A DNA stretch of 64,000 nucleotides from Psammoneis japonica (lineage: Eukaryota): NCBI GenBank assembly GCA_008632985.1, contig QPGO01000056.1:1-64000 (forward strand), in the 5' to 3' direction. This document shows positions 1 to 64,000 of this stretch, piece after piece; positions within the stretch are counted from its first letter, which is position 1; each line of letters opens with the position of its first letter. The notes under the pieces are model-generated. The model was not told the DNA's origin, searched no databases, and worked only from the letters and a program-made list of their open reading frames with translations. The translations under genes were made by a program, and so were the position numbers.

Positions 1-529
1 TGGAGTTAGAACCTTTGGATCGAATGGCTTGATTTCGGGGAGACCCATCTTTCCGGCACCGGTAAAAGTTGGCCATGTGTCAGTGTCTTGTGCCGTCACA
101 GAAATCTCGTCTGCATCAAGATCATCCGCAACGATCAATGCAATGTTGGGTTGCTGTTGGGCCAATGTCGCATGCAATACGAATAGAAAAATAATGGCCA
201 AATTCAAGAGGATCATCCCTCGCCTTTCTGTCATGTCAATCGAGTGGCTTTTGCAGTGAATGTAATAAGAGTCCCAAGCCCAACAGTCAACGTGTTGCCT
301 TACTATTGGAAATGTGTTGCAGGGAGACCGTATGTATGACACTTTTGGTTACTCGCCGAAAATAATGAACAGGTTCATCACGGTTGATCGTAAAACGTTG
401 AAAACATTGAAAAAATGCCTTCTGTAAGAAAAGTGGTTGCCGGTCACGGTCATTTTCATTGGACATTGTTGGGGCACAACACAATCGATGGGACGATTGC
501 CCTTTGTCGCTCTCGACTCTGCTTTCCTA

Positions 530-3500
530 TAAAAGGTGAGCCTGACGCGCTCTTGGAAAAAGACGAGCGCCATTGTACAACGGGGCCGGCTTGAGTGCCG
601 GCAGCTCCGAGCAACTGCCCAGAGAGTCAGAGACAAGGTGAACAAGGCCGTCCGGCAAACAACTCCAGGTGAAGATGAGACCTGGCAGCTCCGAGAGACA
701 GCACAAGAAGTTGTGTGCCTGTGCCAGCCCATTGGCGTTGGACAATTCCCGGTGCTTCTGCACATTGTGAGTTCGCAACAATTGAGTCAAGAGATGGAGC
801 GGAGCACACACAAGGCAGTCATTCCAGAGCTGAGGACCACTGCGAAGGTCCAGCCCAGCAGCCGTGTGAAATGTGAGAGGAGCAGCTCCGCATCGGTCAT
901 GGACATGCCAGCTCAGGGAATCTGCATGGAGCCAAGGAGGTCCAGAAGGGTGAGGAGCAGGGCAAATGCTGCAAAGGTTGCACCCAGCTTTGCGTTCATG
1001 GGGACCGAAGCGGTCCTTCATGCCAGGCGCAAAAAGGCTCTGAATGAAAGAGCGGTGTGCTGAAGGATGCACCCACAGAGCTGGCCATCATGAGGCACTC
1101 TTGGGCAATGATCCTTGAAAGGTGGGCAAGCTGTGACAGCGGCTGATTGGCCAAAGACAGAGCCCCTGAATGCTGGGTTGACGTGCACCGGAAATGGCTT
1201 GCATGCATCCGGGACAACTGCAGCCGCCGCGCCAGTGGAGCGGCCCTGGGGAATGAGTGGTTCCAGAGAGCAAGCAAGCAGGCCAGTGCACCACAGCCTT
1301 TGGTGCCCAGTGGCACTGGCTGCCTGCTGCCCTGGGGAGAAAGACCAGTCCTTTGTGAATGGCGCAGAGGGGGCAGGCGCGACGACAAACTGGTGGACTG
1401 GCTGTTGCACTACAATGGATCAGGGTGCAGCAAAGATGGGAGCTGTGGTGTGAGGTCGCTGCAAGAGGCCCACAACTAGCATGTCTGCAAATGGCGCTTG
1501 GTTGGTGGCCTGCGGGACATTCATTGTGCATCGCAGCGGCTGATGCTTGAGCCTTTGGGGGCTGGACCCAGGTGGCGGGTTGTGCATGCATTGGGATGCT
1601 TTGCGAGGCAAGTGCTCTGTTGTCCGAGCATTGTCATGGCATGCTGAGGGTTTTTGACTTGCCAGTGAGATTGCGTGTGGCCAGATGCGGCATGCTTGGC
1701 AGAGGTTGGATGTCATGAGGTGGTGGCTGACACCTGGGCTGCTGACAGTGGAACGGATCCAGCGGGGACAGGTGCAAAGCTGCTGCAAATGCTCGCTGCT
1801 GTGATGCCAACAAGTGGGCAGCAGCCTGAAACCATGTGAATTGACTCATGATGCCATCCCTGTCACTGTCATGGCCTCACCACAACTCGCAATGTTGCTG
1901 GGTGCAGAAGTTCCTGCTGTTTGAGCTTGCATCTCTTGCACTGTGATGAGCTGGCAAGGTGGGGCCAGTCTCTCCAGGCTTGCTGGCTTTGGAGAACAGT
2001 GAAGCAGGAGCGAGTTAACTGATTTGGTGGTGAAAGGGTTGAGACTGAAGCATCTGGAAGCCCAAAGCTTCCAAGTGGCCAGGGGGTGGTGGTGCCACAG
2101 GTCAAAGCAGAACTTGACATGCCTGGGACCCAAGCAGCATGCTGCAGGGGATGGACACCATGGAAGGCCTTGGACTCACAATCCAGGCAGGTGGAACATC
2201 AGTTGTTGTTGCTTTGCTGAGGATCCTGTTGCAACAAAGCTGAGAGGCCAGGTGCGGTCCAACATGACCAAGTCCAACAAGGCTGGAACAGAGGAGGCAG
2301 AGTCTGGAGAGTTGGAGCTTCCAAGTGATGCGGCAAATTGCAGTCAGGAATGAGATTGATGACAAAGTCAGAGGGATGGGCAACAACCGCAGCAAACCAT
2401 TCATGCAGCAGGTGATGAGAGGCCCGCACTTCATGGGAGGCAATGGCATTGGTGCTCATTTTGGAAAGGCTTGCCATGAACTGATCAAACATGACATCAG
2501 GCACCCAGATCTGTCCCACAGGGAGATCAAAACCTTTGCAGCTTGCTGGTCTTCAGACAGAGACACTGGGGTGGGAAGAGTCACCACTGTGCATTGAGCC
2601 AAGGCAGAGCAACTGCCCAACAAGGCACCCGCTGGTGCAAGGCAATGATGTCCATCAAGTTGGTGGGAGAGGTGATGGAGGGGACTGCAAGCCAGGACAT
2701 CATGCACAGCCCATTGAATGACCAAGCTGCTGATGAGAGGCCTGACAGCAGTTGATGGGTTCAGGGGACCATTTGGGTTTCTTTGAATTGTGCATGAAAC
2801 TCATTGCCATGGGACAAAACAGGTTTGGTGGTGTGGGAATGTGATTGGCTGAGGCTCAATGCAGGAGCCACTGACTGGGCCTCCGGTGGAGCCACTGCTG
2901 TTCCCTGCATGGCAGTGCTGAGACACGCAGTGATCATGATGACTGGATTGGAGCATGTGCAGGGGTTGCTGTTGTTCTGAGGTGGCTGGCAGACACAAGC
3001 CAACATGAGGGCCCTGTCAGAGACTTGAGCAGCTTGTGCTGCTTGACAGTTCTCCAGAGCATGGAGGCTCATGCCATCATCAGCTGGCAGAGCCCCAACT
3101 GGGAGGGCCATGGTGGTGGTGGCTAGACTGTCGGTGGCGGCCAAGAGGCCAGCAGCATGGCACTGTCATCAGAAAATGTGTCGGCGTGCAAGCCGCCGCA
3201 CTGCTTCAAGAGCCGGATGGACCATGCCGGGACAGGAAACTGTTGGGAAGGCCAGAACTGCTCACTCCAGAAGGAAGGAGCTTCTGCTGACAAAGTTGGC
3301 AACCAGCAACCTGCATCTGTGCTTTGCCAAGATGATGGCAGGAATGGGACAAAAGATGCTGAAGTGCTTGTTGAGGCAGCTGAGGAGCCACCATTGACAC
3401 CACGAGTTGTGAGAGGCATGGCACCAAGGAGCATGATGTGACAAAGACAAGTGCAAGATGCTGCAAGCAAAACTTGCTCTTGAACTCATCAACATGGCAG

Positions 3501-6500
3501 TGCAACTTTGGCAAAAGAAAGGAATGAGAGCTTGCTGCAGCTCGTGTGGTGCTCACAGGCTTGTGCACTGCTTCTGCATTGGTCATCTCCGATGCAGAAG
3601 CAGATTGCAAAAAGACAACCCCCCACTCAAACAGGGGGGGAGCACAGACCACCATCTCTCATTGGTGTCCAATCTGCACCAAACAATTTCAGACTGCAGT
3701 GTCGTGCACCCCTTTTTCTGACACATGGCAAGAAGGATTTTGTTGGTTTGAGAGCTGTTGCAACACAGGCTTTACTGATTGCAACCTTGTCACATCTGTC
3801 TCTCCCCACAACTTTGTTGTCAATGAAGTCTTCATCTCGTTTGACCTTTCAATGAAGCCACAGTCAACCAAAGAACAGGGTGGGGGCTGTGGCATGCTGC
3901 TCCAAGAACAAGCCCCAGCCAAGCCAAGTGCAAGAAAAGAGAGCTGCAAGCAAGAGCTGCAGTTTGGGCTGTTGAACATCAAAAACAAGTGAGACAAGAA
4001 TGCAAATGTTGTCAACAGGATTTGTGGCAAGCCAAGCACAACAGCTGGAGAACAAGCCAAAGTCCATGGGAAAAACTGTTGCACAGCTGGACTCTGTCTT
4101 TTAAGAGCCTTGTGTGAGCTGTGAGGCCAAATTTGAGCACTCTGATCTTGAAAGTGTGAAACTGACTCAATTGTGTGATGATGGCTCTGATCTTGAAAGT
4201 GTGAAACTGACTCAGCTTGCACTGAGAAGTGCTGTTGTTTTGATGGCGAATTCATTGCACCAAAGCACCATTGCTTGTTGAAGATTCAAGATTGTTTTTA
4301 CAAGATTGCCATGAAATTGGGGCAAAAAGCACAAAATCTAAAAATTCTTCATCTGACAGAAAAGAAGTGCTGTGTCATGTCTGCAGATCAAGGTGAGTGG
4401 TTGAAGGACAAAAGCAACTGGTGCTCAATCATTTGACATTGATGACCTTGAAATGAAAAGACTCAACTGGCACGGAGTCAATGGTGTCCCAACCAGAAAA
4501 TGACTGGGGCAACTCAAAATTCGGCATTTTTGTCTGTGTGAGTGAAGTGAGTTGTGTCAAGTTCTGTGGCCTTCAAAAGTTGTTGGATGCTGCAGTGCCA
4601 AGTGCCAACATTTTGCATGTGCACAAAGATTGCAAACTTGGTTGTTTTGAAAGTTGTCAACCCCAAACCCACCCCAACTCACCACAGCACCGGTGTCATC
4701 TCACCCATCTGTCTGTTGCCCAGTTGGGGCAGGCAGAGGGGAGACACACAGACAGATTCAAAGCACTGCAATGTGCTGGGTGCAACTGTCTGAGACATGC
4801 AGAATGGAGACCCAGACAATAAAAAATGGGTGACAGGGGAGACACAGATGGATTTGATGCATTGCAACATAAATGCAAGTGCCAGAGACATGCAGATTGG
4901 AGACCTGGACAGTCAAAAAATGGGTGACAGCCTGCATGTGCACAAAAACTCACAAGACTCTGATTCAAAAATTTACCATTTGTGCAGCAGCGTGCATTGC
5001 ATCACTTCAACAACACACAGTTGCACCCCTCTTGTCCCAGCAGTCTGCGCTGTTGATGCACAACATGTCAGAACCCCCCGCCACATCTGCCACTGGCATG
5101 TGAGGCTGCTGATCACTGCTGACAGCACACCACCAGTTTTTCAGAAAGATGGAATGTTGTTTGATGACTCACGTGCCATTTGTGGCACTGAGCTGTGGTG
5201 CATGGCAAAGAGATGCTGTGCTTGCATGTTGCTGTCAAGGGAATGAACCTGTTCAACAAGAATGGTGATTTGTGTTGGGTGCTGCTGTTGCAGCTGGCAT
5301 TGACAACTGTGGCGCCAACCCAGGACGAAAATCACATGCTGGCCACCCCAGCTGAAATTTGGGGTCACATTGGAGAAAAAGGGCTAGGTGCAGAGCCAAT
5401 GTTTGATCAAAAAAGCAGCCAAAAAATGTGGTTGCCTCTGCACCTTGTTCTGATCAGTGTGGCATGTTGGTTGCTCTGTCATGTGCAAAATGATTTTTTC
5501 AAAAGAAAAATAAAAACAACTCTTGTCATGTCAAACTTCAGGAGAAGAAACTCATTGTTGCATGAGGTCTTGTGCTTGATGTGACAGTTTGTGCACGCTG
5601 GTGGCTGGGCAGATGTGGGTGATGTGGTTGGACTGACAGGTGCAACATCTGAATCTTCCATTTGTTCTTTTGTGCTGAATTTTGCTGTCATGCTGCATTT
5701 GCACTTGGGTGCCAACCATTTCCATCTGGTCATTCTTCATGCCAGATCCATCCAAGCTCTTGCCATCCAGGCCACTGAGCAAGCATGAGCATGGCACCAA
5801 GATGAGCTCAAGCAAAGATGCAGAGCAAGCAACAAGCGTGTGATGTGTGGCTTTCTTTTGGATTTTCCAGGCCAGCTTTGTGTGCAAGCCTGCAGCGCAA
5901 ATGCACAACATTGACAGCTGCTCTTTTTTGCTGATGGCAAAGGAGTTGTTTCAATCTTGTTGTCATGAACAACCTTGTCACCTTCTTTGCAGCCACTTGA
6001 AGTCATGGGTCTTTTGATGTTTTGGATCATTTCTTGATTTTTGTGCGCAAGCACCCCACCACCCTTTTCTTGTTGTCCTGATCTCCAATGTGCAGACAGC
6101 GTGGAAAAAATGCAGTTGTGCACCACAGCAAACATGCAAACACACCTGGGATGATTGCAGCACAGGCAGGTCATTCCAACACGCATGGATTGTGAGATGT
6201 GGTAATGTGGATGAGTTGAGCGCTGAGCAGACAACAACCGGCAATGAAGTCGACAAAGGAGGAGATGTGGAGATTGAGCCAACAGACTCAACTTGCACAT
6301 GACAGCAACAACTGACACACAGAGAGTGGCATGTTTGTTTCTACCAAAAACAGACCCCAGATTGAAGCTCTGCAGCCAATGTTGCAACAGGGGCAATGGG
6401 CATGTCAGCATGCGGCATCACATTGATTGCAAAGCACCAACAGCAGCTTCTTTTTCACACAATGAATCAAACATGCCTTCAAGCCATCCACAAGCCAAGA

Positions 6501-6750
6501 AGAACAAAATTGAGACCAATGTTCTTGAGACCTGCCTCATTGTGGTGACAAGCAGCCTCAAGAACTCCAATGGCATCAACACTGACATCACGTCAAAAAA
6601 TGTCTTTGCAGAGAACCTTTGGCAAATCAAGTTGAAAGCTTTCACTCACAATGAGAAGATTGACACCAACATCCAAAGAGACGTTTTGCATTGTGTCTGT
6701 GTGCAAGTGCTCAAGAACCTTGAGAAAGACAGGATGCGACACATCTTTTA
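530..6750. other. CpG/TpA-depleted, TpG/CpA-rich degenerate repeat domain A
   Basis: TA and CG are very rare while TG/CA dominate. All six frames give Cys/His/Gln/Trp/Met-rich, nearly Tyr-free spurious ORFs. Contains short internal direct repeats (4140-4169/4185-4214; ~4735-4930). Boundaries approximate. Confidence 0.85.
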
Positions 6751-7122
6751 GCTCCTCAATCGGAGTTCGGCCGCGAGCCGCCACTTCAGAAGCCATCCCA
6801 TCTCCGGTGACAGCATTCATTCCTCCGATCACCGACTCGAAAGTGTTCACTCAGCACCACCAAAATGACAGGATTCATTCGCACACACCTCTTTTTTCCG
6901 CCCACCACTGTGAGTTTAGAATGGCCGGCTTAAGCTCCGGGTGGAGCTATCAGCTTCACTTTGGAAGTAACACAACGGACAACTCCATTTTGATTGCAGA
7001 GAGCAGGAGAATGGGGGCATGGGAAGTGACTGAGTTTCTGGCTTCATCGCCTTGAGCTAGCTAGAGAGAATTATCTGCAAAGCAAAATCTTGGCCGTGGT
7101 CGGCATCAGCATGTGTGACTAT

Positions 7123-8396
7123 TTAGTCCCGAATAGAAGACGCCTCTGGGATTAATCCGTAATGTCGAAAGATTGCCGGATTGAGTGGTAGCTTTCCTCT
7201 GAGTTGAATTGAAATTCGAGGTTCATTGTCACGATAAAATACATGCGAGCACACCTCGGAAATCAAATGCAGATTGTACGCGGCTGACGTATCTCTTGCC
7301 ATTGCTCTTGAATAACAGTTGTGGATATTATTCAACATGCGCCTTAGCACACCTGTATGATCTAGTGGCTGCAAGAACTCATCTTGCCACTCGATCCCAA
7401 AGGATGCGACAATGTCGCGACACTCGTTGTCAGACAAGATTCGCCCGCCGTTAAACACGTCCACATAAGCTTCACCAGATGCAACACCAAGGACTACATG
7501 TCCTGGAAGGCCAATGATATCCACCTCAAACCCACACTTATCGAGAATAATCTTGTATAGCACTGCCAATGTCAATGGAATCCCCTTCCTTGAGCTCATG
7601 ACGTGACCAATTGAGGAGTTTCTCGCATCATAGTAGTTCTCCACATTTCCGGCAAATCCCATCTCGTCTACCAGAATCTTCTTGAGAATAAGAACCGCCT
7701 GCAATGTTTCATTGCCATGATCAGTACCGTTTAGTTGATCCTCGAATTTGCATCTGAGTTTCGCCAGATCTTGTCGAATCAATCCTCTCTGGCTTGCCGG
7801 TCGTCGAAAAGAAGCTCATCCCACGTCCATAAGCTTTCTGTCAGCAGTGAAGCTCCTTTCTCCAAAACATTCTCATCTTCTTCGACTTGACGTTGCATGA
7901 GCATGCTCAATGATTTCATCGCGGAATGGAAGTGCGATACATGCAAAAGATGAGTTGCCATACACCGAAGGAGAGGAGTGACATTACGTTGTTGTACAAT
8001 TTCAGAATTGATTCATTGTTTGTAGCGACTGCACGAAAATATCAACAGAGTCATCCACGAGGGTGTCTAGGTCCACTCCAATTCGATTGTTGAATAGCCG
8101 GTCGAGCCCATAGTCTTGTACCTGGCTAATCGCATCGGCTAGACTTATCAAACGACACCGCAACGTTGTTGCATCCGCGCAGTGACGTGTGCGGTAGTCG
8201 TGACGAGAAAAGGTAGGCGATTCATCTCTGCTTACCGACCAACGCTTCTTGTAGAGACGATCCCATACACAAACGTTGTTGTTGACAAGCTTGGGAGTCG
8301 ACAAGACGTTGCAGCGATTCGGCAGAGAGCACGGGGCGACGGAACAAACGAAATCACGTGCACGAATAATTCTGCGGGAAGTTCCTCCATTGACAT
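7123..8396 (-). CDS. F-box protein with C-terminal SirB1/transglutaminase-like domain (FBXO21-like); frameshifted in this assembly
   Basis: ATG at 8396 gives MSMEELPAELFVHVISFVPSPRALCRIAATSCRL (F-box). This continues after frameshifts through ...VWDRLYKKRW (8002..8442) and 7779..7961 into 7123..7782, which carries GFAGNVENYYDARNSSIGHVMSSRKGIPLTLAVLY...GLPGHVVL...YVDVFNGG...LRRMLNNI, typical of SirB1/Transglut_core2. Confidence 0.75.
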
Positions 8397-9749
8397 GGCC
8401 TTTTGGCTTTTTAGAAAAGTTAGAAACTAACGGTATGCTCAATTCTCAATCAACACACTCAAGTAGGGCAGTAATACGAAATAACGCCGCGATAAGTATG
8501 AACAAAAGTTCGTTGTGTTTGCAAGTCGTCGTGTTGTTCTCGTTGTTTGCATTGTGACCGCGAAACGGAGGAAACACAGACCGTGCAACTCAAAAACCCT
8601 CTGGTCTCTGGTGGAGATCAGAAGTGTGGGAAAAGAGGAGCTGCAGTGATGACACCAGCAGCAGACTCTTGACAGGCTCTTTCCCCGACCTTGCAACAGG
8701 CTGCAACTCTGAAGGAACTCCCATCAGGAGTTGAACATCATGTTGTCAGTGTGGAGCACACTGGCTGGGGCACACAGAGTGCTGGCTGCCTGAGCTTGCT
8801 GGTTGGTGGCCTGAATCTTTCCTGCCGCTGCCTGTTTGTGTCAACTCCTGGCTTTCTTGGATGCTGCATGTGGTGATGGTCTTGGCAGTTGAAGGTGTGG
8901 GGACCACTGGCTGTCACTTGCTTTGTGGTGGGCAAGCGGGTGCTGTGCGGGGTTTCAGCAGAGCTCTGCAAGAGGTGGATCTGTGGCTGCAACAAACTCC
9001 AGGATGGAACTGGCTTCTTTTTGTGCAGCTGGTGCTGCAACATGGACAATGAGTCTAGGATTAAGATTGTTGAAAACTGCACCCCCCCCCACCCAGCCAT
9101 CTTGTCACACTGTTGCTTTACATTTTGTGACTTGAGGCTGGAAGGAAACCAGGCATGTTTTTTCACAAGACACATTCCCAGCATTGTTGACCCCTGGCAA
9201 CAACCCAACCAAGGCTCTGGGGTTGATGCTCAATGCAGGGCATGCAGAACAAATGAGGGGATGCTTTGAAGAGCCAGAGCAGCAGCTCTGATAATGAGAA
9301 AGCCACCCAGCAAGCATGGGAGAAGCAGAGAAGGGCAGTGCTTCAAGCGTGGCAAACAAAGAATGTTGCCAAGCCATGGGGTTCCACAAAGGGCAGTGTG
9401 GGGACCAACAAGCAGAAAAAAGGACCAAAGAAGAAAGCATGCAAAATGGTGGGAAGAAGAAGCTCTTGAACAACAGAAGCTCCTCTGACAGCTCCATGCA
9501 GAGAAGGATGTGCGTGCAGGCATTGACATGGACCCACTGGTTCAAGAAGCCATGCACAGGAGGGATCAGTGATGATCCTCTTCACAGCCTTTGTTGGCAG
9601 CAAGTTGTTTCAAGCAAGGAATGGTCTGCAGACTGCATTGCTTGGATTTCAAACTTTGTTCTTACACCAATGTGAGCTGTGCCTGTGAAATGCTGACTGG
9701 CATTGATTCCTGACACTGTCCAGAACCATCTCTCCAAAGCACAATGCCT

Positions 9750-11390
9750 TTTGGGGGGCTCTAAGGACTTTGCGGGGTGCCACCATCATTGGCCTCAACA
9801 CATTGAACAGAGCCATTGATGACAAGTTCATTGTCAATCTGGACAACTTGGTGTTTTGTTGCACCATGACACCTGTTTCATTTGTTTCTTTCTCACGTGC
9901 ATCATGACCTTTCTGGGTGCCGATGTCTGTGAGCTCAAAAGTGGAGCGTCATTCCCACAGAGATTGGCCAGTGTGGAGCAGTGGGAGCCACCCATGTTTC
10001 ATCCTTCTTGCAAGAACTTGATGCATGCAGAGGCCAAGTGATGCAAAAATGGATTGCCACATGCCAAAGCTCCTGCTTTTTGCCATAAAAAAGAGCAACA
10101 CTTCTTGGATTCATCATGTCCACATTGTCGCACATCTGAGATCCACATGCTTCAGCTTGAGACAGGAAACAAAACTAAGATGTTTCAGCACCTTGGTTGG
10201 GGCCCAGTCAGATGCATTGCACCCAGTGAGATTGGCGAACTCAACTCATTGAAGATTGGAAAAGTTGCAGAAGACAATGAGGGGACAAGCAGGTTGACAC
10301 CAGCACATTTTTCTTTTTCTGACCAGCTGACCATTGGCACTCCAATTTCAAACCATTTTGTGCTGAGACTTGGACAAACTGGACCATCAGCAAATGTTTC
10401 ATGAGTCAAATCCTCAGGGGTGTTGTCAAACTTGAATGTCCCTGCCAAGCAAGTTTCCACCCATTCACATGAAAAGTTGAGTTTTGACAAATGTTCTTGA
10501 GGCAGGCAAATCAGGAATGAAAGCAAGATTGAAAATGTTCTTCTTGCAGTCTGCACTTTCATTCTCATCCCACCAGGCTGTGTTGCCATCATTGGGCAAG
10601 AACCAGTCGGGAGCACAGCACTCGAATTCTTCCCAGCTGTTCACTTGTCCCCACAATGGGTGCAGCCACAACAACTGGAGACACCACTGCAACCTCCCAA
10701 GCCACCATGCAATTTGGGTGCTTTGAGCAACTGACAGCATGGCAAAAGATCATCACAGTTCATGGCAAACCTGCTTGAGCTGCCGCTGATTGTGGGCTGG
10801 GCACATTTGTGCTCTTGGAAGAGCAGAGCAGTGCCTGGCGGGGCAGCTTTGTTGCCATTTCAACAACTGCAAATCTCCATTCCTTTGACATGTTGTTGGT
10901 TTGGACAAAATTGTTGTCCTCTTGGATTTGAGCATCATGGGAGAGTCAATGGCCACAGGTTTTGCAATGCAAATGAGGCATGAGTGTTTTGGAAAAGTTG
11001 TTGATTGGTTTGTGCAATTGGGGGGTTTGTGCAAAATTACATCCAACATGATCTGTTTTGTTTGTCAGAAAACAAACATTCTTTCTGTGGGTTCTGTTGC
11101 ATCTTGTCCCAAAATTGCAGGTTTTGCAATGCAGATGAGGCATGAGTGTTTTGACAAAGCTTTTGCATGCTTTGTGCAACTTGGAGATCAATGATGACAG
11201 TCAACAGGATGTGCTTCATTTGGCGTTTGTGTTGTCCTGACTTTCTAGGTCAGAAAACAAACCCTCTTTCTGGGTTCAGTCGTGTGTCTCATCCTGAAAA
11301 TTGCCCAGGCAAGGATTCCAAAATTGCACATAATGCCACTCCAATGCTGGCTGGCAGAAGTCAAAATGTCATGGTCTCTTGTGCTTGAGG
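9750..11390 (-). pseudogene. Hypermutated duplicate of the Yippee-like/LRR-like gene at 17051-18313, including its upstream region
   Basis: Colinear with ~17050-18570, e.g. 10401 atgagtcaaatcctcaggggtgttgtcaaacttgaatgtc vs 17756 atgaatcaaatcctcaggggtgttatcaaactcgaatgtc. The 5' segment gaggcatgagtgtttt is duplicated (~10975 and ~11137). Confidence 0.9.
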
Positions 11391-12363
11391 GTGCTCATCC
11401 TCCAGAAATGCCATGGCATTTGAACAAGACAGTTTGAAGTGTTTGTTTTTGAATGCAAAATTGGTTCATGTTCACACCCGATTGCACATGAAAACAAGAA
11501 CATCAGTCACCATGATCAAAGCATGATGGTGCTGATGGCAGCAATCTTGACATTTCTCCAAAATGCAGTGGCCATCCATCCTCAAACATTTGATGTGCAT
11601 GTGACCTTTGATGCTTGACAAACACAATGATCAAATGAGAGCTTGAAGATGGACTGCCTCCATCACAGACTTGTGGCTTGATGTTTTCACCATGGCAAAG
11701 CACAGTGAAATTCAAGAAATGTGATGCAAATCACAAGCTTTTCATTTGGCCAAATTTGAGCTAAAAAAGTGGCAAATGATCCCCCGTGACATTGCTGTGA
11801 TTTCTAAAAAAAATTGATGATGTTTGCAGTGACCCAAAGGATGCCTCCTCTTGCAAAGCATGAAGATGTTGCAACAAAACAAGAGTCATGGCCTGCATTG
11901 AGCATTGACAATGAGCATTGACAATGCACCACATGAGCACTGATGATGAGGGGGGACCTTGGCATCAGCGAGTCTTGACTTGTGTGGGGCCGCTCCCCAA
12001 CCAGGGCTGCCATGGTTCTCTTGCTTGGCTTGAAGTCAACCTTGCTCTCTTCTTGATCCTCTTCTTTGTTGCCACCACTGACCACACCCAGCACTTCTTC
12101 AGCTGAGAGAGGGTCATCAAAACATTTCTTTGGGGTCAACTTGAGCTTCTGCACAGAGTGCTTTGAACTCATGCTGTGCTCCAGGGCACCACTCTGGAGC
12201 ATGGCTGCATTGGTTGTTCCTCCAGTCAATGGGGCAGTTCAATGAAGCTTTTTTTGCCTCCAGCACAAGATGAGACACTCACTTTCAGCCAGTCTCACAT
12301 CTTGCTTGTTCCCCTTCCATTGGTGGTTTGGCACCCTTTTGTGTCTTTGCCAGCACTGTGGGC

Positions 12364-13420
12364 TCAGCAGACTGCACCCTCTCCCCGGGCATGCAGCAGG
12401 AGCTCAGGAGACAAGAAATTTGTGAATTTCCTCTTTGTCATTGTTCCGCCTCTGCGGTGGTGTGTGAATTTTGATGCCTTTTGTTCTTGATCCTGTGAGC
12501 CCCACCTTTGCAGTCCTGTTGCTGTCTCTTGGTTTCTTGCTGGTGAAATCTTTGGCCACTCTTGAGATGTGCAGCCTGAGCAATGGTTGTCCACTTCACT
12601 TGATGTTGAGTCTGTGTTGAGTGCAATTTTGTTGGATTCAGTGGAAGCACTCTGCACCATGCATTCAGAATTGGATGTCTGTGGTGCAACCTGGACTGAA
12701 GGAGAAAGTTTGAAAGAGGCTGAGTGACTGGTGCATTGCTTCACATGCGCCACATCACCCAGCCATTTCCAACGTGCATCCTCTTTGGAGGATGCCACTT
12801 CTGGCTGATTGTGTGAGCTTCTGCTGCACTCCTTGTTGAGTGTGCTGGAAGTGTGGGCTGGCCGGCACCGGCCGGTGTTGCTGGGCAAAGGTGTGACAGC
12901 ACTTAAAATCAGGTTTGGGATTTTTTTGTGTTGAGAGCAATTTTGGTTTTGTGTGAGAGAGTGTGGCTTGATTGGCTGCCATGGCCATTGCCATCACTCT
13001 TGCCAGACTCCAAGGTTGCTGTTTCTCTTTCACAAGCCTGAGCACCTTGCATGGTTTTTGTTCAGTTCTTCTGTTTTAAAGTTGGTTGGACATTGTTTGC
13101 CATTCCCACTGAGGCCATTGAGCACTGTGCACTGCCTCCAGTTGTTGTCTGACATGTCTTGCTTGTTGCTTGAAGACAGCCCCAATGCATTGCACAGCTT
13201 TCCATCTTGTCTGCTTTGGGACATGCAATGGATTTCCATGTGGGGGGTCATTGCATGCACGTGGAATGCAGCAAGGCAGATGAACAGGACCACGTGAGCA
13301 TTGCAAATCATGATTTCACTGAATGCATTTGCTGTTTCACAGCAGAGGAGCAAGCAGATCACTGGGGTTGTTGCAATGATGTCATGCATCATGCTGTGTG
13401 CCACACAAATTGCAGTGCAC
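12364..13420 (-). mobile_element. Possible degenerate Copia-type LTR retrotransposon gag/protease remnant
   Basis: LNTDSTSSEVDNHCSGCTS (~12565-12620) resembles the (F)DTDSxxIGIDNRCSxCIS protease motif I recall from diatom Copia elements. The rest is too decayed to assign. Confidence 0.35.
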
Positions 13421-15479
13421 AAGCCAGCATGAGCACAAGGTCATCATGGCAAAGACCTTTGTCTTGCCCATGATCCTGCTGAGTGCATGCAACACTGATG
13501 GGCATGCTCACAAAGAGCCATTCAGACTCCTCCTCTGAGGGCCCTTGGCTGGCAATGGCAGACACACCACAGGCTTGGACTGGCTTGAGATGCTTGCCTG
13601 CTTGCTTCTTGTTGTTGTCTCCTTTTCTGGGCCTGCACTGTCATCTCTGACACTTCTCAGGGGTGCTGATGCACTGCTTGCCATTTGCTTGTGCAATTTC
13701 CCCACTGGTGTCCTTGTGGTGTGCCAATGGCGGGTCTTCTTGGACTTGTTTCATGTGCAAGCTTTGGAAAGCATCCTGTGCTTCATGCGTTGAAAGAGTG
13801 TTCTGGCTTTTCATCATCTTCCTTGGATCCCTCTTGCCTCTGGTGTTTCTTGGGGGTCCTTCTTGACCTCCTGCTCCTTCTTGCCCTTCTTGATCATCTG
13901 AGGTTTCTTGAGGGCCGTGAGCAAGCTCAGCTTTCAGGGAAGGGATCTTCTCCTTGTTGCTCTTGCTCAGGGCACTCCTCTTCTTCTTCTGAAGGAGATT
14001 CTTGCACTTGTCATTTGCCATGTTCATGAGTTGTGGTGCTGGCACATTCACTGCCATTGTCAGGCTCTTCCTGTGTGCAAGCAGCAACATGCTTGATGGA
14101 GACCTTGTTGGACACAGAGGAGCCAAGTGACCCTTGAACAAATTTGTTGGCAAGTCTTCAGTGGTCTCACCTCATGAGCTGAACACCACCAAGAGGATCA
14201 AGGCACATTTGCTGAACTTTGCAGTGACATGCCCAGTCTTTGGCAAGAACACATCAAGTTTTGCAAGATGGATCTGGTTGTGTGGCATCTGTGCTGAGAT
14301 GCTCTCTTGAAAATGGCCACCTTCAATGACGGGTTTCTAGAGGCATGGCCATCAACCTCATGCTCTTTCTCCCAGGTCCTGCTTGTTTTGTCTTTTGCCT
14401 CCTTAGAGAGTGTCACCATGGCTGCCTTGTGCACCATTCTTGTGTCTTGTGCAGTGCCATTCTGGCCACTGATGTGTGTGTCTCCTCTCTGGTGCTCCAA
14501 CATCTCCAACTCCATCTGCCCACAATCTTCTGGGACATTCTTGAAACCCCCACCACAATGAATGTCTGCTGCTGCTGCTGCTGCTGCTGTGCTGGGTCAC
14601 ATTTGGGATCACGGGCACCCCTCCTTCTCCAGCCCAGCCACGTTCAATGGCTCTGTTTTCCACCACCTCCAGGAGTTGGGATGGGTCCACGCCGGTCCAC
14701 AGAAGAGCACAGCTGAAAGACTCCCGTTCCATGAGCCCATCACTTGGTTTCACTCCAGTGCTGGATCTGTGGCCAACTGCTCTTTCATGTGCTTGAGCTG
14801 GCACATCAGCATGAGTGGTGCTGTGCCTTTGCTCCAAGCTGGCGCTGCTTGTGGAGGAAGTGCTCAACGTCATCTTTGATGCAGAGGAAGAGTGCTCCTG
14901 CAACAACGAACGTCAAAGACAAGTCAAAGAATCAGATCCCAGGGTGGCCAACAGCACCAGGTGCTGGAGTGACTCCAAGGGATTGGTTGTTGCCAAAGTC
15001 ACTCCAAGCAGATTTTGGGAGAAAAGTGTGAAGTGCACAAGAGACACACAAAGAGCTGTGCTTTGGCGGGCGAGAGGGGGCAGCGCAGCCACAGCAGCAT
15101 CTGACCAGGATCTGAGCAGCAGAGGAACACACATGCTCCCCAGCAGCAATGTGGCACCACTCCTTGCAGTGATTGCCTAAGATGCCTGCACCACTTCTTG
15201 CATTGGCTGGGAGCTTTCTCATCTCTTTCAGCGCAGATTGGACAGGAGCTTAATCTCCGGGTTCTCCATAGATGCGAGCTCCATCTCGAGGTCTGGTTCA
15301 ACCAACCAGAGATCTTTGCTTGCAGTTTGCAGGGGGCGAGATTGAAGATGCGTGAGCATTCGTTCAGAATTCAGAATCAAGAGACAAGAGGTGCACTGCA
15401 AGAGTTCGACTCAACGACTTGCTCATTGCTTCTCCACCTTGCTTCTCAACGACTTCCTTTGTGTTTTGAGCCGATCATC

Positions 15480-16238
15480 ATGCCTTCCAGCAGCAGCAGC
15501 AACAATAATAATCCAGCATCTGGTCGTCCTCGCTCCCCCACCGCAGTCGCGTCGACTGTTCATCCATCCGGGTGCACCTGTGGATGCTTGCACGTGGGAT
15601 TTCCGAAGGCAATCTACAGGAACTACAGGGGTGTCGAAACGTTCACGGGTGTCCTCATGCTGGACAGTGAAATGACTCTTTGGAAGTTGAACGACCCCCA
15701 TTACGATTTTGAAGAAGGAGCCACCCTGGCGAGTTTGGCGGGAACAGGACACTTGATGGGACATGACGAGTTCATCATGGAAATGGCATTGTATGATCTC
15801 AAGGATGGGACTCCCTCCTCCACCGTTCCGATCAAGAAGAATATCCCCTTTGTCGATTTCAGTGACAAGCCAGACGATTTCTTGTTCAAAGAGCGCGAGT
15901 TGGAGATCTTTGACGTCAAGTTCCCCCATGGAACTCTCGGGAGAAATTGGGTGATTCCAGAAATTCGCGCAGATGACACTGTCAAAGTTATGGTGAGCAA
16001 GCACATTCACATGGCAGGGCAAAATGCCAATGAACGTTTGTGGGTAAATGTAATTGGGGTGACGAACACGATGCTTGTCGTCGGGTCAATGTCGAATTCT
16101 ATTGAATCGCCTCTCATTCGGGCCACCCAATTCCCCGATGACCTTTCGGAAGATCCGAAATTCAAGGTGAAAGAGGGAGACTTGGTGGCATTTCCAGTGA
16201 CATGCGTCTTGGGGGTGGAGCACGGGGAGAACTGGTAG
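15480..16238 (+). CDS. Hypothetical protein with C-terminal DUF2314/YegJ-like motif
   Basis: Part of ORF 15198..16238; probable start MPSSSSSNNNN at 15480. C-terminus TVKVMV...NERLWVNVIG...VVGSMSNS...KEGDLVAFP matches the pattern of DUF2314-like proteins. Normal codon composition. Confidence 0.6.
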   Translation: MPSSSSSNNNNPASGRPRSPTAVASTVHPSGCTCGCLHVGFPKAIYRNYRGVETFTGVLMLDSEMTLWKLNDPHYDFEEGATLASLAGTGHLMGHDEFIMEMALYDLKDGTPSSTVPIKKNIPFVDFSDKPDDFLFKERELEIFDVKFPHGTLGRNWVIPEIRADDTVKVMVSKHIHMAGQNANERLWVNVIGVTNTMLVVGSMSNSIESPLIRATQFPDDLSEDPKFKVKEGDLVAFPVTCVLGVEHGENW

Positions 16239-17050
16239 AGTTGATCCTTCTTGAATTGGCAAAGGGAAACGTTGGGCAATCATTCAAGGGCCGCTATCGC
16301 ACGAGCGGAGGGGGGGGGTAATCGAGAATCGGGGATGGTGATCTTACAAACTAAATAAAATGTAATTCTATGCGATGTCTATAAGTCTGCAGTGTCCGTT
16401 TTGTGATTTAGCAGCAGGAGGTTTAAAATTCTGAGTGCGGTGAGGGATCGGATGTGCCTTGTGTCCGCTCATGATTTGAAGCTGACGGCATTCCTACTAG
16501 CACAATCAAGGCACCCCGGTGACGTAACTTCCAAAATAGAAGTAGAGAGGAATTTCGTATCATATGTAGCTGTTCCACTAACATCTTCGTTTGTCCAAGG
16601 GATCCAATCTGTTTCTTCATGGTAGGATGATGCCCGGCCCATTTGAAACCAATCTTCTCCAACCGCTGGGCCGCTTGACAGCCATGTCGGAATTGGGTAT
16701 TCTGTGTCCAAAAGTTGCGAGCTCTGTGTACAGAGAGTCTTCGATGTTTTGAAAACTAGCATTCAAACACTACTTTGTGTCTCCATTTGTATCGCTCGCT
16801 GAACTCGCATCAGTGGATAGTCGGCATCAGTACATAGAGCCGAATAATCATAACAGATCGCTGTCGTCTTGGCAAAAGGAGAGATTGAAAAGTCTAAGAA
16901 CATGACCGTTAGAGAGATCCCCAGGCATAATGAAGCATGATTATAGCGTTATTTAGTGTCTCGCACTTCTTTCTGGTCATGGGGAGGAGTCTAGTCAGAA
17001 TTGGCAAAAGGGTGCTGGAGAAGTTGAATATTTGCTACACAACTGGCGCT

Positions 17051-18313
17051 CTAGGGCCTAAGAGCCCTCTTAGCTACGACTAGACCCCTGGTAAGGTAGC
17101 TGAACAATTCGCACCAAAACTGCCCGGCCCTACTTGCGACTGGCCTCGACTCATTGAATAGAGCTATTGATGATGAGTTCATTATCGATCTGGACAACTC
17201 GCGTTTTGTCACAGTATGACGCCTGTTTCGTTCGTTTCTTTCCGTATGCACCCTAACCTTTCTGGGTGCCATGTCCATGAGCTCAAAAATGGAAAAGTCG
17301 TTCCAGTAGAGATTGGCCAGCGTGGAACAGTAGGGGCCGTCCATATTTCGGCCTTCTTGGAAGAACTCGACACATGCAGAGGCCGAGTGAACGCGAAAAT
17401 GAATTGTCACGTGCCGGAGATCCTGCTTTTCACCAAAAAAGACCAACAGTTCTTGGATCCGTTCCGTCCATGGTAACACACGTCCGAGATCCATGCGCTT
17501 CAGCTTGGGACAGGACAACAAAACTGAGATGTTTCAGCACCTTGGTTGGGTCCCAGTCGGATGTGTTGTATCCAGTGAGATTAGTGAACTCAACTCGTTG
17601 AAGATCAGGAAAGCAGTAAAAGATAATAGGGATGAGTAGGGCCCTAGGTCGATACCAGTATCTTCTTCTTTTTCTGCCCAGTCGGCCGTTGGCATTCCAA
17701 TTTCAAGCCATTTTGTGCTACGACTCGGGCAAATTGGAAGGTCAGCAAATATCTCATGAATCAAATCCTCAGGGGTGTTATCAAACTCGAATGTCCCTGC
17801 CAAGCAAGTTTCCACCCAGTCACGGGAAAAGTTGAGTTTTGACAAATGTTGCGGCAAATCAGGAATGGAGGCGAGATTGATGATGTTTTTCTTATCTGCA
17901 CTGCCACCAGGCCGTGTTGTTATCATAAGGTAAGAACCAATCGGGAGTACAGCGCTCATATTCTTCCCAACCGATCACTTGTCCACAATGGGCGCAGCCA
18001 CGATAACCGGACGCATCACTGCAACCTCCTACTCTAGGCTCCCACGTGATGTGGGTGCTGTGCGCAATTGACCGCATGGCAAAAGATCATCGCGGTTCAC
18101 GGCAAACCTACTCGAGCTACCGCTGATCGTGGACTGGGCGTATTTGTGCTGTTGGAAGAGCAGAACAGTGCCTGACGGGGCAGCTTTGCCGCCATCTCGA
18201 CAAGTAAGAATCTCGATTCCTTTGTTGTTGGTTTGGATTAAATCGTGATCCTCTCGGATTTGGACGTCGCGAGAGAGACGATGGCCGCAGGTTCTGCAAT
18301 ATAAATGAGGCAT
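17051..18313 (-). CDS. Yippee/Mis18-like Zn-binding domain fused to an LRR-like C-terminal region; frameshifted in this assembly
   Basis: MPHLYCRTCGHRLS...GCAHCGQVIGWEEY gives two CxxC plus the GW-x-x-Y motif. It is followed by IINLASIPDLPQHLSKLNFS...LQRVEFTNL...CPKLKRMDL...LRHVTI (LRR-like). Stitched from ORFs 18029..18361, 17892..18077, 17534..17959 and 17051..17521. Confidence 0.55.
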
Positions 18314-19052
18314 GAGTGTTTTGGTATAGTTTTTGTTTGAGAGATTAAAACAAAATATCAATCAACATGATCCGTTTTGTTATTCAGAAAACAAACGCTC
18401 TTTCTGCGGGTTCAGTCGCATCTCGTCCCGAAAATTGCCCAAACAGTGTTCCAACATCGCTCCATGGTTTTCCACTTGCCCCACCGCACCAACTTTGATT
18501 GGCGGTTTTCTGTAAAATCGTACGTGATGCTGGCTGGTAAAATTCGAAATGTCATGGTCATATGCTTGACATTGCGGTGATTTCTAAAAGTGAATGACAT
18601 GATGTTTGATGTTTGCAATGAGCAATGAGCGATAACGACTCTAAAAGAGACTTACTCTCGCTTCTCGCTCAAGATAGCATAGGGCCCTACCGGTACCTGG
18701 TACCTGGTATCAGTAGATCTTGATTTATTTTGCGGGACCCGCTCGCCAACCGGGACTGCGAAATATTCGCACGATCAACACGTGCTGACGTATAACATTG
18801 GTAACTCATCAAACCGGAATAAAAATTATAACCAATGAGGTAACGTGGAAGCTGGTATACTTCAACGCACGTAGGATCAATACCATGTCTTTTGTAGCTG
18901 ATCGCGAGGAAAGGTTGGCGTCGGAACATTTTTGAGTCACGCTTCCAACTCTCTTCACAAAAATGCAACGACCGAAGCAGCATCATCATCTTCTGTCGTC
19001 GCGACCATTGTTGTCAACTATTTCAACTTCTTCTGTAAAAGTTTCATAAATC

Positions 19053-19565
19053 ATGAGTGTCACTGAAGATTCACATTCAAACGGAGAAACCACCCTAGGC
19101 CCAATGCCTCCTGAAACGACGAAAGCCCAGTCCGATTCTTCTGACGAGAACGACAAGGGCAATGCGCCTGCCAGAGGCACTCCACAAAACATTCGAGTCA
19201 TTTTTACGGCCCTGTACGGAGACTGCAACAAGCAGTCAGATTCACCCATTGAAAGATCAAAGCTGAGTCGAGCCAAGTCACTTCCCAATGCACTTGGTGG
19301 TCCTAAGAAGCGTTCGAGAAGCAGCGAGCGGCAAAATAATACGCTCCGCAAACGCACCAACCTACGGTCCGACTGCTTCAGCGCAGACAGAAGCGGCTTG
19401 CCACCGTTGATTCATCCCAAATCAGAAAAGACTCGTACAAGACCTAGCAGTCTAGCTGTCCAACACGAAAACTCGGTCAATGTTGGCAAAGATGAAGTTC
19501 CTGAACTCGAGAGCGTTGAAAACGGAGACGACGAATTGTTTGGTCTTGCGTTTGTCGAAGAATAA
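19053..19565 (+). CDS. Hypothetical low-complexity protein (170 aa)
   Basis: Clean ATG-to-TAA ORF in a gene island with ordinary composition; no recognisable domain. Confidence 0.55.
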   Translation: MSVTEDSHSNGETTLGPMPPETTKAQSDSSDENDKGNAPARGTPQNIRVIFTALYGDCNKQSDSPIERSKLSRAKSLPNALGGPKKRSRSSERQNNTLRKRTNLRSDCFSADRSGLPPLIHPKSEKTRTRPSSLAVQHENSVNVGKDEVPELESVENGDDELFGLAFVEE

Positions 19566-19943
19566 ACGGCTGTATTATACTAGCAAACAATGAATCAATC
19601 AAAATGCCTTTCAAAATCCTTCAACTAGCTACTGATTGTACTATTATTCAATTTCCAAGCCTAGTTCTTCTGCTTACTGAGGCATTCCTTGATCGAAACG
19701 GTAACAGGAGAGTGAGAGCGAATCGAAAGCCGAACGCAACGGAACGCCGATATGACCACCAGAGAGTTAAGTCCCGAGTAAAGTAGACGGTAAAGTAGAA
19801 GTAATTGGAACTAGTAAATTCGTCCTGCACATTACCAGTTTTCTTCTATTGTTCAATCAATCCCAAGATAAACAAAGTCTAACAGAATCCGCTCCTCTCT
19901 CTCTCTCTCTCTCCAGACACAACAAGAGATCTTCTTCAATTTC

Positions 19944-22900
19944 CTATAGTGTGAGTCCGGCTTTCGAAAACATTTTCTCAAGACTCGCCAAGAGTTTGGG
20001 ATCACTCTGTGCCCCACTCTGGAGAATGAGCCGCACCTGGTTGGCGTGCGGCGACGATAAGATCCCTGAGATACGTTGCACAAAAAACAGCGTCGGATCG
20101 GCGATATCGGCAAAGGGGTCATGCGCACGTTTCTTGGCAAATTGCAAGCTAGAAAAGGTAGCGTCGTATCCAATGTCATCCACGTCAACGCCTAGAATGT
20201 CGTCATTGTCACGATCGGTCTCAACGGCGGTGGTGGGAGACGCGAGCAGTGTCACAACAATTTTGAGTGTTTCGGCCCAAACCTGCTGGCCATTTTCTTC
20301 GGCCAAGAGACGCTCGGGTGCGTCGCAAAGAAGCTTGGTCAAACCAACCACTTGCACCTTGGCATCCAAGCGCGAAGGAAGATCCTCGGTGAAACGGGGC
20401 AGCCACTTGTGTACAAGGACGTTCAAAGCAAGTTTATCCTGAAGCGCATTGAACTTGTCGAAAAACTCGTTCGGTCCAAACTTGCCTACGAAAAAGGCAA
20501 AATACTGCGTCGCCAAACGGAGATAGCGCTTCTGGTTTTGTTGCAGCAAGCGCGCCGCAATCAACTTGAACACCTCTGACATTTGGGGCTGAAGATTCTC
20601 GTACGGATAATATTCCGTCGCGGATGTGAGCAAGGCGTACGCACTGATTTCGTTGGCCTTGCTGGCGTTGAGCTTTTGAAAAATGCCGAGAACCGGCTCC
20701 AAATATTCCACCAAGTCAGTAGCGCTCTTTTGCAGATATGCCGACAAGAGACGAACCATAGGAGGAACGTTGCCGCCTTTGTGGTCCCACATGTCAGGAC
20801 TCAAGAGCGGCGTAAACAATTCTGTGTAGGCATCTCCAAGTCCAGCCGGACGGTACTCTAGGATCTGCGCAAGCAACTGAAAGACATACGGAGTCAACTC
20901 AGCGACATCCATCTTAAGAACGGTAAAAAGGTGAGTAAACAAGAGCGCTTCAAATGATGCCGTCATGTTGGGATCGGCCGAACAGACGGTTCGGATGAGT
21001 ACCGCAATGGATTCAAACATGTAATGATTGAACTGCGGATTGCGAGGATTCTTTGCCACCCGCTCCAAAGCCGCGGTGAGCCTTTCCAGAACAGTTTGCG
21101 TAATCGGTACAACGTTTTGTTTGGAAACACTGAGGGACCGCATCACACACTTCATGGCGTAGGCGTTCTCGTTGAGCTTGACATTGTCGATAATGCCAAA
21201 GAGAGCGGTGAAGAGCGGCGTGAGGAAAGGCTGAAGATCGGTGGCACCAAACTTGTCCGTGCCGTCTTGGTTCTTGGTGATCAGAATCCTCTCAACCGTA
21301 TAGGCCGCAAAGGTGTGAACCACAATGCTGGGCGAACCCAAGTGCGAGATCAAGAACGGCATCAAGGCGGTTAGCTGCGCCGTTGTAAACTGGTTGCGAA
21401 AGGTGCTGACAAACTTGAGGCACATTGCCTTGACCATGGGACGGGCGGCATGGTTGCTGTCCTGTAGTTCCGGGAGGATATGCGCAGAGAAGAACTCCCC
21501 CACATTGACTTGTTCGTTTACGGACGAAACGCCGCGGTTACTGCTCTCGGCTTCAATGGCAATGCACATCATGATTTGAATCTGTTTGAACGACACGATA
21601 ACGTAAGGTTAGAAAAAGTGCCATACAAAGAGACAATGGAATAACAAGGCACACAGACTGTCGCTTTTGACAGTACAATACTTACAGCCACATCCTTGGA
21701 TTTCCACTGGTTGACCGGATCCGCCGCATACGCGTTCAGCATGGCCCCGACATGCTGAGAACAAATGGCGGTGGTTTCAGCCTTGTGGTGCCTGCACATG
21801 CTTCGAAGCAAATCCTGACTGCACCAACGTCGAGAGTCACTGACCGCTCCTTCAATATCCAATGAAATGAATTCTGCGGGATCGTCCTCAAAGCGCTCCT
21901 CATCTACCTCACGAATCGCCAGATTGGGAATGACAATGCTGGTAATGATTTTCTCGAGTGTGATTTGTTCGACAATGCCTTGTTCGGGTCCGTCTTGATT
22001 CTTGAATAGGTCCTTGTGCATTAGCTTTTGCATGAGCGAACTCAAGAATCGAATAGAAATGGCCGCAAGAGCGTCATGCTTGGGCTTGGAAGACAATGCA
22101 ATCAAGAGTTTCCAAACGAGATCGATAAAGTTCGGGTCATGCCCAACCTGGATATAGTTTGCGATGAATACTTCTTCGTCGAGATCCGCGTGGTGCTTGA
22201 GGTTCTCAATAATGGCGGTTTGGAGTTTATCAACGGGACTGGGCTCGTCATCTTCGTCGTCGTCCACGAGAAGTGGATTCTTGTATTGCAAGAATACGGC
22301 AAAACCCGTCATCCACTCTTTGATGTGGTCCTCAAAGTATTCGGGAAGGTCCTGATATACCAAGGAGTAGTAAATCCGAGCAATAGAGTGCAATATGGAA
22401 AACCGAATCGTCAGCTGCTCTGGATTGTTCGCCAATCCCGCCACAGCTTGTCCCGTCGTCTGAAATAAAGCCAAGATTGGTTCTTGGACGCGTTCCAAAG
22501 AATAGATAAGGACCCTGTAAAGCTCTTCACTCCGCAGCACGTAACGGGAGCGCTTGAAAATCGAGTTCATCGTAATCAGCACGCCATCCACAACGGCGGG
22601 GTTGGGATCGTTGAACCTGCCCACCAAGTCCGCCAAGAGATTGTCCCAGTTTTGAGGAAAATCCACAGCGGCAATCAAACTAATCGCTTCAGAGCACTGT
22701 ACTCTGATTTGAGGCGAAACCGTACACATGAGGTTCACCAGGTGGGTCTTGATTTCAGTGCGGTGTTCCGGCGGGATCTGAATTCCGTCCGACGTGTCCT
22801 GAAGAGCATAGTATGGAAACAAATACATGTAAGAATACGACATAAGTCGATGTTATTGATCAAATTCTGCAGAGTCTTACCTCCCGGTTGACGTCCCATC

Positions 22901-23253
22901 CCTTTTTGACTAAGTTCTTGAAACGAATCGCCGCGGCCTGTTGCACAACAGGGTCCACCCCGTCCGCGGACGCAAAGACCTGCAACACGGATCTGGTATG
23001 ATTTGGAGACTTCAGATCCTGGTTTAGCTGCTGTTCCGCTGTTGATATTGAAAAGAGAGAGAGAGAGAGAGAGAGAGCAACGTTAGCAATACGCAACGTC
23101 AAAATCCATCAGCAGCGAGGGAGAGATTCCGCGTCGCTCGTTCGTTGCGCCGCGCCCTAACTCACCTGCAACACGAATATTGGTATCCGGCGATAGCGTT
23201 TGGGCAATGACAGCCTTGAGTTGGTCGGGCGTAAGTGATGCTGGAGCAGCCAT
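19944..23253 (-). CDS. CSE1: Exportin-2 / importin-alpha re-exporter (CAS), 4 exons, ~998 aa
   Basis: Exons 23253-23166, 23038-22881, 22798-21686 and 21581-19944, all with GT-AG, sum to 2997 nt. Motifs include AEQQL, QAAAIRFKNLVKKGW, DFPQNWDNLL, QDLPEYFEDHI, FEDDPAEFI, NPRNPQFNHYMFES and PYVFQLLAQ. Confidence 0.95.
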
Positions 23254-24165
23254 GGTCACCGCTGTTTTGTCGTTGACTGTTTTGTGTGTTTTGGAGAGGT
23301 GCGCTGAAATCCAAAGCCTTCTACGTAGATTTTGCGTAGAACGCGCGGTTTTTGTACCGGACTACGCCATCTTGAGATTTTTACGGGCAGGGATATGGAA
23401 GTTTGCGTATGTATAGAATTTACTGTGTTCTACATGCGTTATTTGTGATACTATCCCCGCGTGCATAAGTAACGGATACATAAATATTATCTAGAGTAGG
23501 CGTCTCTTCTTATTGATGTCCCCGCGGCCCCCCCACCATGGTGACTTCTTCCGCGTCCGCAGAAGCATCCACACCAGCACGATTGCAACTAACACCAATC
23601 ATGTGCCCATTATAGTCTATATCACCGCACTGTCCAAGAATTCTGAGCTCGCACCGATTGGCAGAGGCCCCTGCCGGCTGTTCCCGCCCATTTTCCGCGG
23701 CGGCATGAGAGCTTGGAGCTCGCTCGTGCTGGGTGGCAGAGGTCCCGCTGCCGCGGTTGTTCCGCCCTTTTTCCGCGGACTTGGACGAACGAAGCCAACT
23801 TTGAAACTCTACGAGTAGAACTGATCCAAGGACGAGTTGTCACTCCAACTCTAAGTTATTTAGTTTTGCAGAAAGAAAGCTTTTTGCGCTTGATACAGGA
23901 ATCCCTACAATAAATTGGTTTGCTCGAAACTCCATCCACGCGAGATTGTGTGGAACAAATTTGACGCGACAGTGCATGGGCATTGGTTCAAGCCAGCAGT
24001 CGCAAAGAGGAACAAGTCCTGCCTCGCTTTGCACCCGATTTCGATTCCGTGTGATCACTGCTGCGACCATGTGCTTTTAGCTGCTCTCTTGCTTCCTACC
24101 TAGCCAGTACTGGTAGGAGACGAGTGGAAAAAAGTCATATTGTCGGATTCCTGTACGTAGGACAT

Positions 24166-24361
24166 CACGCCGAAACGTGACGAAAGGATCGGATCACAAT
24201 GGCGTTCTTCATGTTTTGAAACTCGCAAGACTACAAGTACGGTATGGAATGGATGGCACAACGCACGCCGAAACGTGACGAAAGGATCGGATCACAATGG
24301 CGTTCTTCATGTTTTGAAACTCGCAAGACTACAAGTACGGTATGGAATGGATGGCACAACG
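24166..24361. repeat. Perfect 98-bp tandem duplication (2 copies)
   Basis: cacgccgaaacgtgacgaaagg...gatggcacaacg at 24166-24263 and 24264-24361. CG and TA are fully retained. Confidence 0.9.
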
Positions 24362-24623
24362 AAGGACCCAAACAAGAAGAGGGTGGCTAGGTCAGGCAAG
24401 AAAACGACTATACTTCTTGGCGACATTATTCGATTATAGACTAAAACATCACGTAAGAGCCTCGTACAATAATGTTGTACCGGTAAAAGTATAAACTGGG
24501 TGTCTCGACAACTCGAGAGCGAGACACAGGATTCGAATCTGGAAATTGTTGTATTGTCATTGCGCAGTAGTTTGGTTGCTTCAACCGATAGCGCTCTCTC
24601 CCAATAGCGCTCTCTCTCTCTCT

Positions 24624-25609
24624 CTAGAGCAAGAACCCGCATCGCGAAAAGAACCGGATGTAAATGCCTCGTGTTTGAAAGATGGCATTGAAGATTGCCA
24701 CCAAATATCCTAGTAGGACTTGGATGCAGTGTTCTTGGAAGAGCACCTTCAACACGAGGATAAGAGGGCTCATCACAGGGGTTAGGATAAAGCATGCCAG
24801 AACTGGGGCAATTTCACACTTGAGCTGAAGCATGATGCTCGGGGAAGGATTTAGCAATTGTTCAAGTAGGAGCTTTTCAATAATGAAACGAATGTGTTCC
24901 GCCGTGCAGCTGAACACATTGAGATTGAGTACTAACTCCCAACAGAGAACGTCCCAATGCTCGGGAAAGTCGACCACAGCAATCAGAATTATGGCATCGG
25001 ACAATTCCACTCTTATCTGACGAGGGACTCTACATAGGAGTTTCACAATATGGGCCTTGATGAAGTCTTGGTCCGCTTGTGGTATCACAATACCATCCGA
25101 TTTGTCCTGGAATGAAGGGTGGAATGAATCGATAATATAACGAGTTTGAAGTTTTCATGAAATGATGTGAGGAAGTTTTCAGAGAAAGCCAAAATTCAGC
25201 TCGATCCTGAGCAACATTACTCACCTCACGGTTTTCGTCCCATGCCAGCTGGACGGCCTTCTTGAAGTTTTCCGCTGCTACCAGTCGCTCGGGAAAGTCG
25301 TGTCGTTCCGAGTTCGCTACAATCTCAAAGAGGTTTCTGACACAATGCGGACGAACTGTTTTCTCTTTGAAAACGCGTTCAAATAGGAGGGTACAAAGCA
25401 TAAGAAGTGAGAAATGACTAGAGCAACGCGGTTTCAAACAAATTGTCGCTGTATAACGGTCGAATCCGTCATTGGCCTTGGTGTCGAAAACGGCGCAAAA
25501 CGCGGCGCGCACCGGAACACTCACCATCTAGATAGGCAGTCATATGAGGTGGCACTACCTGCTCAGGATTTGTCTCGGCTCCGTCGGCGCTGAGTTGCGG
25601 CGACGCCAT
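24624..25609 (-). CDS. Truncated CSE1 N-terminal (IBN_N) paralog 1 with novel hydrophobic C-terminus, ~235 aa
   Basis: Predicted exons 25609-25525, 25364-25225 and 25106-24624 (708 nt, in frame). AAENFKKAVQLAWDENRE|DKSDGIVIP...IKAHIVKLLC...DFPEHW aligns with CSE1 and keeps the CSE1 intron-2 position. Confidence 0.75.
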
Positions 25610-25864
25610 GGTGCAACGTCGTTTCAAAAACAACGGAGTTTGAAAATGTGTCGACACGCCGCTCCACATACACACTCAAATTTGAATTCGCGCGCGTTTT
25701 GCCACGGCGCGCAGCGCGCTCTACGGATCTCAGATCACAGACAGTGCCCGGTGAAGAATCTTATGATAGAAGTACCTTAGAGTCTACAGTACCAGGTAGA
25801 AGCATGATCTAGTATGTCAAAGTGCCATCTAGTACTTCTTGTTAGCTAAAATACTTCTACAGTA

Positions 25865-27690
25865 TGATGACAAGCCAAAAGCACCATTGCTCTTTCAACG
25901 AAACAACAAGGACTGACAGTCAAGGCCAATGCCACACCGCTTGAACGTTTAGTCGATTGATTGCAGCGTCAACAATTTCGCTGAATATATTTCATTCCTA
26001 AACGCGCAAAGCTTCCCCAACAATAAAAATTCTGGTCCGTCCCTTGTGACCAGTCTTGACGTAGAGAGGCTGCCATGGATTCGCTGCTCGGGTTCCGCTT
26101 TTATCAACAAACTGGCTCCGCTAAACCAAACACTCACACCAAGGGTAGAACCGGTTGTAAAGACCGTGCATTAGAGAAGTGACATTGAATCTTTCCATCA
26201 AATGTCTCGGGAAGAATAGGAGTAATGCGTCAATGGGGAGAGCTGCCGCAAAAAGAATCGCTGCAACCACAAAGACTGCACCCCACCAGATGGCTAGCAC
26301 AAGAAAGACTGGAATGCTCTTGATCATCAAAACAAGAACAGGGGCACAAACGTACTTGTAACGATGCATGAAGCTTGTTGAGAAAAAGTCGAGTTTACAA
26401 CTTTGCTTCATAACTTGGTTCATAATGGAACAAATACTGATCGACGCCAGGCCGCCGAAACAATTGTACTTGTGCGCGAGCACCCAAAAAAGATTCTTCC
26501 AATGATGGGGAAAGTCCACTGCAGCAATCGCAACGATGGCCTCGGATATCTCAGCTTGGACTGGAGGAGAAGCTCTACAAAGGAGGTCCACTATGTTCGC
26601 CCTGATGAACTCGCGGTCGTCTGGTGGAATCACAATGCCATCCGATTTGTCCTTTTAAAAATGATTCGACAAAATACGAGGCGTTACAAAAAATAACGAC
26701 GTTTGTAGTTAAGCTAATTCGCATCAACACCATTGTCTTACCTCGCGGTTTTCATCCCATGCAACCGCGACAATACATCTGAAGAGGTTCGCTGCGGCGT
26801 GACGAATAGCAGCGTCTTGAACGTTTTCAACAACATCAAAGATGTTTCTGGTGAAACGTGGGCACTTGAGACACTTTGAGTATTATTCAAAAAGTAAGAG
26901 ACAGGAAAAAGATGTTAGAAGTAACCTAGCAATGCGATGATTCATACAAAGTTGTCGTTTTAGCGGTCGAATTGCTCATTGGCGTCCACACCACGTGCCC
27001 AATGTTGACTGCGTCGCTCCAGCAGAAGCATACTCACCATGGGAAAATTCAAATCAGTTAGTATCGTGTTGTCATTGTTTGTCTCGGGTTGATCAGTGCT
27101 GATTTGCTTTGACGCCATGGTGCAATGCCAACACGAGGATCTCGATGTCGGTCGTGTCGAAGTCCGCTTTGAGCTTGGCGCGCGTCGAAACATCGCGGTT
27201 CGCAGTGCGCCCGGAACTCGCGAAACCACAGGAGAAAAAAAGGACCACTCATGCAAACGCCAGTTCATCACGAAAATTGACTTGTTCAGATGAGACACAC
27301 TTCCAAGAAGGGGCGGGGGGCAGTTGGAGGAAGAGTTGGTCGGAATGTGTGAAGAACGTAGAACCTAAAGTACGGATCCACCAAAATACTACGATTTTTG
27401 ATGATTGATGTACAGCCACGGCGCTGTATCCATCCAACATGCTGACGAGGATCAAGATTGCTTCTTAATAAGCATCAATTACTAAATGAAATGTCATTGA
27501 CTACCTTGCCATTATTTGTTCAATCTTTCTGCGGGAGATCAGTCGTCGGGAAAATTACACGAAACTCATCCGCGCAAAAATTAACACGGACGTCCAGCGT
27601 GGTATGCCTGCTGTACAAACGAGTTTCTTGTGTGAATCAATCACTTTGAGACTCTCTGGCATGCATCGGCACCAGAAGCCCTCGATCGGC
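25865..27690. repeat. Segmental duplication, homologous to ~29992-32485 (CSE1-fragment gene plus RraA locus)
   Basis: Colinear from tgatgacaa(g/a)ccaaaagcacca through the CSE1-like gene and promoter to ggcatgcatc...cacca(g/a)aagccc. This copy lacks the RraA CDS. Confidence 0.85.
26121..27118 (-). CDS. Truncated CSE1 N-terminal paralog 2 with C-terminal transmembrane-like segment, ~247 aa
   Basis: Predicted exons 27118-27038, 26873-26742 and 26651-26121 (744 nt, in frame). IRHAAANLFRCIVAVAWDENRE|DKSDGIVIPPDDREFIRANIV...DFPHHW, then VLVLMIKSIPVFLVLAIWWGAVFVVAAILFAAALPIDALLLFF. Confidence 0.8.
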
Positions 27691-28087
27691 ACATTCAACG
27701 CCCGATGACGGATGCGAAAAGCGAGAAGCGCAAGGATGACCTTGAGTTTCGGGGAGCCCGTTTTAACCATCGACACGCTTTGTGTCGGAAGACACAGGCT
27801 CTACCAGCTAGAGCGATAATCTAGCGTCTCTTTATGGCAAACATCACACTCCGACCGTCCATCAAGAGCAACGATTCATCCCGAGCAAAGCGCAACAATC
27901 ATGGTGATTGCAGATGCACAAGTCCCGCGCCCTATAACCAGCTACTGTAGGTGGCGTGCCATTGCTGGAGTTGATTCGAATTCCCTTTCTCTCTCTTACC
28001 CTCACCCCGAACAAAACGATCACGAACGCACCCGTTTAGCCTAAATACGAAACCGTGTTCTGCCAACTCGATGCAACACCCCTGCTG

Positions 28088-29463
28088 TCACGTTCCATCC
28101 CTTGGTTCCAGAGTCGAAGGAAACGGAGACATGGTTGGTGCCTCCTACGTAACGGTCGGAGCCGACGAGGGTGCATTTTCGCAACATTGAATGGCAAACT
28201 CTTGAGCAAAGCTGCAATCAAATTCACCCTCGGGATTGTTGGCGGTGAATTCAATCTCCCCACAATCAATATCAAACTCATCCAAGACAATTGTGAGATT
28301 GGAAATGGGTACAATATCCGTGCCTTCGCAAATGCGACAAGCGTCTTGATTGGCAATGGGATTGTCGCAGCCGCAAAAGACACCCGCGGTGCGTTGAAAT
28401 GCGGGACAAATATCATTTGTGGAATCGAGAAAATACGCCAATCCCGCCCAGTCCAAACAGGTTCGATTAAAGGTGACTTCTTCTGATAGCTTTTCAATCG
28501 CCACAGCCGACCCATCCTCACAAAGGTCACAAAATTGTATACCCGAGGTACAACCGCAATTTTTGACACCGGCATACCGAACCGCATCACATTGATCCGG
28601 TTCCAATGTTCCCGTAGCTGCCAACTGTTGAAGCTCGTAGCAATTGAGCGTGCCATATCCGGCTTGTCCTGCTAAAGCTGGAGCTTCCCACGAGTCTCGT
28701 GGAATTAATAATTCGTCCAAATTTTGCTGCAAACACAAGCCAGTACAAGGAGTGTCAAGGAAACCGTCGGAACGGGTGGAAGAATGCAACCACAAAGTGT
28801 AATGATATCCTCAAACACACCCTTGTTTTCTTGGCAAGTCGTATCGTCTGCAAACAATGTAAATTGCCGTTCCACTTCACCGCACGTGTACTCGTCTTGC
28901 GGAATAAAATCCGGCGCAAATCCCTCCAAGATTCGATCGGAAAAGGGTGTCGAATTGCCCGTTCCGCACAAACCACACGAAACATCGTCAATCGAAACAC
29001 TAGCACAGCCACAATAAAAGCGATATTGCTCAATATCGGTACAAAGAGCTCCATCTTGACTGGCTGTTTCTTGTAATTCGAAACACGTAACTGGAGTTTC
29101 ATCACCCTCTCGGTAAATCGTTCGATTGGGAAACAAGAGATTGTCGCCACTCGTGCATATTGAACATGCCTTGGGAGTCGCTGTAGAACTATTATTATCG
29201 GTGCTGGGAGAAGGTGTGGTGATTGGAATTCCCGTTGGTGGGCGTAGCGTAGTCGTGGTGGGTCGCATCGTGGTTGGAACAAGAGACGGCGACGCTGCAA
29301 TTGTGGTCGGTTGAGTTGTTGTACTTGCTGGTGTAGACGTATCCTCATCATTACTGTCACTATTGTTTCGATTGGCAAAGGAAACTGCCGTGGTGATGAT
29401 TCCCGCCAACAAAAACATACTTCCCAACGCCAGCAAAATAGTGAGTGTGCTCAAATTCTTCAT
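28088..29463 (-). CDS. Secreted/surface protein: signal or anchor peptide, Pro/Thr-rich stalk, five diatom-type Cys-rich repeats
   Basis: ORFs 28705..29463 and 28145..28795 join by one frameshift near 28770. Five repeats of CxxC...TC...C...CGC. Hydrophobic N-terminus MKNLSTLTILLALGSMFLLAGII. In-frame TAG at 28145 followed by 18 more PT-type codons to TGA at 28088. Confidence 0.8.
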
Positions 29464-30086
29464 AATGATTTATTGTTTGATTATGGAATGCACATGCAAT
29501 GAAACGTAATAGAGAGTGTGTCGTGTGCTTTTTCTTGTTCCAAAAGAGCGTGTACCGTATTTGTTTGATCATGGCCGTGTGATCGTGTCAAAAATTTCGA
29601 ATGCGAGAGGCGATGGGTGGACGGATGATTTTCCGTTGAAGGTTGAACGGCAATTCTGATTTGTGTTTGATGATGAGATTTCTTCAACAGCGAAATGTCT
29701 ATTGAAGTGTGCGACTTCGCGCGAACAGAGAGCTTGGCGAGGTCCGCCCAAATCCATCCTGACAATCTCGAAATCTGACCAACTATGAGCCTCGTACTAC
29801 GGTAACTATATGACGTTGTTTTTCATGCAAAACGTCGTTCTCGTTCAGAGTAGAATACTGCCTGAAAGTTTCTCGGAGTGTCAGCTTCACGAGCTTGAAC
29901 AAAGAATGTGAAGGCATCCAACTGCGAAATGTGTGCTTTTTCTGCACTCCTCCCCATCTTTTCGGTCAAATTTATTCTGCCAAAGTGAATGTGATGACAA
30001 ACCAAAAGCACCAGCACTCAAAATACAAGAAAGAATGACAGTCAAGGCTAATGTTTTACTTCTTGACCGTTTAGTTGATTCCAACA

Positions 30087-31176
30087 TCAACTGTTTCGTC
30101 CCTTGCGACCAGTCTTGAGTCTTGATGGAAGAAAGGCTGCCATGGACGGGGCCTTGGGTTCACTTTTTGTCATCGGACTGGATCCGCTAAACCAATAGCC
30201 AAACGAAGGGTAGAACCGATTGCACAGGCCGCGCATTAGAGCCATGACATTGAATCTTCCCATCAAACGTCTCGGGAAGAAATGGAGCACTGCGTCAACC
30301 GGGAGAGCCGCCACACAAATAATAGCTGTTACCGCCAAGCCTAGAACACACACGATGGCTACCACAAAAAAGACTAGAACATTCTTGATCATCAAAACAA
30401 GACTGGGTGCCAAAATGTACTTGAAACGAAACATGAAGCTTGTTGAGAAAACATCAATTTCGTACTTTCGTTTGGCAATTCCTTTCAAAATGTCGCAAAT
30501 GCTGTCCCGCGTCAGGCCATCGAGAGGATTAGCCTTTCGCGCGAGCACCCAATAAAGATTCTTCCAACGCTTGGGAAAATCCACTACAGCAATAGACACA
30601 ATGGCCTCGGATATCTCAGCTTGGACTGGAGGAGGAGCTCTAAAAAGGAGTTCCACTATGTTCGCCTTGATGAACTCGCGGTCGTCTGGTGGAATCACAA
30701 TACCATCCGATTTGTCCTTAAATGATTCGAGAAAGCACGAGGCGTTACAATTAACGCCATAATGATATTTTCAGTTCAAGCTACTTTGTATCAACAACAT
30801 TGTCTTACCTCGCGGTTTTCATCCCATGCAACCCGGACAATACATTTGAAAGACTCGCTGCGAGTTTACGCTCAGCAGCTTCGTGCGAGTTTGCAACAAG
30901 TCAAAGAGGTTTCTGGTGAAACGTGGGCACTTTTGTACCTTTGAGTATCATTTTTAAAAAGTAAGAGACAGGAAACGAATGTTAGAAGTAATCCAGCAAT
31001 GCGATGATTCGTACGAAAAGGCCGTTGTATCGGTCTCGTTGCTCATTCACTTACGTGCCAATGCCGGCTGCGTCGCTCCAACACAAGCACACTCACCAAG
31101 TCGACATTCACATCGGATAATATCGTGTTGTTGCTGTTTGTCCGGGTTGGCCAGTGCTGATCTTCTGCGACGCCAT
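30087..31176 (-). CDS. Truncated CSE1 N-terminal paralog 3 (close duplicate of paralog 2; 1-nt frameshifts in exons 1-2, pseudogene or assembly error)
   Basis: MASQKISTGQP... start. WDENRE|gtaag intron retained. Last exon 30087..30716 reads IPPDDREFIKANIV...DFPKRW plus the hydrophobic VFFVVAIVCVLGLAVTAIICVAALP. Confidence 0.7.
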
Positions 31177-31550
31177 GGTGCAAGTGTCGTTACAACATGG
31201 TCGAAGTGTGTCGATGGCTCGGTGGAATTTGAATTGCATGCGCGCGTAAAAACATCGCGGCGCGCGGAATTCGAATCCAAAGAAGACCATACATTGGTAG
31301 CAAACGCGCCAATGCCAGTTGATCATGATAGTCGTAATACCGGTATTCTTGTTCAGATTGAGCAACCCTTCCAGGGCGGGTCGCGGGGTAGTTGGAGGGA
31401 GGGCTGGTCAAAATAATGTGTGAAGCACGTGGCACCTAAAGTACGCGATCATCGATGGTTGATGTACACGGCGCTTCATCCATCCAACACGCCGACGATG
31501 ATCAAGATTGCTTCTTAATAAGCATCAACTTCTAGATGCCATATCATTGA

Positions 31551-32311
31551 CTATGCGTTGTCGGAATCGTTTACCCCATTCAATTGTAGAGCCGATTCTT
31601 TCCCGCTTTTGAGAGCATCCAAGTGCTCCGCATAGTTTGTCATGGAGTGCAGACTGTGGCCGTTGGATATACCAACCATAATGTTGTCTTCCATGGCCTG
31701 GATGTATTGCGCTGTATCCAAAATTTGCTCAAAGGTAGCGGCGGACGCCACAACAATTCCATCATCATCTCCTACCAGTATGTCGCCCGGAGACACTTGG
31801 ACGCCACCGCATTCAATATCAACTTGCGATTCTCCTAGCGACTGAACAGTTCCAGAGTAGGGCTGACAGAGCGTGAAAAGCACCAAACTCCATTATTTTG
31901 CAAAGAAGAAACATCTCGCATGGGTCCATCAATCACAATTCCCGCCAGTCCTTTTCGGGCCGCTTCACTCGCAAACAGACCTCCAGCCACAGCTCTTGTC
32001 GAATCGAGTGTATTCGCCACCAAAATTTCGTCAGCCTCTGCTTTGTCGAGGGCTTGAAGAACCGGGAAAAAGTCATTGGGTGTCTTGAATTGAACGGTTC
32101 GTGCTACTCCAACCATGACTTTGTCCGGGCTGGAATTGAGAGGTTTTAGACCCTGCAACACGCGGAGGCCGTTGTAGTCCGTTTCTTGCTTGCCACGCAG
32201 TGACTTGTCCGCGTCACAAAGACAAGCTGTATCTAAACAACGAAGCTTCTCCATCAAATCAGATGTGGTTTCGGTCGACACGTTTCGTGCCGTTTGTGAC
32301 CTTGCCATCAT
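31551..32311 (-). CDS. RraA-family protein / HMG-CHA aldolase-like (one frameshift near 31860)
   Basis: LDTACLCDA...VGVARTV...AVAGGL...GLAGIVIDGPMRDV...FSRSVSP continues as YSGT...DIECGGVQVSPGDILVGDDDGIVV. A single C is missing in a C run. Confidence 0.85.
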
Positions 32312-32505
32312 TATTATTGTTCAATCTTTTGCGAGAGATGAGTCGTCGGGAAAATAACTCGAAACTCATCCGCACAAAAATAAACAGAACGTCTAGCGTG
32401 GGTATGCCTGCTGTACAATTGTTTCTTTTGTGAATCAGTCAGTTTGACACTCTCAGGCATGCATCAACACCAAAAGCCCCTTGACATCGCGGCACATTTG
32501 CGACG

Positions 32506-33532
32506 ATGAGCGATGACGACAGTACCGTAGGAGAGGCGGAGCGTTATCACACCACAAAATCCAGTCCCGTCCGCGATCACTTGTGGCGGGCAGACATGCT
32601 GAGTACAAAATGTGTAGAAACGTACTGTACAGACAGACGGAATTCTACAAGTACGACTCAATTTTCGACGAGGACAAGTGGCAGTTCAGAGTGGCGATCG
32701 TCGATCGTGCAAAGTTATCAAAGACCTGTGACGGCGACACAAGTTTCAAAGTAGATAGTTTTCAAGAAGAGACAACATGTCGGAATGGTTACAGAAGCGA
32801 AGGAAGCGGAGCAACAAGCGAAAGGCTGGTGGACCGGTGGGGACCGAGGCTGTGGCTCTCGAGCAAATGGAACACAACAAGCGCAATTTCGGGTATCCTG
32901 AAGAAGGCTTTGAGACCCCGATAGAATACACCCTTTTGTATTCCATGATTAAGGAGGGTCCCAAGACGTATCCTGCAGAACTCGTGATGGAGCAGATTAA
33001 AGACGAAGGTTTTCGACAGTACATGTACGTAAAAAGGAGTAAATTCGAAAAGGAAGACGGGCAACCCCGAGGCTCGTATGGACAACTCAGTGCTATTCTG
33101 GCATTGTCTTCGGTTCATTGGCCACCAAAGGAGGAATCTGGGGACAACCAAAATGAAGACAATGTTGGTAAAGTGTTGTGCAAGCAGTTGTTGAAATGCA
33201 TAGTTCGGTATGCCGAGAAAAATGATTTGGACCGAGAAACAGAATTGCAACAATTCTTCCAGCCCGTCGAAACCTACTCTATCAAACGTGAAAACAAGGC
33301 GGCACTGAAAAATATCATGCCAATGTACATTGGATATACCGCTACCATCTTGACTGCTAATCCTATTCCACTATTGGTGGGTGTATCCATGACTGTCGGT
33401 GATAAAAATCAGTTGAAAGCAGCCAATGAGAGGTCAAACGTTAATTCCTTTGCGGTCGAATCGGATCGCCGAGCGAATCCAGAAAAGACGTCTTTGTTGG
33501 ATGAAGGAGAAGACTTGTATGAATCAGATTAG
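32506..33532 (+). CDS. Hypothetical protein (three overlapping frames, probably one gene)
   Basis: MSDDDSTVGEAE... (32506) continues into frame 32583..32924 and then 32777..33532. C-terminal hydrophobic stretch YIGYTATILTANPIPLLVGV. Confidence 0.6.
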
Positions 33533-34020
33533 AATGTTGCAATGTGTCCTGAATGGAGGCTCTAGCTTGGGATCCCATGTGTAAAAGAAGCCCTTCCAAC
33601 AGCCTTCCCTGCTTGTTTGAATTGCGCAACTAAGCCCAGGCAACGCTTTTGTACGAGGAGAAATCAAAGGCGAAAAGACAGCATTCAATCTATGCGAAAT
33701 GTGTTTCTTCCATCAGATTGGAGCTGGTCAGCTTGAGACCACCAGAGTGGAGAGGACCAATGACGCCCGTGAAAGTACATGGTGTATGTAAAGTAGAGCT
33801 TGTACGAATCTGATTAGAATGTTGCAATGTGCCCTGAAAGGAGGCTCTAGCTTGGGCTCCCATGTGTAAAAGAAGCACTTCCAACAGCCTTCCTGCACCA
33901 GGAGAAATTAATGGCAAAAAGGCAGCGTTCAATCTACGTGAAATGTGTTTCTTCCATCGCATCAGATGGAAATTAGTCTGAAGTCAGCTTTGAGACCGAC
34001 AGAGTGGAGAGGACCAACGA
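33511..34020. repeat. Imperfect tandem duplication of the gene 3' end and downstream flank
   Basis: cttgta(t/c)gaatc(a/t)gattagaatgttgcaatgtg...gagtggagaggaccaa at ~33511-33760 and ~33797-34017. Confidence 0.85.
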
Positions 34021-34261
34021 GACGAGTGAAACTAAAGTAGAGATTTTCATTTTTTCTTCTTCCGGGCGATAACAGCACAAAACTTTATCCAAAATCTGCC
34101 TAAAATCGACTGATTTTGGAAAGTCGCGCGAGAACAACTTCGAAACATCCAACATTGAACATCCAACCATCCAACATGACAGAAGATTGTTGGCACTCGC
34201 GACAGTGTCTGTTTGATGTTGTCTGTTGACCTTGCTTTACTATTTTAAGTAAGGCAGCAAG

Positions 34262-35578
34262 ATGGCATCCACTGGAAGTCAGCTGCTGCTTCCTCGCGTT
34301 GCCTTTTATGCATCCGGTGCAGTCGCATTAGGTACTTCTGGTATCTTGTTTCGTGATCTTACCGACTTTTCGCAATGGGTGATCAAGCCCAATCGCAACG
34401 TCATAATGGAGACCTATCATAATCGACATGCACTCATGAAAGCGAGTGTTGCAGGTATTACCATCAACACCGCAGTCTTCTTTATGAAACAAGCCGTCGT
34501 CCCTTCCAAATATGTGTGGGCCGGAATCAATGTTGCTTCGTTCGGTATGCTCTTTTCGGGATATTGGAATCCCGAACTCATGATGCGTGCCCGCAATCAC
34601 AATGCGCTCTACGTAAGCACTTGCCAAGCAGCAAAAATCCTCAAGCCACAAGAGTTTGCTATATGCACACAATTGGAACAAGACCAAGAGCCGGTTTGCT
34701 TTCCAGAATCGCAAATCATGCGTCCTCATGTGGCGCGTGTCGGCACGACGCGAGACGGTACGCCCGCTGCCATTGCCTATTGTGCCTTGACGGGAACCGG
34801 GATTGTCTATGAAACACCCAACCTCCCGGACGGTACTCCTCGCGAGTTTGAGCCTCTGACGCAATTGGAAAACAATCTCGTTTTGATTGATAAGGCGACT
34901 GGTCATATTGGGCATCAAATCAATGGATTGGATGAAACCAAGCTCTTGGAAGCTCTCGGTGAAGAGTCGTATGAAAAGGTTGGGCGTCGACTTTCTGAAA
35001 AGAAGCTTGAAGAACTTGGTGTTGCTCCTGCCAAGGAAGTGGCGACGTGGCGCATGCCTGTCGGTACGTTTGTGACCACCTTTCCACACGGCAAAGTATT
35101 CATCAATGACTACAAGGAGTATCCCGATATCAAGAAACCGGTTCGGACCATTTACGACAAGCTCATGGATTTGATATTTGCCGTTGCCATTGGTTATCAC
35201 AACAAGAGCCCCAATCCAATCTTTCCTACCGTGGAATTGAAAGACACTCGACTAGATGCAAAGACTCGAGTATGGGGATTCAATGTTGGTGATGCCTATG
35301 TGGCAGTGACAGAGGACTTTGTCAAGCAGGGCAAAAACGGCACTCGCAACATGACGGTAGGAGGTACGCCAATAGTTGCAAGTTATGACTCTGCTACAGA
35401 ATCTTTGGGCATTTGGATTCGTCCTTCCATGAGAGCAATTACAAAGACTGTGGACATTCAAGGACGAGTGGATGGCAACGACGCAGTCACGTTGGAACGC
35501 CTCAACACTGTCAAGAATGGCCTCTTTTGGTTCTCGTGGCAGAACTTCTTTCCACAAACGGATTTGAATCCAAAGTAA
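34262..35578 (+). CDS. DUF3179-family protein, intronless, 438 aa
   Basis: AIAYCALTGTGIVY, LENNLVLIDKATGHIGHQING and C-terminal FWFSWQNFFPQT are typical DUF3179 motifs. Hydrophobic N-terminal helices. Confidence 0.8.
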   Translation: MASTGSQLLLPRVAFYASGAVALGTSGILFRDLTDFSQWVIKPNRNVIMETYHNRHALMKASVAGITINTAVFFMKQAVVPSKYVWAGINVASFGMLFSGYWNPELMMRARNHNALYVSTCQAAKILKPQEFAICTQLEQDQEPVCFPESQIMRPHVARVGTTRDGTPAAIAYCALTGTGIVYETPNLPDGTPREFEPLTQLENNLVLIDKATGHIGHQINGLDETKLLEALGEESYEKVGRRLSEKKLEELGVAPAKEVATWRMPVGTFVTTFPHGKVFINDYKEYPDIKKPVRTIYDKLMDLIFAVAIGYHNKSPNPIFPTVELKDTRLDAKTRVWGFNVGDAYVAVTEDFVKQGKNGTRNMTVGGTPIVASYDSATESLGIWIRPSMRAITKTVDIQGRVDGNDAVTLERLNTVKNGLFWFSWQNFFPQTDLNPK

Positions 35579-35817
35579 TAGAAACGGGATGCATACGCTT
35601 CCGTTGAAGTGTGCATTAAGAACGAGCGAGTAAAACGTAGAGTTGTCGTTCTGACAGTAAAAGGGATGGGCTGCATAATGCTCTCAACATTATGAAACTA
35701 GTCCGTGCGCTAAGAACAAACTTTTTAAGGCAACACTGCGCAATTATTAATCATGTTATCTACATTCAGTCTATGTTGCCATCTCCTAAATAAAGAATTG
35801 CCATACATCACGAGCGA

Positions 35818-38624
35818 TTACATGGTGTGGCGTCTCTTGAGAGTGGAAAATCCCTTGGTGATTGAAAGACCGTCGTCACCATTAGCATCGATAATGACAG
35901 TGTCGCCGTTGCTGTATTCGCCATTCAGAATGCCTTTGGCGACGTTCGTCTCGACCTCACGCTGGATCGTCCTCTTCAACGGCCGCGCGCCGTAGACAGG
36001 GTCGAATCCAACCTCCACAAGGTGATCCATCGCATCGTCAGTGATCATCAACCTCATGTCGCGATCCGCCAATCGCTTCTCCACACGGTTCACCTCTATC
36101 TTGATAATCTCATGCAACGCATCCTTTGACAAGCTGTTGAATGTCACGGTTTCGTCAATGCGATTCAAAAATTCAGGCCTGAACCTGGCCTTCATCTCCT
36201 CCGCAACCGTTTCCTTCATCATCTTCTTGTCTTCTTCGTCTTCTGATCCAGCCAGATCAATGATGGAACGGCTGCCAATGTTGCTCGTGAAAAGAATTAT
36301 TGTGTTACGGAAATCCACCGTGTTGCCTTTGCCATCCGTAACTCTTCCGTCGTCCAACATCTGAAGCATCACATTGAACACATCAGGATGCGCCTTTTCA
36401 ATTTCGTCAAAGAGAATCACGGAATAAGGCTTGCGCCGAACGGCATCCGTCAACTGGCCGCCTTCGTCATGGCCTACATAGCCCGGTGGACTTCCAATGA
36501 GCCGACTGACCGAGTGCTTCTCCATAAACTCGGACATGTCAATACGGATCAAGGCATCCTCAGAGTCAAACATGAATTCTGCAAGTTCCTTTGCCAGTAG
36601 CGTTTTTCCAACCCCGGTCGGACCCAGAAACATGAGCGACGCAATAGGCTTGGTGGGATCGTTGAGCCCGGCACGGGAACGCTGAACAGCATCGGAAACA
36701 ACCTCGATTGCTTCGTCCTGTCCAACCACGTGCTCCTTGAGTTTGTCGCTAATGTGCACAACACGATCGCGTTCCGTCTCGCCCAACTTTTGTTGAGGGA
36801 TACCCGTCCACTTTGAGAGAACCTTGCTAATGTCTTCTTCACACACCTCGTCACGAAGCATCTTGTTCCTGCCGCCTGCCTTCTTGCTCAACTTGGCGAG
36901 TTTCTCTTCAAGAGGAGGAAGGACGCCGTACTTGAGCTGGGAGGCACGGTTCAATTCAAAATCACGTTCCGCCTTTTCGATTTCAAGCTTGGCATTAGCA
37001 AGTTCTTCTCTCACTGCCTTGATCTTGTCAACGCTTCCTTTCTCCCTGTTCCACTTGGAACTGAGTGCAAGCTGCTCTTCGTTGAGACGATCAAGCTCTT
37101 CGTTAATGTTCTCGAGGCGCTTCGACCTGTCACTGTTCTTGGCGGTGGCATATGCATCCTCTTCGCCATCTTGGTCGTAATCAAAGTCGGAATCGGATTC
37201 GAGAGAGATCTTTTCCATTTCGAGCTGCAAGATATGACGGTCTATTCGGTCCAATTCAGTTGGCTTGGAGGAGAGCTGGTTCTTGAGATTGGCACACGCT
37301 TCGTCGACCAAATCAATTGCCTTGTCGGGGAGGAAACGGTTTGAAATGTACCTCGAACTGAGTTTGGCAGCAGCAACAAGCGACTCGTCACGGACGCGAA
37401 CTCCATGATGAAGCTCGTACTTTGGCTTGAGTCCGCGAAGGATGCTAATCGTCTCATCGACACTCGGCTCATCGACCATTACCTGCTGAAAGCGTCGTTC
37501 AAGGGCCTTGTCTTTTCAATGTATTTTCGATATTCATCCACAGTGGTTGCACCAATACAGGAAATCTCGCCTCGAGCGAGGGCCGGCTTGAGCAAGTTGG
37601 ATGCATCCATTGATCCTTCCGAACCACCCGCACCAATCACCGTGTGGAGTTCGTCGATGAAGAGCACAATCTTGCCTTGAGATTCCTTCACTTCATCAAG
37701 AACAGCCTTGAGACGCTCTTCGAATTCGCCACGGTACTTGCTGCCAGCGACCAATGCACCCATATCCAATCCGATGAGACGACTGTCCGCGAGGGACTCG
37801 GAACGTCACCAGATTGATACGTTGAGCAATACCCTCTGCGATTGCGGATTTTCCAACACCAGGATCACCAATGAGCACAGGGTTGTTTTTCGAACGACGA
37901 GAGAGAATCTGGATTGCTCTGTCGACCTCGTCCTCACGTCCAATGCAAGGATCAGTTTGCCATCACGGGCGCGTTGCGTAAAGTCAATGCCGTACTTTTC
38001 CAAGCGCTTCCTCCTTCTTGCTGGGCACCATCCATTCCCATGGCTGAAGGATCCAATCCCATTCCCTTGGCCATACCAGCACCAAGCTGAGAAGGATCAA
38101 GTCCAAATCCGTTGGAGAGGAGCTGATTCATCATTTGCGACATTGCATCATTGCTACTCGTAGCGGGCGACGACGGCGGCGGCGAGGGGGCAGAACTCCT
38201 GTCCCTTTGGCGTTGCGATTGCGCAACATTTCCTCCATGGCCTGCAGGTACGAATTGTACTTTATTCCACGGCGTTCAAACGCTTCTTTTGGATCGCCAC
38301 CTCGGCGTAGAATGTCTTCAATCGCTCTCATGGCGTCGGCATGACGAATGTTGCGTTGATGAAACGAACGACGAAGCGCAGGATTGCGTTGTGACTGTCC
38401 CATGGTTCCAAGAAGCTGACGAAGCAAACCATAAACTCGTCTGGAGATGAACCGCTTGAGTAGAAACTCACTGGAAGGGCGGTCTTTGAAGATTGAGCTG
38501 CTGCAGCATGAGTTGTATCATGGGAGCGCAAAGTAGCAAGAGCCGGAGCCGGAGGAGCAAATGCATCAGATGTCTTGCACACAGTGGCAAGGAGTAGAAG
38601 TAAAACAGAAGGATTGATCTTCAT
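35818..38624 (-). CDS. clpB: Plastid-targeted ClpB/Hsp100 chaperone (several frameshifts in 37480-38430)
   Basis: Signal peptide plus SDA-FAP motif. [23 protein letters not shown] (Walker A1), [27 protein letters not shown], coiled-coil middle domain, [10 protein letters not shown] (Walker A2), [25 protein letters not shown] and GARPLKR. Confidence 0.92.
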
Positions 38625-39059
38625 GGTTGTTGTTGAATAGTGGAAAGCGTTACGTTCGCTGCGTTTTGAAATTTGTGAGACGCCTCTTCGTTTTGAAATT
38701 TGTGAGGCACGATCTCTTTCTCCAAGACTGGAGCCAAGTCGTGCTCACTTTCGAAACTCTTCGAGTCTCTCAACACATTTACGCTTGAGGATAGTGAGGA
38801 AGAGTGCATTGAGGAAGCATTGTCCTTTGTCCTTCGCGTTGCCATTTGATGGCTGTGTTTCCTTGCCTTGATGCTTTCGTTGTGAGATTTGCGACACGCG
38901 TTGCATCCATTGATCGTGCAAAATGGTCAAAAACCGATTTCCATGGAAGCGAAATGGTCGTTTTGTTCATTTTTTGTCGTGATTGGCCGATGCACCGCAA
39001 TCGTGCGAAATTGCGAAAATCGATTGGACAGCTTCATTGACGCCCGTTTGGGCCGACGA

Positions 39060-40560
39060 CCAGAAAACAATGAGAGACATGATGTGTTGATTCCAAAGAT
39101 TTTCACAGAGAAGTCAACAACCTGAGGCTGAGATCATGTGGCTGGTGCTGGAAAACAAGAACCCACCAGCACANNNNNNNNNNNNNNNNNNNNNNNNNNN
39201 NNNNNNNNNNNNNNNNNNNNNNNNNNNNNNNNNNNNNNNNNNNNNNNNNNNNNNNNNNNNNNNNNNNNNNNNNNNNNNNNNNNNNNNNNNNNNNNNNNNN
39301 NNNNNNNNNNNNNNNNNNNNNNNNNNNNNNNNNNNNNNNNNNNNNNNNNNNNNNNNNNNNNNNNNNNNNNNNNNNNNNNNNNNNNNNNNNNNNNNNNNNN
39401 NNNNNNNNNNNNNNNNNNNNNNNNNNNNNNNNNNNNAAGCAACAACTCATGCACCCATGATCTTGTTGTTCTGAGCACAGCCAGGGGGGCATGAGCAACA
39501 AAGCAAGAACCCTGCTGCTGGGTGGTGGCATGCACACACGGCAGGTGCAGAGCAGCTGGCAAATGGCTCAAAAATGTGGGTGGCTTGCAAAAATGGCCAA
39601 ACTTGTTCATCAGCCCCTTTTGTTGGTGAAAAGTTCTCCTGACAACTGCTGCTGACAGCCATGACAGATGACACATGGGTGGCACAACTGGCTGGATGTG
39701 TGCACACCTGCACAAGCTCCAAACCAAAAAGAGGCACAGCTTGTCATGTCTTTTTGGGGTGGGAAGATTGTGGATGGTGACCAGCCCAGCTGGCTCTGGC
39801 TGCACATTCTGCCAAGCATCAAGTGTCTCTGAAGAAGAAGGCAAGGAAAGTGCAAACAAAAAGATGACTGCAGTCTTTGCCCCCAAGAGCAGCCAGCAAA
39901 TGGCTCAAAAATGTGGGTGGCTAGCAAAAATGGCCAAACTTGTTCATCGGCCCCTTTTTTGTTGGTGAAAAGTTCTTCTGACAACTGCTGCTGACAGCCA
40001 TGACAGATGACACATGGGTGGCACAACTGGCTGGATGTGTGCACACCCGCACAAGCTCCAAACCAAAAAGAGGCACAGCTTGTCATGTCTTTTTGGGGTG
40101 GGAAGATTGTGGATGGTGTGGCCAGCCCAGCTGGCGCTGGCTGTGCGTTCTGCCAAGCATCAAGTGTCTCTGAAGAAGAAGGCAAGGAAAGTGCAAACAA
40201 GAAGATGACTGCAGTCTTTGCCCCCAAGCCATGTGGGGGGGGTTTGCTCGCTGCACACGAAAGACTTGCATGAGAGATGATGCGCCAAAAAAGTGCCTCT
40301 CCTGCACAAAAACAGGTGCTGACCCACTCTGCCCAAAAGGCCCGATGGATCAGGAAACAGAAGCCAATGACCATTTTTGCCTTTGGCAGTCACTGCTGGG
40401 ATCTGACGATTGCAGAAAAGTTGGAAAAGCACAGCAAGAGAGCAGTGGAGCGAGAAGAGAGTGTGCTCAGGAGAGGAGAGAGGGAACTCGCTGAGTTTTT
40501 AGAGAGCTTGCCAACAACCAAGAATGATGACACCCACAAAAGCAGAGTTCAACCACTTGT
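39060..40560. other. CpG/TpA-depleted domain C (includes N-gap 39174-39436)
   Basis: Same dinucleotide signature, lying between clpB and the V-ATPase gene. Confidence 0.8.
39551..40226. repeat. ~337-bp tandem duplication (2 copies)
   Basis: agcagc..gcaaatggctcaaaaatgtgggtggc...gcagtctttgcccccaag at ~39551-39887 and ~39888-40228. Confidence 0.9.
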
Positions 40561-40994
40561 AACTTGGACATGTTGAGAAAAACTCACATTGGCAGTTGAT
40601 TTCAACATCCTCATGGAACAGTCTTGTCCATTGGCAGCAGAGTTCGTTCGTCGTGGCGATCAAATTTCCTACTGCGATTCCGGATTCCGCCCGACCAGGG
40701 TAGAATGGGACATTTAGAATATGTAATATGGCTAGAATATCCATGATACTCAGGATCAAATAAAGTTGACTAAACGGAGTTCGTTGGCGAGTCATTTTTC
40801 TACGTGATCTCCCGTGGAAGTACGATACAAACGGAAAAGACGTTAGACTAACAATTCAGTACCAATGTGCGTACAATTCTACTGATTGCGTAGAATACAC
40901 ACAGCTTTGTACTGCACAAACACTTTGCATCGCTCGGCACACACAAACCCCGCACTTTTTGCACAACAGCTTGTTGTGCCCAACCACTGCAACC

Positions 40995-43972
40995 ATGGCA
41001 AAATGGTTCCGTTCCGAACCGATGGAGTATATCTCCCTCATTGTTAATGAGGATGCTGCGCATAGCTGTCTTGCTGATTTGGGTAACCTTGGAGTTATTC
41101 AGTTCACAGACGTGAGTCATTGTTGAATTTTTTGTGGTGTTCGCTCCGGTGTTCGCGCGGGCATTGGGGCGTTGAGTGGTGTCTGGACGGAATATGAAGC
41201 GACACTCCCATTGCGAGCGTCTTTAGCCATGGCAATGAATTTATATGAAGCAATGTTGTCTGAAATACGACAGAAGGCGAATTCTGTTTCATCACGGATG
41301 ATCATTGTCGCATTCATATTCGTTGCGGTGTTCGCACGTGCGACTTTTTTAGTTTCTCGTCATCAATCTCCTCACTTTTTCCTTGTTTTTATTTTCGTCA
41401 GTTGAACCCTGATTTGACGCCCTTTCAGCGTCGTTTTGTGTCGTATGTCAAGCGATGCGACGAACTTGAACGCAAACTTCGTTTCTTTACGAACCAGTGC
41501 GACGGCTTCAACCTTGAGCTTGAATCGGCTGGAAACGTTGATTCCTTTTTGGAAAACTCGGCCCTATTGGGTCCCGATGGAAAGGAGCAAAAGACTGGCG
41601 CACAGCTCTTGGAGAGCCTCGAGGTGGAGCTTGACGGATACGAAACCCAGCTCCGTGAGCTCAACAACTACAGTGAGAAGCTGACAGTGGAGTACAATGA
41701 GAAGGTTGAGCTTCAGGAAGTGCTCGAGAAGGCTCGTCGTTTCTTCATGACGGATGCCCCTCGTCTTGCTGTATCGGAACTCACCACTTCTGCAAGCCGC
41801 GATACTGGAGGACCTGCGGGATCTCGCACTGCCTCTCTTTTGGAGTCTGAAGGTGAAGGCGGCGGTATGGATATGGATATGCGTTTCTCGTCCATAACTG
41901 GAGTTGTTGCAACCGAAGAGAAGGTCCGCTTTGAGCGCATGGTGTTCCGCGCCACCCGTGGTAACTGCTACATTCGCTTTGCACCCATCCAGCAGCCCAT
42001 TACGGATCCCGAAACTGGCGTCTTGACCGAGAAGTGCGTCTTTATTGTCTTTTACAAGTCCCTCTCGATTGAGAGCAAGCTGAAGAAGATTTGCGACGCG
42101 TTTGGTGCCCACCGTTACTCTCTCCCCGACATGGACGATGCCTCGGCTGTCGACAGGATGCTTACTGAGAATGCCCAAGAGCTTGTTGACTCTCGTACCG
42201 TTCTTTTGAAGAACCAAGACACTCGCTTCCGCCTCTGCCAAATGTTGGCTCAGCACACGGAGCGCTGGTCTTGGATTGTCTTGCGTGAAAAGTCCATTTA
42301 CCACTCGTTGAACATGTTCAAGGCTGACGTGTCTGGAATGCTTCGCGGTGAAGGTTGGGTGATTGCCGAGTGTGTCGAGGACGTTCGCGACTCTGTCAAC
42401 AAGGCTCACGCCAATATGGACATGGCCATGCCAAGTATGGTGGATCAAGTGCCCCAGCCCTGGCCTACCCCTCCGACGCACTTTGTCACCAACAAGTTCA
42501 CGTATGGATACCAGGAGTTTGTCAACACGTATGGTATTCCAAGGTACCAAGAGGCCAACCCTGCCTTGTTTACGGCAGCCACCTTTCCCTTTCTTTTCGG
42601 GGTGATGTATGGTGATATCGGGCACGGCATGTGTATTTTCCTTGCCGGTCTCTACCTGCTTTACAAGGAGAAGGAGAACGAAAATGCCAAGCTGAGTGAG
42701 ATGGCCGATGGTTTGCACCAGGGACGTTACATGCTTGCCATGATGGGATTCTTTGCTGTCTATGCAGGATTCATCTACAATGATATGTTTTCTCTTGGTC
42801 TCAACCTCTTTGGATCGCGCTGGCAATTCGAAGGACAGAACGACGGATCTGTGGAGGAGGGCGACGTTGCCTATCCAACTTCTGCCTATGGCACGGATGC
42901 ATCGGTCTATCCCTTTGGTCTCGATCCTATTTGGCACGTGGCACAGAACGAGCTTTTGTTTTTCAACTCGTTCAAGATGAAGCTAAGTGTGATTATCGGA
43001 ATCATTCAAATGTTTGGCGGTACCTTGCTCAAGGGATGCAATGCTGTATTCTTTGGAGAACGGCTCGACTTTTTGTTTGAGTTCATTCCCATGGTTGCCT
43101 TTGCATGTTCCCTCTTTGTCTACATGGTCATTTTGATCTTTATGAAGTGGTCCATCAACTGGAACTCGCGCATGCTTTCCGCTACATGCCTCGACCCCAA
43201 TGGCGACACCTGGGGATCGCAAGACTATGATGGAGAATGGACTGTCTGCGACCAGTCGGGTGACGGTACCTGTACTCCTTGGGGAATGTCGTGTACTGGT
43301 TACGACGACACGGCAGCCAAGTGCCCTCTCGACTATGGTGGCTCTGGAGACGGTTGCCAACCTCCTAATCTTATCACTACCCTCATCAACATTGCCCTTC
43401 AGCCTGGTGTTGTTGACGAGCCCATGTATGAAGGACAGGCTGGCATTCAGGTGGTTCTCCTCCTTATTGCCTTTGCCTCGGTTCCGGTTCTGTTGCTTGC
43501 CAAGCCCTACTTTATTTCGCAGCAGCATGCTGACCACCGTGAAGTTGTCCACGCCGAAGATGAGGAACACGGTGACATGGACGCTGGTGACGACGAAGAA
43601 GAGCACGGCTTTGGCGAGATTGTTATCCATCAAGCCATTGAGACGATTGAGTTTGTCCTTGGTATGGTTTCCAACACGGCGTCTTACCTTCGTCTTTGGG
43701 CCTTGTCTCTTGCGCACTCGGAGCTTGCGACTGTCTTTTGGGAAAAAGCCATGGTTTCCACTCTCAACATTAACTGGTTTGCGGCGTACATTGGTTTTGG
43801 TATCTTTGCTGCCGTGACCTTTGGTGTCTTGCTCATGATGGACGTGCTGGAGTGCTTTTTGCACGCTCTTCGTCTTCAGTGGGTTGAGTTTCAGAACAAG
43901 TTCTTCAAGGCGGACGGACAGCGCTTTGTGCCGTATTCCTTCAAGATTTCCATCAAGGAAGCGAGTGCTTAG
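40995..43972 (+). CDS. V-type H+-ATPase V0 subunit a (Vph1/ATP6V0A family), 2 exons, ~895 aa
   Basis: Exon 1 40995-41111 reads MAKWFRSEPMEY...VIQFTD, followed by a gtgagt...cag intron. Exon 2 41402-43972 reads LNPDLTPFQRRFV...PFLFGVMYGDIGHG...SNTASYLRLWALSLAHSEL...LHALRLQWVEFQNKF. Confidence 0.96.
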
Positions 43973-44251
43973 GAGTTTTGACTCTCTGAATGGATAAATT
44001 CCTCGTGTGAAGTTAGTTTATACTACTCTACACGTAGTCTGTGTTTGGCTGTTACATGACTACTTTAGCGCTTGCGTGTGAACGATTTGATTCTGACAGC
44101 CATCAAATTATTTCTGAAAACGATTTGCTGTTGTTACATTTATATGATCTAGCTTCGACTTTTTTCTTCTTGCTGCAAGATGATTGAGTCACTCTAATTT
44201 ATGCTTCTTCTGACGTAACGTGAAAGGATTTCCTCCGTCGCCGTTTAGGCC

Positions 44252-47200
44252 CTAGTAGAATAAATCAGCCTGCGCCTCATCAGCATCTTCAAACTGATCT
44301 TCGGCAGGTGCAGCAGCAGGTGCTGGTTTCATCGGAGATTTCGCTACCGCCTCAGGTGTAGGCTTTGATTCCGAGGATTGCGTCGTCATAATCTCTTCAT
44401 GCTGGCCCTGAGGAGCGGGAGAAGATACATCGGCCGAGGCTTCTTTCTCCTTGTCCTCATCCTTGTGTGCGATTTCTTCCTTGTCATCTGCGCCGTCGGC
44501 CTCTGCTTCTTTTGTCTCGTCTTGCACCGTCGTTTGGGGCTCAGCAACTCCCTTCGTCGCATCATCGGCTGGCCCTTTCTCTGGCGTCTTTTTCACCGGG
44601 GACTTTTTTCCTGTCTTGACATATTTCTTCCTCTTCTTCACATCTGACTTTTTGGCCTCTTCACCTTGCTTTTGAATTTCTTGGTAGCTCTCTTCTTGCT
44701 CTTTAAGTGCCTTTTCTGCCAGTTCCTGGCGTCTTGCCGTGCTCTCCTTGACACGTTCAACTTCTTTCTGCAATAGTTCCAATTGCTCCTCTAGCTTTTT
44801 GACTCTGTCGGCCGACTTGAGGGGACTCTTCGTGTCGACCAAATCGTACGCTTTTGCTTTCTGAAAGGAGGGGTCGTGGTCATCTAGAACAATTTCACCG
44901 GCAGCAGCACGAAAGGCGAGTGCCATTCCAAAAATTCCGGTGCTGTCGACCGCAGAACCCGGAACAGTTATGGCATTGCTCACCATGTTTGGCTCCGTCT
45001 TTAGAAGGCGCGTCAAGTAGCTCTTGACAATGGCATTTGCGCGAGCACGCTTATCAGGAATGCCCTTGTCTGGTCCATCTGTACGGCGCCTCTTCTTCTT
45101 ACGCATCTCTTCCCTGAGAATTCTCTCGCGTTCACGCTTCCGCTTCTTGCGCCTGCGCTCCAATTCCCTTTGCTCCTTTTGTAGTTTTTTCTCCATGGGA
45201 GACTGTGCCTTGCTTTTTTTCTTGGCAGATCCCTTGCCTTTCTTGGCCGCCTGTTTCTGCTTCCTAGCATGGTCTGCTTTTTCCTTTTTCAGAGCAGCCT
45301 TATCCGCGTCTGCCTTTTGTTTCTTTCGAGCGTTGGCTCTCTTCTTGGCTTCCTTCCGTCCCGCAACAGTAAAGTCCACGCGTCCATCGCCGGCAAGCAT
45401 TTCATTCGCTTCGTCCTCATCAATAGCAGTCTCCTTCGCATCCAGGGCAGCCTCCTCCGTCTCATCGTCAGATTGGCACAAAACAGCATAGCTGTAGCCC
45501 TGTTCGCCATCCTCGTCCTCCTCAACATCGTCTTCGCCCAAGTCGCCGCAAGTGTCATTGAGTTGCAACTCAAACTCTTCGAGCGCCCACCGTGCTTCCT
45601 CGATGGCTGTTTGGTACGTTTTCGATCGCAACACCTCGTGGGTGCTAGCGCGGCTCGCTCTCTTCTTCTTGGTTACATTGCCAGCTGCGAGATTCTGGTT
45701 GGGTCGTCTTCGGGGTCGAAGTTTTCAACAATATCATGCTCCTTGACCCAGATAAATTCATGCGTTCCCATGAATTCCACCAAAAAGTAACTCTGTCGCT
45801 CCGCCGTACCATTCCGCTGCCGTTTCAGACCTTGTTCTGCTCTCTTCTTTCCGGCTTGCAGCTCTGATCGAAGTTTTTCGGGTAGTCGATCTTCGTTGCG
45901 GTCCGTCAAGGCCGAATGCCAAGCTTCCTTTTGGTCGTCAGGTGCCATGATACCAAGGACTAGCGCAGGCCAATAGGGTTTCTTGGAAGACTCTCTGGCA
46001 TAAATGGCCGCCGCCATACATCCCCAAATACTCGACTGGTTTACACCGCGGCCGTTGGCCTCACAGATCGGACAAATGATTTTTCCCATGATGCGTTCAA
46101 TTCGATTCTTGATGCGAATCCGTAGTCCCGGTCGGTCCTGAAACAAATCGTGCGCGTCATAGCACTTGCGAAGCCCCGCCACAAATTCCTCCACGGTGAA
46201 GTCTCCGGCACCTTCCTCGGCCTCTGGATCCTTGAGCGAAACGGCAAGCCTCGTGAGTTTCTGTTGAAAGCGTTGCAAGTTCTCCACAAACACATCCACA
46301 TCGCCCTCATCGTCTCCTTCCTGTGCTTCAAGTAAAACGGGTGCTTCATCCAGCACATCCACACGTCCACCACTTTTTAGAAATTCACGAATTGCGCCAG
46401 ACGCCTTTTCCAATGTCTTGGCACTCAACAAGGTCAATGAAATGGCTTGAGCACGCGCGGTTCGGTCCGCCTCGCGCTTTTCAAACGAGGCACGTTGTGC
46501 CTTGGTCTTGCCCACCGGGTCCGAGGGCAGCATGTACTCTTGCCAGAGCGAATTAAAGTAGTCACGTAAATGAATAGAAATGGAGCAAAACGACGGCATG
46601 GCCCGATCCTTGTTGGATGGGTGCGTGTGGTATCGAATGCAATTGCAAAAGATGCTCCACATGTCGAGGCGGACATCGCGGGTGTTTTCGTATTCCCGTT
46701 TACGAATTTACGGCACACCGTTCCAATATCCATTGGATACGAGATAATCTTGGAATAGGCAGGCAACAACTGTAGGGGGGGGGGGGAGACATAACGGAGT
46801 GTAGTGTTAGTAATAAGAAACTAAACCATGTCAGCATATAGTCATAATTCACTCACTTCTGGATGCAACAACGCCACAGGACGACTAAACTCCGCCAAAA
46901 AGGGCACCTTGCAAAACTGCTCCATCAAATTAATCATATTTTCAGCCTCGGCATCCGTCATGGCTCGACGGGATCTTCCATGGAGGGTCCTGAAATTCCA
47001 GCAACCTTTTGGGACGCTTGTAGGCGTTGCCTTTTTTTTCTTTTTGGGTTTGGTGGCAACTGCTGCAGCTGCTTCTTTTTCGCGCTTGACTCGTGCTTCT
47101 CCCAACGCCTTCGCCATGGCTTCGGGCTTGCCACGAGGGACAAGAGGAGCCTCTGGTTGCTGCGGAGTTGAAACCTCTTCGGCTGTGTTGCTGCTGCTGG

Positions 47201-47516
47201 CTGCGGGAAAAGGTTGCGGAGGTGGAGGAGGAGGAGGAGGAGGAGGTGGTGGTGGAGGACGATGAGGATGAGGCTGTGCTACTGAGGGATGATAGTGAGG
47301 ATGAGGATTCATGATTTCTTCACCATGCATTGGCTGAGGGGGATGAAGGGATGCTTGTCGCTGTAACTGCATCAGAGCAGCCATTTGGTTTTCGGGATGG
47401 GACAAGGCCGCGGCTGGATTTCCCGTGGCATACGCCGCGAGTGCTGTTGCTGCCAACCGTGCATTCTCATCATCATCTGGTGGAGGTGGCATCCCACCAC
47501 CACCAACTGGCCACAT
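44252..47516 (-). CDS. Bromodomain + PWWP chromatin reader with Lys/Arg-rich coiled C-terminus
   Basis: Exon 1 47516-46857 (Pro-rich; ...FLAEFSRPVALLHPE) and exon 2 from 46769: LPAYSKIISYPMDIGTV...DVRLDMWSIFCNCIRYH (bromodomain); KPYWPALVLG...YFLVEFMGTHEFIWVKE (PWWP). Two 1-nt homopolymer frameshifts (~46705, ~45700). Confidence 0.85.
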
Positions 47517-47879
47517 CTTGTTGTTGTTGATGTTGTTGACAGTTGCGGCAGAGCTCTCTATTATTCTCTATCGTTTGTTGTTAGCAATTGAATAGGCGGT
47601 ACCTTAGGTACCGGTAAGTACTTCTTCTACTGTAATGTTGTTGGTGACCGTGTCTGTTGTTGTCGTGTTGATGTGCGTTGTGCTCGTGCGTGTTGGTGCT
47701 GGGTGCTCTCCGTCGCGCCAGAGTGACGGGTGGACGATCCTGCCGACGACGACGACTCTTCTCACGCACCTGCCTCACTCATGCTGTAGAGGGAGTCTAG
47801 CTAGCTAGCATGGCCCACCTCATGGCTGGGCCCATGGCAGCTACACTAGAGAGCCCCACTCTAGCCAGAGCAGAGAGCA

Positions 47880-49730
47880 GAGTGCAGCAGCAATTAAATT
47901 GGGTGCCAACAAAGAACTTCTGGTGGGGGTGCTGCAGAGAAAGAATGATGAGAAAATGCTCGTGTCTGCAACAAAGCATGTTGGGGAGGACCTGCCGCAC
48001 AGCAGGAGCAGCCCCTGCCAGATTGATTGTTGGTGGAGCCAAATGGCTGAATGAAGTGCAACTGTGCACAACCAATTTTGGAGAAATCATTTTCATGCTT
48101 TGCGCCGGTGATGCTGCCAACAACGTCCTTAAAGAGCACCCTTGCACTGTGAAGAGCAAACATGCACAGCAGCCAGAAGAAGGTTCCCCATTGCAAAGAC
48201 TGCTTTTCTGGTTGGAACATTGGGGTCAGAGGTGTTTTTGTGTGATGGATGGACAAAGTTGCAGCTCAAAAAGACTCTCCAACGATTGTGGATGACATGG
48301 CGAGTTTGCGCTCGCAGCTTGGTTTGAGCTGCAGGTCTTGTGCTCACTGGTTGATGTGGCAGTGGTGGTTGACAGCAGTGGTGACATGTTTGTGAGCCAC
48401 TTGGTGAGTTGAGAGTTGGTGAGACCAAATGTGTGCTGGTTGGCAAGTCACAAAACTCCAACACAGAAGCTGAAAAGGCACGACACAATTCTCAAAGCAG
48501 TGGTGTCATCAGAGGATGGCTGGGAAGTTGACAGAAGTCCAAAGGACAAGGGTTGAGAAGTCAATGGGAAAAGGCTGGGAAGTCAACATGAGCCCAAAGG
48601 TGTGCCTCGTGTTGGCAGATCATGGGGCAAGTGAGCCGGCTGGACAAGGGTGAAGAAACAATCTCTGGAGGGCCTTGCTGTTGACATGATGTGGCGCAAG
48701 ATGAAAATTATGAAAATTGTTTCTGTGTGCATTTTCAGTGTGTCATGGGAATCAGGAGTTTGTTGTCAGACAAAAGCATTGTGTTTTTTCAGCAAACCAC
48801 ATGGTCAGGCGCTGGGGCGTGCGCACAGTGGCAAGAGTGACACTCAACAGAAATTCCATTTCAGTGATCACTCATTTGTCACATCTTTCTCCATGTCATC
48901 TTGGAAGAAGGGCCATGAAAGGCACTTCCAAGACAAAAACAGTGTGACAGCTTGAGAGCCCAAACATGTGAGCACTTTTCTCTGCCATCTCAGCTGCCTG
49001 TTGAGTGAAAAAAACTGCACCTTTTGACAATTTTTCCTTCTCAAGAAGTGGCCAACTCAAAATTAAAAGTAAAAAACATCACTTTTTTTGCCAACTGCAA
49101 CATCTCATTGATTGAACATTGAAGCTCGCAGTTTCTTTTCACGGACAAGTCAAGGATGCAGCACCAGTTGAGAGTGCAGGACACTTGGTCGAAAGAAACT
49201 CAGGATTTGACAGCATCCTGGGAGAGGTCAAAGTGCAACCATCATTTTGTGCAGAAAAGTGTGGAAATCATGCTGCCAGAAAAAAATCCTCACAATTTTT
49301 GTCTCACACCACCTCAAAGAAGCAGCCAAGGGTGGGTCTGCTGAAAGAGGGCACAGCAAGGTTGTGTTGGGGTCACAGTGAGACAGAGTGTGTGGCTGTT
49401 GGCAAGCCATGGAACCCCAACACAAGTCCCAGAAAAGATGGGCAACAAGGACACAGCCAAGTGTGGAAGCATGAAAGAACTGAAAGAGTGGGTGTGACAC
49501 CATGTTGCTGAGTCAGGACGACAGGCTCAGGCAGATGGTTGCACAAAAACTGCAAGGAAGATTGGCAAGCACATCAGAAGAATGTTTGGGTTGTGCCAGA
49601 GATGCAGGCACTGGCATCTCTGAGGCAAGAGAGCAACCCAAAAGAGCCAGAGTGTCCATCAGGAAGCACTGCATCAGAGAAGGACAAGGCAATCTGGATG
49701 AAGAAACATGATCACTGTGTGAAACAGAAT
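47880..49730. other. CpG/TpA-depleted domain D
   Basis: Same signature; begins just after ctagctagctag at 47797. Confidence 0.8.
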
Positions 49731-49880
49731 GCAATCTACAAGACACAGAAGGCAAAGGTGTTCAATGTCATCACAGGGCAATGTGCAAAGGCCATTCATC
49801 ACAAGCTTGAAGGAGTGATGGAGTTCGTGAGAATTGTGGAGGAGTGGGACATGGTGGCACTGCTGGATGTTCTAATGGAT
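49440..49880 (+). mobile_element. Copia-type gag remnant
   Basis: QADGCTKTARKIGKHI and AIWMKKHDHCVKQNAIYKTQKAKVFNVITGQCAKAIHHKLE...DMVALL resemble diatom Copia gag as I recall it (ADxYxKTTxxIxEYV; KAKVFxxIxGQC...KLE). Confidence 0.6.
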
Positions 49881-50355
49881 CCCAACAAAGTCACTTGTTT
49901 CGGGGACTCGGTGCAGCGACTAGGCGTGACCATTGGGAACAGGCGACAGTCGACTGGAAGCAACAAATCATGGAGAGACCGTAACCAAACAAATTTCCCA
50001 CTAACACCTTGCTGCGAACACCAACCACAATCACCATGAGACGCGGCCATGCCAAAGCCGCTCTATGAAAGACTTTTAGACACACCATTTGAATTGTCTC
50101 TAAACTATTTGGATTTATGTAGCGATTCTAAAGATGAATGCGGCACGCCACCGAGTCTTTCAAAGTGCAAAAGGGAACAACAGAGGACTGGAATGCACCT
50201 TTTTCTGTCCCATTCCGGACTTTCACCATATCCCTTTTACTGTCATGAGAACTTTTGAGTCGTTTTGAGAGACTTGAAGGCATCTATACCGCATGGATGG
50301 TAAATGTAGAAGTATGCATCATAGAAATAAGCAAACAATGGAACGCCGCTTCTTT

Positions 50356-52089
50356 CTACTTCCTCGAAGTCGCGGCACGGTTGTTGTTGACCATCTTGCG
50401 AAGATTGAAGGGGTTTGATTCTCCAATCACGTTTCCAGCACAGGCATATCCTCCAAACATTGCCCCGCCTACACCAAATACCATGACATCTTGTCCCGTC
50501 AAATAGAGTCCAGGCAGCGAGGGGCAGTCCGGACGGAGATCCAGAAAGAAGGTTTGAGGGTCGAAGCGCTGTCGGTTCTGATTGAGGCCATACCATGTGC
50601 CCTGGTCTCGTCCAAGATAGCGAGCAAAGGTAAGAGGGGTACCGACTTCAGAATAGTCGACATTGGAAACCGATTCCGGGAGTTCGGTTGACACGCCTGA
50701 GGCGACGAGTGCCTTTCGAGCACGAGTCCACATCATCTCGGAGAGCTTGAGCTTGAACGCCTTGTATTCTTCTTGTTTCTCCTCTAGTACCTCGCCGTTG
50801 CTATCTAGAATATCGGAGAATGGTTTCCATGGAACATTCAGGGCAATTACCTCCAGCGTTGTCTTGCCAGGGTGATTCTTCTTCCAGTCACCATCTCGCG
50901 CACTCAACGGTGAAATGAAGAGGAAGAGGTCTTCAGGCTTCAGGTTCTGCAAGGCCTCCCAAGTCTCAGGCCGAGTGTTGAACACTGCTTGAAGATCATT
51001 GTGGGGAAGCAAAAGGACTGTCTTTTTGGAAAGATTCAAGTCGCCATTGGCATCACCTTTGAGCCCCGCAAAGAGCATTGCGCCAGTTATCCCTTCTTCC
51101 AAGGACGGAGGCGTCTCTTTGACAAGAGATGGGTGAAACTCTGGAGGAACCATATTGCGAAACGTGTTTAGGAAACCGGTGTCAGAAATGACCTGTTTGG
51201 CTCGAATCTGTTCACCGCCCACCAGCTCTACTCCGACGGCTTTGTTTTCTTCGATCAGAATGCTATCGACCTTTGCGTTGACTCTGATTTCTCCTCCATT
51301 GGCTTCGATCGCTTGACAAATTTTTCTGCTGATTTGTCCTGCGCCTCCAGTTGGATAATAGAGTCCACTTTTCATAACAGAAATGACAACAGCCTGGAAC
51401 AAGAAGGAATAGTCATCGGGTGGCACCCCGGCTTCAAGACCGATAGACTCCAAAACACAGCGCAGATCGGCATCGTCGGTCGCCGCCTTTACCATTTCCT
51501 CCACCGACTGTTTGGTAAGTTTATGGAAGTCTTTGTCGACCCAGCGGTACAAACCAGTCTTGAGCAAGAATGATACGAGTCCACGAGGGAGAGCCTTGAG
51601 CATTAAGGCTCGATCCCATGCCTCCATCGCGCCCTTGCCTTGTTTCATGTATTCCTGAATGTTCTTCTTTTCGTTTGGAAAATGGCGAATGAGACTCTCT
51701 TCTAGTCGAGTAATGTCAATGTCAAAGACTTTCAGATCGTCTTTACCAATCACGAGACTGACACACTCGTCTGGCATTTTGGTACACTCAATGGGATCGC
51801 CCTCCATGCACAAAGCATCCATCATTTGTTTCAACGTGGCGGGTCTCCCCGCATGAGGCTCATCCCCCATATCTTCCAGATAATGAAGACCAATCACAAA
51901 GGGGTATCCACCTCGCTCAAAGGAACCAACGCACCCCCCAGGGTGGTCGGGGTGCTGCTCAAGAACGAGAACCCTGTGATTTGTTTGACATTGAGCAAGA
52001 AGACTAGCGCACGACAGCCCGCCAATGCCCGAACCAATAACGATGCTATCCCAGCCTTCCCTGTCTGTTTCAGTAGTAACTTTTGCCAT
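50356..52089 (-). CDS. FAD-dependent oxidoreductase, retinol saturase (RETSAT)/carotenoid isomerase-phytoene desaturase superfamily, 577 aa
   Basis: WDSIVIGSGIGGL (Rossmann fold), VLVLEQH...GGC..F...GYPF..GLHY, YYPTGGAGQI, GTPLTFARYL...GTWYGL and LPGLYLTGQDVMVFGVGGAMFGG. Confidence 0.9.
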   Translation of the reverse strand: MAKVTTETDREGWDSIVIGSGIGGLSCASLLAQCQTNHRVLVLEQHPDHPGGCVGSFERGGYPFVIGLHYLEDMGDEPHAGRPATLKQMMDALCMEGDPIECTKMPDECVSLVIGKDDLKVFDIDITRLEESLIRHFPNEKKNIQEYMKQGKGAMEAWDRALMLKALPRGLVSFLLKTGLYRWVDKDFHKLTKQSVEEMVKAATDDADLRCVLESIGLEAGVPPDDYSFLFQAVVISVMKSGLYYPTGGAGQISRKICQAIEANGGEIRVNAKVDSILIEENKAVGVELVGGEQIRAKQVISDTGFLNTFRNMVPPEFHPSLVKETPPSLEEGITGAMLFAGLKGDANGDLNLSKKTVLLLPHNDLQAVFNTRPETWEALQNLKPEDLFLFISPLSARDGDWKKNHPGKTTLEVIALNVPWKPFSDILDSNGEVLEEKQEEYKAFKLKLSEMMWTRARKALVASGVSTELPESVSNVDYSEVGTPLTFARYLGRDQGTWYGLNQNRQRFDPQTFFLDLRPDCPSLPGLYLTGQDVMVFGVGGAMFGGYACAGNVIGESNPFNLRKMVNNNRAATSRK

Positions 52090-53188
52090 TACAGTCGTCT
52101 CTACAATGTATCAACGTTGTTGTTCATCTTCACCACTCTTCCGGTGTTTACTTTTTTGAGTTTGTGGGATTACTTTTTGCGAAGCGGGGCAGGACGATTG
52201 ATTCTCGATGATTCTCGTTCCCCCTGAGCACCCAAAGAGCGCGAGGCGGGAAAGACGATGGGAACATCAACACTGAAGCAATACATAGCCAAACAACCAC
52301 ACAGACAATCGCCTCATTCATTTCGCGATGAAGTTGCGCTCCAGTTATCGCAAGAGCAAAGAGTAGCGCTCCGATGCAGCACTGTACGAGATGCCACCGG
52401 TATGAATGCCTTCTGCCGCTTGCCACTGTCTGTCACCTTTGCACCTCTTGGATGGCGCTTGGCCGGGCATTTTCTTCACCTGGTGTGGCGCAGAAGGTTT
52501 TGATTTTAACCGTTTCCTCCCGAGTGACTACAAATGACTACATTTTGTATTTAATTTTTAGATTTTACGTATACAAAGCATGTAGTCATTATTCAAAGAT
52601 ATATTTCTTACATGAACAATTTCGTATTGAAGCATGTCCAAATTAAATACGAAACGATAGTGCCTAGTGTAGGGCGGTAGACACATCAGATGTAGATGCA
52701 GGGTCATGCCATTAGTGTTGAACAGTAGCGTTAGGACCTAATTGATCCTAAGGAATAGCCCATGGCTATGGAAGGCACCTATTTTGACAGAAGTGTTAAA
52801 TAGGGGCAAAGTCATCGCTAAAATTGGTCCTCTACGTAGAGCTCCGTATAAGTTTGTCTGTCCATCGCCAGTTCGCGCCAACATTTAGGGGAATGAACGA
52901 GTAGGCTAGTGTCTGCATCCTAAGTGATCAATCATCGCAGACGAAGCAACAATGTCTACTCCACCTGTAGAGCAATAAGAGACAACCACCAAGCACATAA
53001 CAGCTCGTAGACACAGTCATTGAAGAGACTTACTAATTAAATAGGAGATTTATACGTATATAAAAGCACAAATTTCTTATGTGATTTTAGATTTTTATTT
53101 CCATTGAATACAAAAAACACGTTCGGGAGGAAACTGTTAACTCGACTCGAGCGAAGCGAGGGTCGGCTCGCAAAAGTAACCCGGATGT

Positions 53189-54640
53189 TAAAGTGGGGAG
53201 ACCTGACAACTGCACAAAAACACCCATCACCAAAGGCAAGGCAGCTGCACGCAAGGACAAGGAACAACATGTGAGACAAAGTGCAACATGCAGACAAGGA
53301 GCTTGTGCAGAAACAGAGTGTCTGGCCACTTCACCAGTGGCTGCAAGAGGCACAGAGCAAGAAGAAAAAGCCAGCAGAGGGGGGCAAGAGCCGCACACAG
53401 AGAGGAGAGTGGTGGTGTTTGCTTTGCCTTGAAGAACCTGGTGGAAGAGGCAAAGAAAATGCCAGAAGGGGGAAATTGTGAGACTGCTTTGGTGATGCCT
53501 GAGATCTGCCTCACAAAGAACTGCTTCAATGCACAGTCGATGACACGCCACAAGTGAAGTCAAGAAGCCACACACAGACAAAAAAAAGCAAGTCAACTTG
53601 GCACAGTCTTGACCAGGGTGGCGGCTCAAGAATGCATGCAGTCACCTGCAAGGTGCCAAGCAGCACAGAAAAGCAACTTGGATTTTAAAGTGGGGCAAGC
53701 TGATGATTTTTCAAGCACGACCATCGCCAAAGGCCAGCTGTGCTCAAGGACAAGGAACAATTTGTGGAGCAAAGTGTGGTGTGCAGACAAAAGAAGTTTG
53801 TGCAGAAGCAGTGTGTCCAGCTGCTGTGTTGATGGCTGCAAGAGGCAGAGCAAAAGAAGCCAGGGCAGCACTGTGCACCAGCTCCCACAGAGAGCCCCCC
53901 TGTGTCTTTTGAAGAAACAGGTGGGGATGAACAAGGTGCCAAAAGGGAAAATTGTGAGGCCATTTTGGGTGCCAAAAGCAAGAAGTTGAGATGCTCTGCA
54001 GCGCAACTCAGCAAGAGCTCATTGCCACCCCAGCAGGCCAGCCAAGCATGTGTTGTTCATGACCAAGCAGCACCCTGCAAAGTGTTTTCAGCCCAACTTT
54101 GGGGTGTGGCCCGCCAGTTGTTGTTGAGAACTGCCTCACAAAAAACTGCTTCAGCGCTTGTCGCTGAATCTCCAAGCACATGAAAGCACTGAAGTTTGCC
54201 AAAGATGCCATTGAGAGAGTGCAAGCATGATTTGCAGCTTTGGCACAGAGCTCCCAGCACAGTGCTTTGTGGAGAGGTGCCAAGATCATGAACAAGAAGA
54301 GCAGCAGCAGCAGCAGCAGCAGCAGAAATCAGCTCTGTGTGTTGGAGCAGCAGCAAGCAGCCAGAGCAAAAAAAAAATAAAAGATGAAAAGAGCAGAAGT
54401 TCACAGCAGGCAAGCAGCATCCTCTGAGGTGGCCAGAAATGATCTCTCCAGTGCGTGCCGTGGAGCACAAGGCAGGCAGCGTCAGAAGCAGGGAGAGAAA
54501 ACAAAGGCTTGCTTTTGTGAGGATGGCATGAGCATGGTCAAGAAGCCACACAGAGAGAAGCAAGAAGCCAACTTTGTGCAGCCTTGCAGCTTTGGTGCCA
54601 GGCGGCGGCTCAAGAACAGCGCACATCATCATGCACAGAC
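53189..54640. repeat. Degenerate ~500-bp direct repeats
   Basis: aaagtgggg...ccatc(a/g)ccaaagg...caaggacaaggaacaa at ~53189 and ~53687. gtcaagaagccacaca...ggcggctcaagaa at ~53559 and ~54537. Confidence 0.7.
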
Positions 54641-57600
54641 GCTGCTCTTGCAAGGCACCAAGAAGAGCAGCATCGGTGCTGGTCAGCTCCCATCTGCAAG
54701 ACCTTGGTCTCTTGCATTGCCAACTTAGAGCACTTTGTGGCAGAGTTGAAAATCAAAATGCTTTGATCAATGTGCACAGCATGGTGGCAGGAAGGAAGTG
54801 GGCAAAAGAAGACAAGAGCTGCTTGGGGTGAGCGAGGAGACAAGCTGAGACAGTGGGGCAAGCAACAGCTGACAACGGCAATTCTTTGTGCTCAGAATGC
54901 CTTCACTTCACATTTTCTGTGTTCACTGCCCTGTTTGCTTGCATTAGACTGGTGACATTTGTGCCACAAGATCATCACTCCGTGCGCGCTTCACAATGGC
55001 AGTTTAAAGCTGTGTTTGACTAACTTGATTAAAATGACAAAGGGGCAATGTGTGATGACTCTCACAATTGCCCAATTTGGCAAGTGACAAATTAGCCTCT
55101 GTGTGCGGTGCATCCTTGAAATGTCCTGTGCCTTGTGTGCAGCACAAATTTTTCACCGCACATGAGGTGCAATTGCTCAAAGGATGACCTTCCACGTCAG
55201 CACTGTCGTCATGTGCATTTGCCCACACTGTTTGACGACCTGCCCTTGGCCGTGGCTGTGTTTGTTTTTGTCGCGCTGCAACACAAACAGGGAAAACTTG
55301 AAAACAAAGAGAAATGAGAAATGAAGACAGCGCACCTGTGCAGTGCAGCGCATGCAGGCGGGTGTCAAATGATGTCTGTCTGCAAGCAGATTCCAGACGA
55401 TGGAAAGCCAAGCAAGGCAGACATTGTCATCATTCCATTTTCAATTTTCAAAATTGCAAGATCACCAAAAAAAAAGGTCATCAAACACACTCGCTTTGCA
55501 CTCACAATTCTTCTAAAATCACTTCTTTGTTTCATTGCTGTCACTGAGCATGCAACCTTTCTGAGCTGTGGTGCATGATCTCCACATTTGCACTTTTCGA
55601 GCAGGGCGAGCCCAAACAGCAGAGGCCAAATTTCTCATGGAGTTGAGTTCAAGAGGGCACAAAACTGTCCCTTGTGCAGTCAAAACAGTTTTGCAGGTTT
55701 GCTTTTGCCAGCAAACATTGTGCACTCTTGATGTCACCAAGCAACCCCTCCTTTGTGTTCTCCAGAGTTCACATGCAGGCCACACACCCAACCACAAGAC
55801 ACAGAGTTTGGAGCTGCACCACCCTTGCAGCATCATCCATTTGAGTCAGATTTAAGCTCAGAAAAACAAAGGATTGCCATGGCAAGAATTGGCAAACAAC
55901 AGAAATTGTTGTGCCCCACACAGAGCCACGGTGTTGTGTTGAGTTGTGATCATCCTCTAAAGCCCTGTTTTTTGTTTTGTTGAGCAGCCCAACCATCATT
56001 GTTGCATTGTTTCTAGAAGTCTTGTTTCATTGACTCTCTTTGGGGAAAAACTCTTGCATTGCTGTTCTTTGGATGAATTCTCTCTCTCAACAAAATTGCC
56101 TGGATCCTCCACACTGTGACAGCATCCCCCCGTCATTGACTTTGATGCAAGCTGGCTCTTCCAAAAGCTGCCATCAAAGAAGAAACATGCCTGGTGACTC
56201 AAGCCTTGGCTGCATGCACACACAGTGATCTGTTGGCACCCAACACCACAGCGGCACTCTGCCCCATCATTGCGGCAGCTTGCTTCATCATTTCTCCTGA
56301 AGTTGCACTCGTTTTGGGACCTCAAATGTGCCTCATGTGTGGAATCTTGGGATGCATTGAGCTGGCTGCAGCTTCATTGGTGCACTTTTGGGTGCAATCA
56401 GTTCTTCAGTTGTCAATCTTGCTGGGGCATCAGCATGGCTCTGGATCTGTGCTCTTGTGGAGTGCTGTGGGTGTCCTCATTTTACAGCTCTCGATGGGCA
56501 TTTTTCAATGTTTCAGCCATTGCAAGAGGGGGCTCATTTCCCTTTTCCGTTTTTGCAATGATGACAAAGCAAGTGGACGGATGACATTGGACATCATCTT
56601 CTTTGGATTTGTCCTTGCTGGCACACTTTAAAAAACTGCTTCTTTCCCCCAATGTGGCAAATTCTGCATTGAACATTGGGATGGGAGGTTGCACCATTCC
56701 ACTTTTGCAACATGTTGACTTGTGCAACATGTTGGGTGGAATTTTAATGGGCCATTCATTGGATGGTGGCTTTGCAACAGTGCACAATCATTGCTCTGTT
56801 GCCATTCACTCTGCATGCACCAAATTTGTTTGAGAATTGTCTGTGATCACATGGAAAAGCATTGTGACAACTTGTGAAAACAACATTTTCTTGACTGTTT
56901 CAAATCCCATTTTTGAAGTTCAAGCAGCCTGTGGCAGCTTCTTTTGCAGCAACAAGCAGCACGTCACTGTGTTTGTTTGACACAGGATGCCACACCCCTC
57001 CTCTTGGAAGAATCCATCACTGGTCACTGGGGACATTCTTGCAGACAAAGCACAGAGTGACTGTCCCACAGTCTGGGTGGCCATTGTTCAAGTGATTGAC
57101 ATCAACTCCAATTGCTTGCTGATTGTGCACACAAAAGACTGCTGGCAACCAAGCTGCTGCATCACTTTGACAACCAGATTCTGTGTTTTGTCTTCTGCAA
57201 GAGTCAATGCAGCTTGCTTTAAGTTCTGCAATGCCACACTTGTCGGGATTCAAACTGCTGCTGTGCACACTGTGAATTTGCCCATGGGCTCTGATTTGGT
57301 CAAAGACATTCTTGCAAGTCATCTTCCATGAACAAGGAACGGAACCCAGATTTCATCATTTGAGCACATGACGCCAATCTCTGCAATTCCAATGACGGAA
57401 AGATCATCAGAGTGAGTGTCGGTGGTGATGAATTCTCCCTCATCACATGCAACCGTGTCACTGCCCCTGGTTTCCTTCTGGCTTGGAAGGACTTGTCCAT
57501 TGTTGACAATGTCTCTGACAGCAGGGTCAGTCCATTCGAGTGTGAGTGGTTGTCACCACCATCACAAGAACCAACAAGGGCATTGCCAGCATCGACGACC

Positions 57601-60600
57601 ATGTTGCAGTGATCATCAAGAGCACAGCCCAAGTTTGTCAAGACTGTGTTGGTGGCGGGTGGGGGGAATGAGTCAAGTCACTCCACTTGGATGGAAATGG
57701 GAGCAGGGCTTAAAGCTGTGCTGGCAATCCAAGTGGCTGCATCGCCATTGGCTTGTGGTTTTGCTCCATGAGTGCAAATGCTCATCTTCTCTGTGTTTGC
57801 TTGTAATTTCTTGACTGCCTCCTTTGCTTCTTCTGAATGCACACTGGCTTCCAGGCTGTTTCCACATCCTGCAAGCTTGGCTTTTGCTTCAAGGGTCAAC
57901 TTGTTGGCACATTTGGAATCTTGGACTACATTGAGAATGTGCATTTGATGGCCACAGACTGATCACATGGTGACCTTGATGACATGATGCATCCCGAAAT
58001 TGCCAAGAATGCAGCCATGGACAGCAGCTTCATTGCACTCATCTGGCAAAGCATCAAGCAAGGCAAGAAAGTCTCGGTGAAACTTTGGAAGAAGACTTGA
58101 GCTGATGCGTGCTTCACAGGAGCAGCAAGAAGCCTCCATCTGGATCATGGTCTGTTTGGATTGGGACAACTCATCTCTGGTAGGCTGGAAGTGGTGAGAG
58201 GTTGAGAGCTGGGCAGTGACACCAGGAGGAGGGGGAGTGTTGTCAAGTGGGGGTGGGGCATTTTCAAGTGTGGAAGAAAGACTGACATCCTGGCCAATGT
58301 TGTTGCTTGTTCTGTCTCCACTCAAGAGGGCCACTGCTGTGCCAACAATGATGCCAACAACAAGGACAAGCAATGGACTGGCACCAGCAACATTCATCTT
58401 GGTGCAGTTGGTGGACATTTTGGGTGTGTTGCTGTCCACCTCGGTGTCAACATAAAGCAGAGTTGTCTTGTTTAAATCATTCTTGCTCATGTTGTTATGA
58501 GGATGTTTTTGATTTGTTCTCAACCTGAATTTGTGAGAGGTTTGGTTCCACCATTCTCCTTGCAGACAACATTTTGACTGCACAAACAATTTGCTGCATT
58601 TGAGTGAGTCAAGCAAGTCCCGTGCTGCTGCAATGAGTGAGGATGATGTCATCAGTCTCCTGCATGAGCAGTCTGCCATTCTTGGTTTCTTTTGTTGTGC
58701 CAACTGAGTGACAAGGTCATGATGTGGTCAAGTCCTGCACATGAGTCAGACTCCTNNNNNNNNNNNNNNNNNNNNNNNNNNNNNNNNNNNNNNNNNNNNN
58801 NNNNNNNNNNNNNNNNNNNNNNNNNNNNNNNNNNNNNNNNNNNNNNNNNNNNNNNNNNNNNNNNNNNNNNNNNNNNNNNNNNNNNNNNNNNNNNNNNNNN
58901 NNNNNNNNNNNNNNNNNNNNNNNNNNNNNNNNNNGGCTGCAGCTCCAAGCAGCTCACAGGTGTCAGCAGTCCGCCAAATCACTTGTCCAGCCTTTTTCAC
59001 AAACTCCTTCTTCAGCTTCTTTCAAAAGTTGTGCAGCGCAAGGCAGCAAAGCTTGCACGATCTAATGTGTTGTGAGGTGGGCACAAGCTTGTGGCATTGC
59101 AATTTTTTCATGTGTGTGCCCAAAGAACAGAAGTTTGTGGAAAGGTGGCCAAGAAACGAAAATTCCATTTTGCTTCTGTCCATGGTGAAAAGCAGGGCAT
59201 GCATGCTCATTTTTTTTCATTTTTTAGAGCTCGCATGCTTCTGGCACTCTGCCCCAGCTTTGCTGGTGTGTGGTTGCACTGTGCACTCACATCTTCTCCA
59301 TTCCTCTGGAGTGTTGACTTTCTTGCTGAGTGCCCCAAAAAAATCCCTCCTCTCCACCCCTCTTCCTGTTCTTGCTTTGTGTGCTCCAGCTGCTGTGCAG
59401 CATGTTGGTGTGTGCTGCGCCACACCCCCAGAAGAAAAGAAAGTTTCCCAGGATGCTGCCCACTGACACAAGTCAGGAACTGACAAAACAGCAAGCTTGA
59501 TGACAAATGAAAGACACTCACACAGTTTGTTGTCAAAGACAGACATGTGCAGCAATGTCAAATGACCATGCACATGCTGGCTTTTTGTGCACCGCTCTCG
59601 AGTGGTTTGATCTGTGACAGTCTGCATGCTCAGCAGAGAGAGTGCCTTTCTGGGGTTTGAAATGAGGTGTCTCTGCCCCCAAAAGCAACTTCAAACAAAG
59701 GTTGCACCTGCACCCAATGTGCTGCTCAGCCAAACATGGTGTGCGTGGTGCTCTTCAAAGCTGGTGGAGTTGTCACTCAAAACAAACAGAGCACCAACAG
59801 CTGACAGCAGTGTGCACAACACCCCCCAAAAAACCTGAGCAGCTTTTGAAGCATGTGGGCTTTTGAGAGAAAAATTTTTGTGAGCAGCATGTGTGAGAGC
59901 CATGCCAGCTGATGTTTTGGCAATGAACAAGCAGCTGTGCACTGTGCTCAAAGAACGAGCACAAACGAAAGCAGAGCAAAGGACAAAAAGTGAAAATTGT
60001 GAGATTGGATTTTACTTGATCATTTTGGGATTCTCCAAACAAGTTCTCAATGGCCCAAAGCTTCTGCACTGCTTCTGCAGACCAAAGGCCTTTTGGAGAA
60101 TGTGTTCATGACAACAGATTGTCCGGATGCGATTGCTGTTGACACATGAGATGTCAACATTGTCAAGCGATTGCTTTCTCAAATTTTGACATCCAATCAA
60201 TTCCATGTGACTGACATCTGTCATTTGCATGAACCCATGATTGACGCACAATTAAGAACACAACAATGTTCAAATGTGAAAATGTGTGCACATGCACACA
60301 ACAATGCATGTTGCATTTGCCTCCCATCAAATGACACAATGCGACAGACATTGACAGTGTCAACTGTGTCAGCCACCGCGTTTGATCTGCACTGTGTGCC
60401 ACTGGCATGTGTTGTTGTTGTGACATGCGGTCCAGCACATGGCTGTTCTAATCTTTGGGAGTCTGTCATGTTGCCCAGCACTTGATGTGCATGCTCAATT
60501 GTGGCATCAGCTTGTGAACTTCATGCAGTCATGGGCTTGACTTTTGTGCCACAGTCCTCTTGAACCACATCTTTGAAATTGTGTCCAATGAACTCACTTC

Positions 60601-63600
60601 CACGGTCACACGTAATTGACGATGGCCAAGGACATCCACTTGGCCACATCCTTTCCAACAGCCCAGCTGCAGCTGTGGATTCCTTGTTTGGAATTTCCAC
60701 AACTTCAAACCATCTGGTTGCCAGATCAGTCATTGTCAAACATTTTGCAGGTCCAATGAGATCCACACATGGTTGTTCCCATGGCACTGATTCTGCACAC
60801 CCAGGAGGCAAATGTCCACATTTCTTGTGTTTCTTTTTGAATTTCTTGCACGTCTCACATTTTGACATGCATTTTTGCATGTCTTCATGCAAGGCAGACC
60901 ACCACAAGTGTTGTGAGATTGTTTCTTCTGTTCTGTTTGTGCCACGGTGAAGAAGGTGCACATGGCGCCAATCCATCACCGCTTTTTGTAACGTCTTTGG
61001 AACAATGATTTCACCCTTGTGACACATGAGCAACCAGTCTCGCTCACCTCCACAAAAAGTCTTTGCATGAAATGTCTCTTTGGACAATTTGGAGAGAATG
61101 TCTTTGTCCCATTTTTGTTCAGCATCAAGAACTTTGCACGTCAACGGAAAGACATTGTCGTGAGATTTTGGTGGGACCTTTTCAGCCATTTCTTCTGTGC
61201 TGAGATTTTCCATGGGTTCTGTGTTTCTGATGGCAAGTCGGCTGATTGCATCTGCAACAATGTTGGCCTTGCCCTTGAGGTAAATTATTTTGGGGCTGTG
61301 TTCTTCTGTTGTCAGACGCCAACGCGTGACTCTGTCCATTGTGAAATTTTTGTGTGTGAGATTTTTGTGATCCACACACACATTTGTCTGTTGGCCAAAC
61401 AGTGTGTTCTGGAATTCTTTGAGTGTTTCCACAATGGACAGCAGTTCTTTTTCCATTGCAGCATGATGTGTCTGTGCTCCATTCAGCTTGCGGCTGTAGA
61501 AAGCAACAGGTTGGTTGTTCTGCGCAATGACTGCCCCCAATTGAGAATTGCTTGCATCAGCATGCACCTCAAAGGGTGTTTTAAAATTCAGACATGACAA
61601 CAACACATCTCTGGAGATGATGCGCTTCACATTTTTGAAGGCTTTTTGTTCTGTTTTGGTCCATTGCCACTTTGCCTTGGATGAGGTGAGTTTGACAAAA
61701 GGAGCCACAATGTGAGATTGTCGAGGCCACATGTCTTGACAGCAGTTGATCAACCGACAAAGCATTGCAATTCCTTGCAAGTTTTGGGAGCTGCAATCAC
61801 GTGAATTACTTCCACTTTTTTTGGCATTGGACTGATGCCATTGTGAGCAACATGAAAGCCCAGACAGTCTGCTTTGGGTTTGGCAAAGAAGGGCTTTTTG
61901 GCATTGACCTTCAACCCGGCTTGTTCAAGGCATGTGAACACCCTTTCAAGCTTTTTGAGATGGTCTTGAAAGTCTCCTTTTGCAAGGCACAACATGTCAT
62001 CAACACAAGTCCTGACGAACTCCAGACCTGCCATGAGTTCACTCACGTGCTCTTGAAAAACATCTGGAGCTCCGCAGATTCTCACAGGCAGCCTGCAGCA
62101 CTCATGTTTGCCCCAAGGCATGATGATTGTGCACAAGCAACGTGCGTGCAGAGTTGATTTGATGTGACAGCATCCCATGTTCAAATCAAGTGAAGTGGCA
62201 TGCATGAAACCCTTGAGCTTCTGCAGCACATCTTGAACATTGGGTGGAGGAAATGGATCACACATTGACCTCTCATTTGGTTCACAAAAGTCTGATGGGA
62301 ACCAAACTTGACCAATTTTCTTTGGCTGAACAAAGGTTGGAGCTGCCCATTTGCAACAATTGATTTTTCTTAAGACCTTTGGCTTGCACAGTCTTTCAAC
62401 TTCCTTTCCAGCAGTCACCTCCAAGGCTTGTGATGTGGGAAATGGCTTTGTGTGATGCGGACTTGCACCCGATTTCAACTTGAGATCCACTGGTTTCCCA
62501 GTCTGTTTGCCCAGAGAACCATCAAAAAGATCCTCAAATCTTTTTAGAAGAAAGTTCAGTTGTTTTTGCTCCTCTGGAGTTAGATGAGTTGCTGCTGCAG
62601 CCACATTGTTGAGGTCAGCAGCATGATGATCTGAGTCAAGGATCCAATTGACTGTGTCATTAAGACCAATCACGGCATGAGATTCCTCAATGTGATTGGC
62701 AACAAACTTGAAAACATTGGCATTGAAGAGTGTGTCAATGTTCTTCACAGGTGCAGTTGCTTCTTCCTGTTTGATTTCTTCATTCAAAAAGTCCAATGTG
62801 ACTCCAAGACTGGACAACAAGTTGCATCCCATGATCACATCACAACAACTGGAGGAAGAAGGGGTGTTGTCAACATGTGCTGAAGTTTCCATCATCTCAT
62901 GTTTGTCAAATTCAAGTGAGGTGAAATGGATTTTACACTGACTGTCAGTCGTGAAGAGTCCTCCTTTGGTTTCCCAAATTTTGGTGGCAGATTCTTTGGT
63001 TCTGAGTTTCCGCGTGAATTTGTGCAAAATTGTTGTTGACGATCTTCCGCTGTCAAGGAGAATGCACAGAGGCTTGTTTTTTCCTTGCCCAAGGATGCAT
63101 TCACATGGGCAATGACTTCTGGACCAGAGTGAATTGCTTTGGCCTTTTTCCTTGTCTTTCTAGCAACATCCAGCAACACACAAGACTCCTCTGGTGGAGT
63201 GAGTCATTCTTCAAAATCGCTGTGGGTCAATTTTTCAAATTGACGGTTTTCCTCACTGAGGGCATCTGAGTCATGATCCTTGCTCTTGCGCTTTGCATCA
63301 TTGTTCGGGCAACTCAACTTGAACATTTTTTGAACTGCCTTGTCAATCATGGCATTCAGCTCTTCTTTGCGAGTGGCGTTTCCATTGTTGCGACATGACC
63401 ATGTGCGATTGCCATTCGAACAATGCCGTTTTTGATCACGCCCACAATTTCCATTGCATTCCTTGGCAAGTTTTTTAATGACCCAGCATTTGTGTGTGTG
63501 TTGTGAGTGTCCTTTTTGCAGCACTTACACCACTTTTCAGGATCATCTCGTTCAGCACCAGATTGGCAACCATTTTTGGAACCATGACTGGATCCATCTT

Positions 63601-64000
63601 TGGCTTTTGACCCAGGCTTGCCACTGGCATCAGCCTTGACATTGACAGAGTCAAAGATGTCCTCAGCAACCTCCAGTCACTCCAAGAACTCCACCAACTC
63701 ATCACAGGCATGCTTTAAATTCTTGAAACCTTGAAGAGTCAACTGGCGCTGCCATTTGCATGGCACAAGGTTGTAAAAGACATCCTTGAGCTTGTTGCCC
63801 TTGAGCTTCTGATCTTCTGCAAAGGGAGGACAATGCTTGAGGTCTTCGTTGACTTCTTGGATCCAAGTGGCGATTTCTCGGATCTTCATGGTTTCTGGTT
63901 TCTTGAGATCATGATGTGGATGAAGCTTTTGAATCTGGAGAGTGTTCTTTGGAAATGCGTGCCTTGTGAGGTGTTGCAGACATTTTTTGAAGGCTGCTTT
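53190..64000. other. CpG/TpA-depleted domain E (includes N-gap 58756-58934)
   Basis: Abrupt loss of TA and CG after ~53190 that persists to the window end. Confidence 0.88.
60330..64000 (-). mobile_element. Degenerate Ty3/Gypsy LTR retrotransposon (gag-PR-RT-RNaseH-IN), truncated by window end
   Basis: gag (PPFAEDQKL...LVPCKWQRQL...DELVEFLE), protease ILLDSG (~63045-63063), RT (WAAPTF, SLDLNMGCCHI, RTCVDD), RNase H (ADASNSQLGAVI, FYSRKL, EKELLSIVETLKEF, DHKNL), integrase (HVHLLH...C..C, DLIGP, CDRGSEF) and a decayed GPY/F tail (LEQPCAGPH). Order PR-RT-RH-IN. Confidence 0.93.

Follow-up and report, generated by a model that had tools for sequence, protein, structure and literature searches.

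Why does a diatom contig alternate between islands of ordinary composition and blocks in which TA has nearly vanished together with CG? The stretch analysed here, hereafter the window, comprises 64,000 nucleotides of Psammoneis japonica (assembly GCA_008632985.1, contig QPGO01000056.1, positions 1 to 64,000). In the reading that we favour, its five blocks would be silenced and decaying transposon DNA of the diatom nuclear genome, rewritten in place on the chromosome by two context-specific transition processes, CpG decay and a separate TpA mutator, with a deaminase as the most likely agent of the latter. We judge this account as a whole to be probable. Its parts carry different weights: it is very likely that a real and targeted TpA mutator has been at work, and adenine deamination as its chemistry falls somewhat short of an even chance.

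Dinucleotide observed/expected ratios (o/e) were computed per kilobase and on the pooled blocks (26,333 non-N bases) and pooled islands (37,225 bases). The blocks hold 85 TA (o/e 0.05) and 309 CG (o/e 0.20), with CA and TG at 1.84 and 1.76, against island values of 0.51 for TA, 0.99 for CG and 1.18 for CA and TG alike, i.e. a 10-fold TpA depletion at near-equal G+C content (49 % in blocks vs 48 % in islands). A preliminary description of this DNA had reported five domains almost void of both TA and CG, with a large TG/CA excess; the TA loss and the excess stand, while the CG loss was overstated, one fifth of the expected number being left. It had also raised the case that TA in these domains might be no lower than in intergenic island DNA. 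The block value of 0.05 compares with 0.58 in island DNA once ORFs of at least 150 aa are excluded (CG 1.04), and with 0.44 inside the long island ORFs. Among 126 segments of 500 bases, 73 were normal and 49 low for both dinucleotides, four were low in TA with a CG o/e of 0.5-0.63, and none was low in CG with normal TA. TpA loss and CpG>TpG/CpA decay share the same discrete blocks, as had been described.

The blocks, to which no strand is assigned, were delimited from the positions of TA and CG. Block 1 (531..6740, the right end being approximate) has essentially lost TA from 577 onward, and its stretch 577-1410 is TA-free with a CG loss (o/e 0.45) milder than deeper inside. Block 2 (8498..15177) follows the last island TA, at 8497, the next TA being at 15178, and has its CG edges at 8582 and 15232. 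Block 3 (38793..40499) includes an N gap at 39174-39436, on the left of which 38793-39173 has no TA at all and a normal CG o/e of 1.03. Block 4 spans 47896..49736, and block 5 (53190..64000, N gap 58756-58934) continues past the end of the window. At most borders the TA and CG edges lie no more than ~10-130 bases apart, and TA density shifts at block edges within tens of bases.

The assembled bases were compared with a public DNA run (X1), which is possibly the assembly's own source sample and whose contigs span 7000-16900, block 2 included, nearly letter for letter, with 5 differences in 2206 bases, 1 in 1227 and 2 in 4013. The preliminary description had made its reading depend on raw reads; support at the level of contigs is thereby provided, at 0-5 differences per 1-4 kb, with the same reservation on the origin of the run. 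A sequencing or assembly artefact such as modified-base miscalling could draw on the two N gaps and the repeats within blocks, and on the ability of modified bases to bias some base callers. We give this explanation practically no credit: besides the agreement of the contigs, the changes make sense at the codon level (conserved Tyr turned into Cys or His), unrelated metagenome assemblies carry the same signature and, by reasoning, strand-specific miscalls would leave TA in a two-strand consensus.

Contig depths also point to repeated DNA in block 2. Two multi-copy segments, 11303..11964 and 12627..12957 (neither with an assigned strand), reach summed contig depths of ~500-1900 and ~2500, respectively, vs ~58, and the loose ends of the other copies of the second lead into DNA with CG and TA. 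In block 3, 39549..40228 (+ strand) consists of two tandem copies of ~340 bases with 95 % identity. They differ in 16 alignment columns, among which are two TG/CA double differences and three sites where CG in one copy faces TG or CA in its partner; it follows that conversion went on after the duplication, in place.

The individual changes can be read from the sole island/block paralogue pair within the window. The converted copy (9790..11118, + strand) has TG/CA where the island copy, ~7 kb away (17141..18438, + strand) and with normal TA and CG, has TA/CG. Over an alignment of 1345 bases (78 % identity), with the island copy used as ancestral-state proxy, none of its 41 TA is kept in the block copy, where 17 read CA, 14 TG, 4 TT, 4 AA and 2 otherwise; 64 of its 67 CG are lost, 31 having become CA and 28 TG, and 3 are kept. 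About 8 % of the sites other than TA/CG are changed. Per base, transitions affect 34 of 82 TpA positions vs 49 of 581 other A/T, and 60 of 133 CpG positions vs 39 of 465 other C/G, C>T alone reaching 28/66 at CpG and 15/219 elsewhere. From this pair, TA loss is estimated at no less than ~30 times background per base, as an accumulated footprint and not a live rate. The conversion of TA to both TG and CA, its strand symmetry and near saturation, and the preference of A>G for TpA, which the preliminary description had proposed or had asked to be checked, all hold in these counts. So does its statement that the direction is opposite to that of fungal RIP, with TpA depleted, CpA/TpG enriched and C>T at CpA at the background level (6/93). 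RIP itself was rejected as the cause on the 10-fold depletion of TpA and the unmutated island duplicate.

The pair also bears on a simpler idea, namely that an untargeted TpA>TpG/CpA bias acts on the whole genome while selection on compact genes and promoters keeps TA in the islands, the blocks being merely neutral DNA. Island TA is indeed already low, notably in long ORFs, the islands are gene-dense, and selection may preserve the island copy of the pair. That copy, however, has one in-frame stop (- strand) and yielded neither a Pfam family nor a usable match in the protein atlas, and it retains the 41 TA that its paralogue has lost; TA also persists in island DNA outside long ORFs and switches in density within tens of bases at block edges. 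Moreover, in Phaeodactylum tricornutum the mutagenic contexts given for mutation accumulation are CG, CC and TG, not TA (PMC6604790). We therefore regard such a bias as improbable, the more so in view of the metagenome copies presented below.

The bases that flank the surviving TA reveal what is targeted. Those in blocks (n = 82) are distributed as YTAR 48, RTAR 17, YTAY 17 and RTAY 0, against 220, 375, 288 and 373 in the islands (chi-square 91, p = 1e-19), and this skew leads to a three-base target, T-A-Y. As TpA is palindromic, A>G at T-A-Y is indistinguishable from T>C at R-T-A.

Coding remains were searched for within the blocks. Since TAA and TAG are gone and TGA is the sole stop left, the 26 kb of blocks contain 202 stop-free frames of at least 70 aa, all of which (107 of them in blocks 1 and 2) were scanned against Pfam as stop-to-stop ORFs. 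Apart from a gypsy pol, the scan returned a MACPF fragment and, in block 2, a weak, sub-threshold DUF5562 match, and nothing else; block 1 gave no Pfam family, and no recognisable transposon protein was found in three of the five blocks by these scans. For blocks of that kind, decay, multi-copy depth and position suggest a transposon nature. The MACPF match is a weak one to the start of the domain (E 1.5e-5) in a converted ORF of block 5 (57966..58727, - strand), which is either a pseudogene or an element-borne gene fragment.

The pol region of block 5 (60431..63994, - strand; reverse transcriptase, RNase H and integrase) belongs to a dead Ty3/gypsy retrotransposon, and the best relatives found for this pol are 46-53 % identical; a tblastn search of the window with 20 gypsy relatives found no further gypsy sequence outside it. 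Tyrosine is nearly absent, with 2 residues in 467 in the ORF 60524-61924 and 0 in 469 in 61753-63159, and the YxDD motif reads CVDD. In an alignment with 60 relatives, Tyr reaches at least 70 % in 26 columns, where the window pol has 13 Cys, 7 His, 2 Tyr and 4 other residues, while among the other conserved columns His is kept in 7 of 7, Phe in 23 of 26 and Asp in 19 of 23. Conserved Arg is kept in 13 of 29 columns, and the itemised changes include Gln (4), His (3), Cys (3) and Trp (1). Stop-poor blocks are also a hazard for annotation, as they yield many stop-free frames. Among 150 representatives of gypsy pol "proteins" in public protein sets, six are Tyr-free or almost so (Tyr 0-0.2 %, Cys+His 8-12 %).

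As an independent replicate, we used 80 metagenome loci of a gypsy family unrelated to that of the window. Their TA o/e extends from 0.11 to 0.84, a range covered by closely related and dead-looking copies, which again argues against an untargeted bias. Sixteen converted copies were each paired with the nearest unconverted copy; the members of a pair may come from different organisms, so that these comparisons leave single-copy targeting within one genome unproven. Of 1970 TA, 652 became TG, 597 became CA and 588 were kept, with few reverse changes (37 of 2238 TG->TA, 48 of 2899 CA->TA). The rate of A>G was 0.325 after T, 0.050 after A and 0.034 after G and, within TpA, 0.46, 0.45, 0.20 and 0.20 before C, T, A and G, respectively. 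The T-A-Y preference is consequently found in both the window blocks and this family, in which surviving TA follow the same order of contexts. Runs tests detected no strand-coordinated runs in the 16 pairs (mean z -0.04, range -2.75 to +2.01): the hits in this family are single-site and unclustered by strand. Processive single-strand deamination of the APOBEC/AID type was discarded, as the strand-coordinated clusters that characterise it were not seen in these pairs.

CpG loss was symmetric between converted and unconverted members (348 vs 352), and the extent of TA loss varies widely among copies with equal CpG decay; in this family, CpG decay is independent of TA conversion. These data weigh on another proposal of the preliminary description, error-prone Pol-eta-like filling (WA>WG) during repair of 5mC-derived T:G mismatches, of which TA loss would be a by-product. 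The coincidence of TA and CG depletion in the window blocks is what such repair would produce. Yet ApA, the other WA context, gives no signal, either in the duplicated pair (A>G 11/101 after A vs 10/89 after G) or in the metagenome family (0.050 vs 0.325 at TpA), the CpG decay is the same in converted and unconverted copies, and the edges 577-1410 and 38793-39173 lack TA while keeping CG to a partial or full extent. The proposal is contradicted on each of these points and we retain very little belief in it.

Hyperediting at the RNA level fares no better. Transcripts of a retrotransposon would be converted from A to I, by an ADAR-like activity or one of the fungal sexual-stage type, then fixed by reverse transcription and integration. 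A retrotransposon is present in one block, and the A edited by ADAR-type enzymes is preferably preceded by U (bioRxiv 10.64898/2026.01.13.699255). Changes are nonetheless comparable on the two strands, with 14 TG vs 17 CA in the duplicated pair, 13 Cys vs 7 His in the pol and 652 TG vs 597 CA in the metagenome family, the duplicated segment is converted although it is no retroelement, and the tandem duplication of block 3 kept converting afterwards, in place. Furthermore, ADARs favour a following G, which is disfavoured in the metagenome family (T-A-G 0.20 vs T-A-C 0.46). This route too is contradicted, and its chances appear very slight.

We return to two processes acting on DNA. The first would be ordinary CpG>TpG/CpA decay, as expected given the CG methylation of diatom transposons, methylation being presumed here. 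The second would be a TpA mutator, separate from it, that acts on either strand and replaces A by G within 5'-T-A-Y-3', so that TA becomes TG or CA; both processes end at TG/CA, and all four pyrimidine-purine steps therefore lead there. The sharpness of the blocks suggests a coupling to heterochromatin, and the agent would be an enzyme brought to foreign DNA or silent chromatin. The likeliest candidate is a DNA adenine deaminase, of the kind proposed for Bigelowiella natans, producing inosine that is read as G. The outcome is a permanent missense inactivation, through Tyr->Cys/His, Arg->Cys/His/Gln/Trp and Met->Val, and all signals that carry TA vanish as well (TATA, AATAAA, TAA and TAG).

The same footprint may also arise from the thymine side. 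A TET/JBP-type dioxygenase or another modifier would act on silent DNA and mark the T within 5'-R-T-A-3', and the resulting 5-hydroxymethyl- or 5-formyl-uracil would mispair with G at replication, giving T>C. On account of the palindrome this equals T-A-Y A>G in sequence, and single-site, unclustered and strand-symmetric changes fit a mark on double-stranded DNA. Precedents exist: the 5hmU found in dinoflagellate DNA favours TpA and TpC, trypanosome telomere repeats carry base J at the T of their TpA step, and 5-formyluracil causes A:T>G:C changes. On the other side, the authors of the B. natans study prefer adenine deamination, likewise on indirect grounds. We see the thymine-side chemistry as a minority option, though one to be taken seriously. 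The preliminary description had likewise named both a TadA-like adenine deaminase and a mutagenic base modification at TpA as possible agents, and each of the two stays plausible.

Tentatively, and with more doubt than belief, we may extend this idea: diatoms, B. natans and the owners of the metagenome family would share a chromatin- or RNA-guided adenine editor of double-stranded DNA at 5'-T-A-Y-3', a heritable defence beside cytosine methylation and independent of it, widespread in SAR eukaryotes. Among known enzymes, the natural site of bacterial TadA is U-A-C, which is compatible with T-A-Y, whereas the tRNA sites on which eukaryotic ADAT2/3 naturally acts are mostly U-A-purine, a mismatch with it. 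If the footprint is confirmed genome-wide, transposon control in diatoms would have, next to methylation, a second layer that cannot be undone, and the known range of a barely described mutator would come to include retrotransposons and a major group of phytoplankton. The T-A-Y target, the independence from CpG decay and the single-site changes on two strands supply testable handles. A natural enzyme turning chromosomal A:T into G:C would, if real, be relevant to the fields of genome evolution and base editing.

How does this footprint relate to known systems? Decay of methylated CpG resembles it in that CG>TG/CA transitions are limited to transposon blocks and to CpG, and diatom transposons are CG-methylated by DNMT5 (PMC9998398). 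Such decay accounts for the CG half only, as it leaves TA in place and gives no reason to expect a T-A-Y motif. The RIP of Neurospora and other fungi is alike in that its transitions depend on sequence context and inactivate repeated or selfish DNA for good, within segments that have sharp limits and that, in RIP, also become methylated. RIP consists of C:G>T:A changes, typically CpA>TpA, that enrich TpA, make stop codons and mutate both duplicates, and its events tend towards strand coordination. The process in the window, in contrast, destroys TpA and enriches CpA/TpG, deletes TAA and TAG and has left the island copy 17141-18438 untouched, and the changes in the metagenome family are free of strand coordination. 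TadA, ADAT2-3, ADAR and laboratory adenine base editors share with it the conversion of A into I, read as G, and a preference for T or U before the target. The natural substrates of TadA/ADAT2-3 and ADAR are RNA, whereas that proposed for the window is double-stranded chromosomal DNA, and the preference of ADAR for a following G has no counterpart here.

A full-text literature search, with most subscription journals outside its coverage, did not turn up any account of diatoms with TpA depletion or hypermutation, in agreement with the preliminary description, which had further presented the process as a candidate new mutator. Within that search it appears new for diatoms, but not as a kind: TpA-only A:T>G:C hypermutation has been described in integrated NCLDV and virophage DNA of B. 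natans (Mettrop et al., bioRxiv 10.64898/2026.01.13.699255), a 2026 preprint on what is so far the only other alga with such a reported TA-specific footprint. In its mutation-accumulation lines, 230 of 231 mutations in two viral regions were A>G or T>C, all at TpA, and the authors propose genome defence and an ADAT2-like adenine deaminase. The two cases differ in lineage, the window coming from a diatom (stramenopile) and B. natans being a rhizarian (chlorarachniophyte), in saturation (TA o/e 0.05 in the window blocks vs a RhoTpA of 0.45 in the NCLDV region) and in targets, retrotransposon-type blocks here vs integrated viruses there. CpG depletion coincides with TpA loss in the window, and the words CpG, trinucleotide, flanking and diatom are absent from the main text of the preprint, as are two features described here, a preference for T-A-Y and hits without strand-coordinated runs, although its supplementary tables may hold flanking-base data. 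B. natans provides live rates, the window a fossil footprint only. The likeness is nevertheless extensive according to that text: in both, A:T>G:C changes restricted to TpA yield TpG and CpA on two strands, they are limited to separate stretches of foreign or selfish DNA (an origin that is inferred for blocks 1-4), and they have left a long-term depletion of TpA with enrichment of CpA and TpG, the TpA-poor coding sequences of B. natans being themselves enriched for reverse-transcriptase and DDE domains.

The window is diatom nuclear DNA. The long ORFs of its islands, i.e. the gene-rich DNA of normal composition, encode CSE1/exportin-2, ClpB, V-ATPase subunit a, an amine oxidase and a DUF3179 protein, and the V-ATPase subunit a shares 79-81% identity with diatom proteins (named matches include Seminavis, Cylindrotheca and Nitzschia). 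A 98-base perfect tandem duplication (2.0 copies, 100% match) was found at 24166-24361, in an island of normal composition. Diverged paralogous segments of the gene island (26032-27503 and 30091-31553, also 24938-25115; about 72-75% identity) probably form a small tandem gene family, no copy of which is converted. At 36001-39000 (ClpB gene and downstream kb), TA observed/expected (o/e) is just 0.27-0.30, below other islands, with normal CG; this may reflect codon usage.

Five blocks poor in TA and CG (531 to about 6740, 8498-15177, 38793-40499, 47896-49736 and 53190-64000) were confirmed by per-kb tables, 200-base counts and pooled counts. These domains and their TG/CA excess, reported in the preliminary description, are real and the effect is large: the pooled blocks (26,333 non-N bases) contain 85 TA (o/e 0.05) and 309 CG (o/e 0.20), with o/e of 1.84 for CA and 1.76 for TG, versus 0.51 for TA, 0.99 for CG and 1.18 each for CA and TG in the pooled islands (37,225 bases). 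G+C is similar in blocks and islands, since gains through TA>TG/CA balance losses through CG>TG/CA. Island DNA outside ORFs of at least 150 aa has o/e of 0.58 for TA and 1.04 for CG, so that the contrast is not one of coding versus non-coding DNA; the possibility raised at the outset that TA in the blocks is no lower than in such DNA is thus countered (0.05 vs 0.58).

The blocks are sharply bounded, and most of their TA and CG limits match (last or first TA/CG at 8497/8582, 15178/15232, 40500/40645, 47895/47765, 49737/49826 and 53189/53182). Among 126 windows of 500 bases, 73 were normal for both dinucleotides, 49 were low for both, four were TA-low with CG at 0.5-0.63 and none was CG-low with normal TA. 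Two edges are TA-free yet retain CG, i.e. 577-1410 (CG o/e 0.45) and 38793-39173 (CG o/e 1.03), where the TA process either extends slightly beyond CpG decay or is faster. Contigs of a public DNA run, which may be the assembly's own source, match 7000-16900, with pieces of 1-4 kb each showing 0-5 differences. Both an artefact and a genome-wide bias without targeting are contradicted by specific counts.

Two converted segments of block 2 (11303-11964 and 12627-12957) reach about 10-40 times the local depth in the public-run contigs and are therefore multi-copy in the genome; some of their other copies adjoin DNA in which CG and TA are still present. With TAA and TAG erased, TGA is the sole remaining stop in the blocks, which hold 202 stop-free frames of at least 70 aa in 26 kb over six frames and will give rise to spurious gene calls. 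A converted ORF adjoining an N gap (57966-58727, minus strand) shows a weak match (E 1.5e-5) to the beginning of a MACPF/perforin domain; it represents a pseudogene or, alternatively, a partial gene borne by an element.

The direction of change was read from a duplicated pair found by self-comparison of the window, then aligned and counted, in which a block 2 copy (9790-11118, plus strand) shares 78% identity with an island copy (17141-18438, plus strand) taken as proxy for the ancestral state. None of the 41 TA of the island copy was kept in the block copy (CA 17, TG 14, TT 4, AA 4, other 2), and the earlier inference of a TpA-targeted conversion to TG/CA proved correct. Only three of 67 CG were kept (CA 31, TG 28). 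Transitions per base reached 34/82 at TpA versus 49/581 at other A/T, and 60/133 at CpG versus 39/465 at other C/G. Editing of retroelement RNA is excluded, both strands being affected about equally. No WA signal was detected in the pair (A>G after A 11/101, after C 7/94, after G 10/89). The island copy is unaltered though it lies just 7 kb from the converted one; duplication is thus not its trigger, unlike in RIP, which the intact paralogue contradicts.

Block 5 carries a dead Ty3/gypsy pol (60431-63994, minus strand), whose two long frames contain 2/467 and 0/469 Tyr, about 5% Cys and 4.3% His (island genes: 2.9, 1.4 and 2.0%, respectively). It was aligned with 60 relatives (P0121-P0180), and columns with Tyr in at least 70% of them were considered conserved. 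At these 26 columns the window has Cys 13 times, His 7, Tyr 2, Leu 2, Arg 1 and Phe 1; elsewhere, conserved positions are mainly retained (His 7/7, Phe 23/26, Asp 19/23, Cys 8/10). Arg persists in 13 of its 29 conserved columns, with replacements including Gln (4), His (3), Cys (3) and one Trp. Replacement of conserved Met by Val (6/11 columns) and of Ile by Val, Thr or Met is consistent with TA steps across codon borders. At the catalytic YxDD motif the window has CVDD, and the intact relative P0241 (53% identity) has YIDD. Among the 120 relatives listed for the RT frame, four are Tyr-poor (0.6-1.8%), with Cys/His in place of Tyr and Arg retained, most clearly in the alignment of P0265, P0301 and P0337. 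One RT-frame relative from another source (P0300) has Cys/His in place of Arg and intact Tyr, a pattern of CpG decay only, in contrast to the Tyr-free relatives. For the RNase H-integrase frame, 150 related cluster representatives included six with 0-0.2% Tyr and 8-12% Cys+His, and five further ones with 1.1-1.5% Tyr.

The change occurred in situ. Block 3 contains a tandem pair of copies, each of about 340 bases and 95% alike. They differ at 16 alignment columns, among which are two double differences of TG versus CA and three sites where one copy has CG and the other CA/TG; conversion therefore continued after duplication. The 82 surviving TA examined for context in the blocks were distributed as YTAR 48, RTAR 17, YTAY 17 and RTAY 0, versus 220, 375, 288 and 373 in the islands (chi-square 91, p 1e-19). 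A 5'-T-A-Y-3' target predicts this pattern, because RTAY presents a favourable site on each strand and YTAR on neither. Within the duplicated pair, target adenines changed in 21/48 cases with Y next and 10/34 with R next, i.e. in the same direction with small numbers.

Metagenomes scanned with an alignment (A3) combining the window RT frame with these four Tyr-poor relatives yielded 80 loci, most of them belonging to one gypsy family from a few related assemblies. Across this family TA o/e ranges over 0.11-0.84, TG/CA increases from about 1.0 to 1.59, and CG is steady at 0.5-0.8. Each of 16 copies with TA o/e <0.4 was compared with its nearest copy at >=0.6 (nine loci at 0.4-0.6 were excluded). 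The 1970 TA of unconverted copies, which may come from different species than their partners, became TG 652 times and CA 597 times and were kept 588 times; reverse changes were few (TG->TA 37/2238, CA->TA 48/2899). CG>TG/CA changes numbered 348 versus 352 in reverse, so that CpG decay is equal in converted and unconverted classes. A>G rates were 0.325 after T, 0.050 after A, 0.034 after G and 0.123 after C, the last mirroring CpG loss in the reference copy (control direction 0.098). Pol-eta-like WA>WG filling during repair synthesis, one of three mechanisms initially proposed, is rejected, as the pair gave no WA signal and ApA stands at 0.050 vs 0.325 for TpA in this family. By following base, A>G at TpA was 0.46 (C), 0.45 (T), 0.20 (A) and 0.20 (G), and the surviving TA fractions (0.168, 0.083, 0.071 and 0.015) follow the context order of the diatom. 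TA loss is uneven along the contigs. TG and CA outcomes, like converted and unconverted sites, were randomly mixed (mean z -0.04, 16 pairs), which contradicts APOBEC-like clustering. Two contigs from different assemblies (L004 and L005) have an identical TG/CA outcome string across their overlap, and represent one and the same converted copy, or else one whose duplication came after its conversion.

The process is thus an A:T>G:C change specific to TpA (T-A-Y), strand-symmetric and limited in this diatom to sharp-edged blocks; in the metagenome family, where both properties were tested, its hits are single-site without strand clustering and are separable from CpG decay. It would involve an enzyme brought to silent or foreign DNA. 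Polynucleotide adenine deaminases typically prefer a target preceded by T, and the natural site of bacterial TadA is U-A-C. On these grounds, and because the authors of a B. natans preprint also hypothesise it (bioRxiv 10.64898/2026.01.13.699255), we tentatively favour adenine deamination. A thymine-side lesion at R-T-A, e.g. TET/JBP-type oxidation to 5hmU or 5fU, is equally consistent with the sequence data, though we consider it rather unlikely.

Full-text literature searches found no report of TpA depletion or hypermutation in diatoms. In P. tricornutum mutation accumulation, the part of the article available gives CG, CC and TG as the contexts prone to mutation and shows no influence of TpA in its 156 mutations (PMC6604790). 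Some diatoms possess a RID-like DNMT4 of unknown function, and deamination and TpA are not mentioned in the available portion of that article (PMC9998398). The process put forward as a new mutator is real; its claim to be wholly new has been overtaken by the 2026 preprint on another SAR lineage, which reports that 230/231 mutations in two integrated viral regions of B. natans were A>G or T>C, all at TpA, at about 1000 times the background rate and in some lines only, and that reverse-transcriptase and DDE domains are enriched among TpA-poor coding sequences (bioRxiv 10.64898/2026.01.13.699255). The words diatom, CpG, trinucleotide and flanking are absent from its main text. The diatom case is a further example of this type of TpA hypermutation, to which it contributes saturation, occurrence in the same blocks as CpG decay and the T-A-Y motif; the metagenome family further shows that the process is independent of CpG decay and that its hits are not clustered by strand.

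Follow-up and report, generated by a model that had tools for sequence, protein, structure and literature searches.

The window analysed here is a stretch of 64,000 nucleotides of the diatom Psammoneis japonica (contig QPGO01000056.1, assembly GCA_008632985.1), in which five discrete domains beside normal sequence are almost devoid of the dinucleotides TA and CG. These are located at 1480-6740 (domain 1, at the left side of which TA is absent from ~990 and CG thins out near 1800-1900), 8590-15230 (domain 2; 6.6 kb, with 18 TA and 47 CG in the 6541 nt counted, 8690-15230), 39060-40500 (domain 3, interrupted by an N gap at 39174-39436 and containing a tandem repeat of 339 nt and 95% identity), 47900-49850 (domain 4) and 53190-64000 (domain 5, which extends past the end of the window). 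Many of the edges are sharp to ~100 nt. Over 23,445 nt of domain sequence the observed/expected ratios (o/e) were 0.05 for TA, 0.18 for CG, 1.76 for TG and 1.86 for CA, versus 0.52, 1.00, 1.17 and 1.17, respectively, in normal sequence (31,853 nt). The G+C content is ~48% in both, because the loss of TA raises it and the loss of CG lowers it, so that the domains stand out by their dinucleotides only. Domain 2 is flanked by a transglutaminase-like gene (7123-7815, minus strand) and by an ORF that runs on from ~15480.

Domain 2 holds one copy of a duplicated 1.3-kb sequence (9790-11118; the inside copy, with 3 TA, 9 CG, 147 TG and 156 CA in 1329 nt), whereas the other copy (17141-18438; the outside copy, with 43 TA, 69 CG, 99 TG and 96 CA in 1298 nt) sits untouched ~1.9 kb past the domain edge and matches normal window sequence in its dinucleotides. 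Their alignment with MAFFT (1267 aligned columns) showed 81.1% identity, with 183 transitions and 56 transversions. A background divergence of ~12%, plus indels, shows that the two sequences are real and old paralogs. The initial annotation had proposed that the pair records a change of TA and CG to TG or CA before and after the event, and the full alignment bears this out. None of the 41 TA of the outside copy is kept inside (17 CA, 14 TG, 4 TT, 4 AA, 1 CG and 1 AG), and of the 66 CG only 3 are kept, the remainder being CA (30), TG (28) or other (5). Altogether 31 TA and 58 CG sites, thus 89, changed to TG/CA, and about a third of these changes (31/89) are A:T to G:C. Sites with the reverse pattern, TA/CG inside and TG/CA outside, number just 4 (4/94; binomial p = 3e-22). 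Bases in TA/CG context constitute 220 of the 1267 sites, yet account for 96 of the 183 transitions. Both strands were affected about equally (TG:CA of 14:17 for TA and 28:30-31 for CG; in total 42 TG versus 48 CA) and the outcomes are not clustered along the pair (53 runs observed versus 45.8 +/- 4.7 expected). Within the subrange from which the proposal had been derived (10141-10495 versus 17489-17850) we recovered all example substitutions that had been named, as well as the single TA that occurs solely in the inside copy (at 10176). The claim that every alignable TA of this subrange had become TG or CA holds for 11 of 12, the twelfth, beside an indel, being AG inside, and the CG sites behave likewise (9 of 10).

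A control pair of 78.8% identity, of which both members (26032-27503 and 30091-31553) lie in normal sequence, has kept 28 of 53 or of 48 TA and 50 of 90 or of 81 CG (53-62%), a retention that differs from that of the inside/outside pair with Fisher p values of 1e-9 to 3e-14.

From the pair it had been concluded that the mutator hits captured host genes and not only transposable elements (TEs). The part that stands is that the process reaches beyond recognisable TEs: domain 2 has no Pfam match, and over 9200-15230 it is mostly single-copy at a likeness of at least 80%, with a depth in sequencing run X1 at single-contig level (58-74) except for two short repeats. The process is thus indifferent to copy number and homology, and targeting is by position. 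That the sequence is a captured host gene is not supported. The ORF pieces of the outside copy matched no Pfam family, a piece of 141 aa had no relatives among 1.84 billion representatives nor in a search of longer proteins, and the Atlas provided no lead for two ORF pieces. Moreover, the inside and outside copies are frameshifted relative to each other, and outside TA/CG context the three codon positions differ about equally often (9/9/7, 4/5/7, 15/14/16 and 21/23/21), so that protein-level constraint is evident in neither copy.

A third copy of the sequence was not recovered by self-BLAST within the window, nor a further copy of at least 80% likeness among the contigs of run X1. Since no outgroup, be it a third paralog or an ortholog, was found in the window, these contigs or the protein representatives, the polarity of the pair rests on other tests. 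The first concerns a Ty3/gypsy pol (RT, RNase H and integrase) in domain 5 (60524-63159, minus strand), for which homologs can serve as an outgroup at the protein level. Its Tyr content is 0-0.43%, versus a median of 3.97% in 120 homologs. Among 28 columns with Tyr in at least 60% of 80 pol homologs, 13 are Cys, 7 are His and 2 are Tyr in the pol of domain 5. Of 35 Arg columns 14 are kept and the others include Cys (5), Gln (4), His (3) and Trp (2), and of 507 columns with other residues 335 are kept. The second is provided by a tandem duplicate of the right end (~190 nt) of the inside copy (I2, 11113-11335), which was compared with its counterpart (I1, 10953-11122) and the outside copy. At three CG sites one duplicate reads TG where the other reads CA, and one site is still CG in I2; the two TA sites are uninformative because they are concordant. 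Finally, TG/CA flips, which require a TA or CG intermediate, account for 38 of the 131 mismatches when both copies are in domains, versus 8 of 398 when neither is. These comparisons indicate that the change ran from TA/CG to TG/CA, hence from an outside-like state to that of the inside copy, as the initial annotation had supposed; for the TA sites of the pair itself the polarity would follow by analogy with the pol test and from composition. Some conversions are common to I1 and I2 and others differ, and the inside copy contains only 7 non-shared TA/CG, versus ~24 expected, by a rough estimate, had the purge ended at duplication. The mutational action thus appears to have lasted long.

We consider it fairly probable (roughly 0.6) that context-specific mutation turned nearly all TpA and CpG of bounded domains into TpG/CpA by two deaminating activities in silenced chromatin. 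Of the two old copies of the 1.3-kb sequence, the one within the 6.6-kb domain was mutated and the other, beyond the edge, spared, so that the pair records the spectrum of the process directly. This spectrum, its direction and its confinement to domains are shown by the comparisons above, whereas the silenced chromatin and the two deaminases are inferred. The domains, one of which holds the Ty3/gypsy element, would represent the silenced chromatin. The TpA step may be the deamination of A to inosine by a DNA-acting ADAT/TadA-like enzyme, as was proposed for Bigelowiella natans, fastest in V-T-A-Y, and the CpG step the deamination of 5-methylcytosine at methylated CpG. The latter agrees with the symmetric outcome for CG (30 CA and 28 TG from 66 sites), which resembles the CpG decay of methylated DNA in vertebrates, plants and methylated TEs in its products, its action on both strands and its presumable restriction to methylated regions. 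According to the available part of PMC9998398, TEs of diatoms are CpG-methylated via DNMT5a. However, CpG decay of methylated DNA leaves TpA alone, whereas here TpA is erased as well.

A single activity could account for both signatures, either a dual A/C DNA deaminase or a TET/JBP-like 5-methylpyrimidine oxidase acting on T in TpA and 5mC in CpG, with products that mispair; in the oxidase variant the base hit in each signature would be the pyrimidine on the 5' side of a self-complementary YpR step. This would be in line with the fact that the losses of TA and CG are both near saturation, give equal numbers of TG and CA and, at about five of nine edges, end within ~100 nt of each other. The available text of a preprint on B. 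natans (bioRxiv 10.64898/2026.01.13.699255) also cites ADAT2 enzymes able to deaminate C as well as A in DNA. At other edges, however, the loss of TA reaches several hundred nt beyond that of CG (~990 versus 1800, ~38800 versus 39060), and the stretch 1001-2000 has 2 TA yet 30 CG; these offsets fit two processes without proving them. In addition, the residual o/e is unequal (TA 0.05 versus CG 0.18), and so are the flank preferences, strong for V-T-A-Y in TA loss and mild for T-CG-A in CG loss. The former rule derives from the 78 residual TA in the domains, among which 21 are TTAA and none is ATAT, GTAC, ATAC/GTAT or ATAG/CTAT versus 27 expected. The de novo changes in B. natans, as described in the same source, were on TpA only. 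Considering these differences, a single activity is rather unlikely.

Very improbable is that the composition is original, either because the domains are foreign or virus-derived DNA selected against CpG and UpA, or because the outside copy gained TA and CG. Joint suppression of CpG and UpA, with an excess of UpG/CpA, is indeed described for RNA viruses and cytoplasmic RNAs (PMC3829696, in the part available), but the depletion found here (TA o/e of 0.05) is far more extreme, and the two copies diverge without a bias for codon position. The explanation is already contradicted by the destroyed Tyr and Arg of the pol, the TG/CA flips within the domains and the outside copy being exactly at background composition.

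Systematic long-read miscalls arise at modified motifs. An artefact of sequencing or assembly, in which modified heterochromatic bases are consistently miscalled as TG/CA, could thus be envisaged, and is similarly improbable. The outcomes TG and CA are mixed site by site, the gypsy element is incompletely erased, two conserved Tyr being kept, and the indels and background divergence mark the copies as real, old paralogs. Besides, independently built contigs from a public run, with a word depth of ~60, agree with the window over both copies and the domain edge. One contig of run X1 bridges 12888-19100 with 3 differing letters and another covers 9365-11570 with 5. A contig of 1567 nt from run X2 spans 17120-18685. 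The pair is not an assembly chimera, although X1 may be the source data of the window itself and thus not independent support.

Hardly credible at all is fungal-type RIP, in which duplicates recognised by homology suffer C-to-T changes by a RID/DNMT4-like enzyme: diatom DNMT4 enzymes are related to fungal RID (PMC9998398, available part) and the sequence under study is duplicated, but RIP, which occurs before meiosis, acts mainly at CpA, creates TpA, needs duplication and hits both copies, whereas in the domains TpA is removed while CA is in excess, a third of the context-specific changes are A:T to G:C, only one of two duplicates was mutated and domain 2 is mostly single-copy over 9200-15230 at a likeness of at least 80%. 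The spectrum already contradicts RIP.

Deamination by two activities invites comparison with systems that act against selfish DNA. With RIP of Neurospora and other fungi it would share heritable, context-specific transitions that ruin selfish DNA and leave a dinucleotide footprint. APOBEC3 (C-to-U, ssDNA) and ADAR (A-to-I, dsRNA) likewise direct deamination-type transitions against invading sequences, and the preference of ADAR for a 5' U resembles TpA (bioRxiv 10.64898/2026.01.13.699255, available text). Those enzymes edit one strand of a replication intermediate and produce strand-coordinated clusters, whereas we observed no strand runs, and the target is resident chromosomal DNA including single-copy sequence.

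Our literature search for TpA-to-TpG/CpA hypermutation retrieved one report, the 2026 Bigelowiella preprint (bioRxiv 10.64898/2026.01.13.699255), and what follows on B. natans refers to the part of its text that was available. In mutation-accumulation lines only TpA-to-TpG/CpA changes were found, in local regions, at ~1e-7 to 1e-6 per site per generation, and an ADAT2-like candidate was proposed. The likeness to the diatom domains extends to the change of TpA on both strands (20 of the 28 conserved Tyr of the pol are Cys or His), the kb-scale regions beside normal sequence, a single-copy target, which is thus not repeat-induced, and a lasting footprint of TpA depletion with an excess of CpA+TpG. 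Reverse-transcriptase and DDE domains were enriched among the depleted CDS of B. natans, and a Ty3/gypsy pol lies in domain 5 here. There are also clear differences. B. natans is a chlorarachniophyte, thus a rhizarian, whereas the present host is a diatom, a stramenopile; its report concerns de novo events and targets that are integrated viral or other foreign DNA, whereas in the diatom the footprint is one seen in the assembled sequence. The depletion here is near saturation (TA o/e of 0.05, versus a Rho of 0.45 for an NCLDV region). In addition, the diatom domains have lost CpG as well, and to the same products as TpA (63 of 66 CG lost in the pair), whereas the term CpG is absent from that text and G/C-to-A/T changes were not elevated in the de novo spectrum. 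It follows that the loss of CpG in the diatom represents either a process of its own or a genuine difference. A possible, if speculative, reading is that diatoms have an active genome-defence mutator targeted to chromatin domains, in which one enzyme system on duplex DNA would erase TpA and CpG, the two self-complementary pyrimidine-purine steps, of silenced DNA without a need for duplication. It could be homologous to, or convergent with, that of Bigelowiella and constitute an old, SAR-wide counterpart of fungal RIP.

A:T-to-G:C hypermutation at TpA in resident chromosomal DNA has only just been described, for one rhizarian alga. The diatom window shows this footprint at saturation, together with the erasure of CpG, in bounded domains beside ordinary genes. 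The process may be widespread in marine protists. Diatoms, which include genetically tractable species, provide a second lineage in which to search for the enzyme. A mechanism put forward for the process has to account for the spectrum of the before/after pair, the V-T-A-Y preference, the lack of strand bias and the lack of a requirement for homology.

The domains also have consequences for annotation. Without TAA and TAG stops they contain long false ORFs. Besides the Ty3/gypsy pol of domain 5, the other 94 of 96 domain ORFs of at least 100 aa matched no Pfam family, one MACPF piece excepted. The G+C content stays normal, and Tyr and Arg turn into Cys, His, Gln and Trp, changes by which transposons, and perhaps insertions of viruses, escape homology searches.

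Five sharply bounded stretches of the window are almost devoid of TA and CG and carry TG and CA in excess: domain 1 (about 1480-6740), domain 2 (8590-15230), domain 3 (39060-40500), domain 4 (47900-49850) and domain 5 (53190 to the window end). Within the domain cores (23,445 nt) the observed/expected ratios were 0.05 for TA, 0.18 for CG, 1.76 for TG and 1.86 for CA, against 0.52, 1.00, 1.17 and 1.17, respectively, in normal sequence (31,853 nt); the remaining twelve dinucleotides and the G+C content were nearly equal. The depletion is restricted to the domains, whose edges are sharp to about 100 nt and adjoin ordinary genes, specifying a transglutaminase-like protein, a Cse1/CAS exportin, a ClpB-like protein, V-ATPase a, a DUF3179 protein and an amine-oxidase-fold enzyme. 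The V-ATPase a ORF was 75-81% identical to its relatives among the matches listed, of which the named ones were all from diatoms (Seminavis robusta, Cylindrotheca, Nitzschia, Bacillariaceae, Trieres, Epithemia and Stephanodiscus), and the long, intronless ORFs of the window are consistent with a diatom. A search of domain 2 for the terminal repeats expected of a single inserted element found none. Since the erasure of TA removes the stop codons TAA and TAG and leaves only TGA, both strands of the domains carry numerous long ORFs that overlap one another and that gene finders could take for genes; 94 of the 96 domain ORFs of at least 100 amino acids lacked a Pfam match. A piece of a MACPF (perforin-like) domain (Pfam E 1.5e-5) was recognized in ORF 57966-58727 (minus strand) of domain 5, adjoining an N gap; this ORF may exemplify a gene of cellular type that lies in a mutated domain. 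Domain 3 holds a 339-nt tandem repeat (39549-40228, 95% identity, 12 mismatches of which 2 are TG/CA flips) that adjoins the N gap at 39174-39436, and a perfect tandem duplication of 98 nt (100% identity) lies in normal sequence at 24166-24361.

Domain 2 contains one copy of a duplicated sequence (the inside copy, 9790-11118), the homolog of which lies in unmutated sequence at 17141-18438 (the outside copy); a self-BLAST of the window recovered this as the sole such pair. The two copies were aligned with MAFFT over 1267 columns, with an identity of 81.1%, 183 transitions and 56 transversions. In composition the outside copy is like the background (43 TA and 69 CG in 1298 nt). Not one of its 41 TA sites in the comparison was still TA inside (17 CA, 14 TG, 4 TT, 4 AA, 1 CG and 1 AG), and only 3 of 66 CG sites were kept (30 CA, 28 TG and 5 other). 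Conversely, the alignment contains 2 TA and 8 CG of the inside copy, just 4 of which correspond to TG/CA outside, and reverse-direction changes made up 4 of 94 (p = 3e-22). The initial annotation had described this spectrum for a short part of the pair (10141-10495 versus 17489-17850), where we found TG or CA inside at 11 of 12 TA and 9 of 10 CG sites; every example it quoted was recovered in the alignment, as was the TA that it had noted in the inside copy only (at 10176). The bias by dinucleotide context holds over the full length as well, as bases in TA/CG context represent 220 of the 1267 sites yet account for 96 of the 183 transitions. The background divergence of the pair amounts to 8.3% transitions plus 4.0% transversions. 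As a control we used two paralogs from normal sequence (26032-27503 versus 30091-31553, identity 78.8%), in which TA was kept at 28 of 53 or 28 of 48 sites and CG at 50 of 90 or 50 of 81, depending on the copy taken as reference, and thus symmetrically; the difference from the inside/outside pair was significant (Fisher test, p 1e-9 to 3e-14). The ORFs in these control paralogs show similarity to the Cse1/exportin gene (19944-22852) over its N-terminal portion.

An outgroup of the pair was absent from the window according to self-BLAST, and a third copy was absent at a likeness of at least 80% from the contigs of X1, a public sequencing run whose contigs matched the window and which covered both copies at single-contig depth. 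A 141-aa ORF piece gave 0 hits with phmmer against 1.84 billion representatives and 0 hits in a word-indexed search of longer proteins; in metagenome contigs, an exact 24-nt pattern common to both copies gave 0 matches, and a protein-pattern scan gave 256 pattern matches, none of which was confirmed. The direction of change, from TA/CG to TG/CA, is polarised by three other tests. The first relates to a Ty3/gypsy pol in domain 5, which was aligned with 80 of the 120 homologs listed, out of 953 at E <= 1e-20. At the 28 columns with Tyr in at least 60% of the homologs the window has 2 Tyr, 13 Cys and 7 His, and at the 35 Arg columns it has kept 14 Arg and shows Cys, Gln, His or Trp in 14, against 335 of 507 residues kept at columns with another consensus. 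The Tyr content is 0-0.43% in the domain-5 pol ORFs versus 2.87-5.35% across all 120 homologs listed. The replacements are exactly those that TAY to TGY/CAY and CGN to TGN/CAN would yield. The second test is provided by two tandem duplicates of the right end of the inside copy, I1 (10953-11122) and I2 (11113-11335). In comparison with the outside copy, three CG sites have gone to TG in one of the duplicates and to CA in its partner, one CG site is still CG in I2, and two TA sites and one CG site show the identical conversion in both. These discordant and concordant outcomes imply that CG is ancestral and that conversions preceded as well as followed the tandem duplication. Thirdly, adjacent TG/CA flips made up 38 of 131 mismatches when both compared copies lie in domains versus 8 of 398 when both lie outside (p = 5e-18). 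As a TG/CA flip needs two steps unless both states derive from TA or CG, the flips polarise the process. At the pair's own TA sites we infer the direction indirectly, from these three tests and the composition.

The process is independent of homology. One copy of the pair was mutated and the other spared, and the examined part of domain 2 (9200-15230) showed an X1 depth at single-contig level (58-74), save for two short repeats, where it should be kept in mind that single-copy status was called at 80% likeness, below which old, independently mutated repeats would fall, and that the window may itself derive from the X1 data. Together this argues for targeting by position or chromatin state. The two repeats, which occupy about 11.4-11.8 kb and 12.8-12.93 kb, are of very high copy number and matched dozens of X1 contigs, with a summed depth of up to about 2700 versus about 60. 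The window copies of these repeats differ from the majority by paired TG/CA flips at 11616-7, 11655-6, 11696-7, 12812-3 and 12859-60, and for the 11.4-11.8 kb repeat the consensus of the other genomic copies seems on visual inspection to have kept TA/CG where the window has TG/CA, an observation that is not counted here. At 8 single-contig sites that differed between the window and X1 no TpA pattern was apparent; one was a TA to TG change, at 16911, outside the domains.

The process is also strand-symmetric. The conversions in the pair comprised 42 TG and 48 CA, arranged in 53 runs where 45.8 +/- 4.7 were expected, and strand-coordinated editing clusters were looked for in the pair and not found. 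The presence of both outcomes without runs implies independent events on both strands and not one-strand clustered edits. With respect to persistence, background divergence should have introduced about 24 new TA/CG into the inside copy, on a rough estimate, whereas only 7 non-shared ones are present, which, together with the result for the tandem duplicates, indicates a long-running or recent purge and not a single early burst. The domains retain 78 TA, and these are non-random in context: 21 are TTAA, and the others include CTAG, CTAA/TTAG and GTAA/TTAC; ATAT, GTAC, ATAC/GTAT and ATAG/CTAT are lacking (0 versus 27 expected from the TG/CA pool). This suggests that TA is lost fastest at V-T-A-Y, which would represent the preference of the mutator. 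The context bias is milder for residual CG, where depletion is strongest in TCGA and weakest in GCGC.

The only report of TpA to TpG/CpA hypermutation that we found in the literature is a 2026 preprint on Bigelowiella natans (10.64898/2026.01.13.699255). According to the accessible part of this preprint, two regions of viral origin accounted for 231 of 302 de novo mutations; with a single exception these 231 were A:T-to-G:C, and all of the latter were on TpA; hypermutation was seen in some lines only, 124 clusters of windows poor in TpA and rich in CpA+TpG were described, and the candidate enzyme is ADAT2-like. The term 'CpG' does not occur in that part of the text, whereas the domains described here lose CpG too. 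We found no paper joining diatoms, RIP (fungal repeat-induced point mutation) and dinucleotide bias. The accessible part of one source states that the TEs of diatoms are CpG-methylated via DNMT5a and that diatoms carry a RID-related DNMT4 of unknown function (PMC9998398). We infer that the domains are silenced, in which state an ADAT/TadA-like DNA editor would deaminate A to I at their TpA sites, and methylated CpG would be deaminated as well. A single activity that hits both TpA and CpG is an unlikely alternative, considering that the two losses are partly uncoupled at the edges: the erasure of TA seems to reach several hundred nt beyond that of CG at some edges, and to coincide with it at others. 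In the flank of domain 1, TA is gone from about 990 and CG is frequent until about 1900 (2 TA and 30 CG in 1001-2000), and in that of domain 3, TA is gone from about 38800 and CG still frequent to 39060. Together with the TpA-only spectrum of Bigelowiella, this favours the loss of TA and CG by two processes. The spectrum/direction and homology tests contradict fungal-type RIP, and the tests likewise contradict selection against UpA/CpG, an original foreign composition of the domains, a reverse polarity in which the outside copy gained TA/CG, and a miscall of modified bases.

The proposal in the initial annotation that the pair is a captured host gene could not be upheld. The outside copy holds four ORF pieces in two frames on its minus strand, the copies differ, in both directions, by indels of a length not divisible by three, and the differences outside TA/CG context are distributed evenly over codon positions. 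No Pfam match above noise was obtained with 8 ORF pieces, and in the Atlas the 141-aa piece had no usable hit and a 94-aa piece scored only 0.87 or less. Considering the lack of homologs, the frameshifts and the even codon positions, the sequence cannot be called a host gene; by these sequence features it is an orphan of 1.3 kb, evolving without visible protein constraint. A Yippee-like CxxC...CxxC reading was supported by no search. An extra G after 17448, absent from the window, is present in the contigs of X1 (depth 58.4/58.4) and of a second matching public run, X2 (296.7/296.7). The 147-aa ORF 17051-17494 (minus strand) of the outside copy is thus likely to be an artefact, produced by an assembly error of 1 nt or by a difference between strains. 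An X2 contig of 1567 nt spans exactly 17120-18685, and others cover 15371-16272 and 18942 onward, such that the pieces match gene-sized units; we suspect that X2, recorded only as 'DNA?', is a transcript-like data set. The inside copy is not covered by X2 contigs, which is no evidence either way. Finally, both occurrences of the 10-nt palindrome TAGGGCCCTA (17637-17646 and 18680-18689) lie within the outside copy or at its edge, two or more occurrences being found in 5 of 100 shuffles, and the inside copy lacks 6 nt of the palindrome at 17637.

Follow-up and report, generated by a model that had tools for sequence, protein, structure and literature searches.

Three truncated CSE1 copies with hydrophobic tails in the diatom Psammoneis japonica: candidate membrane-anchored modifiers of the Ran/CSE1 system

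Directly upstream of the full-length CSE1 (exportin-2) gene of Psammoneis japonica lie three CSE1-derived genes, P1, P2 and P3, all on the minus strand with their parent, as the first-pass annotation of this DNA had proposed. The window analyzed here comprises 64,000 nt, positions 1-64,000 of the forward strand of contig QPGO01000056.1 (assembly GCA_008632985.1), the features of which are listed in Table 1. That the copies look functional is supported by the splicing of P3, the keeping of reading frames and purifying selection on the deeper splits. They are best read, tentatively, as young proteins anchored in a membrane that modify the Ran/CSE1 system, and not as ordinary RanGTP decoys.

Table 1. 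Coordinates of CSE1, its truncated copies and neighboring features in the window
Feature	Position	Strand	Details
Parent CSE1 (exportin-2), 998 aa	19944..23253	-	exons 23253-23166, 23038-22881, 22798-21686, 21581-19944; open when spliced
P1, 235 aa (233 with other acceptor)	24624..25609	-	exons 25609-25525, 25364 (or 25355)-25225, 25106-24624; splicing predicted
P1 hydrophobic segment 1, residues 174-194	24750..24812	-	hydropathy 2.28, borderline
P1 second uncharged segment, 19 aa	24672-24728	-	uncharged run
P2, 247 aa	26121..27118	-	exons 27118-27038, 26873 (or 26864)-26742, 26651-26121; predicted splicing
P2 uncharged transmembrane-type segment, 29 residues (183-211)	26232..26318	-	hydropathy
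P2 duplication unit	26032..27681		copy of 30091-32479, RraA gene deleted at about 27503
Cysteine-rich, Thr/Pro-rich gene, unrelated, between P2 and P3	28145..29463	-	two frames joined by read letter
P3, 247 aa after four read-supported letters	30187..31176	-	exons 31176-31097, 30938-30809, 30716-30187
P3 uncharged transmembrane-type segment, 29 residues	30297..30383	-	hydropathy 3.09
RraA/aldolase-family gene, passenger in P2/P3 duplication	31551..32308	-	Pfam PF03737 in two pieces

No full-length CSE1 match other than the parent was found in the genome. The parent has the Pfam domains IBN_N, Cse1 and CAS_CSE1 all above cut-off, and it is not unusually diverged in comparison with 66 homologues. 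Acceleration of the parent was considered and rejected, its median identity to the others not being among the 12 lowest of 67. Broken CSE1 pieces are also located on two other contigs, indicating that host-gene debris is not rare in this genome. It can be observed that P1, P2 and P3 all possess the phase-0 intron at NRE|D described in the first-pass annotation, and that the first intron of CSE1 was likewise kept. In agreement with the same source, P1 and P2 are both open when spliced as predicted. The three proteins, of 235-247 aa, each contain an uncharged stretch of 21-29 residues and end at an identical stop position. Non-standard AAG acceptors occur among the copies.

Short-read contigs from runs X1 and X2, the latter of which behaves like RNA, were compared with the assembly. 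An X1 contig is identical to P1 over 24600-25646, with zero differences. The 3' untranslated part of P2 extends to about 25833, and over 25833-26565 X2 differs from the assembly by 35 letters and 10 gaps; of 13 differences listed, 12 fall in the 3' flank and the one in P2 is synonymous. In P3, contigs restore single letters at 31141, 30900, 30850 and 30193, giving a protein that ends like P2, and the frameshifts of P3 are mostly assembly slips. The exon-1 letter is present in just one of two contigs, in X1 and X2 alike, implying that a null allele of P3 may segregate. Apart from this allele, fixed stops and frameshifts are thus absent from all three genes. Splice support from the RNA-like run was obtained for P3 only: X2 splices both introns at the predicted sites, skipping intron 2 (92 nt, CT..AC on the plus strand) exactly and leaving loose ends at 30939 and 31095 at the exon 1-exon 2 junction. 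X2 contigs covered neither P1 nor exons 1-2 of P2, and a third run, X3, aligned nowhere; neither absence was taken as evidence. The possibility that P2 and P3 are alleles was rejected, as separate X1 contigs link each of them to the cysteine-rich gene between them. For that gene a Pfam search returned no match at E ≤ 1, and one letter at 28768, seen in X1 and X2, unites both frames. Similarly, one X1 letter fuses the two PF03737 pieces of the RraA/aldolase-family gene into a single frame. Self-BLAST of the P2 unit against 30091-32479 gave 75% identity over 1515 nt, an 800-nt jump and 84% over 185 nt. Shaping of the copies by TA/CG hypermutation was also rejected, CG ratios being 0.86-1.02 vs 0.40 in the neighboring domain. 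For annotation, it should be noted that assembly slips of one letter conceal real genes in this region.

Against a profile of 66 diatom-like CSE1 proteins, P1, P2 and P3 reached E values of 2e-31, 9e-30 and 2e-29, respectively, and they descend from a single 5' partial duplication of CSE1. The CSE1 sequence had been described as running only to DFPxxW. The break does lie near there, but firm homology continues for about 10 residues beyond (profile position 141 of 981), followed by a weak in-register trace over 24 further residues in P3 (P = 0.013) and P2 (0.06), with none in P1 (0.37). The CSE1-like part amounts to about 110 aa. The assumption that the N-terminus was wholly kept did not survive, since exon 1 was rewritten and the helix with the invariant residues R27, A30, E31 and L34 is gone; the old intron-1 acceptor was replaced by one further down. 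With the HEAT repeat numbering that we take to apply to the copies, the first repeat and everything after repeat 4, of about 20 in CSE1, are missing, including the h8 loop and h12-15. Invariant residues were kept at 13 of 19 non-polar vs 2 of 11 polar positions (P = 0.01). Q63, N71 and K74 are changed in all three copies, N71 being 100% conserved in the 66 homologues; K70 and E119 survive as such or as near equivalents, as do the HEAT 3 motifs, and the best-kept stretch between P2 and P3 is CSE1 HEAT 3, with 83% identity. Exon by exon, Pfam IBN_N scored 18.8 bits in P1, below the cut-off of 21, and did not match exon 2 of P2, while a genome scan with IBN_N listed only CSE1 on this contig. The Cse1 and CAS_CSE1 domains have no Pfam match in exon 3 of any copy. 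The copies cannot serve as export receptors.

The long hydrophobic stretch, previously reported as clearest in P2 and P3, was borne out. Over the best 19 residues, Kyte-Doolittle means reach 2.28, 2.74 and 3.09 for P1, P2 and P3, compared with 1.54 in the parent and at most 2.23 among the 66 homologues, so that the P1 segment is borderline. Uncharged runs measure 21 and 19 aa in P1 and 29 aa in both P2 and P3, and the P2 segment falls inside one long helix in a low-confidence model. The tails of P1 and of P2/P3 are homologous, the score being reached in 0 of 300 shuffles, and stop at the same codon. The claim that the tail is unrelated to CSE1 holds insofar as no similarity is detectable, but unrelatedness is unproven at that divergence: with dS from CSE1 of about 1 or more, a drifting CSE1 segment would be unrecognizable. 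The tail may be CSE1 decayed past recognition. Its comparison with the CSE1 profile (PSSM, hhalign) stayed at shuffle level, with a probability of 0.6%. Derivation from CSE1 in a shifted frame was rejected as unproven, a 17-nt near-diagonal match scoring 9 and far-diagonal blocks 7-12. In the ESM Atlas, the best value with the tail was 0.89 and Xpo1/Cse1-like clusters reached 0.87-0.88, below the 0.9 mark and therefore a lead only. A tail profile gave 0 hits among 1.84 billion representatives, 0 of 158 pattern matches in metagenomes were confirmed, and 0 of 204 candidates proved homologous to P2 exon 3. A DNA search of the same genome recovered only P2 and P3 and missed P1, indicating that it was not sensitive. 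An AlphaFold2 model of P2 exon 3 built with three sequences (pLDDT 56, pTM 0.31) was too weak for fold or topology, and Foldseek with this model returned nothing at E ≤ 0.001, 1wa5_C ranking fifth with E 1.8.

In a screen for a second instance of this architecture, 120 of 122 short CSE1-like hits were examined, 20 of which have a long or hydrophobic tail. In none of them does a hydrophobic tail follow a break upstream of profile position 190; the hydrophobic tails begin between 267 and 445 and resemble read-through into introns. A membrane-fixed karyopherin N-terminal fragment was found neither in the literature searched nor among these proteins. It is possible, if doubtful, that the copies are working membrane proteins in which the HEAT fragment provides a generic helical scaffold or binding face outside nuclear transport. 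A retained core stripped of its polar invariants, the rewritten exon 1, preserved frames and a tail without homologues would suit such a role, but HEAT 3 of CSE1 remains the best-kept stretch and Ran copies turn over in the same genome.

Following the founding copy, the order of duplication is P1 first and then P2/P3. Over 83 codons, dN/dS is 0.35-0.59 for P1 vs P2/P3 and 0.18-0.42 for the copies vs CSE1. A one-ratio estimate for CSE1, P1 and P2 is 0.42 (P = 5e-5). The three copies alone give 0.65 for their CSE1-like part (P = 0.07) and 0.93 for the tail. Of the two signs of decay named in the first-pass annotation, dN/dS near 1 is observed between P2 and P3 (0.9-1.2), but fixed disabling changes are not. 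By likelihood test, no region of the P2-P3 comparison differs from 1; pN (0.20) and pS (0.19-0.22) equal the intron and flank divergence (0.16-0.23), and differences fall evenly over codon positions (47/54/50). P2 and P3 differ at 151 of 741 nt without a stop, for which the neutral chance is 0.01-0.03. No coding gap is present, vs 11 gaps of at least 3 nt in 768 non-coding columns (Fisher P = 0.001; 0.016 for frameshifting gaps only). Amino acid replacements are more conservative than expected under neutrality (P = 0.009), and 26 changes in the 102 nt of the anchor left its hydropathy as high or higher (P = 0.0009 from P2, 0.06 from P3). An apparent signal of positive selection between P2 and P3 (M2a, P = 0.0003) is inseparable from rate variation, as a plain two-rate model with dN/dS = 1 fits equally. 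The earlier hint of selection stands for the deeper splits, which are under purifying selection, and for frames and hydrophobicity maintained beyond chance, but not for dN/dS between P2 and P3.

An unlikely explanation is that once-useful duplicates, now expressed but dispensable, are drifting, their frames surviving through luck, gene conversion or weak anti-junk selection. The agreement of P2-P3 pN and pS with intron and flank divergence, the evenness over codon positions, the possible P3 null allele, the AAG acceptors and broken CSE1 and Ran pieces elsewhere in the genome are all consistent with drift. It is opposed by 247 codons free of stops and gaps, by the conservative nature of the changes, by a stop position common to all three copies across dS 0.6-0.9, and by the location of P1-P3 outside the TA/CG-depleted DNA in which the broken Ran copies sit.

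The genome holds one ordinary Ran, one open copy and three broken copies. The open copy, on contig C21, is C-terminally truncated, with dN/dS of 1.2-1.6 vs Ran and polarized pN/pS of 1.5-3.5. The excess has P of 0.02-0.06 with strict polarization and 0.06-0.21 by majority, falling below 0.05 only with strict polarization and a transition weight of 2 or more. Changes are enriched in what we take to be the residue ranges of switch I/II, helix 3 and the basic patch (26/63 vs 24/106, P = 0.009), with the caveat that residues at the surface evolve faster whenever constraint on a gene is relaxed. As controls, stops occur in 0 of 16 Arf-family matches and eIF5A has one locus. Only two NTF2-family loci, without stops, were found, with no extra copies seen, and no young importin-alpha copies were found with the IBB profile, a search blind to copies lacking IBB. 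The Ran copy and the CSE1 copies are joined by a shared pathway alone.

Least probable are membrane-tethered decoys that bind ordinary RanGTP like CSE1 and drain or misplace it, given that CSE1 binds RanGTP tightly only when importin-alpha is also bound, that repeat 1, Q63, N71, K74, the h8 loop and h12-15 are lost, and that IBN_N falls below cut-off exon by exon. The Ran site of related karyopherins consists of the b-helices of repeats 1-4 together with the h8 loop and h12-15, according to the available part of 10.1101/2022.11.22.517512. In favor of decoys are the membership of repeats 2-4 in that site, the retained K70, E119 (or near equivalents) and HEAT 3 motifs, and the known case of a tandem RanGAP duplicate, also truncated, that works through mislocalization (PMC8645118, in part). 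The original proposal of membrane-tethered Ran binding is thereby left with its membrane-type segment and the turnover of the Ran system, but not with repeat 1 or more than two of 11 polar invariants.

In the preferred reading, as membrane-anchored modifiers, the copies arose when a partial tandem duplication took CSE1 exons 1 and 2 and about half of exon 3. HEAT repeat 1 was lost from the founding copy, which would have retained HEAT 2 to 4A as a folded module and acquired a new stop behind a hydrophobic anchor at its C-terminus, and which then duplicated twice. Since no hydrophobic N-terminal leader is present, the anchor would insert in the ER or nuclear envelope with the module on the cytosolic or nuclear side. 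Unable to carry cargo and probably no longer binding ordinary RanGTP well, the module may act as a tethered modifier in Ran/CSE1 export, binding variant Ran (the C21 copy) or the parent receptor in trans. The copies would form part of a lineage-specific turnover of Ran-system duplicates. A complex prediction in which the C21 Ran copy and GTP were combined with two P2 chains, one for exon 2 and one for residues 1-90 of exon 3, gave 0.00 and, being without controls, counts neither way.

With CSE1/CAS/exportin-2 (PDB 1wa5, 1z3h) the copies share direct descent, the HEAT 2-4A core, DFPxxW and two intron positions; they differ in having about a quarter of its length and a hydrophobic tail and in lacking repeat 1 and the Cse1 and CAS_CSE1 domains. 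Truncated paralogues of microProtein type are dominant-negative. Like them, the copies correspond to part of a longer protein and could disturb the partners of the parent, but they are larger and membrane-anchored, and interference is putative. Sd-RanGAP of Drosophila melanogaster, like the copies, arose by tandem duplication of a Ran-cycle gene and is truncated at the C-terminus; it has kept parental activity and lost its export signal, as far as the available parts of PMC8645118 and PMC11285756 describe it, and the copies may share with it an altered location. In contrast, the copies have a rewritten binding face and a gained anchor, are three in number and are old, with dS of about 1 from the parent. 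Drosophila Ran, Ntf-2 and importin-alpha duplicates resemble them in that Ran copies, truncated ones among them, come and go, and in fast protein change, but are mostly retrocopies, whereas the diatom CSE1 copies are DNA tandem duplicates with no extra NTF2 seen (PMC8645118, available part). In the same part, CSE1 is not among the eight duplicated gene classes, neither Cse1 nor CAS occurs as a whole word, and fast turnover of nuclear-transport duplicates is reported in Drosophila and not in other insects.

The pattern recalls the conflict-linked nuclear-transport duplicates of fruit flies, and genetic conflict may plausibly lie behind the copies. A far-reaching and improbable extension is a private, fast-evolving Ran side branch, in which anchored CSE1 fragments would act as receptors or antidotes of a switch-altered, tail-less Ran copy at the nuclear envelope, with turnover under meiotic or gametogenesis conflict. 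The copies are a clear case of new putative membrane proteins born when a gene was duplicated in part. A diatom in which both Ran and the importin-alpha exporter carry the signature known from flies would provide an independent case for testing the conflict idea. If true, the side branch would represent a karyopherin-beta fragment turned membrane receptor, and would parallel the nuclear-transport conflict of Drosophila in a distant unicellular lineage.

P1, P2 and P3, three short tandem copies of the exportin-2 gene CSE1, constitute a real, partly expressed and lineage-restricted gene family. The full-length parent exceeds the Pfam cut-offs for IBN_N, Cse1 and CAS_CSE1, has diatoms as its closest named homologues, and is not unusually diverged in comparison with 66 of 76 homologues (those of 930-1060 aa). 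The 91-Mb genome, of which the opening 64 kb of contig C57 are considered here, contained no other full-length match when searched with CSE1 exon 3. Two near-identical broken exon-3 pieces occur elsewhere; on their opposite strand, the sequence continues directly into an ABC-ATPase-like frame, its motifs judged by eye. A profile of 66 CSE1 homologues aligns with the copies from about position 26 to position 141 of its 981 (E 2e-31 to 2e-29). As the first-pass annotation had claimed, the intron at NRE|D, the second of CSE1, is present in all three copies, and the first CSE1 intron is shared too. The branching order (CSE1,(P1,(P2,P3))) follows from synonymous distances, dS being 1.0-2.0 between CSE1 and the copies, 0.6-0.9 between P1 and P2/P3, and 0.21-0.25 between P2 and P3. 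The P2 unit is a duplicate of the unit containing P3 and an RraA gene, RraA having since been deleted, and intron 1 can still be aligned between P1 and P2/P3.

Features of the CSE1 region and related loci elsewhere in the genome
Feature	Position	Strand	Description
CSE1	19944-23253	minus	four exons, open reading 998 aa
P1	25609-24624	minus	upstream of CSE1, three exons
P2	27118-26121	minus	upstream of CSE1, three exons
P3	31176-30187	minus	upstream of CSE1, three exons
Depleted domain	9750-18570		depleted in CG (0.40) and TA (0.21); CSE1 copies lie outside
Tandem duplication	24166-24361		perfect, 98 bp, between CSE1 start and P1 stop
Tandem repeat	33514-34034		about 285 bp, diverged (71% identity), non-coding
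Broken CSE1 exon-3 pieces	L006:1512-1860 (C215); L011:1481-1837 (C148)		350 nt; loci 99.3% alike over 3.1 kb
Open Ran copy	L016:1894-2418 (C21)	minus	175 aa, 69% identity to ordinary Ran
Three broken Ran copies	L017:2388-3500 (C40); L018:1462-1985 (C54)		two in tandem

Three runs from one sample were mapped as contigs over 24600-32500, where reads and assembly differ by a further 86 substitutions and 22 indels beyond those described here. P1 is identical to run X1, and overlapping X1 contigs link P1, P2, the cysteine-rich gene between P2 and P3, and P3. X1 restores single letters in P3 at 31141, 30900, 30850 and 30193, every one of which removes a frameshift; with these four letters P3 encodes 247 aa, is colinear with P2, and ends at a stop codon position common to all three copies. 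Of the two contigs that each run provides for P3 exon 1, one carries the inserted letter; the second allele must therefore be frameshifted, unless its letter is recorded at a different position. Single X1 letters at 31863 and 28768 each mend a frameshift in the two genes neighbouring P3. Within 28768-32330, at least 12 single-letter assembly slips, several in short runs, disrupt real genes, and other “pseudogenes” of this assembly may be artefacts of such slips. Run X2, tagged “DNA?” by a guessed label, is probably RNA, since P3 intron 2 is skipped exactly, its loose ends reveal the P3 exon 1-exon 2 junction, and the pieces reported for it fall on gene bodies. Both P3 introns are thus supported by this presumed RNA run, which also covers P2 exon 3 and its 3' flank. 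The cysteine-rich repeat protein (28145-29463), covered by X1 and X2, displays an N-terminal hydrophobic segment and a Thr/Pro linker, with no match in Pfam; a loose end at 29177 suggests a paralogue elsewhere.

What the copies retain is HEAT 2, HEAT 3 and helix 4A, in importin-beta numbering. Their exon 1 keeps the frame of CSE1 exon 1, the sequence being polar and rewritten. The ancestral intron-1 acceptor was lost and the following AG serves instead, so that the helix bearing R27, A30, E31 and L34 (94-98% conserved) is missing. Among 30 positions at least 90% conserved within residues 48-140, CSE1 keeps 27, and P1, P2 and P3 keep 19, 19 and 21; counting identical residues only, 13 of 19 non-polar and 2 of 11 polar positions are kept in all three copies (P = 0.01). 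Helix 2B residues N71, K74 and Q63 are altered in every copy. These losses cast doubt on the retained RanGTP-binding N-terminus initially proposed. Kap114 and importin-9 hold Ran chiefly with the b-helices of repeats 1-4 and make additional contacts through h12-15 and the h8 loop (10.1101/2022.11.22.517512), and Cse1 is described as structurally close to Kap114 (10.1101/411223). From sequence, we infer that the fold has probably been kept and the Ran face rewritten or lost. With such a face, a job outside nuclear transport has to be weighed, and appears rather unlikely.

The long hydrophobic segment noted previously stands, and is clearest in P2 and P3 (an uncharged stretch of 29 residues, hydropathy 2.74 and 3.09, respectively); P1 has two uncharged stretches of 21 and 19 residues (hydropathy 2.28). 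Since basic residues flank it at either end, the segment could cross the membrane once or form a hairpin. The three tails are homologous to one another, indicating that the tail originated once. It has zero matches among 1.84 billion representatives, nothing in Pfam beyond a YlaC match (E 0.44), and no detected similarity to CSE1. The break with CSE1 may nevertheless not be clean: a weak trace of helix 4B, in register, in the P3 sequence (P = 0.013) and an ungapped match of yeast Cse1 extending to residue 83 of exon 3 suggest that the tail may have arisen from decayed CSE1 sequence rather than by clean fusion.

Constraint between P2 and P3, the two youngest copies, is weak. Their 151 differences include no stop codon (probability by chance 0.01-0.03), gaps number zero in the coding and 11 in the non-coding columns (P = 0.001), replacements are more conservative than under neutrality (P = 0.009), and the hydropathy of the anchor is maintained. 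These tests indicate selection on frame, core and hydrophobicity. The earlier hint of selection therefore holds in part, with frames kept and dN/dS of 0.35-0.59 at the split of P1 from P2/P3, but 0.9-1.2 for P2 versus P3, where differences are distributed evenly over codon positions and pN equals intron divergence. A site model prefers a class with dN/dS of about 4, and a two-rate model at dN/dS = 1 is equally good; outside frame, core and hydrophobicity, the data are compatible both with relaxation and with positive selection combined with purifying selection. Considering the intact frames alongside these near-neutral rates, it is unlikely that the copies are drifting duplicates.

A genome search with the ordinary Ran gene (on C15) found four diverged Ran copies. 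In the open copy on C21, the stop precedes the C-terminal tail, two codons are missing from the G3 motif, and switch and helix-3 residues are rewritten; human Ran sides with the ordinary gene wherever this copy differs in the switches. Its dN/dS against Ran is 1.2-1.6. Polarised with the broken Ran copies, pN/pS is 2.7-3.5 over 142 codons (25 dropped; P 0.02-0.06) and 1.5-1.9 over 162 codons (5 dropped; P 0.06-0.21). Changes are concentrated in switches I and II, helix 3 and the basic patch (P = 0.009), for which residue ranges were assumed. The broken copies are surrounded by TA-depleted DNA (TA ratio 0.00-0.03). The few controls gave stops in 0 of 16 Arf-family matches, and one locus for eIF5A, two for NTF2 and three for RanBP1. 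The four IBB matches include an importin-alpha that shares 36% identity with the main importin-alpha, and a near-identical pair of copies of a distant relative. Stretches L021 (C295) and L022 (C26), 99.7% alike over 3.5 kb, each carry a distantly related importin-alpha-like gene; the one on C26 is frameshifted in the assembly.

The truncated tandem duplicate Sd-RanGAP retains its activity and is mislocalised (PMC8645118, PMC11285756), and Drosophila displays high Ran turnover with truncated and dead copies, for which germline conflict is the proposed cause (PMC8645118). At most, the diatom genes may work in a similar way, and the copies fall outside the class of CSE1-family receptors. That they act as ordinary RanGTP decoys, as first suggested, is quite improbable. 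A literature search, mainly of openly readable papers, found neither CSE1 copies described as truncated or membrane-anchored nor Ran turnover in diatoms; on that search, the architecture of P1-P3 is unreported, and its genomic context is suggestive. Cargo-free CSE1 closes via its N-terminal repeats. Tentatively, and at somewhat under an even chance, we prefer to read P1-P3 as membrane-anchored HEAT modules, neither transporters nor ordinary RanGTP binders: the anchor would tether the HEAT module at a membrane, the module would bind a variant Ran or the parent CSE1, and this binding may modify the Ran/CSE1 system.

Follow-up and report, generated by a model that had tools for sequence, protein, structure and literature searches.

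The window, a 64-kb (64,000 nt) stretch of a contig from the diatom Psammoneis japonica, carries on its minus strand the pol region of a Ty3/Gypsy retrotransposon, distributed over two long reading frames (936 aa in total, counted from stop to stop). Pol frame 1 (61753..63159, minus strand; 469 aa, no Tyr) starts with a protease-like N-terminus, in which LLDSG aligns with the protease motif of relatives, and continues into the reverse transcriptase. Pol frame 2 (60524..61750, minus strand; stop-to-stop limits 60524-61924, 467 aa) encodes RNase H, the integrase zinc-binding domain and the start of the integrase core. It retains two Tyr, both encoded by TAC (at 61498 in the context CTAC and at 61282 in the context TTAC). 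The two Tyr-poor frames noticed in a preliminary description of this DNA are real, and the lengths of 425 and 419 aa given there presumably refer to ATG-started versions of them. A 1-nt frameshift (61750..61755, minus strand), read directly from the sequence, joins frame 1 (..CFVG, followed by tga) to frame 2 (LINCC..); across this junction, near 61752, the relatives read FlGmVNYY. The integrase core contains an in-frame TGA (60521..60523, minus strand) at a position where 34 of 40 relatives have Arg (CGA to TGA). The integrase core continues in the same frame (60221..60520, minus strand; ..SSQADATIEHAHQVLGNM..) with no Pfam match in this part, and similarity to relatives ends after about 30 residues, indicating that the 3' side of the element is truncated or rearranged. 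Frames at the position of gag (63204..64000, minus strand) are interrupted by a TGA in frame and by a change of frame, and extend past the window end; as no Pfam family scored above threshold in this interval, the label gag refers to position only. No direct repeats involving 59-64 kb were found within the window, and the 5' end of the element lies beyond the window end.

The order of Pfam domains (RVT_1, RT_RNaseH_2/RT_RNaseH, Integrase_H2C2, rve) corresponds to the Ty3/Gypsy order protease, reverse transcriptase, RNase H, integrase. In frame 2, RT_RNaseH_2 (89 bits) and Integrase_H2C2 (43 bits) were detected, together with rve at 28.3 bits, under its cut-off of 32.6. RVT_1 scored 27.1 bits, under its cut-off of 29.6, compared to 91-98 bits in three intact relatives. 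A protease family was not detected by Pfam in the window's frame, and relatives score 24-32 bits. Similarity to Gypsy polyproteins is significant: one protein search gave a best E-value of 1e-126 and 1097 proteins at E <= 0.001, and a second one a best E-value of 1.5e-106 with 239 proteins under 1e-30. Judged by sequence, the CVDD box and the sub-cut-off RVT_1 and rve scores mark the element as a dead member of the Ty3/Gypsy (Metaviridae-type) group and not as a non-member.

To follow the fate of tyrosine, 23 Tyr columns conserved in 80 aligned relatives were scored. Two have kept Tyr, 12 read Cys (TGY), six His (CAY), one Phe and one Arg (CGC), and one is a gap, so that Cys or His accounts for 18 of the 20 replaced columns and for 18 of the 22 residues at these positions. 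This agrees with the earlier proposal that Tyr loss follows TA to TG or CA. The intact relatives carry Tyr here: they keep a median of 88% (reverse transcriptase) and 93% (RNase H-integrase) of the Tyr columns, and their median share of Cys plus His is 0 (n = 79 with enough columns). With a median Tyr content of 3.5-4.2% in homologues, about 34 Tyr are expected in 936 aa. All strings quoted in the preliminary description are present and align with relatives as it proposed: GFMHATSLDLNMGCCHI stands against the consensus GF.YaTalDLnMGYYhi, WGKHECCRLP against WGKY.Y.RLP, and RTCVDD (act tgt gtt gat gac) against rvYiDD, the catalytic YxDD box being destroyed as had been noted (CVDD; tgt gtt). FPSDFCEPN aligns with FisDFReLN, although the first residue expected to be Leu is Ile-like in the relatives.

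Other conserved codons changed according to the same TA and CG rules. Among 30 conserved Arg columns 10 are kept, and the others include four Cys, three Gln, two His and one Trp; among 32 Ile columns 11 are kept, and the others include six Val, six Thr and three Met. The suggested change of Leu to Pro or Ser does occur, but it is minor (two Pro and one Ser among 53 Leu columns, of which 40 are kept). Transitions in TA or CG context alone derive 65 of the 122 changed conserved columns from the consensus, compared to 10-40 when one of five alternative dinucleotide rules is applied; owing to their overlap with the TA rule, these serve as imperfect controls. Across 60221-64000, 19 TA and 58 CG are found, whereas base composition predicts 282 and 190, respectively. 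The view that the element was inactivated by Tyr loss rather than by stop codons stands as far as Tyr is concerned, but an in-frame TGA derived from an Arg CGA and a 1-nt frameshift are present as well. When full conversion was simulated on the pol frames of 16 intact relatives, 1.0-10.9 stops per frame resulted, about half the number obtained with an equal count of context-free transitions (4.7-12.5).

The depletion is a property of blocks and not of the gene. Five converted blocks with abrupt borders total 27,137 nt (27.1 of 64 kb, about 42% of the window): 656..6735, 8584..15229, 39061..40638 (adjoining an N gap and containing an internal tandem repeat of about 340 nt), 47866..49896, and the block with the Gypsy element, 53194..63995, which reaches the window end. 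In a 1-kb profile, the observed/expected ratio (o/e) in the blocks is 0.02-0.1 for TA and 0.1-0.3 for CG, compared to 0.5 and 1.0 elsewhere, and CpA o/e is 1.6-2.1. Unconverted steps (TA plus CG) make up about 4-7% of YpR in the blocks and 34-40% outside; in the Gypsy block the values are 7.1% and about 39%. The asymmetry between TG and CA per kb ranges from -0.21 to +0.23 without a consistent sign, indicating that both strands are affected about equally. One Gypsy element was identified in the blocks. Of 73 other long frames 72 are without a Pfam family and one is MACPF-like, and part of the Gypsy block is single copy: between 55.6 and 59.8 kb the word depth is 65.7 (genes 56-61), yet TA o/e is 0.03-0.09. 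Tyr erasure is a side effect of a process that acts on whole blocks of DNA and treats coding and non-coding, repeated and single-copy sequences alike; it is not a gene-specific mode of inactivation.

Context has some influence. Of the 19 TA surviving in the element, 17 are in TTA or TAA contexts. ATAT, ATAC and GTAC together occur 0 times in converted window sequence and 315 times in normal blocks, and once in metagenome copies compared to 1181 times in intact relatives. The density of TTAA is about 80% of normal in the window but about 11% in the metagenome copies, so that the fine context preference is incompletely reproducible.

An internal reference for the direction of change is provided by a paralogous pair, of which one copy (9790-11118) lies in the block 8584..15229 and the other (17141..18438) in a normal block. 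The copies are 78% identical, and only the former is converted; the latter has normal TA and CG content. None of 41 TA in the normal copy is kept in the converted copy, where 17 read CA and 14 TG (31/41), and three of 66 CG are kept, with 30 reading CA and 28 TG (58/66). TG and CA are kept at 85% and 89%, respectively, and AA, TT and AT at 60-89%, the losses being neighbour effects. About half of the transitions (84/183) are A:T to G:C. The direction is taken from the conserved columns of Tyr and Arg and from the composition of the normal compartment, not from an outgroup to the pair.

Related copies carry the same signature. When eight pairs of related copies on metagenome contigs were compared, 187 of 398 adjacent double mismatches were CA/TG, more than of any other type, and in one pair (L072/L076) all nine were. 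Comparison of the window with further copies in run X1 showed at least two CA/TG doubles (53961-2 and 61993-4) among the 40 differences listed (98 further). Such doubles between copies indicate conversion in place, copy by copy. Over 0.5-3.7 kb of converted sequence, contigs of even depth from run X1 show 0-6 differences from the window, although this run is possibly not independent of the assembly and its platform is not on record. In the same run the Gypsy region is present in multiple copies, with a summed word depth of 1,100-7,500 (vs about 60). Contigs from further data sets and four of the best 150 database proteins show the signature as well. Some metagenome copies are strongly TA-depleted with near-normal CG (L044, with TA 0.2 and CG 0.95, and L017), so the two processes can be separated and, where they coincide as here, need not reflect a single machinery.

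The signature, its direction, the block structure, the independence of copies and the symmetry between strands are established by these observations. We consider it highly probable that the locus is a dead, 3'-truncated Ty3/Gypsy copy in the diatom nuclear genome, within a block that was near-completely converted in place by transitions at TpA and CpG. In this explanation, TpA would change to TpG or CpA (A:T to G:C) and CpG to TpG or CpA (G:C to A:T), both in place and within the same sharply bounded blocks, with TA followed by a pyrimidine as the most susceptible context. Both Tyr codons (TAY) contain TA in this context, which would make the replacement by Cys (TGY) or His (CAY) almost quantitative, while ATA, CTA, TTA, CGN and T|A sites at codon boundaries would change by the same rule. 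Long frames would persist in a non-functional gene because only CGA can become a stop codon and TAA and TAG are removed from every frame. The CpG part may represent decay of methylated cytosine, diatom transposons being CpG-methylated, and the TpA part a targeted hypermutation as in Bigelowiella natans. Chemically, deamination of adenine at 5'-TA on either strand in silenced chromatin would be most plausible, and a modified, mispairing thymine would be an alternative. That Tyr recombinases and Rep proteins would be affected likewise is a prediction that follows logically, as both Tyr codons contain TA; no genes of either type were found within the converted blocks of the window.

Instead of targeting of chromatin domains, a mutation of duplicates triggered by homology, resembling repeat-induced point mutation (RIP), would fit the multi-copy Gypsy region and the duplicated segment within the block 8584-15229, and RID-related DNMT4, a candidate enzyme of unknown function, is described as widespread in diatoms (PMC9998398). 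We regard this as improbable, since RIP mutates both copies of a pair and only one paralogue is converted, and about 4 kb of single-copy depth within a block is equally converted. Moreover, RIP changes C to T and enriches TpA, whereas TpA is removed here, and A to G or T to C is beyond the chemistry of any cytosine methyltransferase. Editing of the RNA genome or cDNA before insertion, either ADAR-like (A to I with a 5'-U preference) or APOBEC-like, is very improbable. The element is a retroelement and ADAR favours an A that is preceded by U (cited in 10.64898/2026.01.13.699255), but the block runs far past the element into unrelated and single-copy sequence, and a paralogue that is not a retroelement is converted too. 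Both strands are affected, and the occurrence of CA or TG at the same sites in different copies would require independent events in each copy. Near-total conversion of one dinucleotide is also unlike hyper-editing, and ADAR is known as a metazoan family.

We give equally little credence to an artefact of a signal-based sequencer that systematically misread base modifications, namely 5mC at CpG and a modified A or T at TpA. Such miscalls, with the consensus picking TG or CA at each palindromic site, would mimic the observed split and would occur only in domains that are modified (silenced), and the platform of the assembly is not on record. On the other hand, the converted sequence is also found in k-mer contigs of run X1, which reach 315 kb at an even depth of about 60, a result that would not be expected from noisy reads. 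The recurrence of the signature in other assemblies and among database proteins, the fixed differences between related copies at converted sites, and the frameshift, truncation and many unrelated substitutions of the element argue against it as well. The least probable alternative is a functional lineage under selection to avoid TA and CG, for example to evade a host nuclease or sensor, and working without tyrosine. Avoidance of UpA and CpG is common in RNA viruses and the frames remain long, but catalytic and structural residues that are otherwise invariant are lost (YxDD among them, and the RVT_1 score has dropped accordingly low, 27 vs 91-98 bits in relatives), a stop codon and a frameshift interrupt the element, and non-coding, unrelated sequence of the block is equally depleted.

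TpA-specific hypermutation in a diatom, saturated over about 42% of the window, suggests that the process has a wide distribution among marine protists and moulds the repeat compartments of their genomes. It can be recognised by pol frames that lack Tyr and are rich in Cys and His, by CA/TG doubles where copies are compared, by stop codons that are nearly all TGA, and by TA o/e < 0.1 with TG/CA > 1.6. Converted blocks have long open frames in all six phases and matches that fall under Pfam cut-offs, a combination that leads to spurious 'orphan' genes and hidden transposons in annotation. A natural enzyme that edits double-stranded DNA at A:T pairs, guided by a dinucleotide context, would be of interest to base editing, and the borders in the window could be used to ask which chromatin or modification mark directs conversion.

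Several known systems resemble parts of this process. Fungal RIP is likewise transition-only, context-dependent and transposon-killing and leaves compositionally distinct blocks. It creates TpA and many stop codons, whereas here TpA is removed and stop codons are few. RIP was rejected as a match: it hits every copy of a duplication, and here the paralogue 17141-18438 is spared and TpA depleted. ADAR and TadA/ADAT2-type adenine deaminases convert A to I, read as G, with a 5' U/T preference; the natural tRNA target A34 is, as far as is known, always preceded by U33. In nature these enzymes act on RNA, whereas the substrate here must be both strands of chromosomal DNA, and the 3' pyrimidine preference is unlike that of ADAR. 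Decay of methylated CpG in silenced transposons, known in vertebrates and plants, resembles the CpG part in its change of CG to TG or CA (58/66), CG depletion, TG/CA excess and confinement to silenced repeat DNA, and it explains Arg to Cys, His, Gln, Trp or stop. It cannot give A:T to G:C at TpA, and the TpA changes are at least as complete as those at CpG. CpG methylation is described on diatom transposable elements (PMC9998398; PMC2806351).

Literature searches gave no report of TpA hypermutation in diatoms; TpA-specific hypermutation has previously been reported only in one preprint, in one unrelated rhizarian alga, and is found here in a diatom. Mutation-accumulation lines of B. natans gave, by direct measurement, the same spectrum of TpA to TpG/CpA (Mettrop et al., bioRxiv 10.64898/2026.01.13.699255, April 2026); the hypermutation concerns integrated viruses, is active in some lines only, and ADAT2 was proposed as candidate enzyme. 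According to the accessible text of this preprint, the transitions are exclusively TpA to TpG/CpA and occur in discrete regions, and in the paralogous pair TA likewise changed to TG or CA (31/41), the losses at AA, TT and AT being neighbour effects, while Tyr in the element became Cys or His and the blocks in the window are discrete. Further likenesses described there are a long-term signature of TpA depletion with CpA plus TpG excess in clustered 1-kb windows, and an enrichment of reverse transcriptase and DDE domains among TpA-poor coding sequences. The diatom is a stramenopile, whereas B. natans is a chlorarachniophyte (Rhizaria). TA o/e is near saturation here (0.02-0.1) and 0.45 in the B. 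natans NCLDV region. In the window, conversion is seen on an LTR retrotransposon, on repeats that defy annotation and on single-copy DNA, compared to giant-virus and virophage inserts in B. natans. CpG is strongly lost in the same blocks, whereas the accessible preprint text has 0 occurrences of 'CpG' and does not mention tyrosine or stop codons. The preprint gives measured rates, whereas the process here is known from its sequence signature. A tentative and rather doubtful extension is that diatoms and chlorarachniophytes share an enzymatic genome defence. It would edit chromosomal double-stranded DNA at 5'-TA (best TAY) in silenced domains to saturation, separably from CpG-methylation decay, erasing every Tyr codon (YxDD and catalytic tyrosines included), removing TAA and TAG, and leaving long misleading frames. 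If true, the SAR supergroup would possess an ancient counterpart of RIP that is directed at A:T, and with it a natural editor of adenine (or thymine) in DNA. By analogy, the TpA part described here appears to match the hypermutation of B. natans, a likeness that does not imply the same mechanism in both lineages.

We identified a dead Ty3/Gypsy-type retrotransposon on the minus strand of the window, running from approximately 60221 to the window end as judged by its frames and Pfam domains. Its first pol frame (61753-63159 (-), 469 aa) holds a protease-like LLDSG motif and the reverse transcriptase (RT). A 1-nt frameshift near 61752 (-) is followed by an RNase H-integrase frame of 467 aa, which extends to 60524 (-) and ends at an in-frame TGA (60521-60523 (-)) at a position where 34 of 40 relatives have Arg. 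Past the TGA there are approximately 30 more integrase-like residues, after which the likeness to relatives ends. Broken frames at 63204-64000 (-) are in gag position; a Pfam search of these frames and of the frame beyond the TGA found no family above threshold. At E ≤ 0.001 the RNase H-integrase frame has 1097 protein matches, the best reaching 1e-126 with 48-50% identity, and the RT frame has 239 matches below 1e-30 (best 1.5e-106). No further copy of the element was found within the 64-kb window by tblastn and blastn. The Gypsy family is multi-copy, because in contigs of run X1, a public sequencing run containing the window, the Gypsy region reaches a summed word depth of 1,100-7,500 compared to ~60 for genes, and 926 of the 1722 X1 contigs placed are 90-95% alike.

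The preliminary description had proposed that this pol lost its tyrosines, and tyrosine is indeed nearly absent: the RT frame contains none in 469 aa and the second frame two in 467 aa, compared to a median of 3.5-4.2% among the listed relatives. Each frame was aligned with 40 relatives (query coverage at least 55%; four Tyr-free database hits excluded), and columns with Tyr in at least 60% of the relatives were taken as conserved (n = 23). The window retains Tyr in 2 of these columns and reads Cys in 12 (all TGY) and His in 6 (all CAY), as had been proposed, the remainder being Phe (1), Arg (1, CGC) and a gap (1). The relatives themselves retain 88% (RT) and 93% (RNase H-integrase) of the conserved Tyr columns (medians), and their median Cys+His share is 0. 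All motifs quoted in the preliminary description are present and align as proposed, except that relatives have an Ile-like residue in place of the first 'Leu' of FLSDFRELN.

Replacements of Tyr, Ile and Arg fit a conversion of TA and CG into TG or CA. Conserved Arg is kept in 10 of 30 columns (replaced by Cys, Gln, His and Trp) and conserved Ile in 11 of 32 (replaced by Val, Thr and Met). Only 3 of 11 Met columns are kept and 5 are changed to Val, i.e., T|ATG to T|GTG over the codon border; Trp, Phe, His and Cys columns are 86-93% kept. Not counting the 58 residues at the start of the second frame that lie out of frame, there are 402 conserved columns. Changes affect 122 of them, and for 65 of these 122, TA- or CG-context transitions alone suffice to derive the residue from the consensus. 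Comparison dinucleotide rules are a weak control, as they share sites with the TA rule (in TAT, for example, the A belongs to an AT step too); a clean test is given, unlike these, by a pair of paralogues in the window.

This pair consists of a 1.3-kb segment present at 9790-11118, in DNA depleted of TA and CG, and at 17141-18438, in normal sequence, with 78% identity. None of the 41 TA steps of the normal copy is kept in the converted copy (17 CA, 14 TG, 10 other), and only 3 of its 66 CG steps are kept (30 CA, 28 TG). TG and CA are 85% and 89% retained, respectively. Transitions account for 183 of the 239 substitutions (99 G:C to A:T and 84 A:T to G:C). The same direction, TAY to TGY/CAY and CGN to TGN/CAN, is obtained for the Gypsy element with 80 relatives as outgroup. 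On its minus strand the normal paralogue shows three open stretches that share one frame; no Pfam family was found in two long frames of the converted one (10042-10401 and 10188-10640). With one copy converted and one spared, the pair is a natural experiment for the dating and direction of conversion.

The window as a whole is bimodal in dinucleotide composition. Two-state segmentation on YpR steps called five converted blocks, at 656-6735, 8584-15229, 39061-40638, 47866-49896 and 53194-63995, the last with the element, totaling 27,137 of 64,000 nt. The share of TA+CG in YpR steps is 4-7% in the blocks vs. 34-40% outside. Observed/expected (o/e) ratios in the blocks are 0.02-0.1 for TA, 0.1-0.3 for CG and 1.6-2.1 for TG and CA, whereas the normal compartment, with genes for a CSE1 exportin, a ClpB-like AAA protein, V-ATPase subunit a and an amine oxidase, has TA at ~0.5 and CG at ~1.0. 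At 60221-64000, 19 TA were observed vs. 282 expected, and 58 CG vs. 190 expected. G+C is nearly equal in both compartments, as expected because A:T to G:C changes at TA balance G:C to A:T changes at CG. The stretch at 55.6-59.8 kb has single-copy depth (65.7), yet its TA o/e is 0.03-0.09. TA/CG conversion affects the DNA block as a whole and is not specific to the gene; Tyr erasure is its codon-level consequence. The erasure reported in the preliminary description is thereby confirmed, and its interpretation stands in part, the effect on the gene being a by-product of block conversion.

A Pfam search of 73 long frames within the converted blocks left 72 without any family and gave one MACPF/perforin-like match (57966-58727 (-); 25.7 bits, cut-off 21.5), located in a converted block at single-copy depth and adjoining an N gap at ~58.75-58.93 kb. 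This frame has 1 Tyr in 254 aa, and GCILGNFGMHHV reads His or Cys where MACPF motifs presumably carry Tyr as a rule. The frame resembles a gene of host type, or a captured one, that was inactivated by the same conversion. Block 39061-40638 includes a tandem repeat (39549-40228; ~340-nt units, 95-99% identical) next to a gap of 263 N. The normal compartment has a perfect 98-nt tandem duplication at 24166-24361 and, within a repeat region at 24938-31553, a dispersed repeat of ~1.5 kb (26124-27503 vs. 30189-31553; 75-90% identical, 4.06-kb spacing). Repeats as such are not always converted, since this dispersed repeat retains normal TA and CG content. The stretch at 36001-39000, over and next to the ClpB-like gene, has a TA o/e of 0.27-0.30 with CG at ~1.05 and TG/CA unraised and is called normal by the segmentation; its low TA may reflect codon usage or early TA-only conversion.

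The TA steps that survive are not a random sample. In the element, 17 of 19 surviving TA have T before or A after. ATAT, ATAC and GTAC are absent from the blocks, compared to 77, 154 and 84 occurrences in the normal compartment, and survival relative to that compartment is ~0.8 for TTAA and ~0.2 for CTAA, CTAG and GTAA. When four converted metagenome stretches were set against 16 intact relatives, survival was again lowest for ATAT (0), ATAC (0) and GTAC (0.014); CTAG and CTAA were highest (~0.2) and TTAA was merely 0.11. A strand-wise rule in which the A of 5'-TA-3' is targeted, with a 3' neighbor preference of T, C > G > A, fits both sets roughly, and the Tyr codons TAT and TAC are the most susceptible context. 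Strand asymmetry, which could have pointed to editing of RNA or to editing coupled to transcription, had no consistent sign.

Under the genetic code, these conversions create in-frame stops solely via CGA, while TAA and TAG are erased. Per 1000 trinucleotides, TAA+TAG amount to 2.9 in the blocks vs. 15.7 outside and TGA to 25.8 vs. 19.0, a modest drop in total stops (28.7 vs. 34.8). Simulated full conversion of the pol frames of the 16 intact relatives (766-1208 aa) removed all 28-57 Tyr. Frames are spared relatively, not absolutely, because it still made 1.0-10.9 stops per frame (half of the CGA codons), compared to 4.7-12.5 for an equal number of context-free transitions. The suggestion that erasure rather than stop codons inactivated pol is only partly borne out, as pol has the in-frame TGA at an Arg column and the 1-nt frameshift. 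Detection of the reverse transcriptase suffers from conversion: three intact relatives reach RVT_1 scores of 91-98 bits and two Tyr-free database proteins 47-57, but the window frame scores 27.1, under the 29.6 cut-off.

Even-depth X1 contigs matched converted stretches with 0-6 differences across 0.5-3.7 kb; X1 may be the assembly's own source, so that this agreement is perhaps not independent. The longest X1 contig (315 kb) points to accurate reads. A base-calling artefact is unlikely, because the signature recurs in unrelated assemblies and, among the 150 best database proteins, in four. Contigs of a second run, X2, covered only gene parts and omitted 87 nt at 46769-46857 with CT..AC ends (GT..AG on the minus strand). 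X2 therefore resembles cDNA, and the omitted segment looks like an intron of the gene at ~45.7-46.9 kb. On the converted blocks X2 gave a single 80-nt piece with 8 differences, which is not evidence on silence.

The four database proteins (P0129, P0190, P0249 and P0265, among the 150 best representatives for the RT frame) have no Tyr and read ..MGCCH.. and ..ACIDD/ACLDD... The erasure extends to other Gypsy families, since these proteins are only 33-40% identical to the window RT frame. Metagenome contigs were scanned with patterns from an alignment of the window RT and three Tyr-free database proteins, including DL[NS]M[GA]CCH, so the 79 loci obtained are biased to erased copies. Eleven read DLNMGCCH and have a TA o/e of 0.05-0.47 across the whole locus; in a twelfth TA-poor locus, L017 (0.27), the pattern search found no motif. 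Among loci with a TA o/e of at least 0.55, this search found no CC form, and about half read ..MGYYH/Q, no motif being found in the rest. Across eight pairs of related copies with 78-98% identity, CA vs. TG was the commonest adjacent double mismatch (187 of 398), and in the pair L072/L076 it made up 9 of 9 double mismatches and 9 of 16 difference events. Such doubles are predicted if ancestral TA or CG was resolved independently into either product. An edited master copy would not give CA/TG doubles between copies. By our own arithmetic, identical copies fully converted independently of one another would end up ~90% identical. Gypsy copies L044, L017 and L060 have TA at 0.0-0.3 with a CG o/e of 0.5-0.97. 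The TA and CG parts are separable, and TA conversion can outrun, or occur without, CpG decay, because such TA-depleted copies exist.

Taken together, the window has undergone an in-place, DNA-level, two-strand and block-limited conversion of TA and CG into TG/CA that is nearly complete. Editing of RNA or cDNA is argued against by the converted single-copy DNA and by the spared paralogue. A purely homology-triggered, RIP-like process meets the same difficulty: the single-copy DNA at 55.6-59.8 kb is converted and just one paralogue of the pair is. Three features, namely the abrupt block borders, the conversion of single-copy DNA and the unconverted paralogue, make us favor a chromatin-domain signal over sequence homology as what directs conversion to the blocks. 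The CG part would be decay of methylated cytosine, which we consider likely. For the TA part, adenine deamination at 5'-TA has somewhat less than an even chance of being the chemistry, the main alternative being a modified, mispairing thymine at TA.

For the V-ATPase a subunit, identity to proteins of the diatoms Seminavis, Cylindrotheca, Nitzschia, Epithemia and Stephanodiscus is 76-81%, in agreement with the diatom host named in the preliminary description. Diatom transposable elements are CpG-methylated via DNMT5a, and many diatoms have a RID-related DNMT4 of unknown function (PMC9998398; PMC2806351). A search of the literature, largely outside subscription journals, found the TpA process reported only in the chlorarachniophyte Bigelowiella natans and nothing comparable in diatoms. 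A term search of the text of that preprint gave no mention of CpG, of tyrosine or stop codons, or of diatoms; the preprint describes mutation-accumulation lines in which an integrated giant virus and virophage mutate ~1000x faster than the remaining genome, almost exclusively by A to G/T to C changes and always at TpA (10.64898/2026.01.13.699255). It also describes clustered TpA-poor, CpA+TpG-rich windows and TpA-poor CDS enriched for RT and DDE domains, and its authors propose an ADAT2-like adenine deaminase as the agent (10.64898/2026.01.13.699255). The window is a new diatom instance of this recently described targeted TpA hypermutation, and its TA part is likely of the B. natans type, the likeness being one of signature rather than of proven mechanism.
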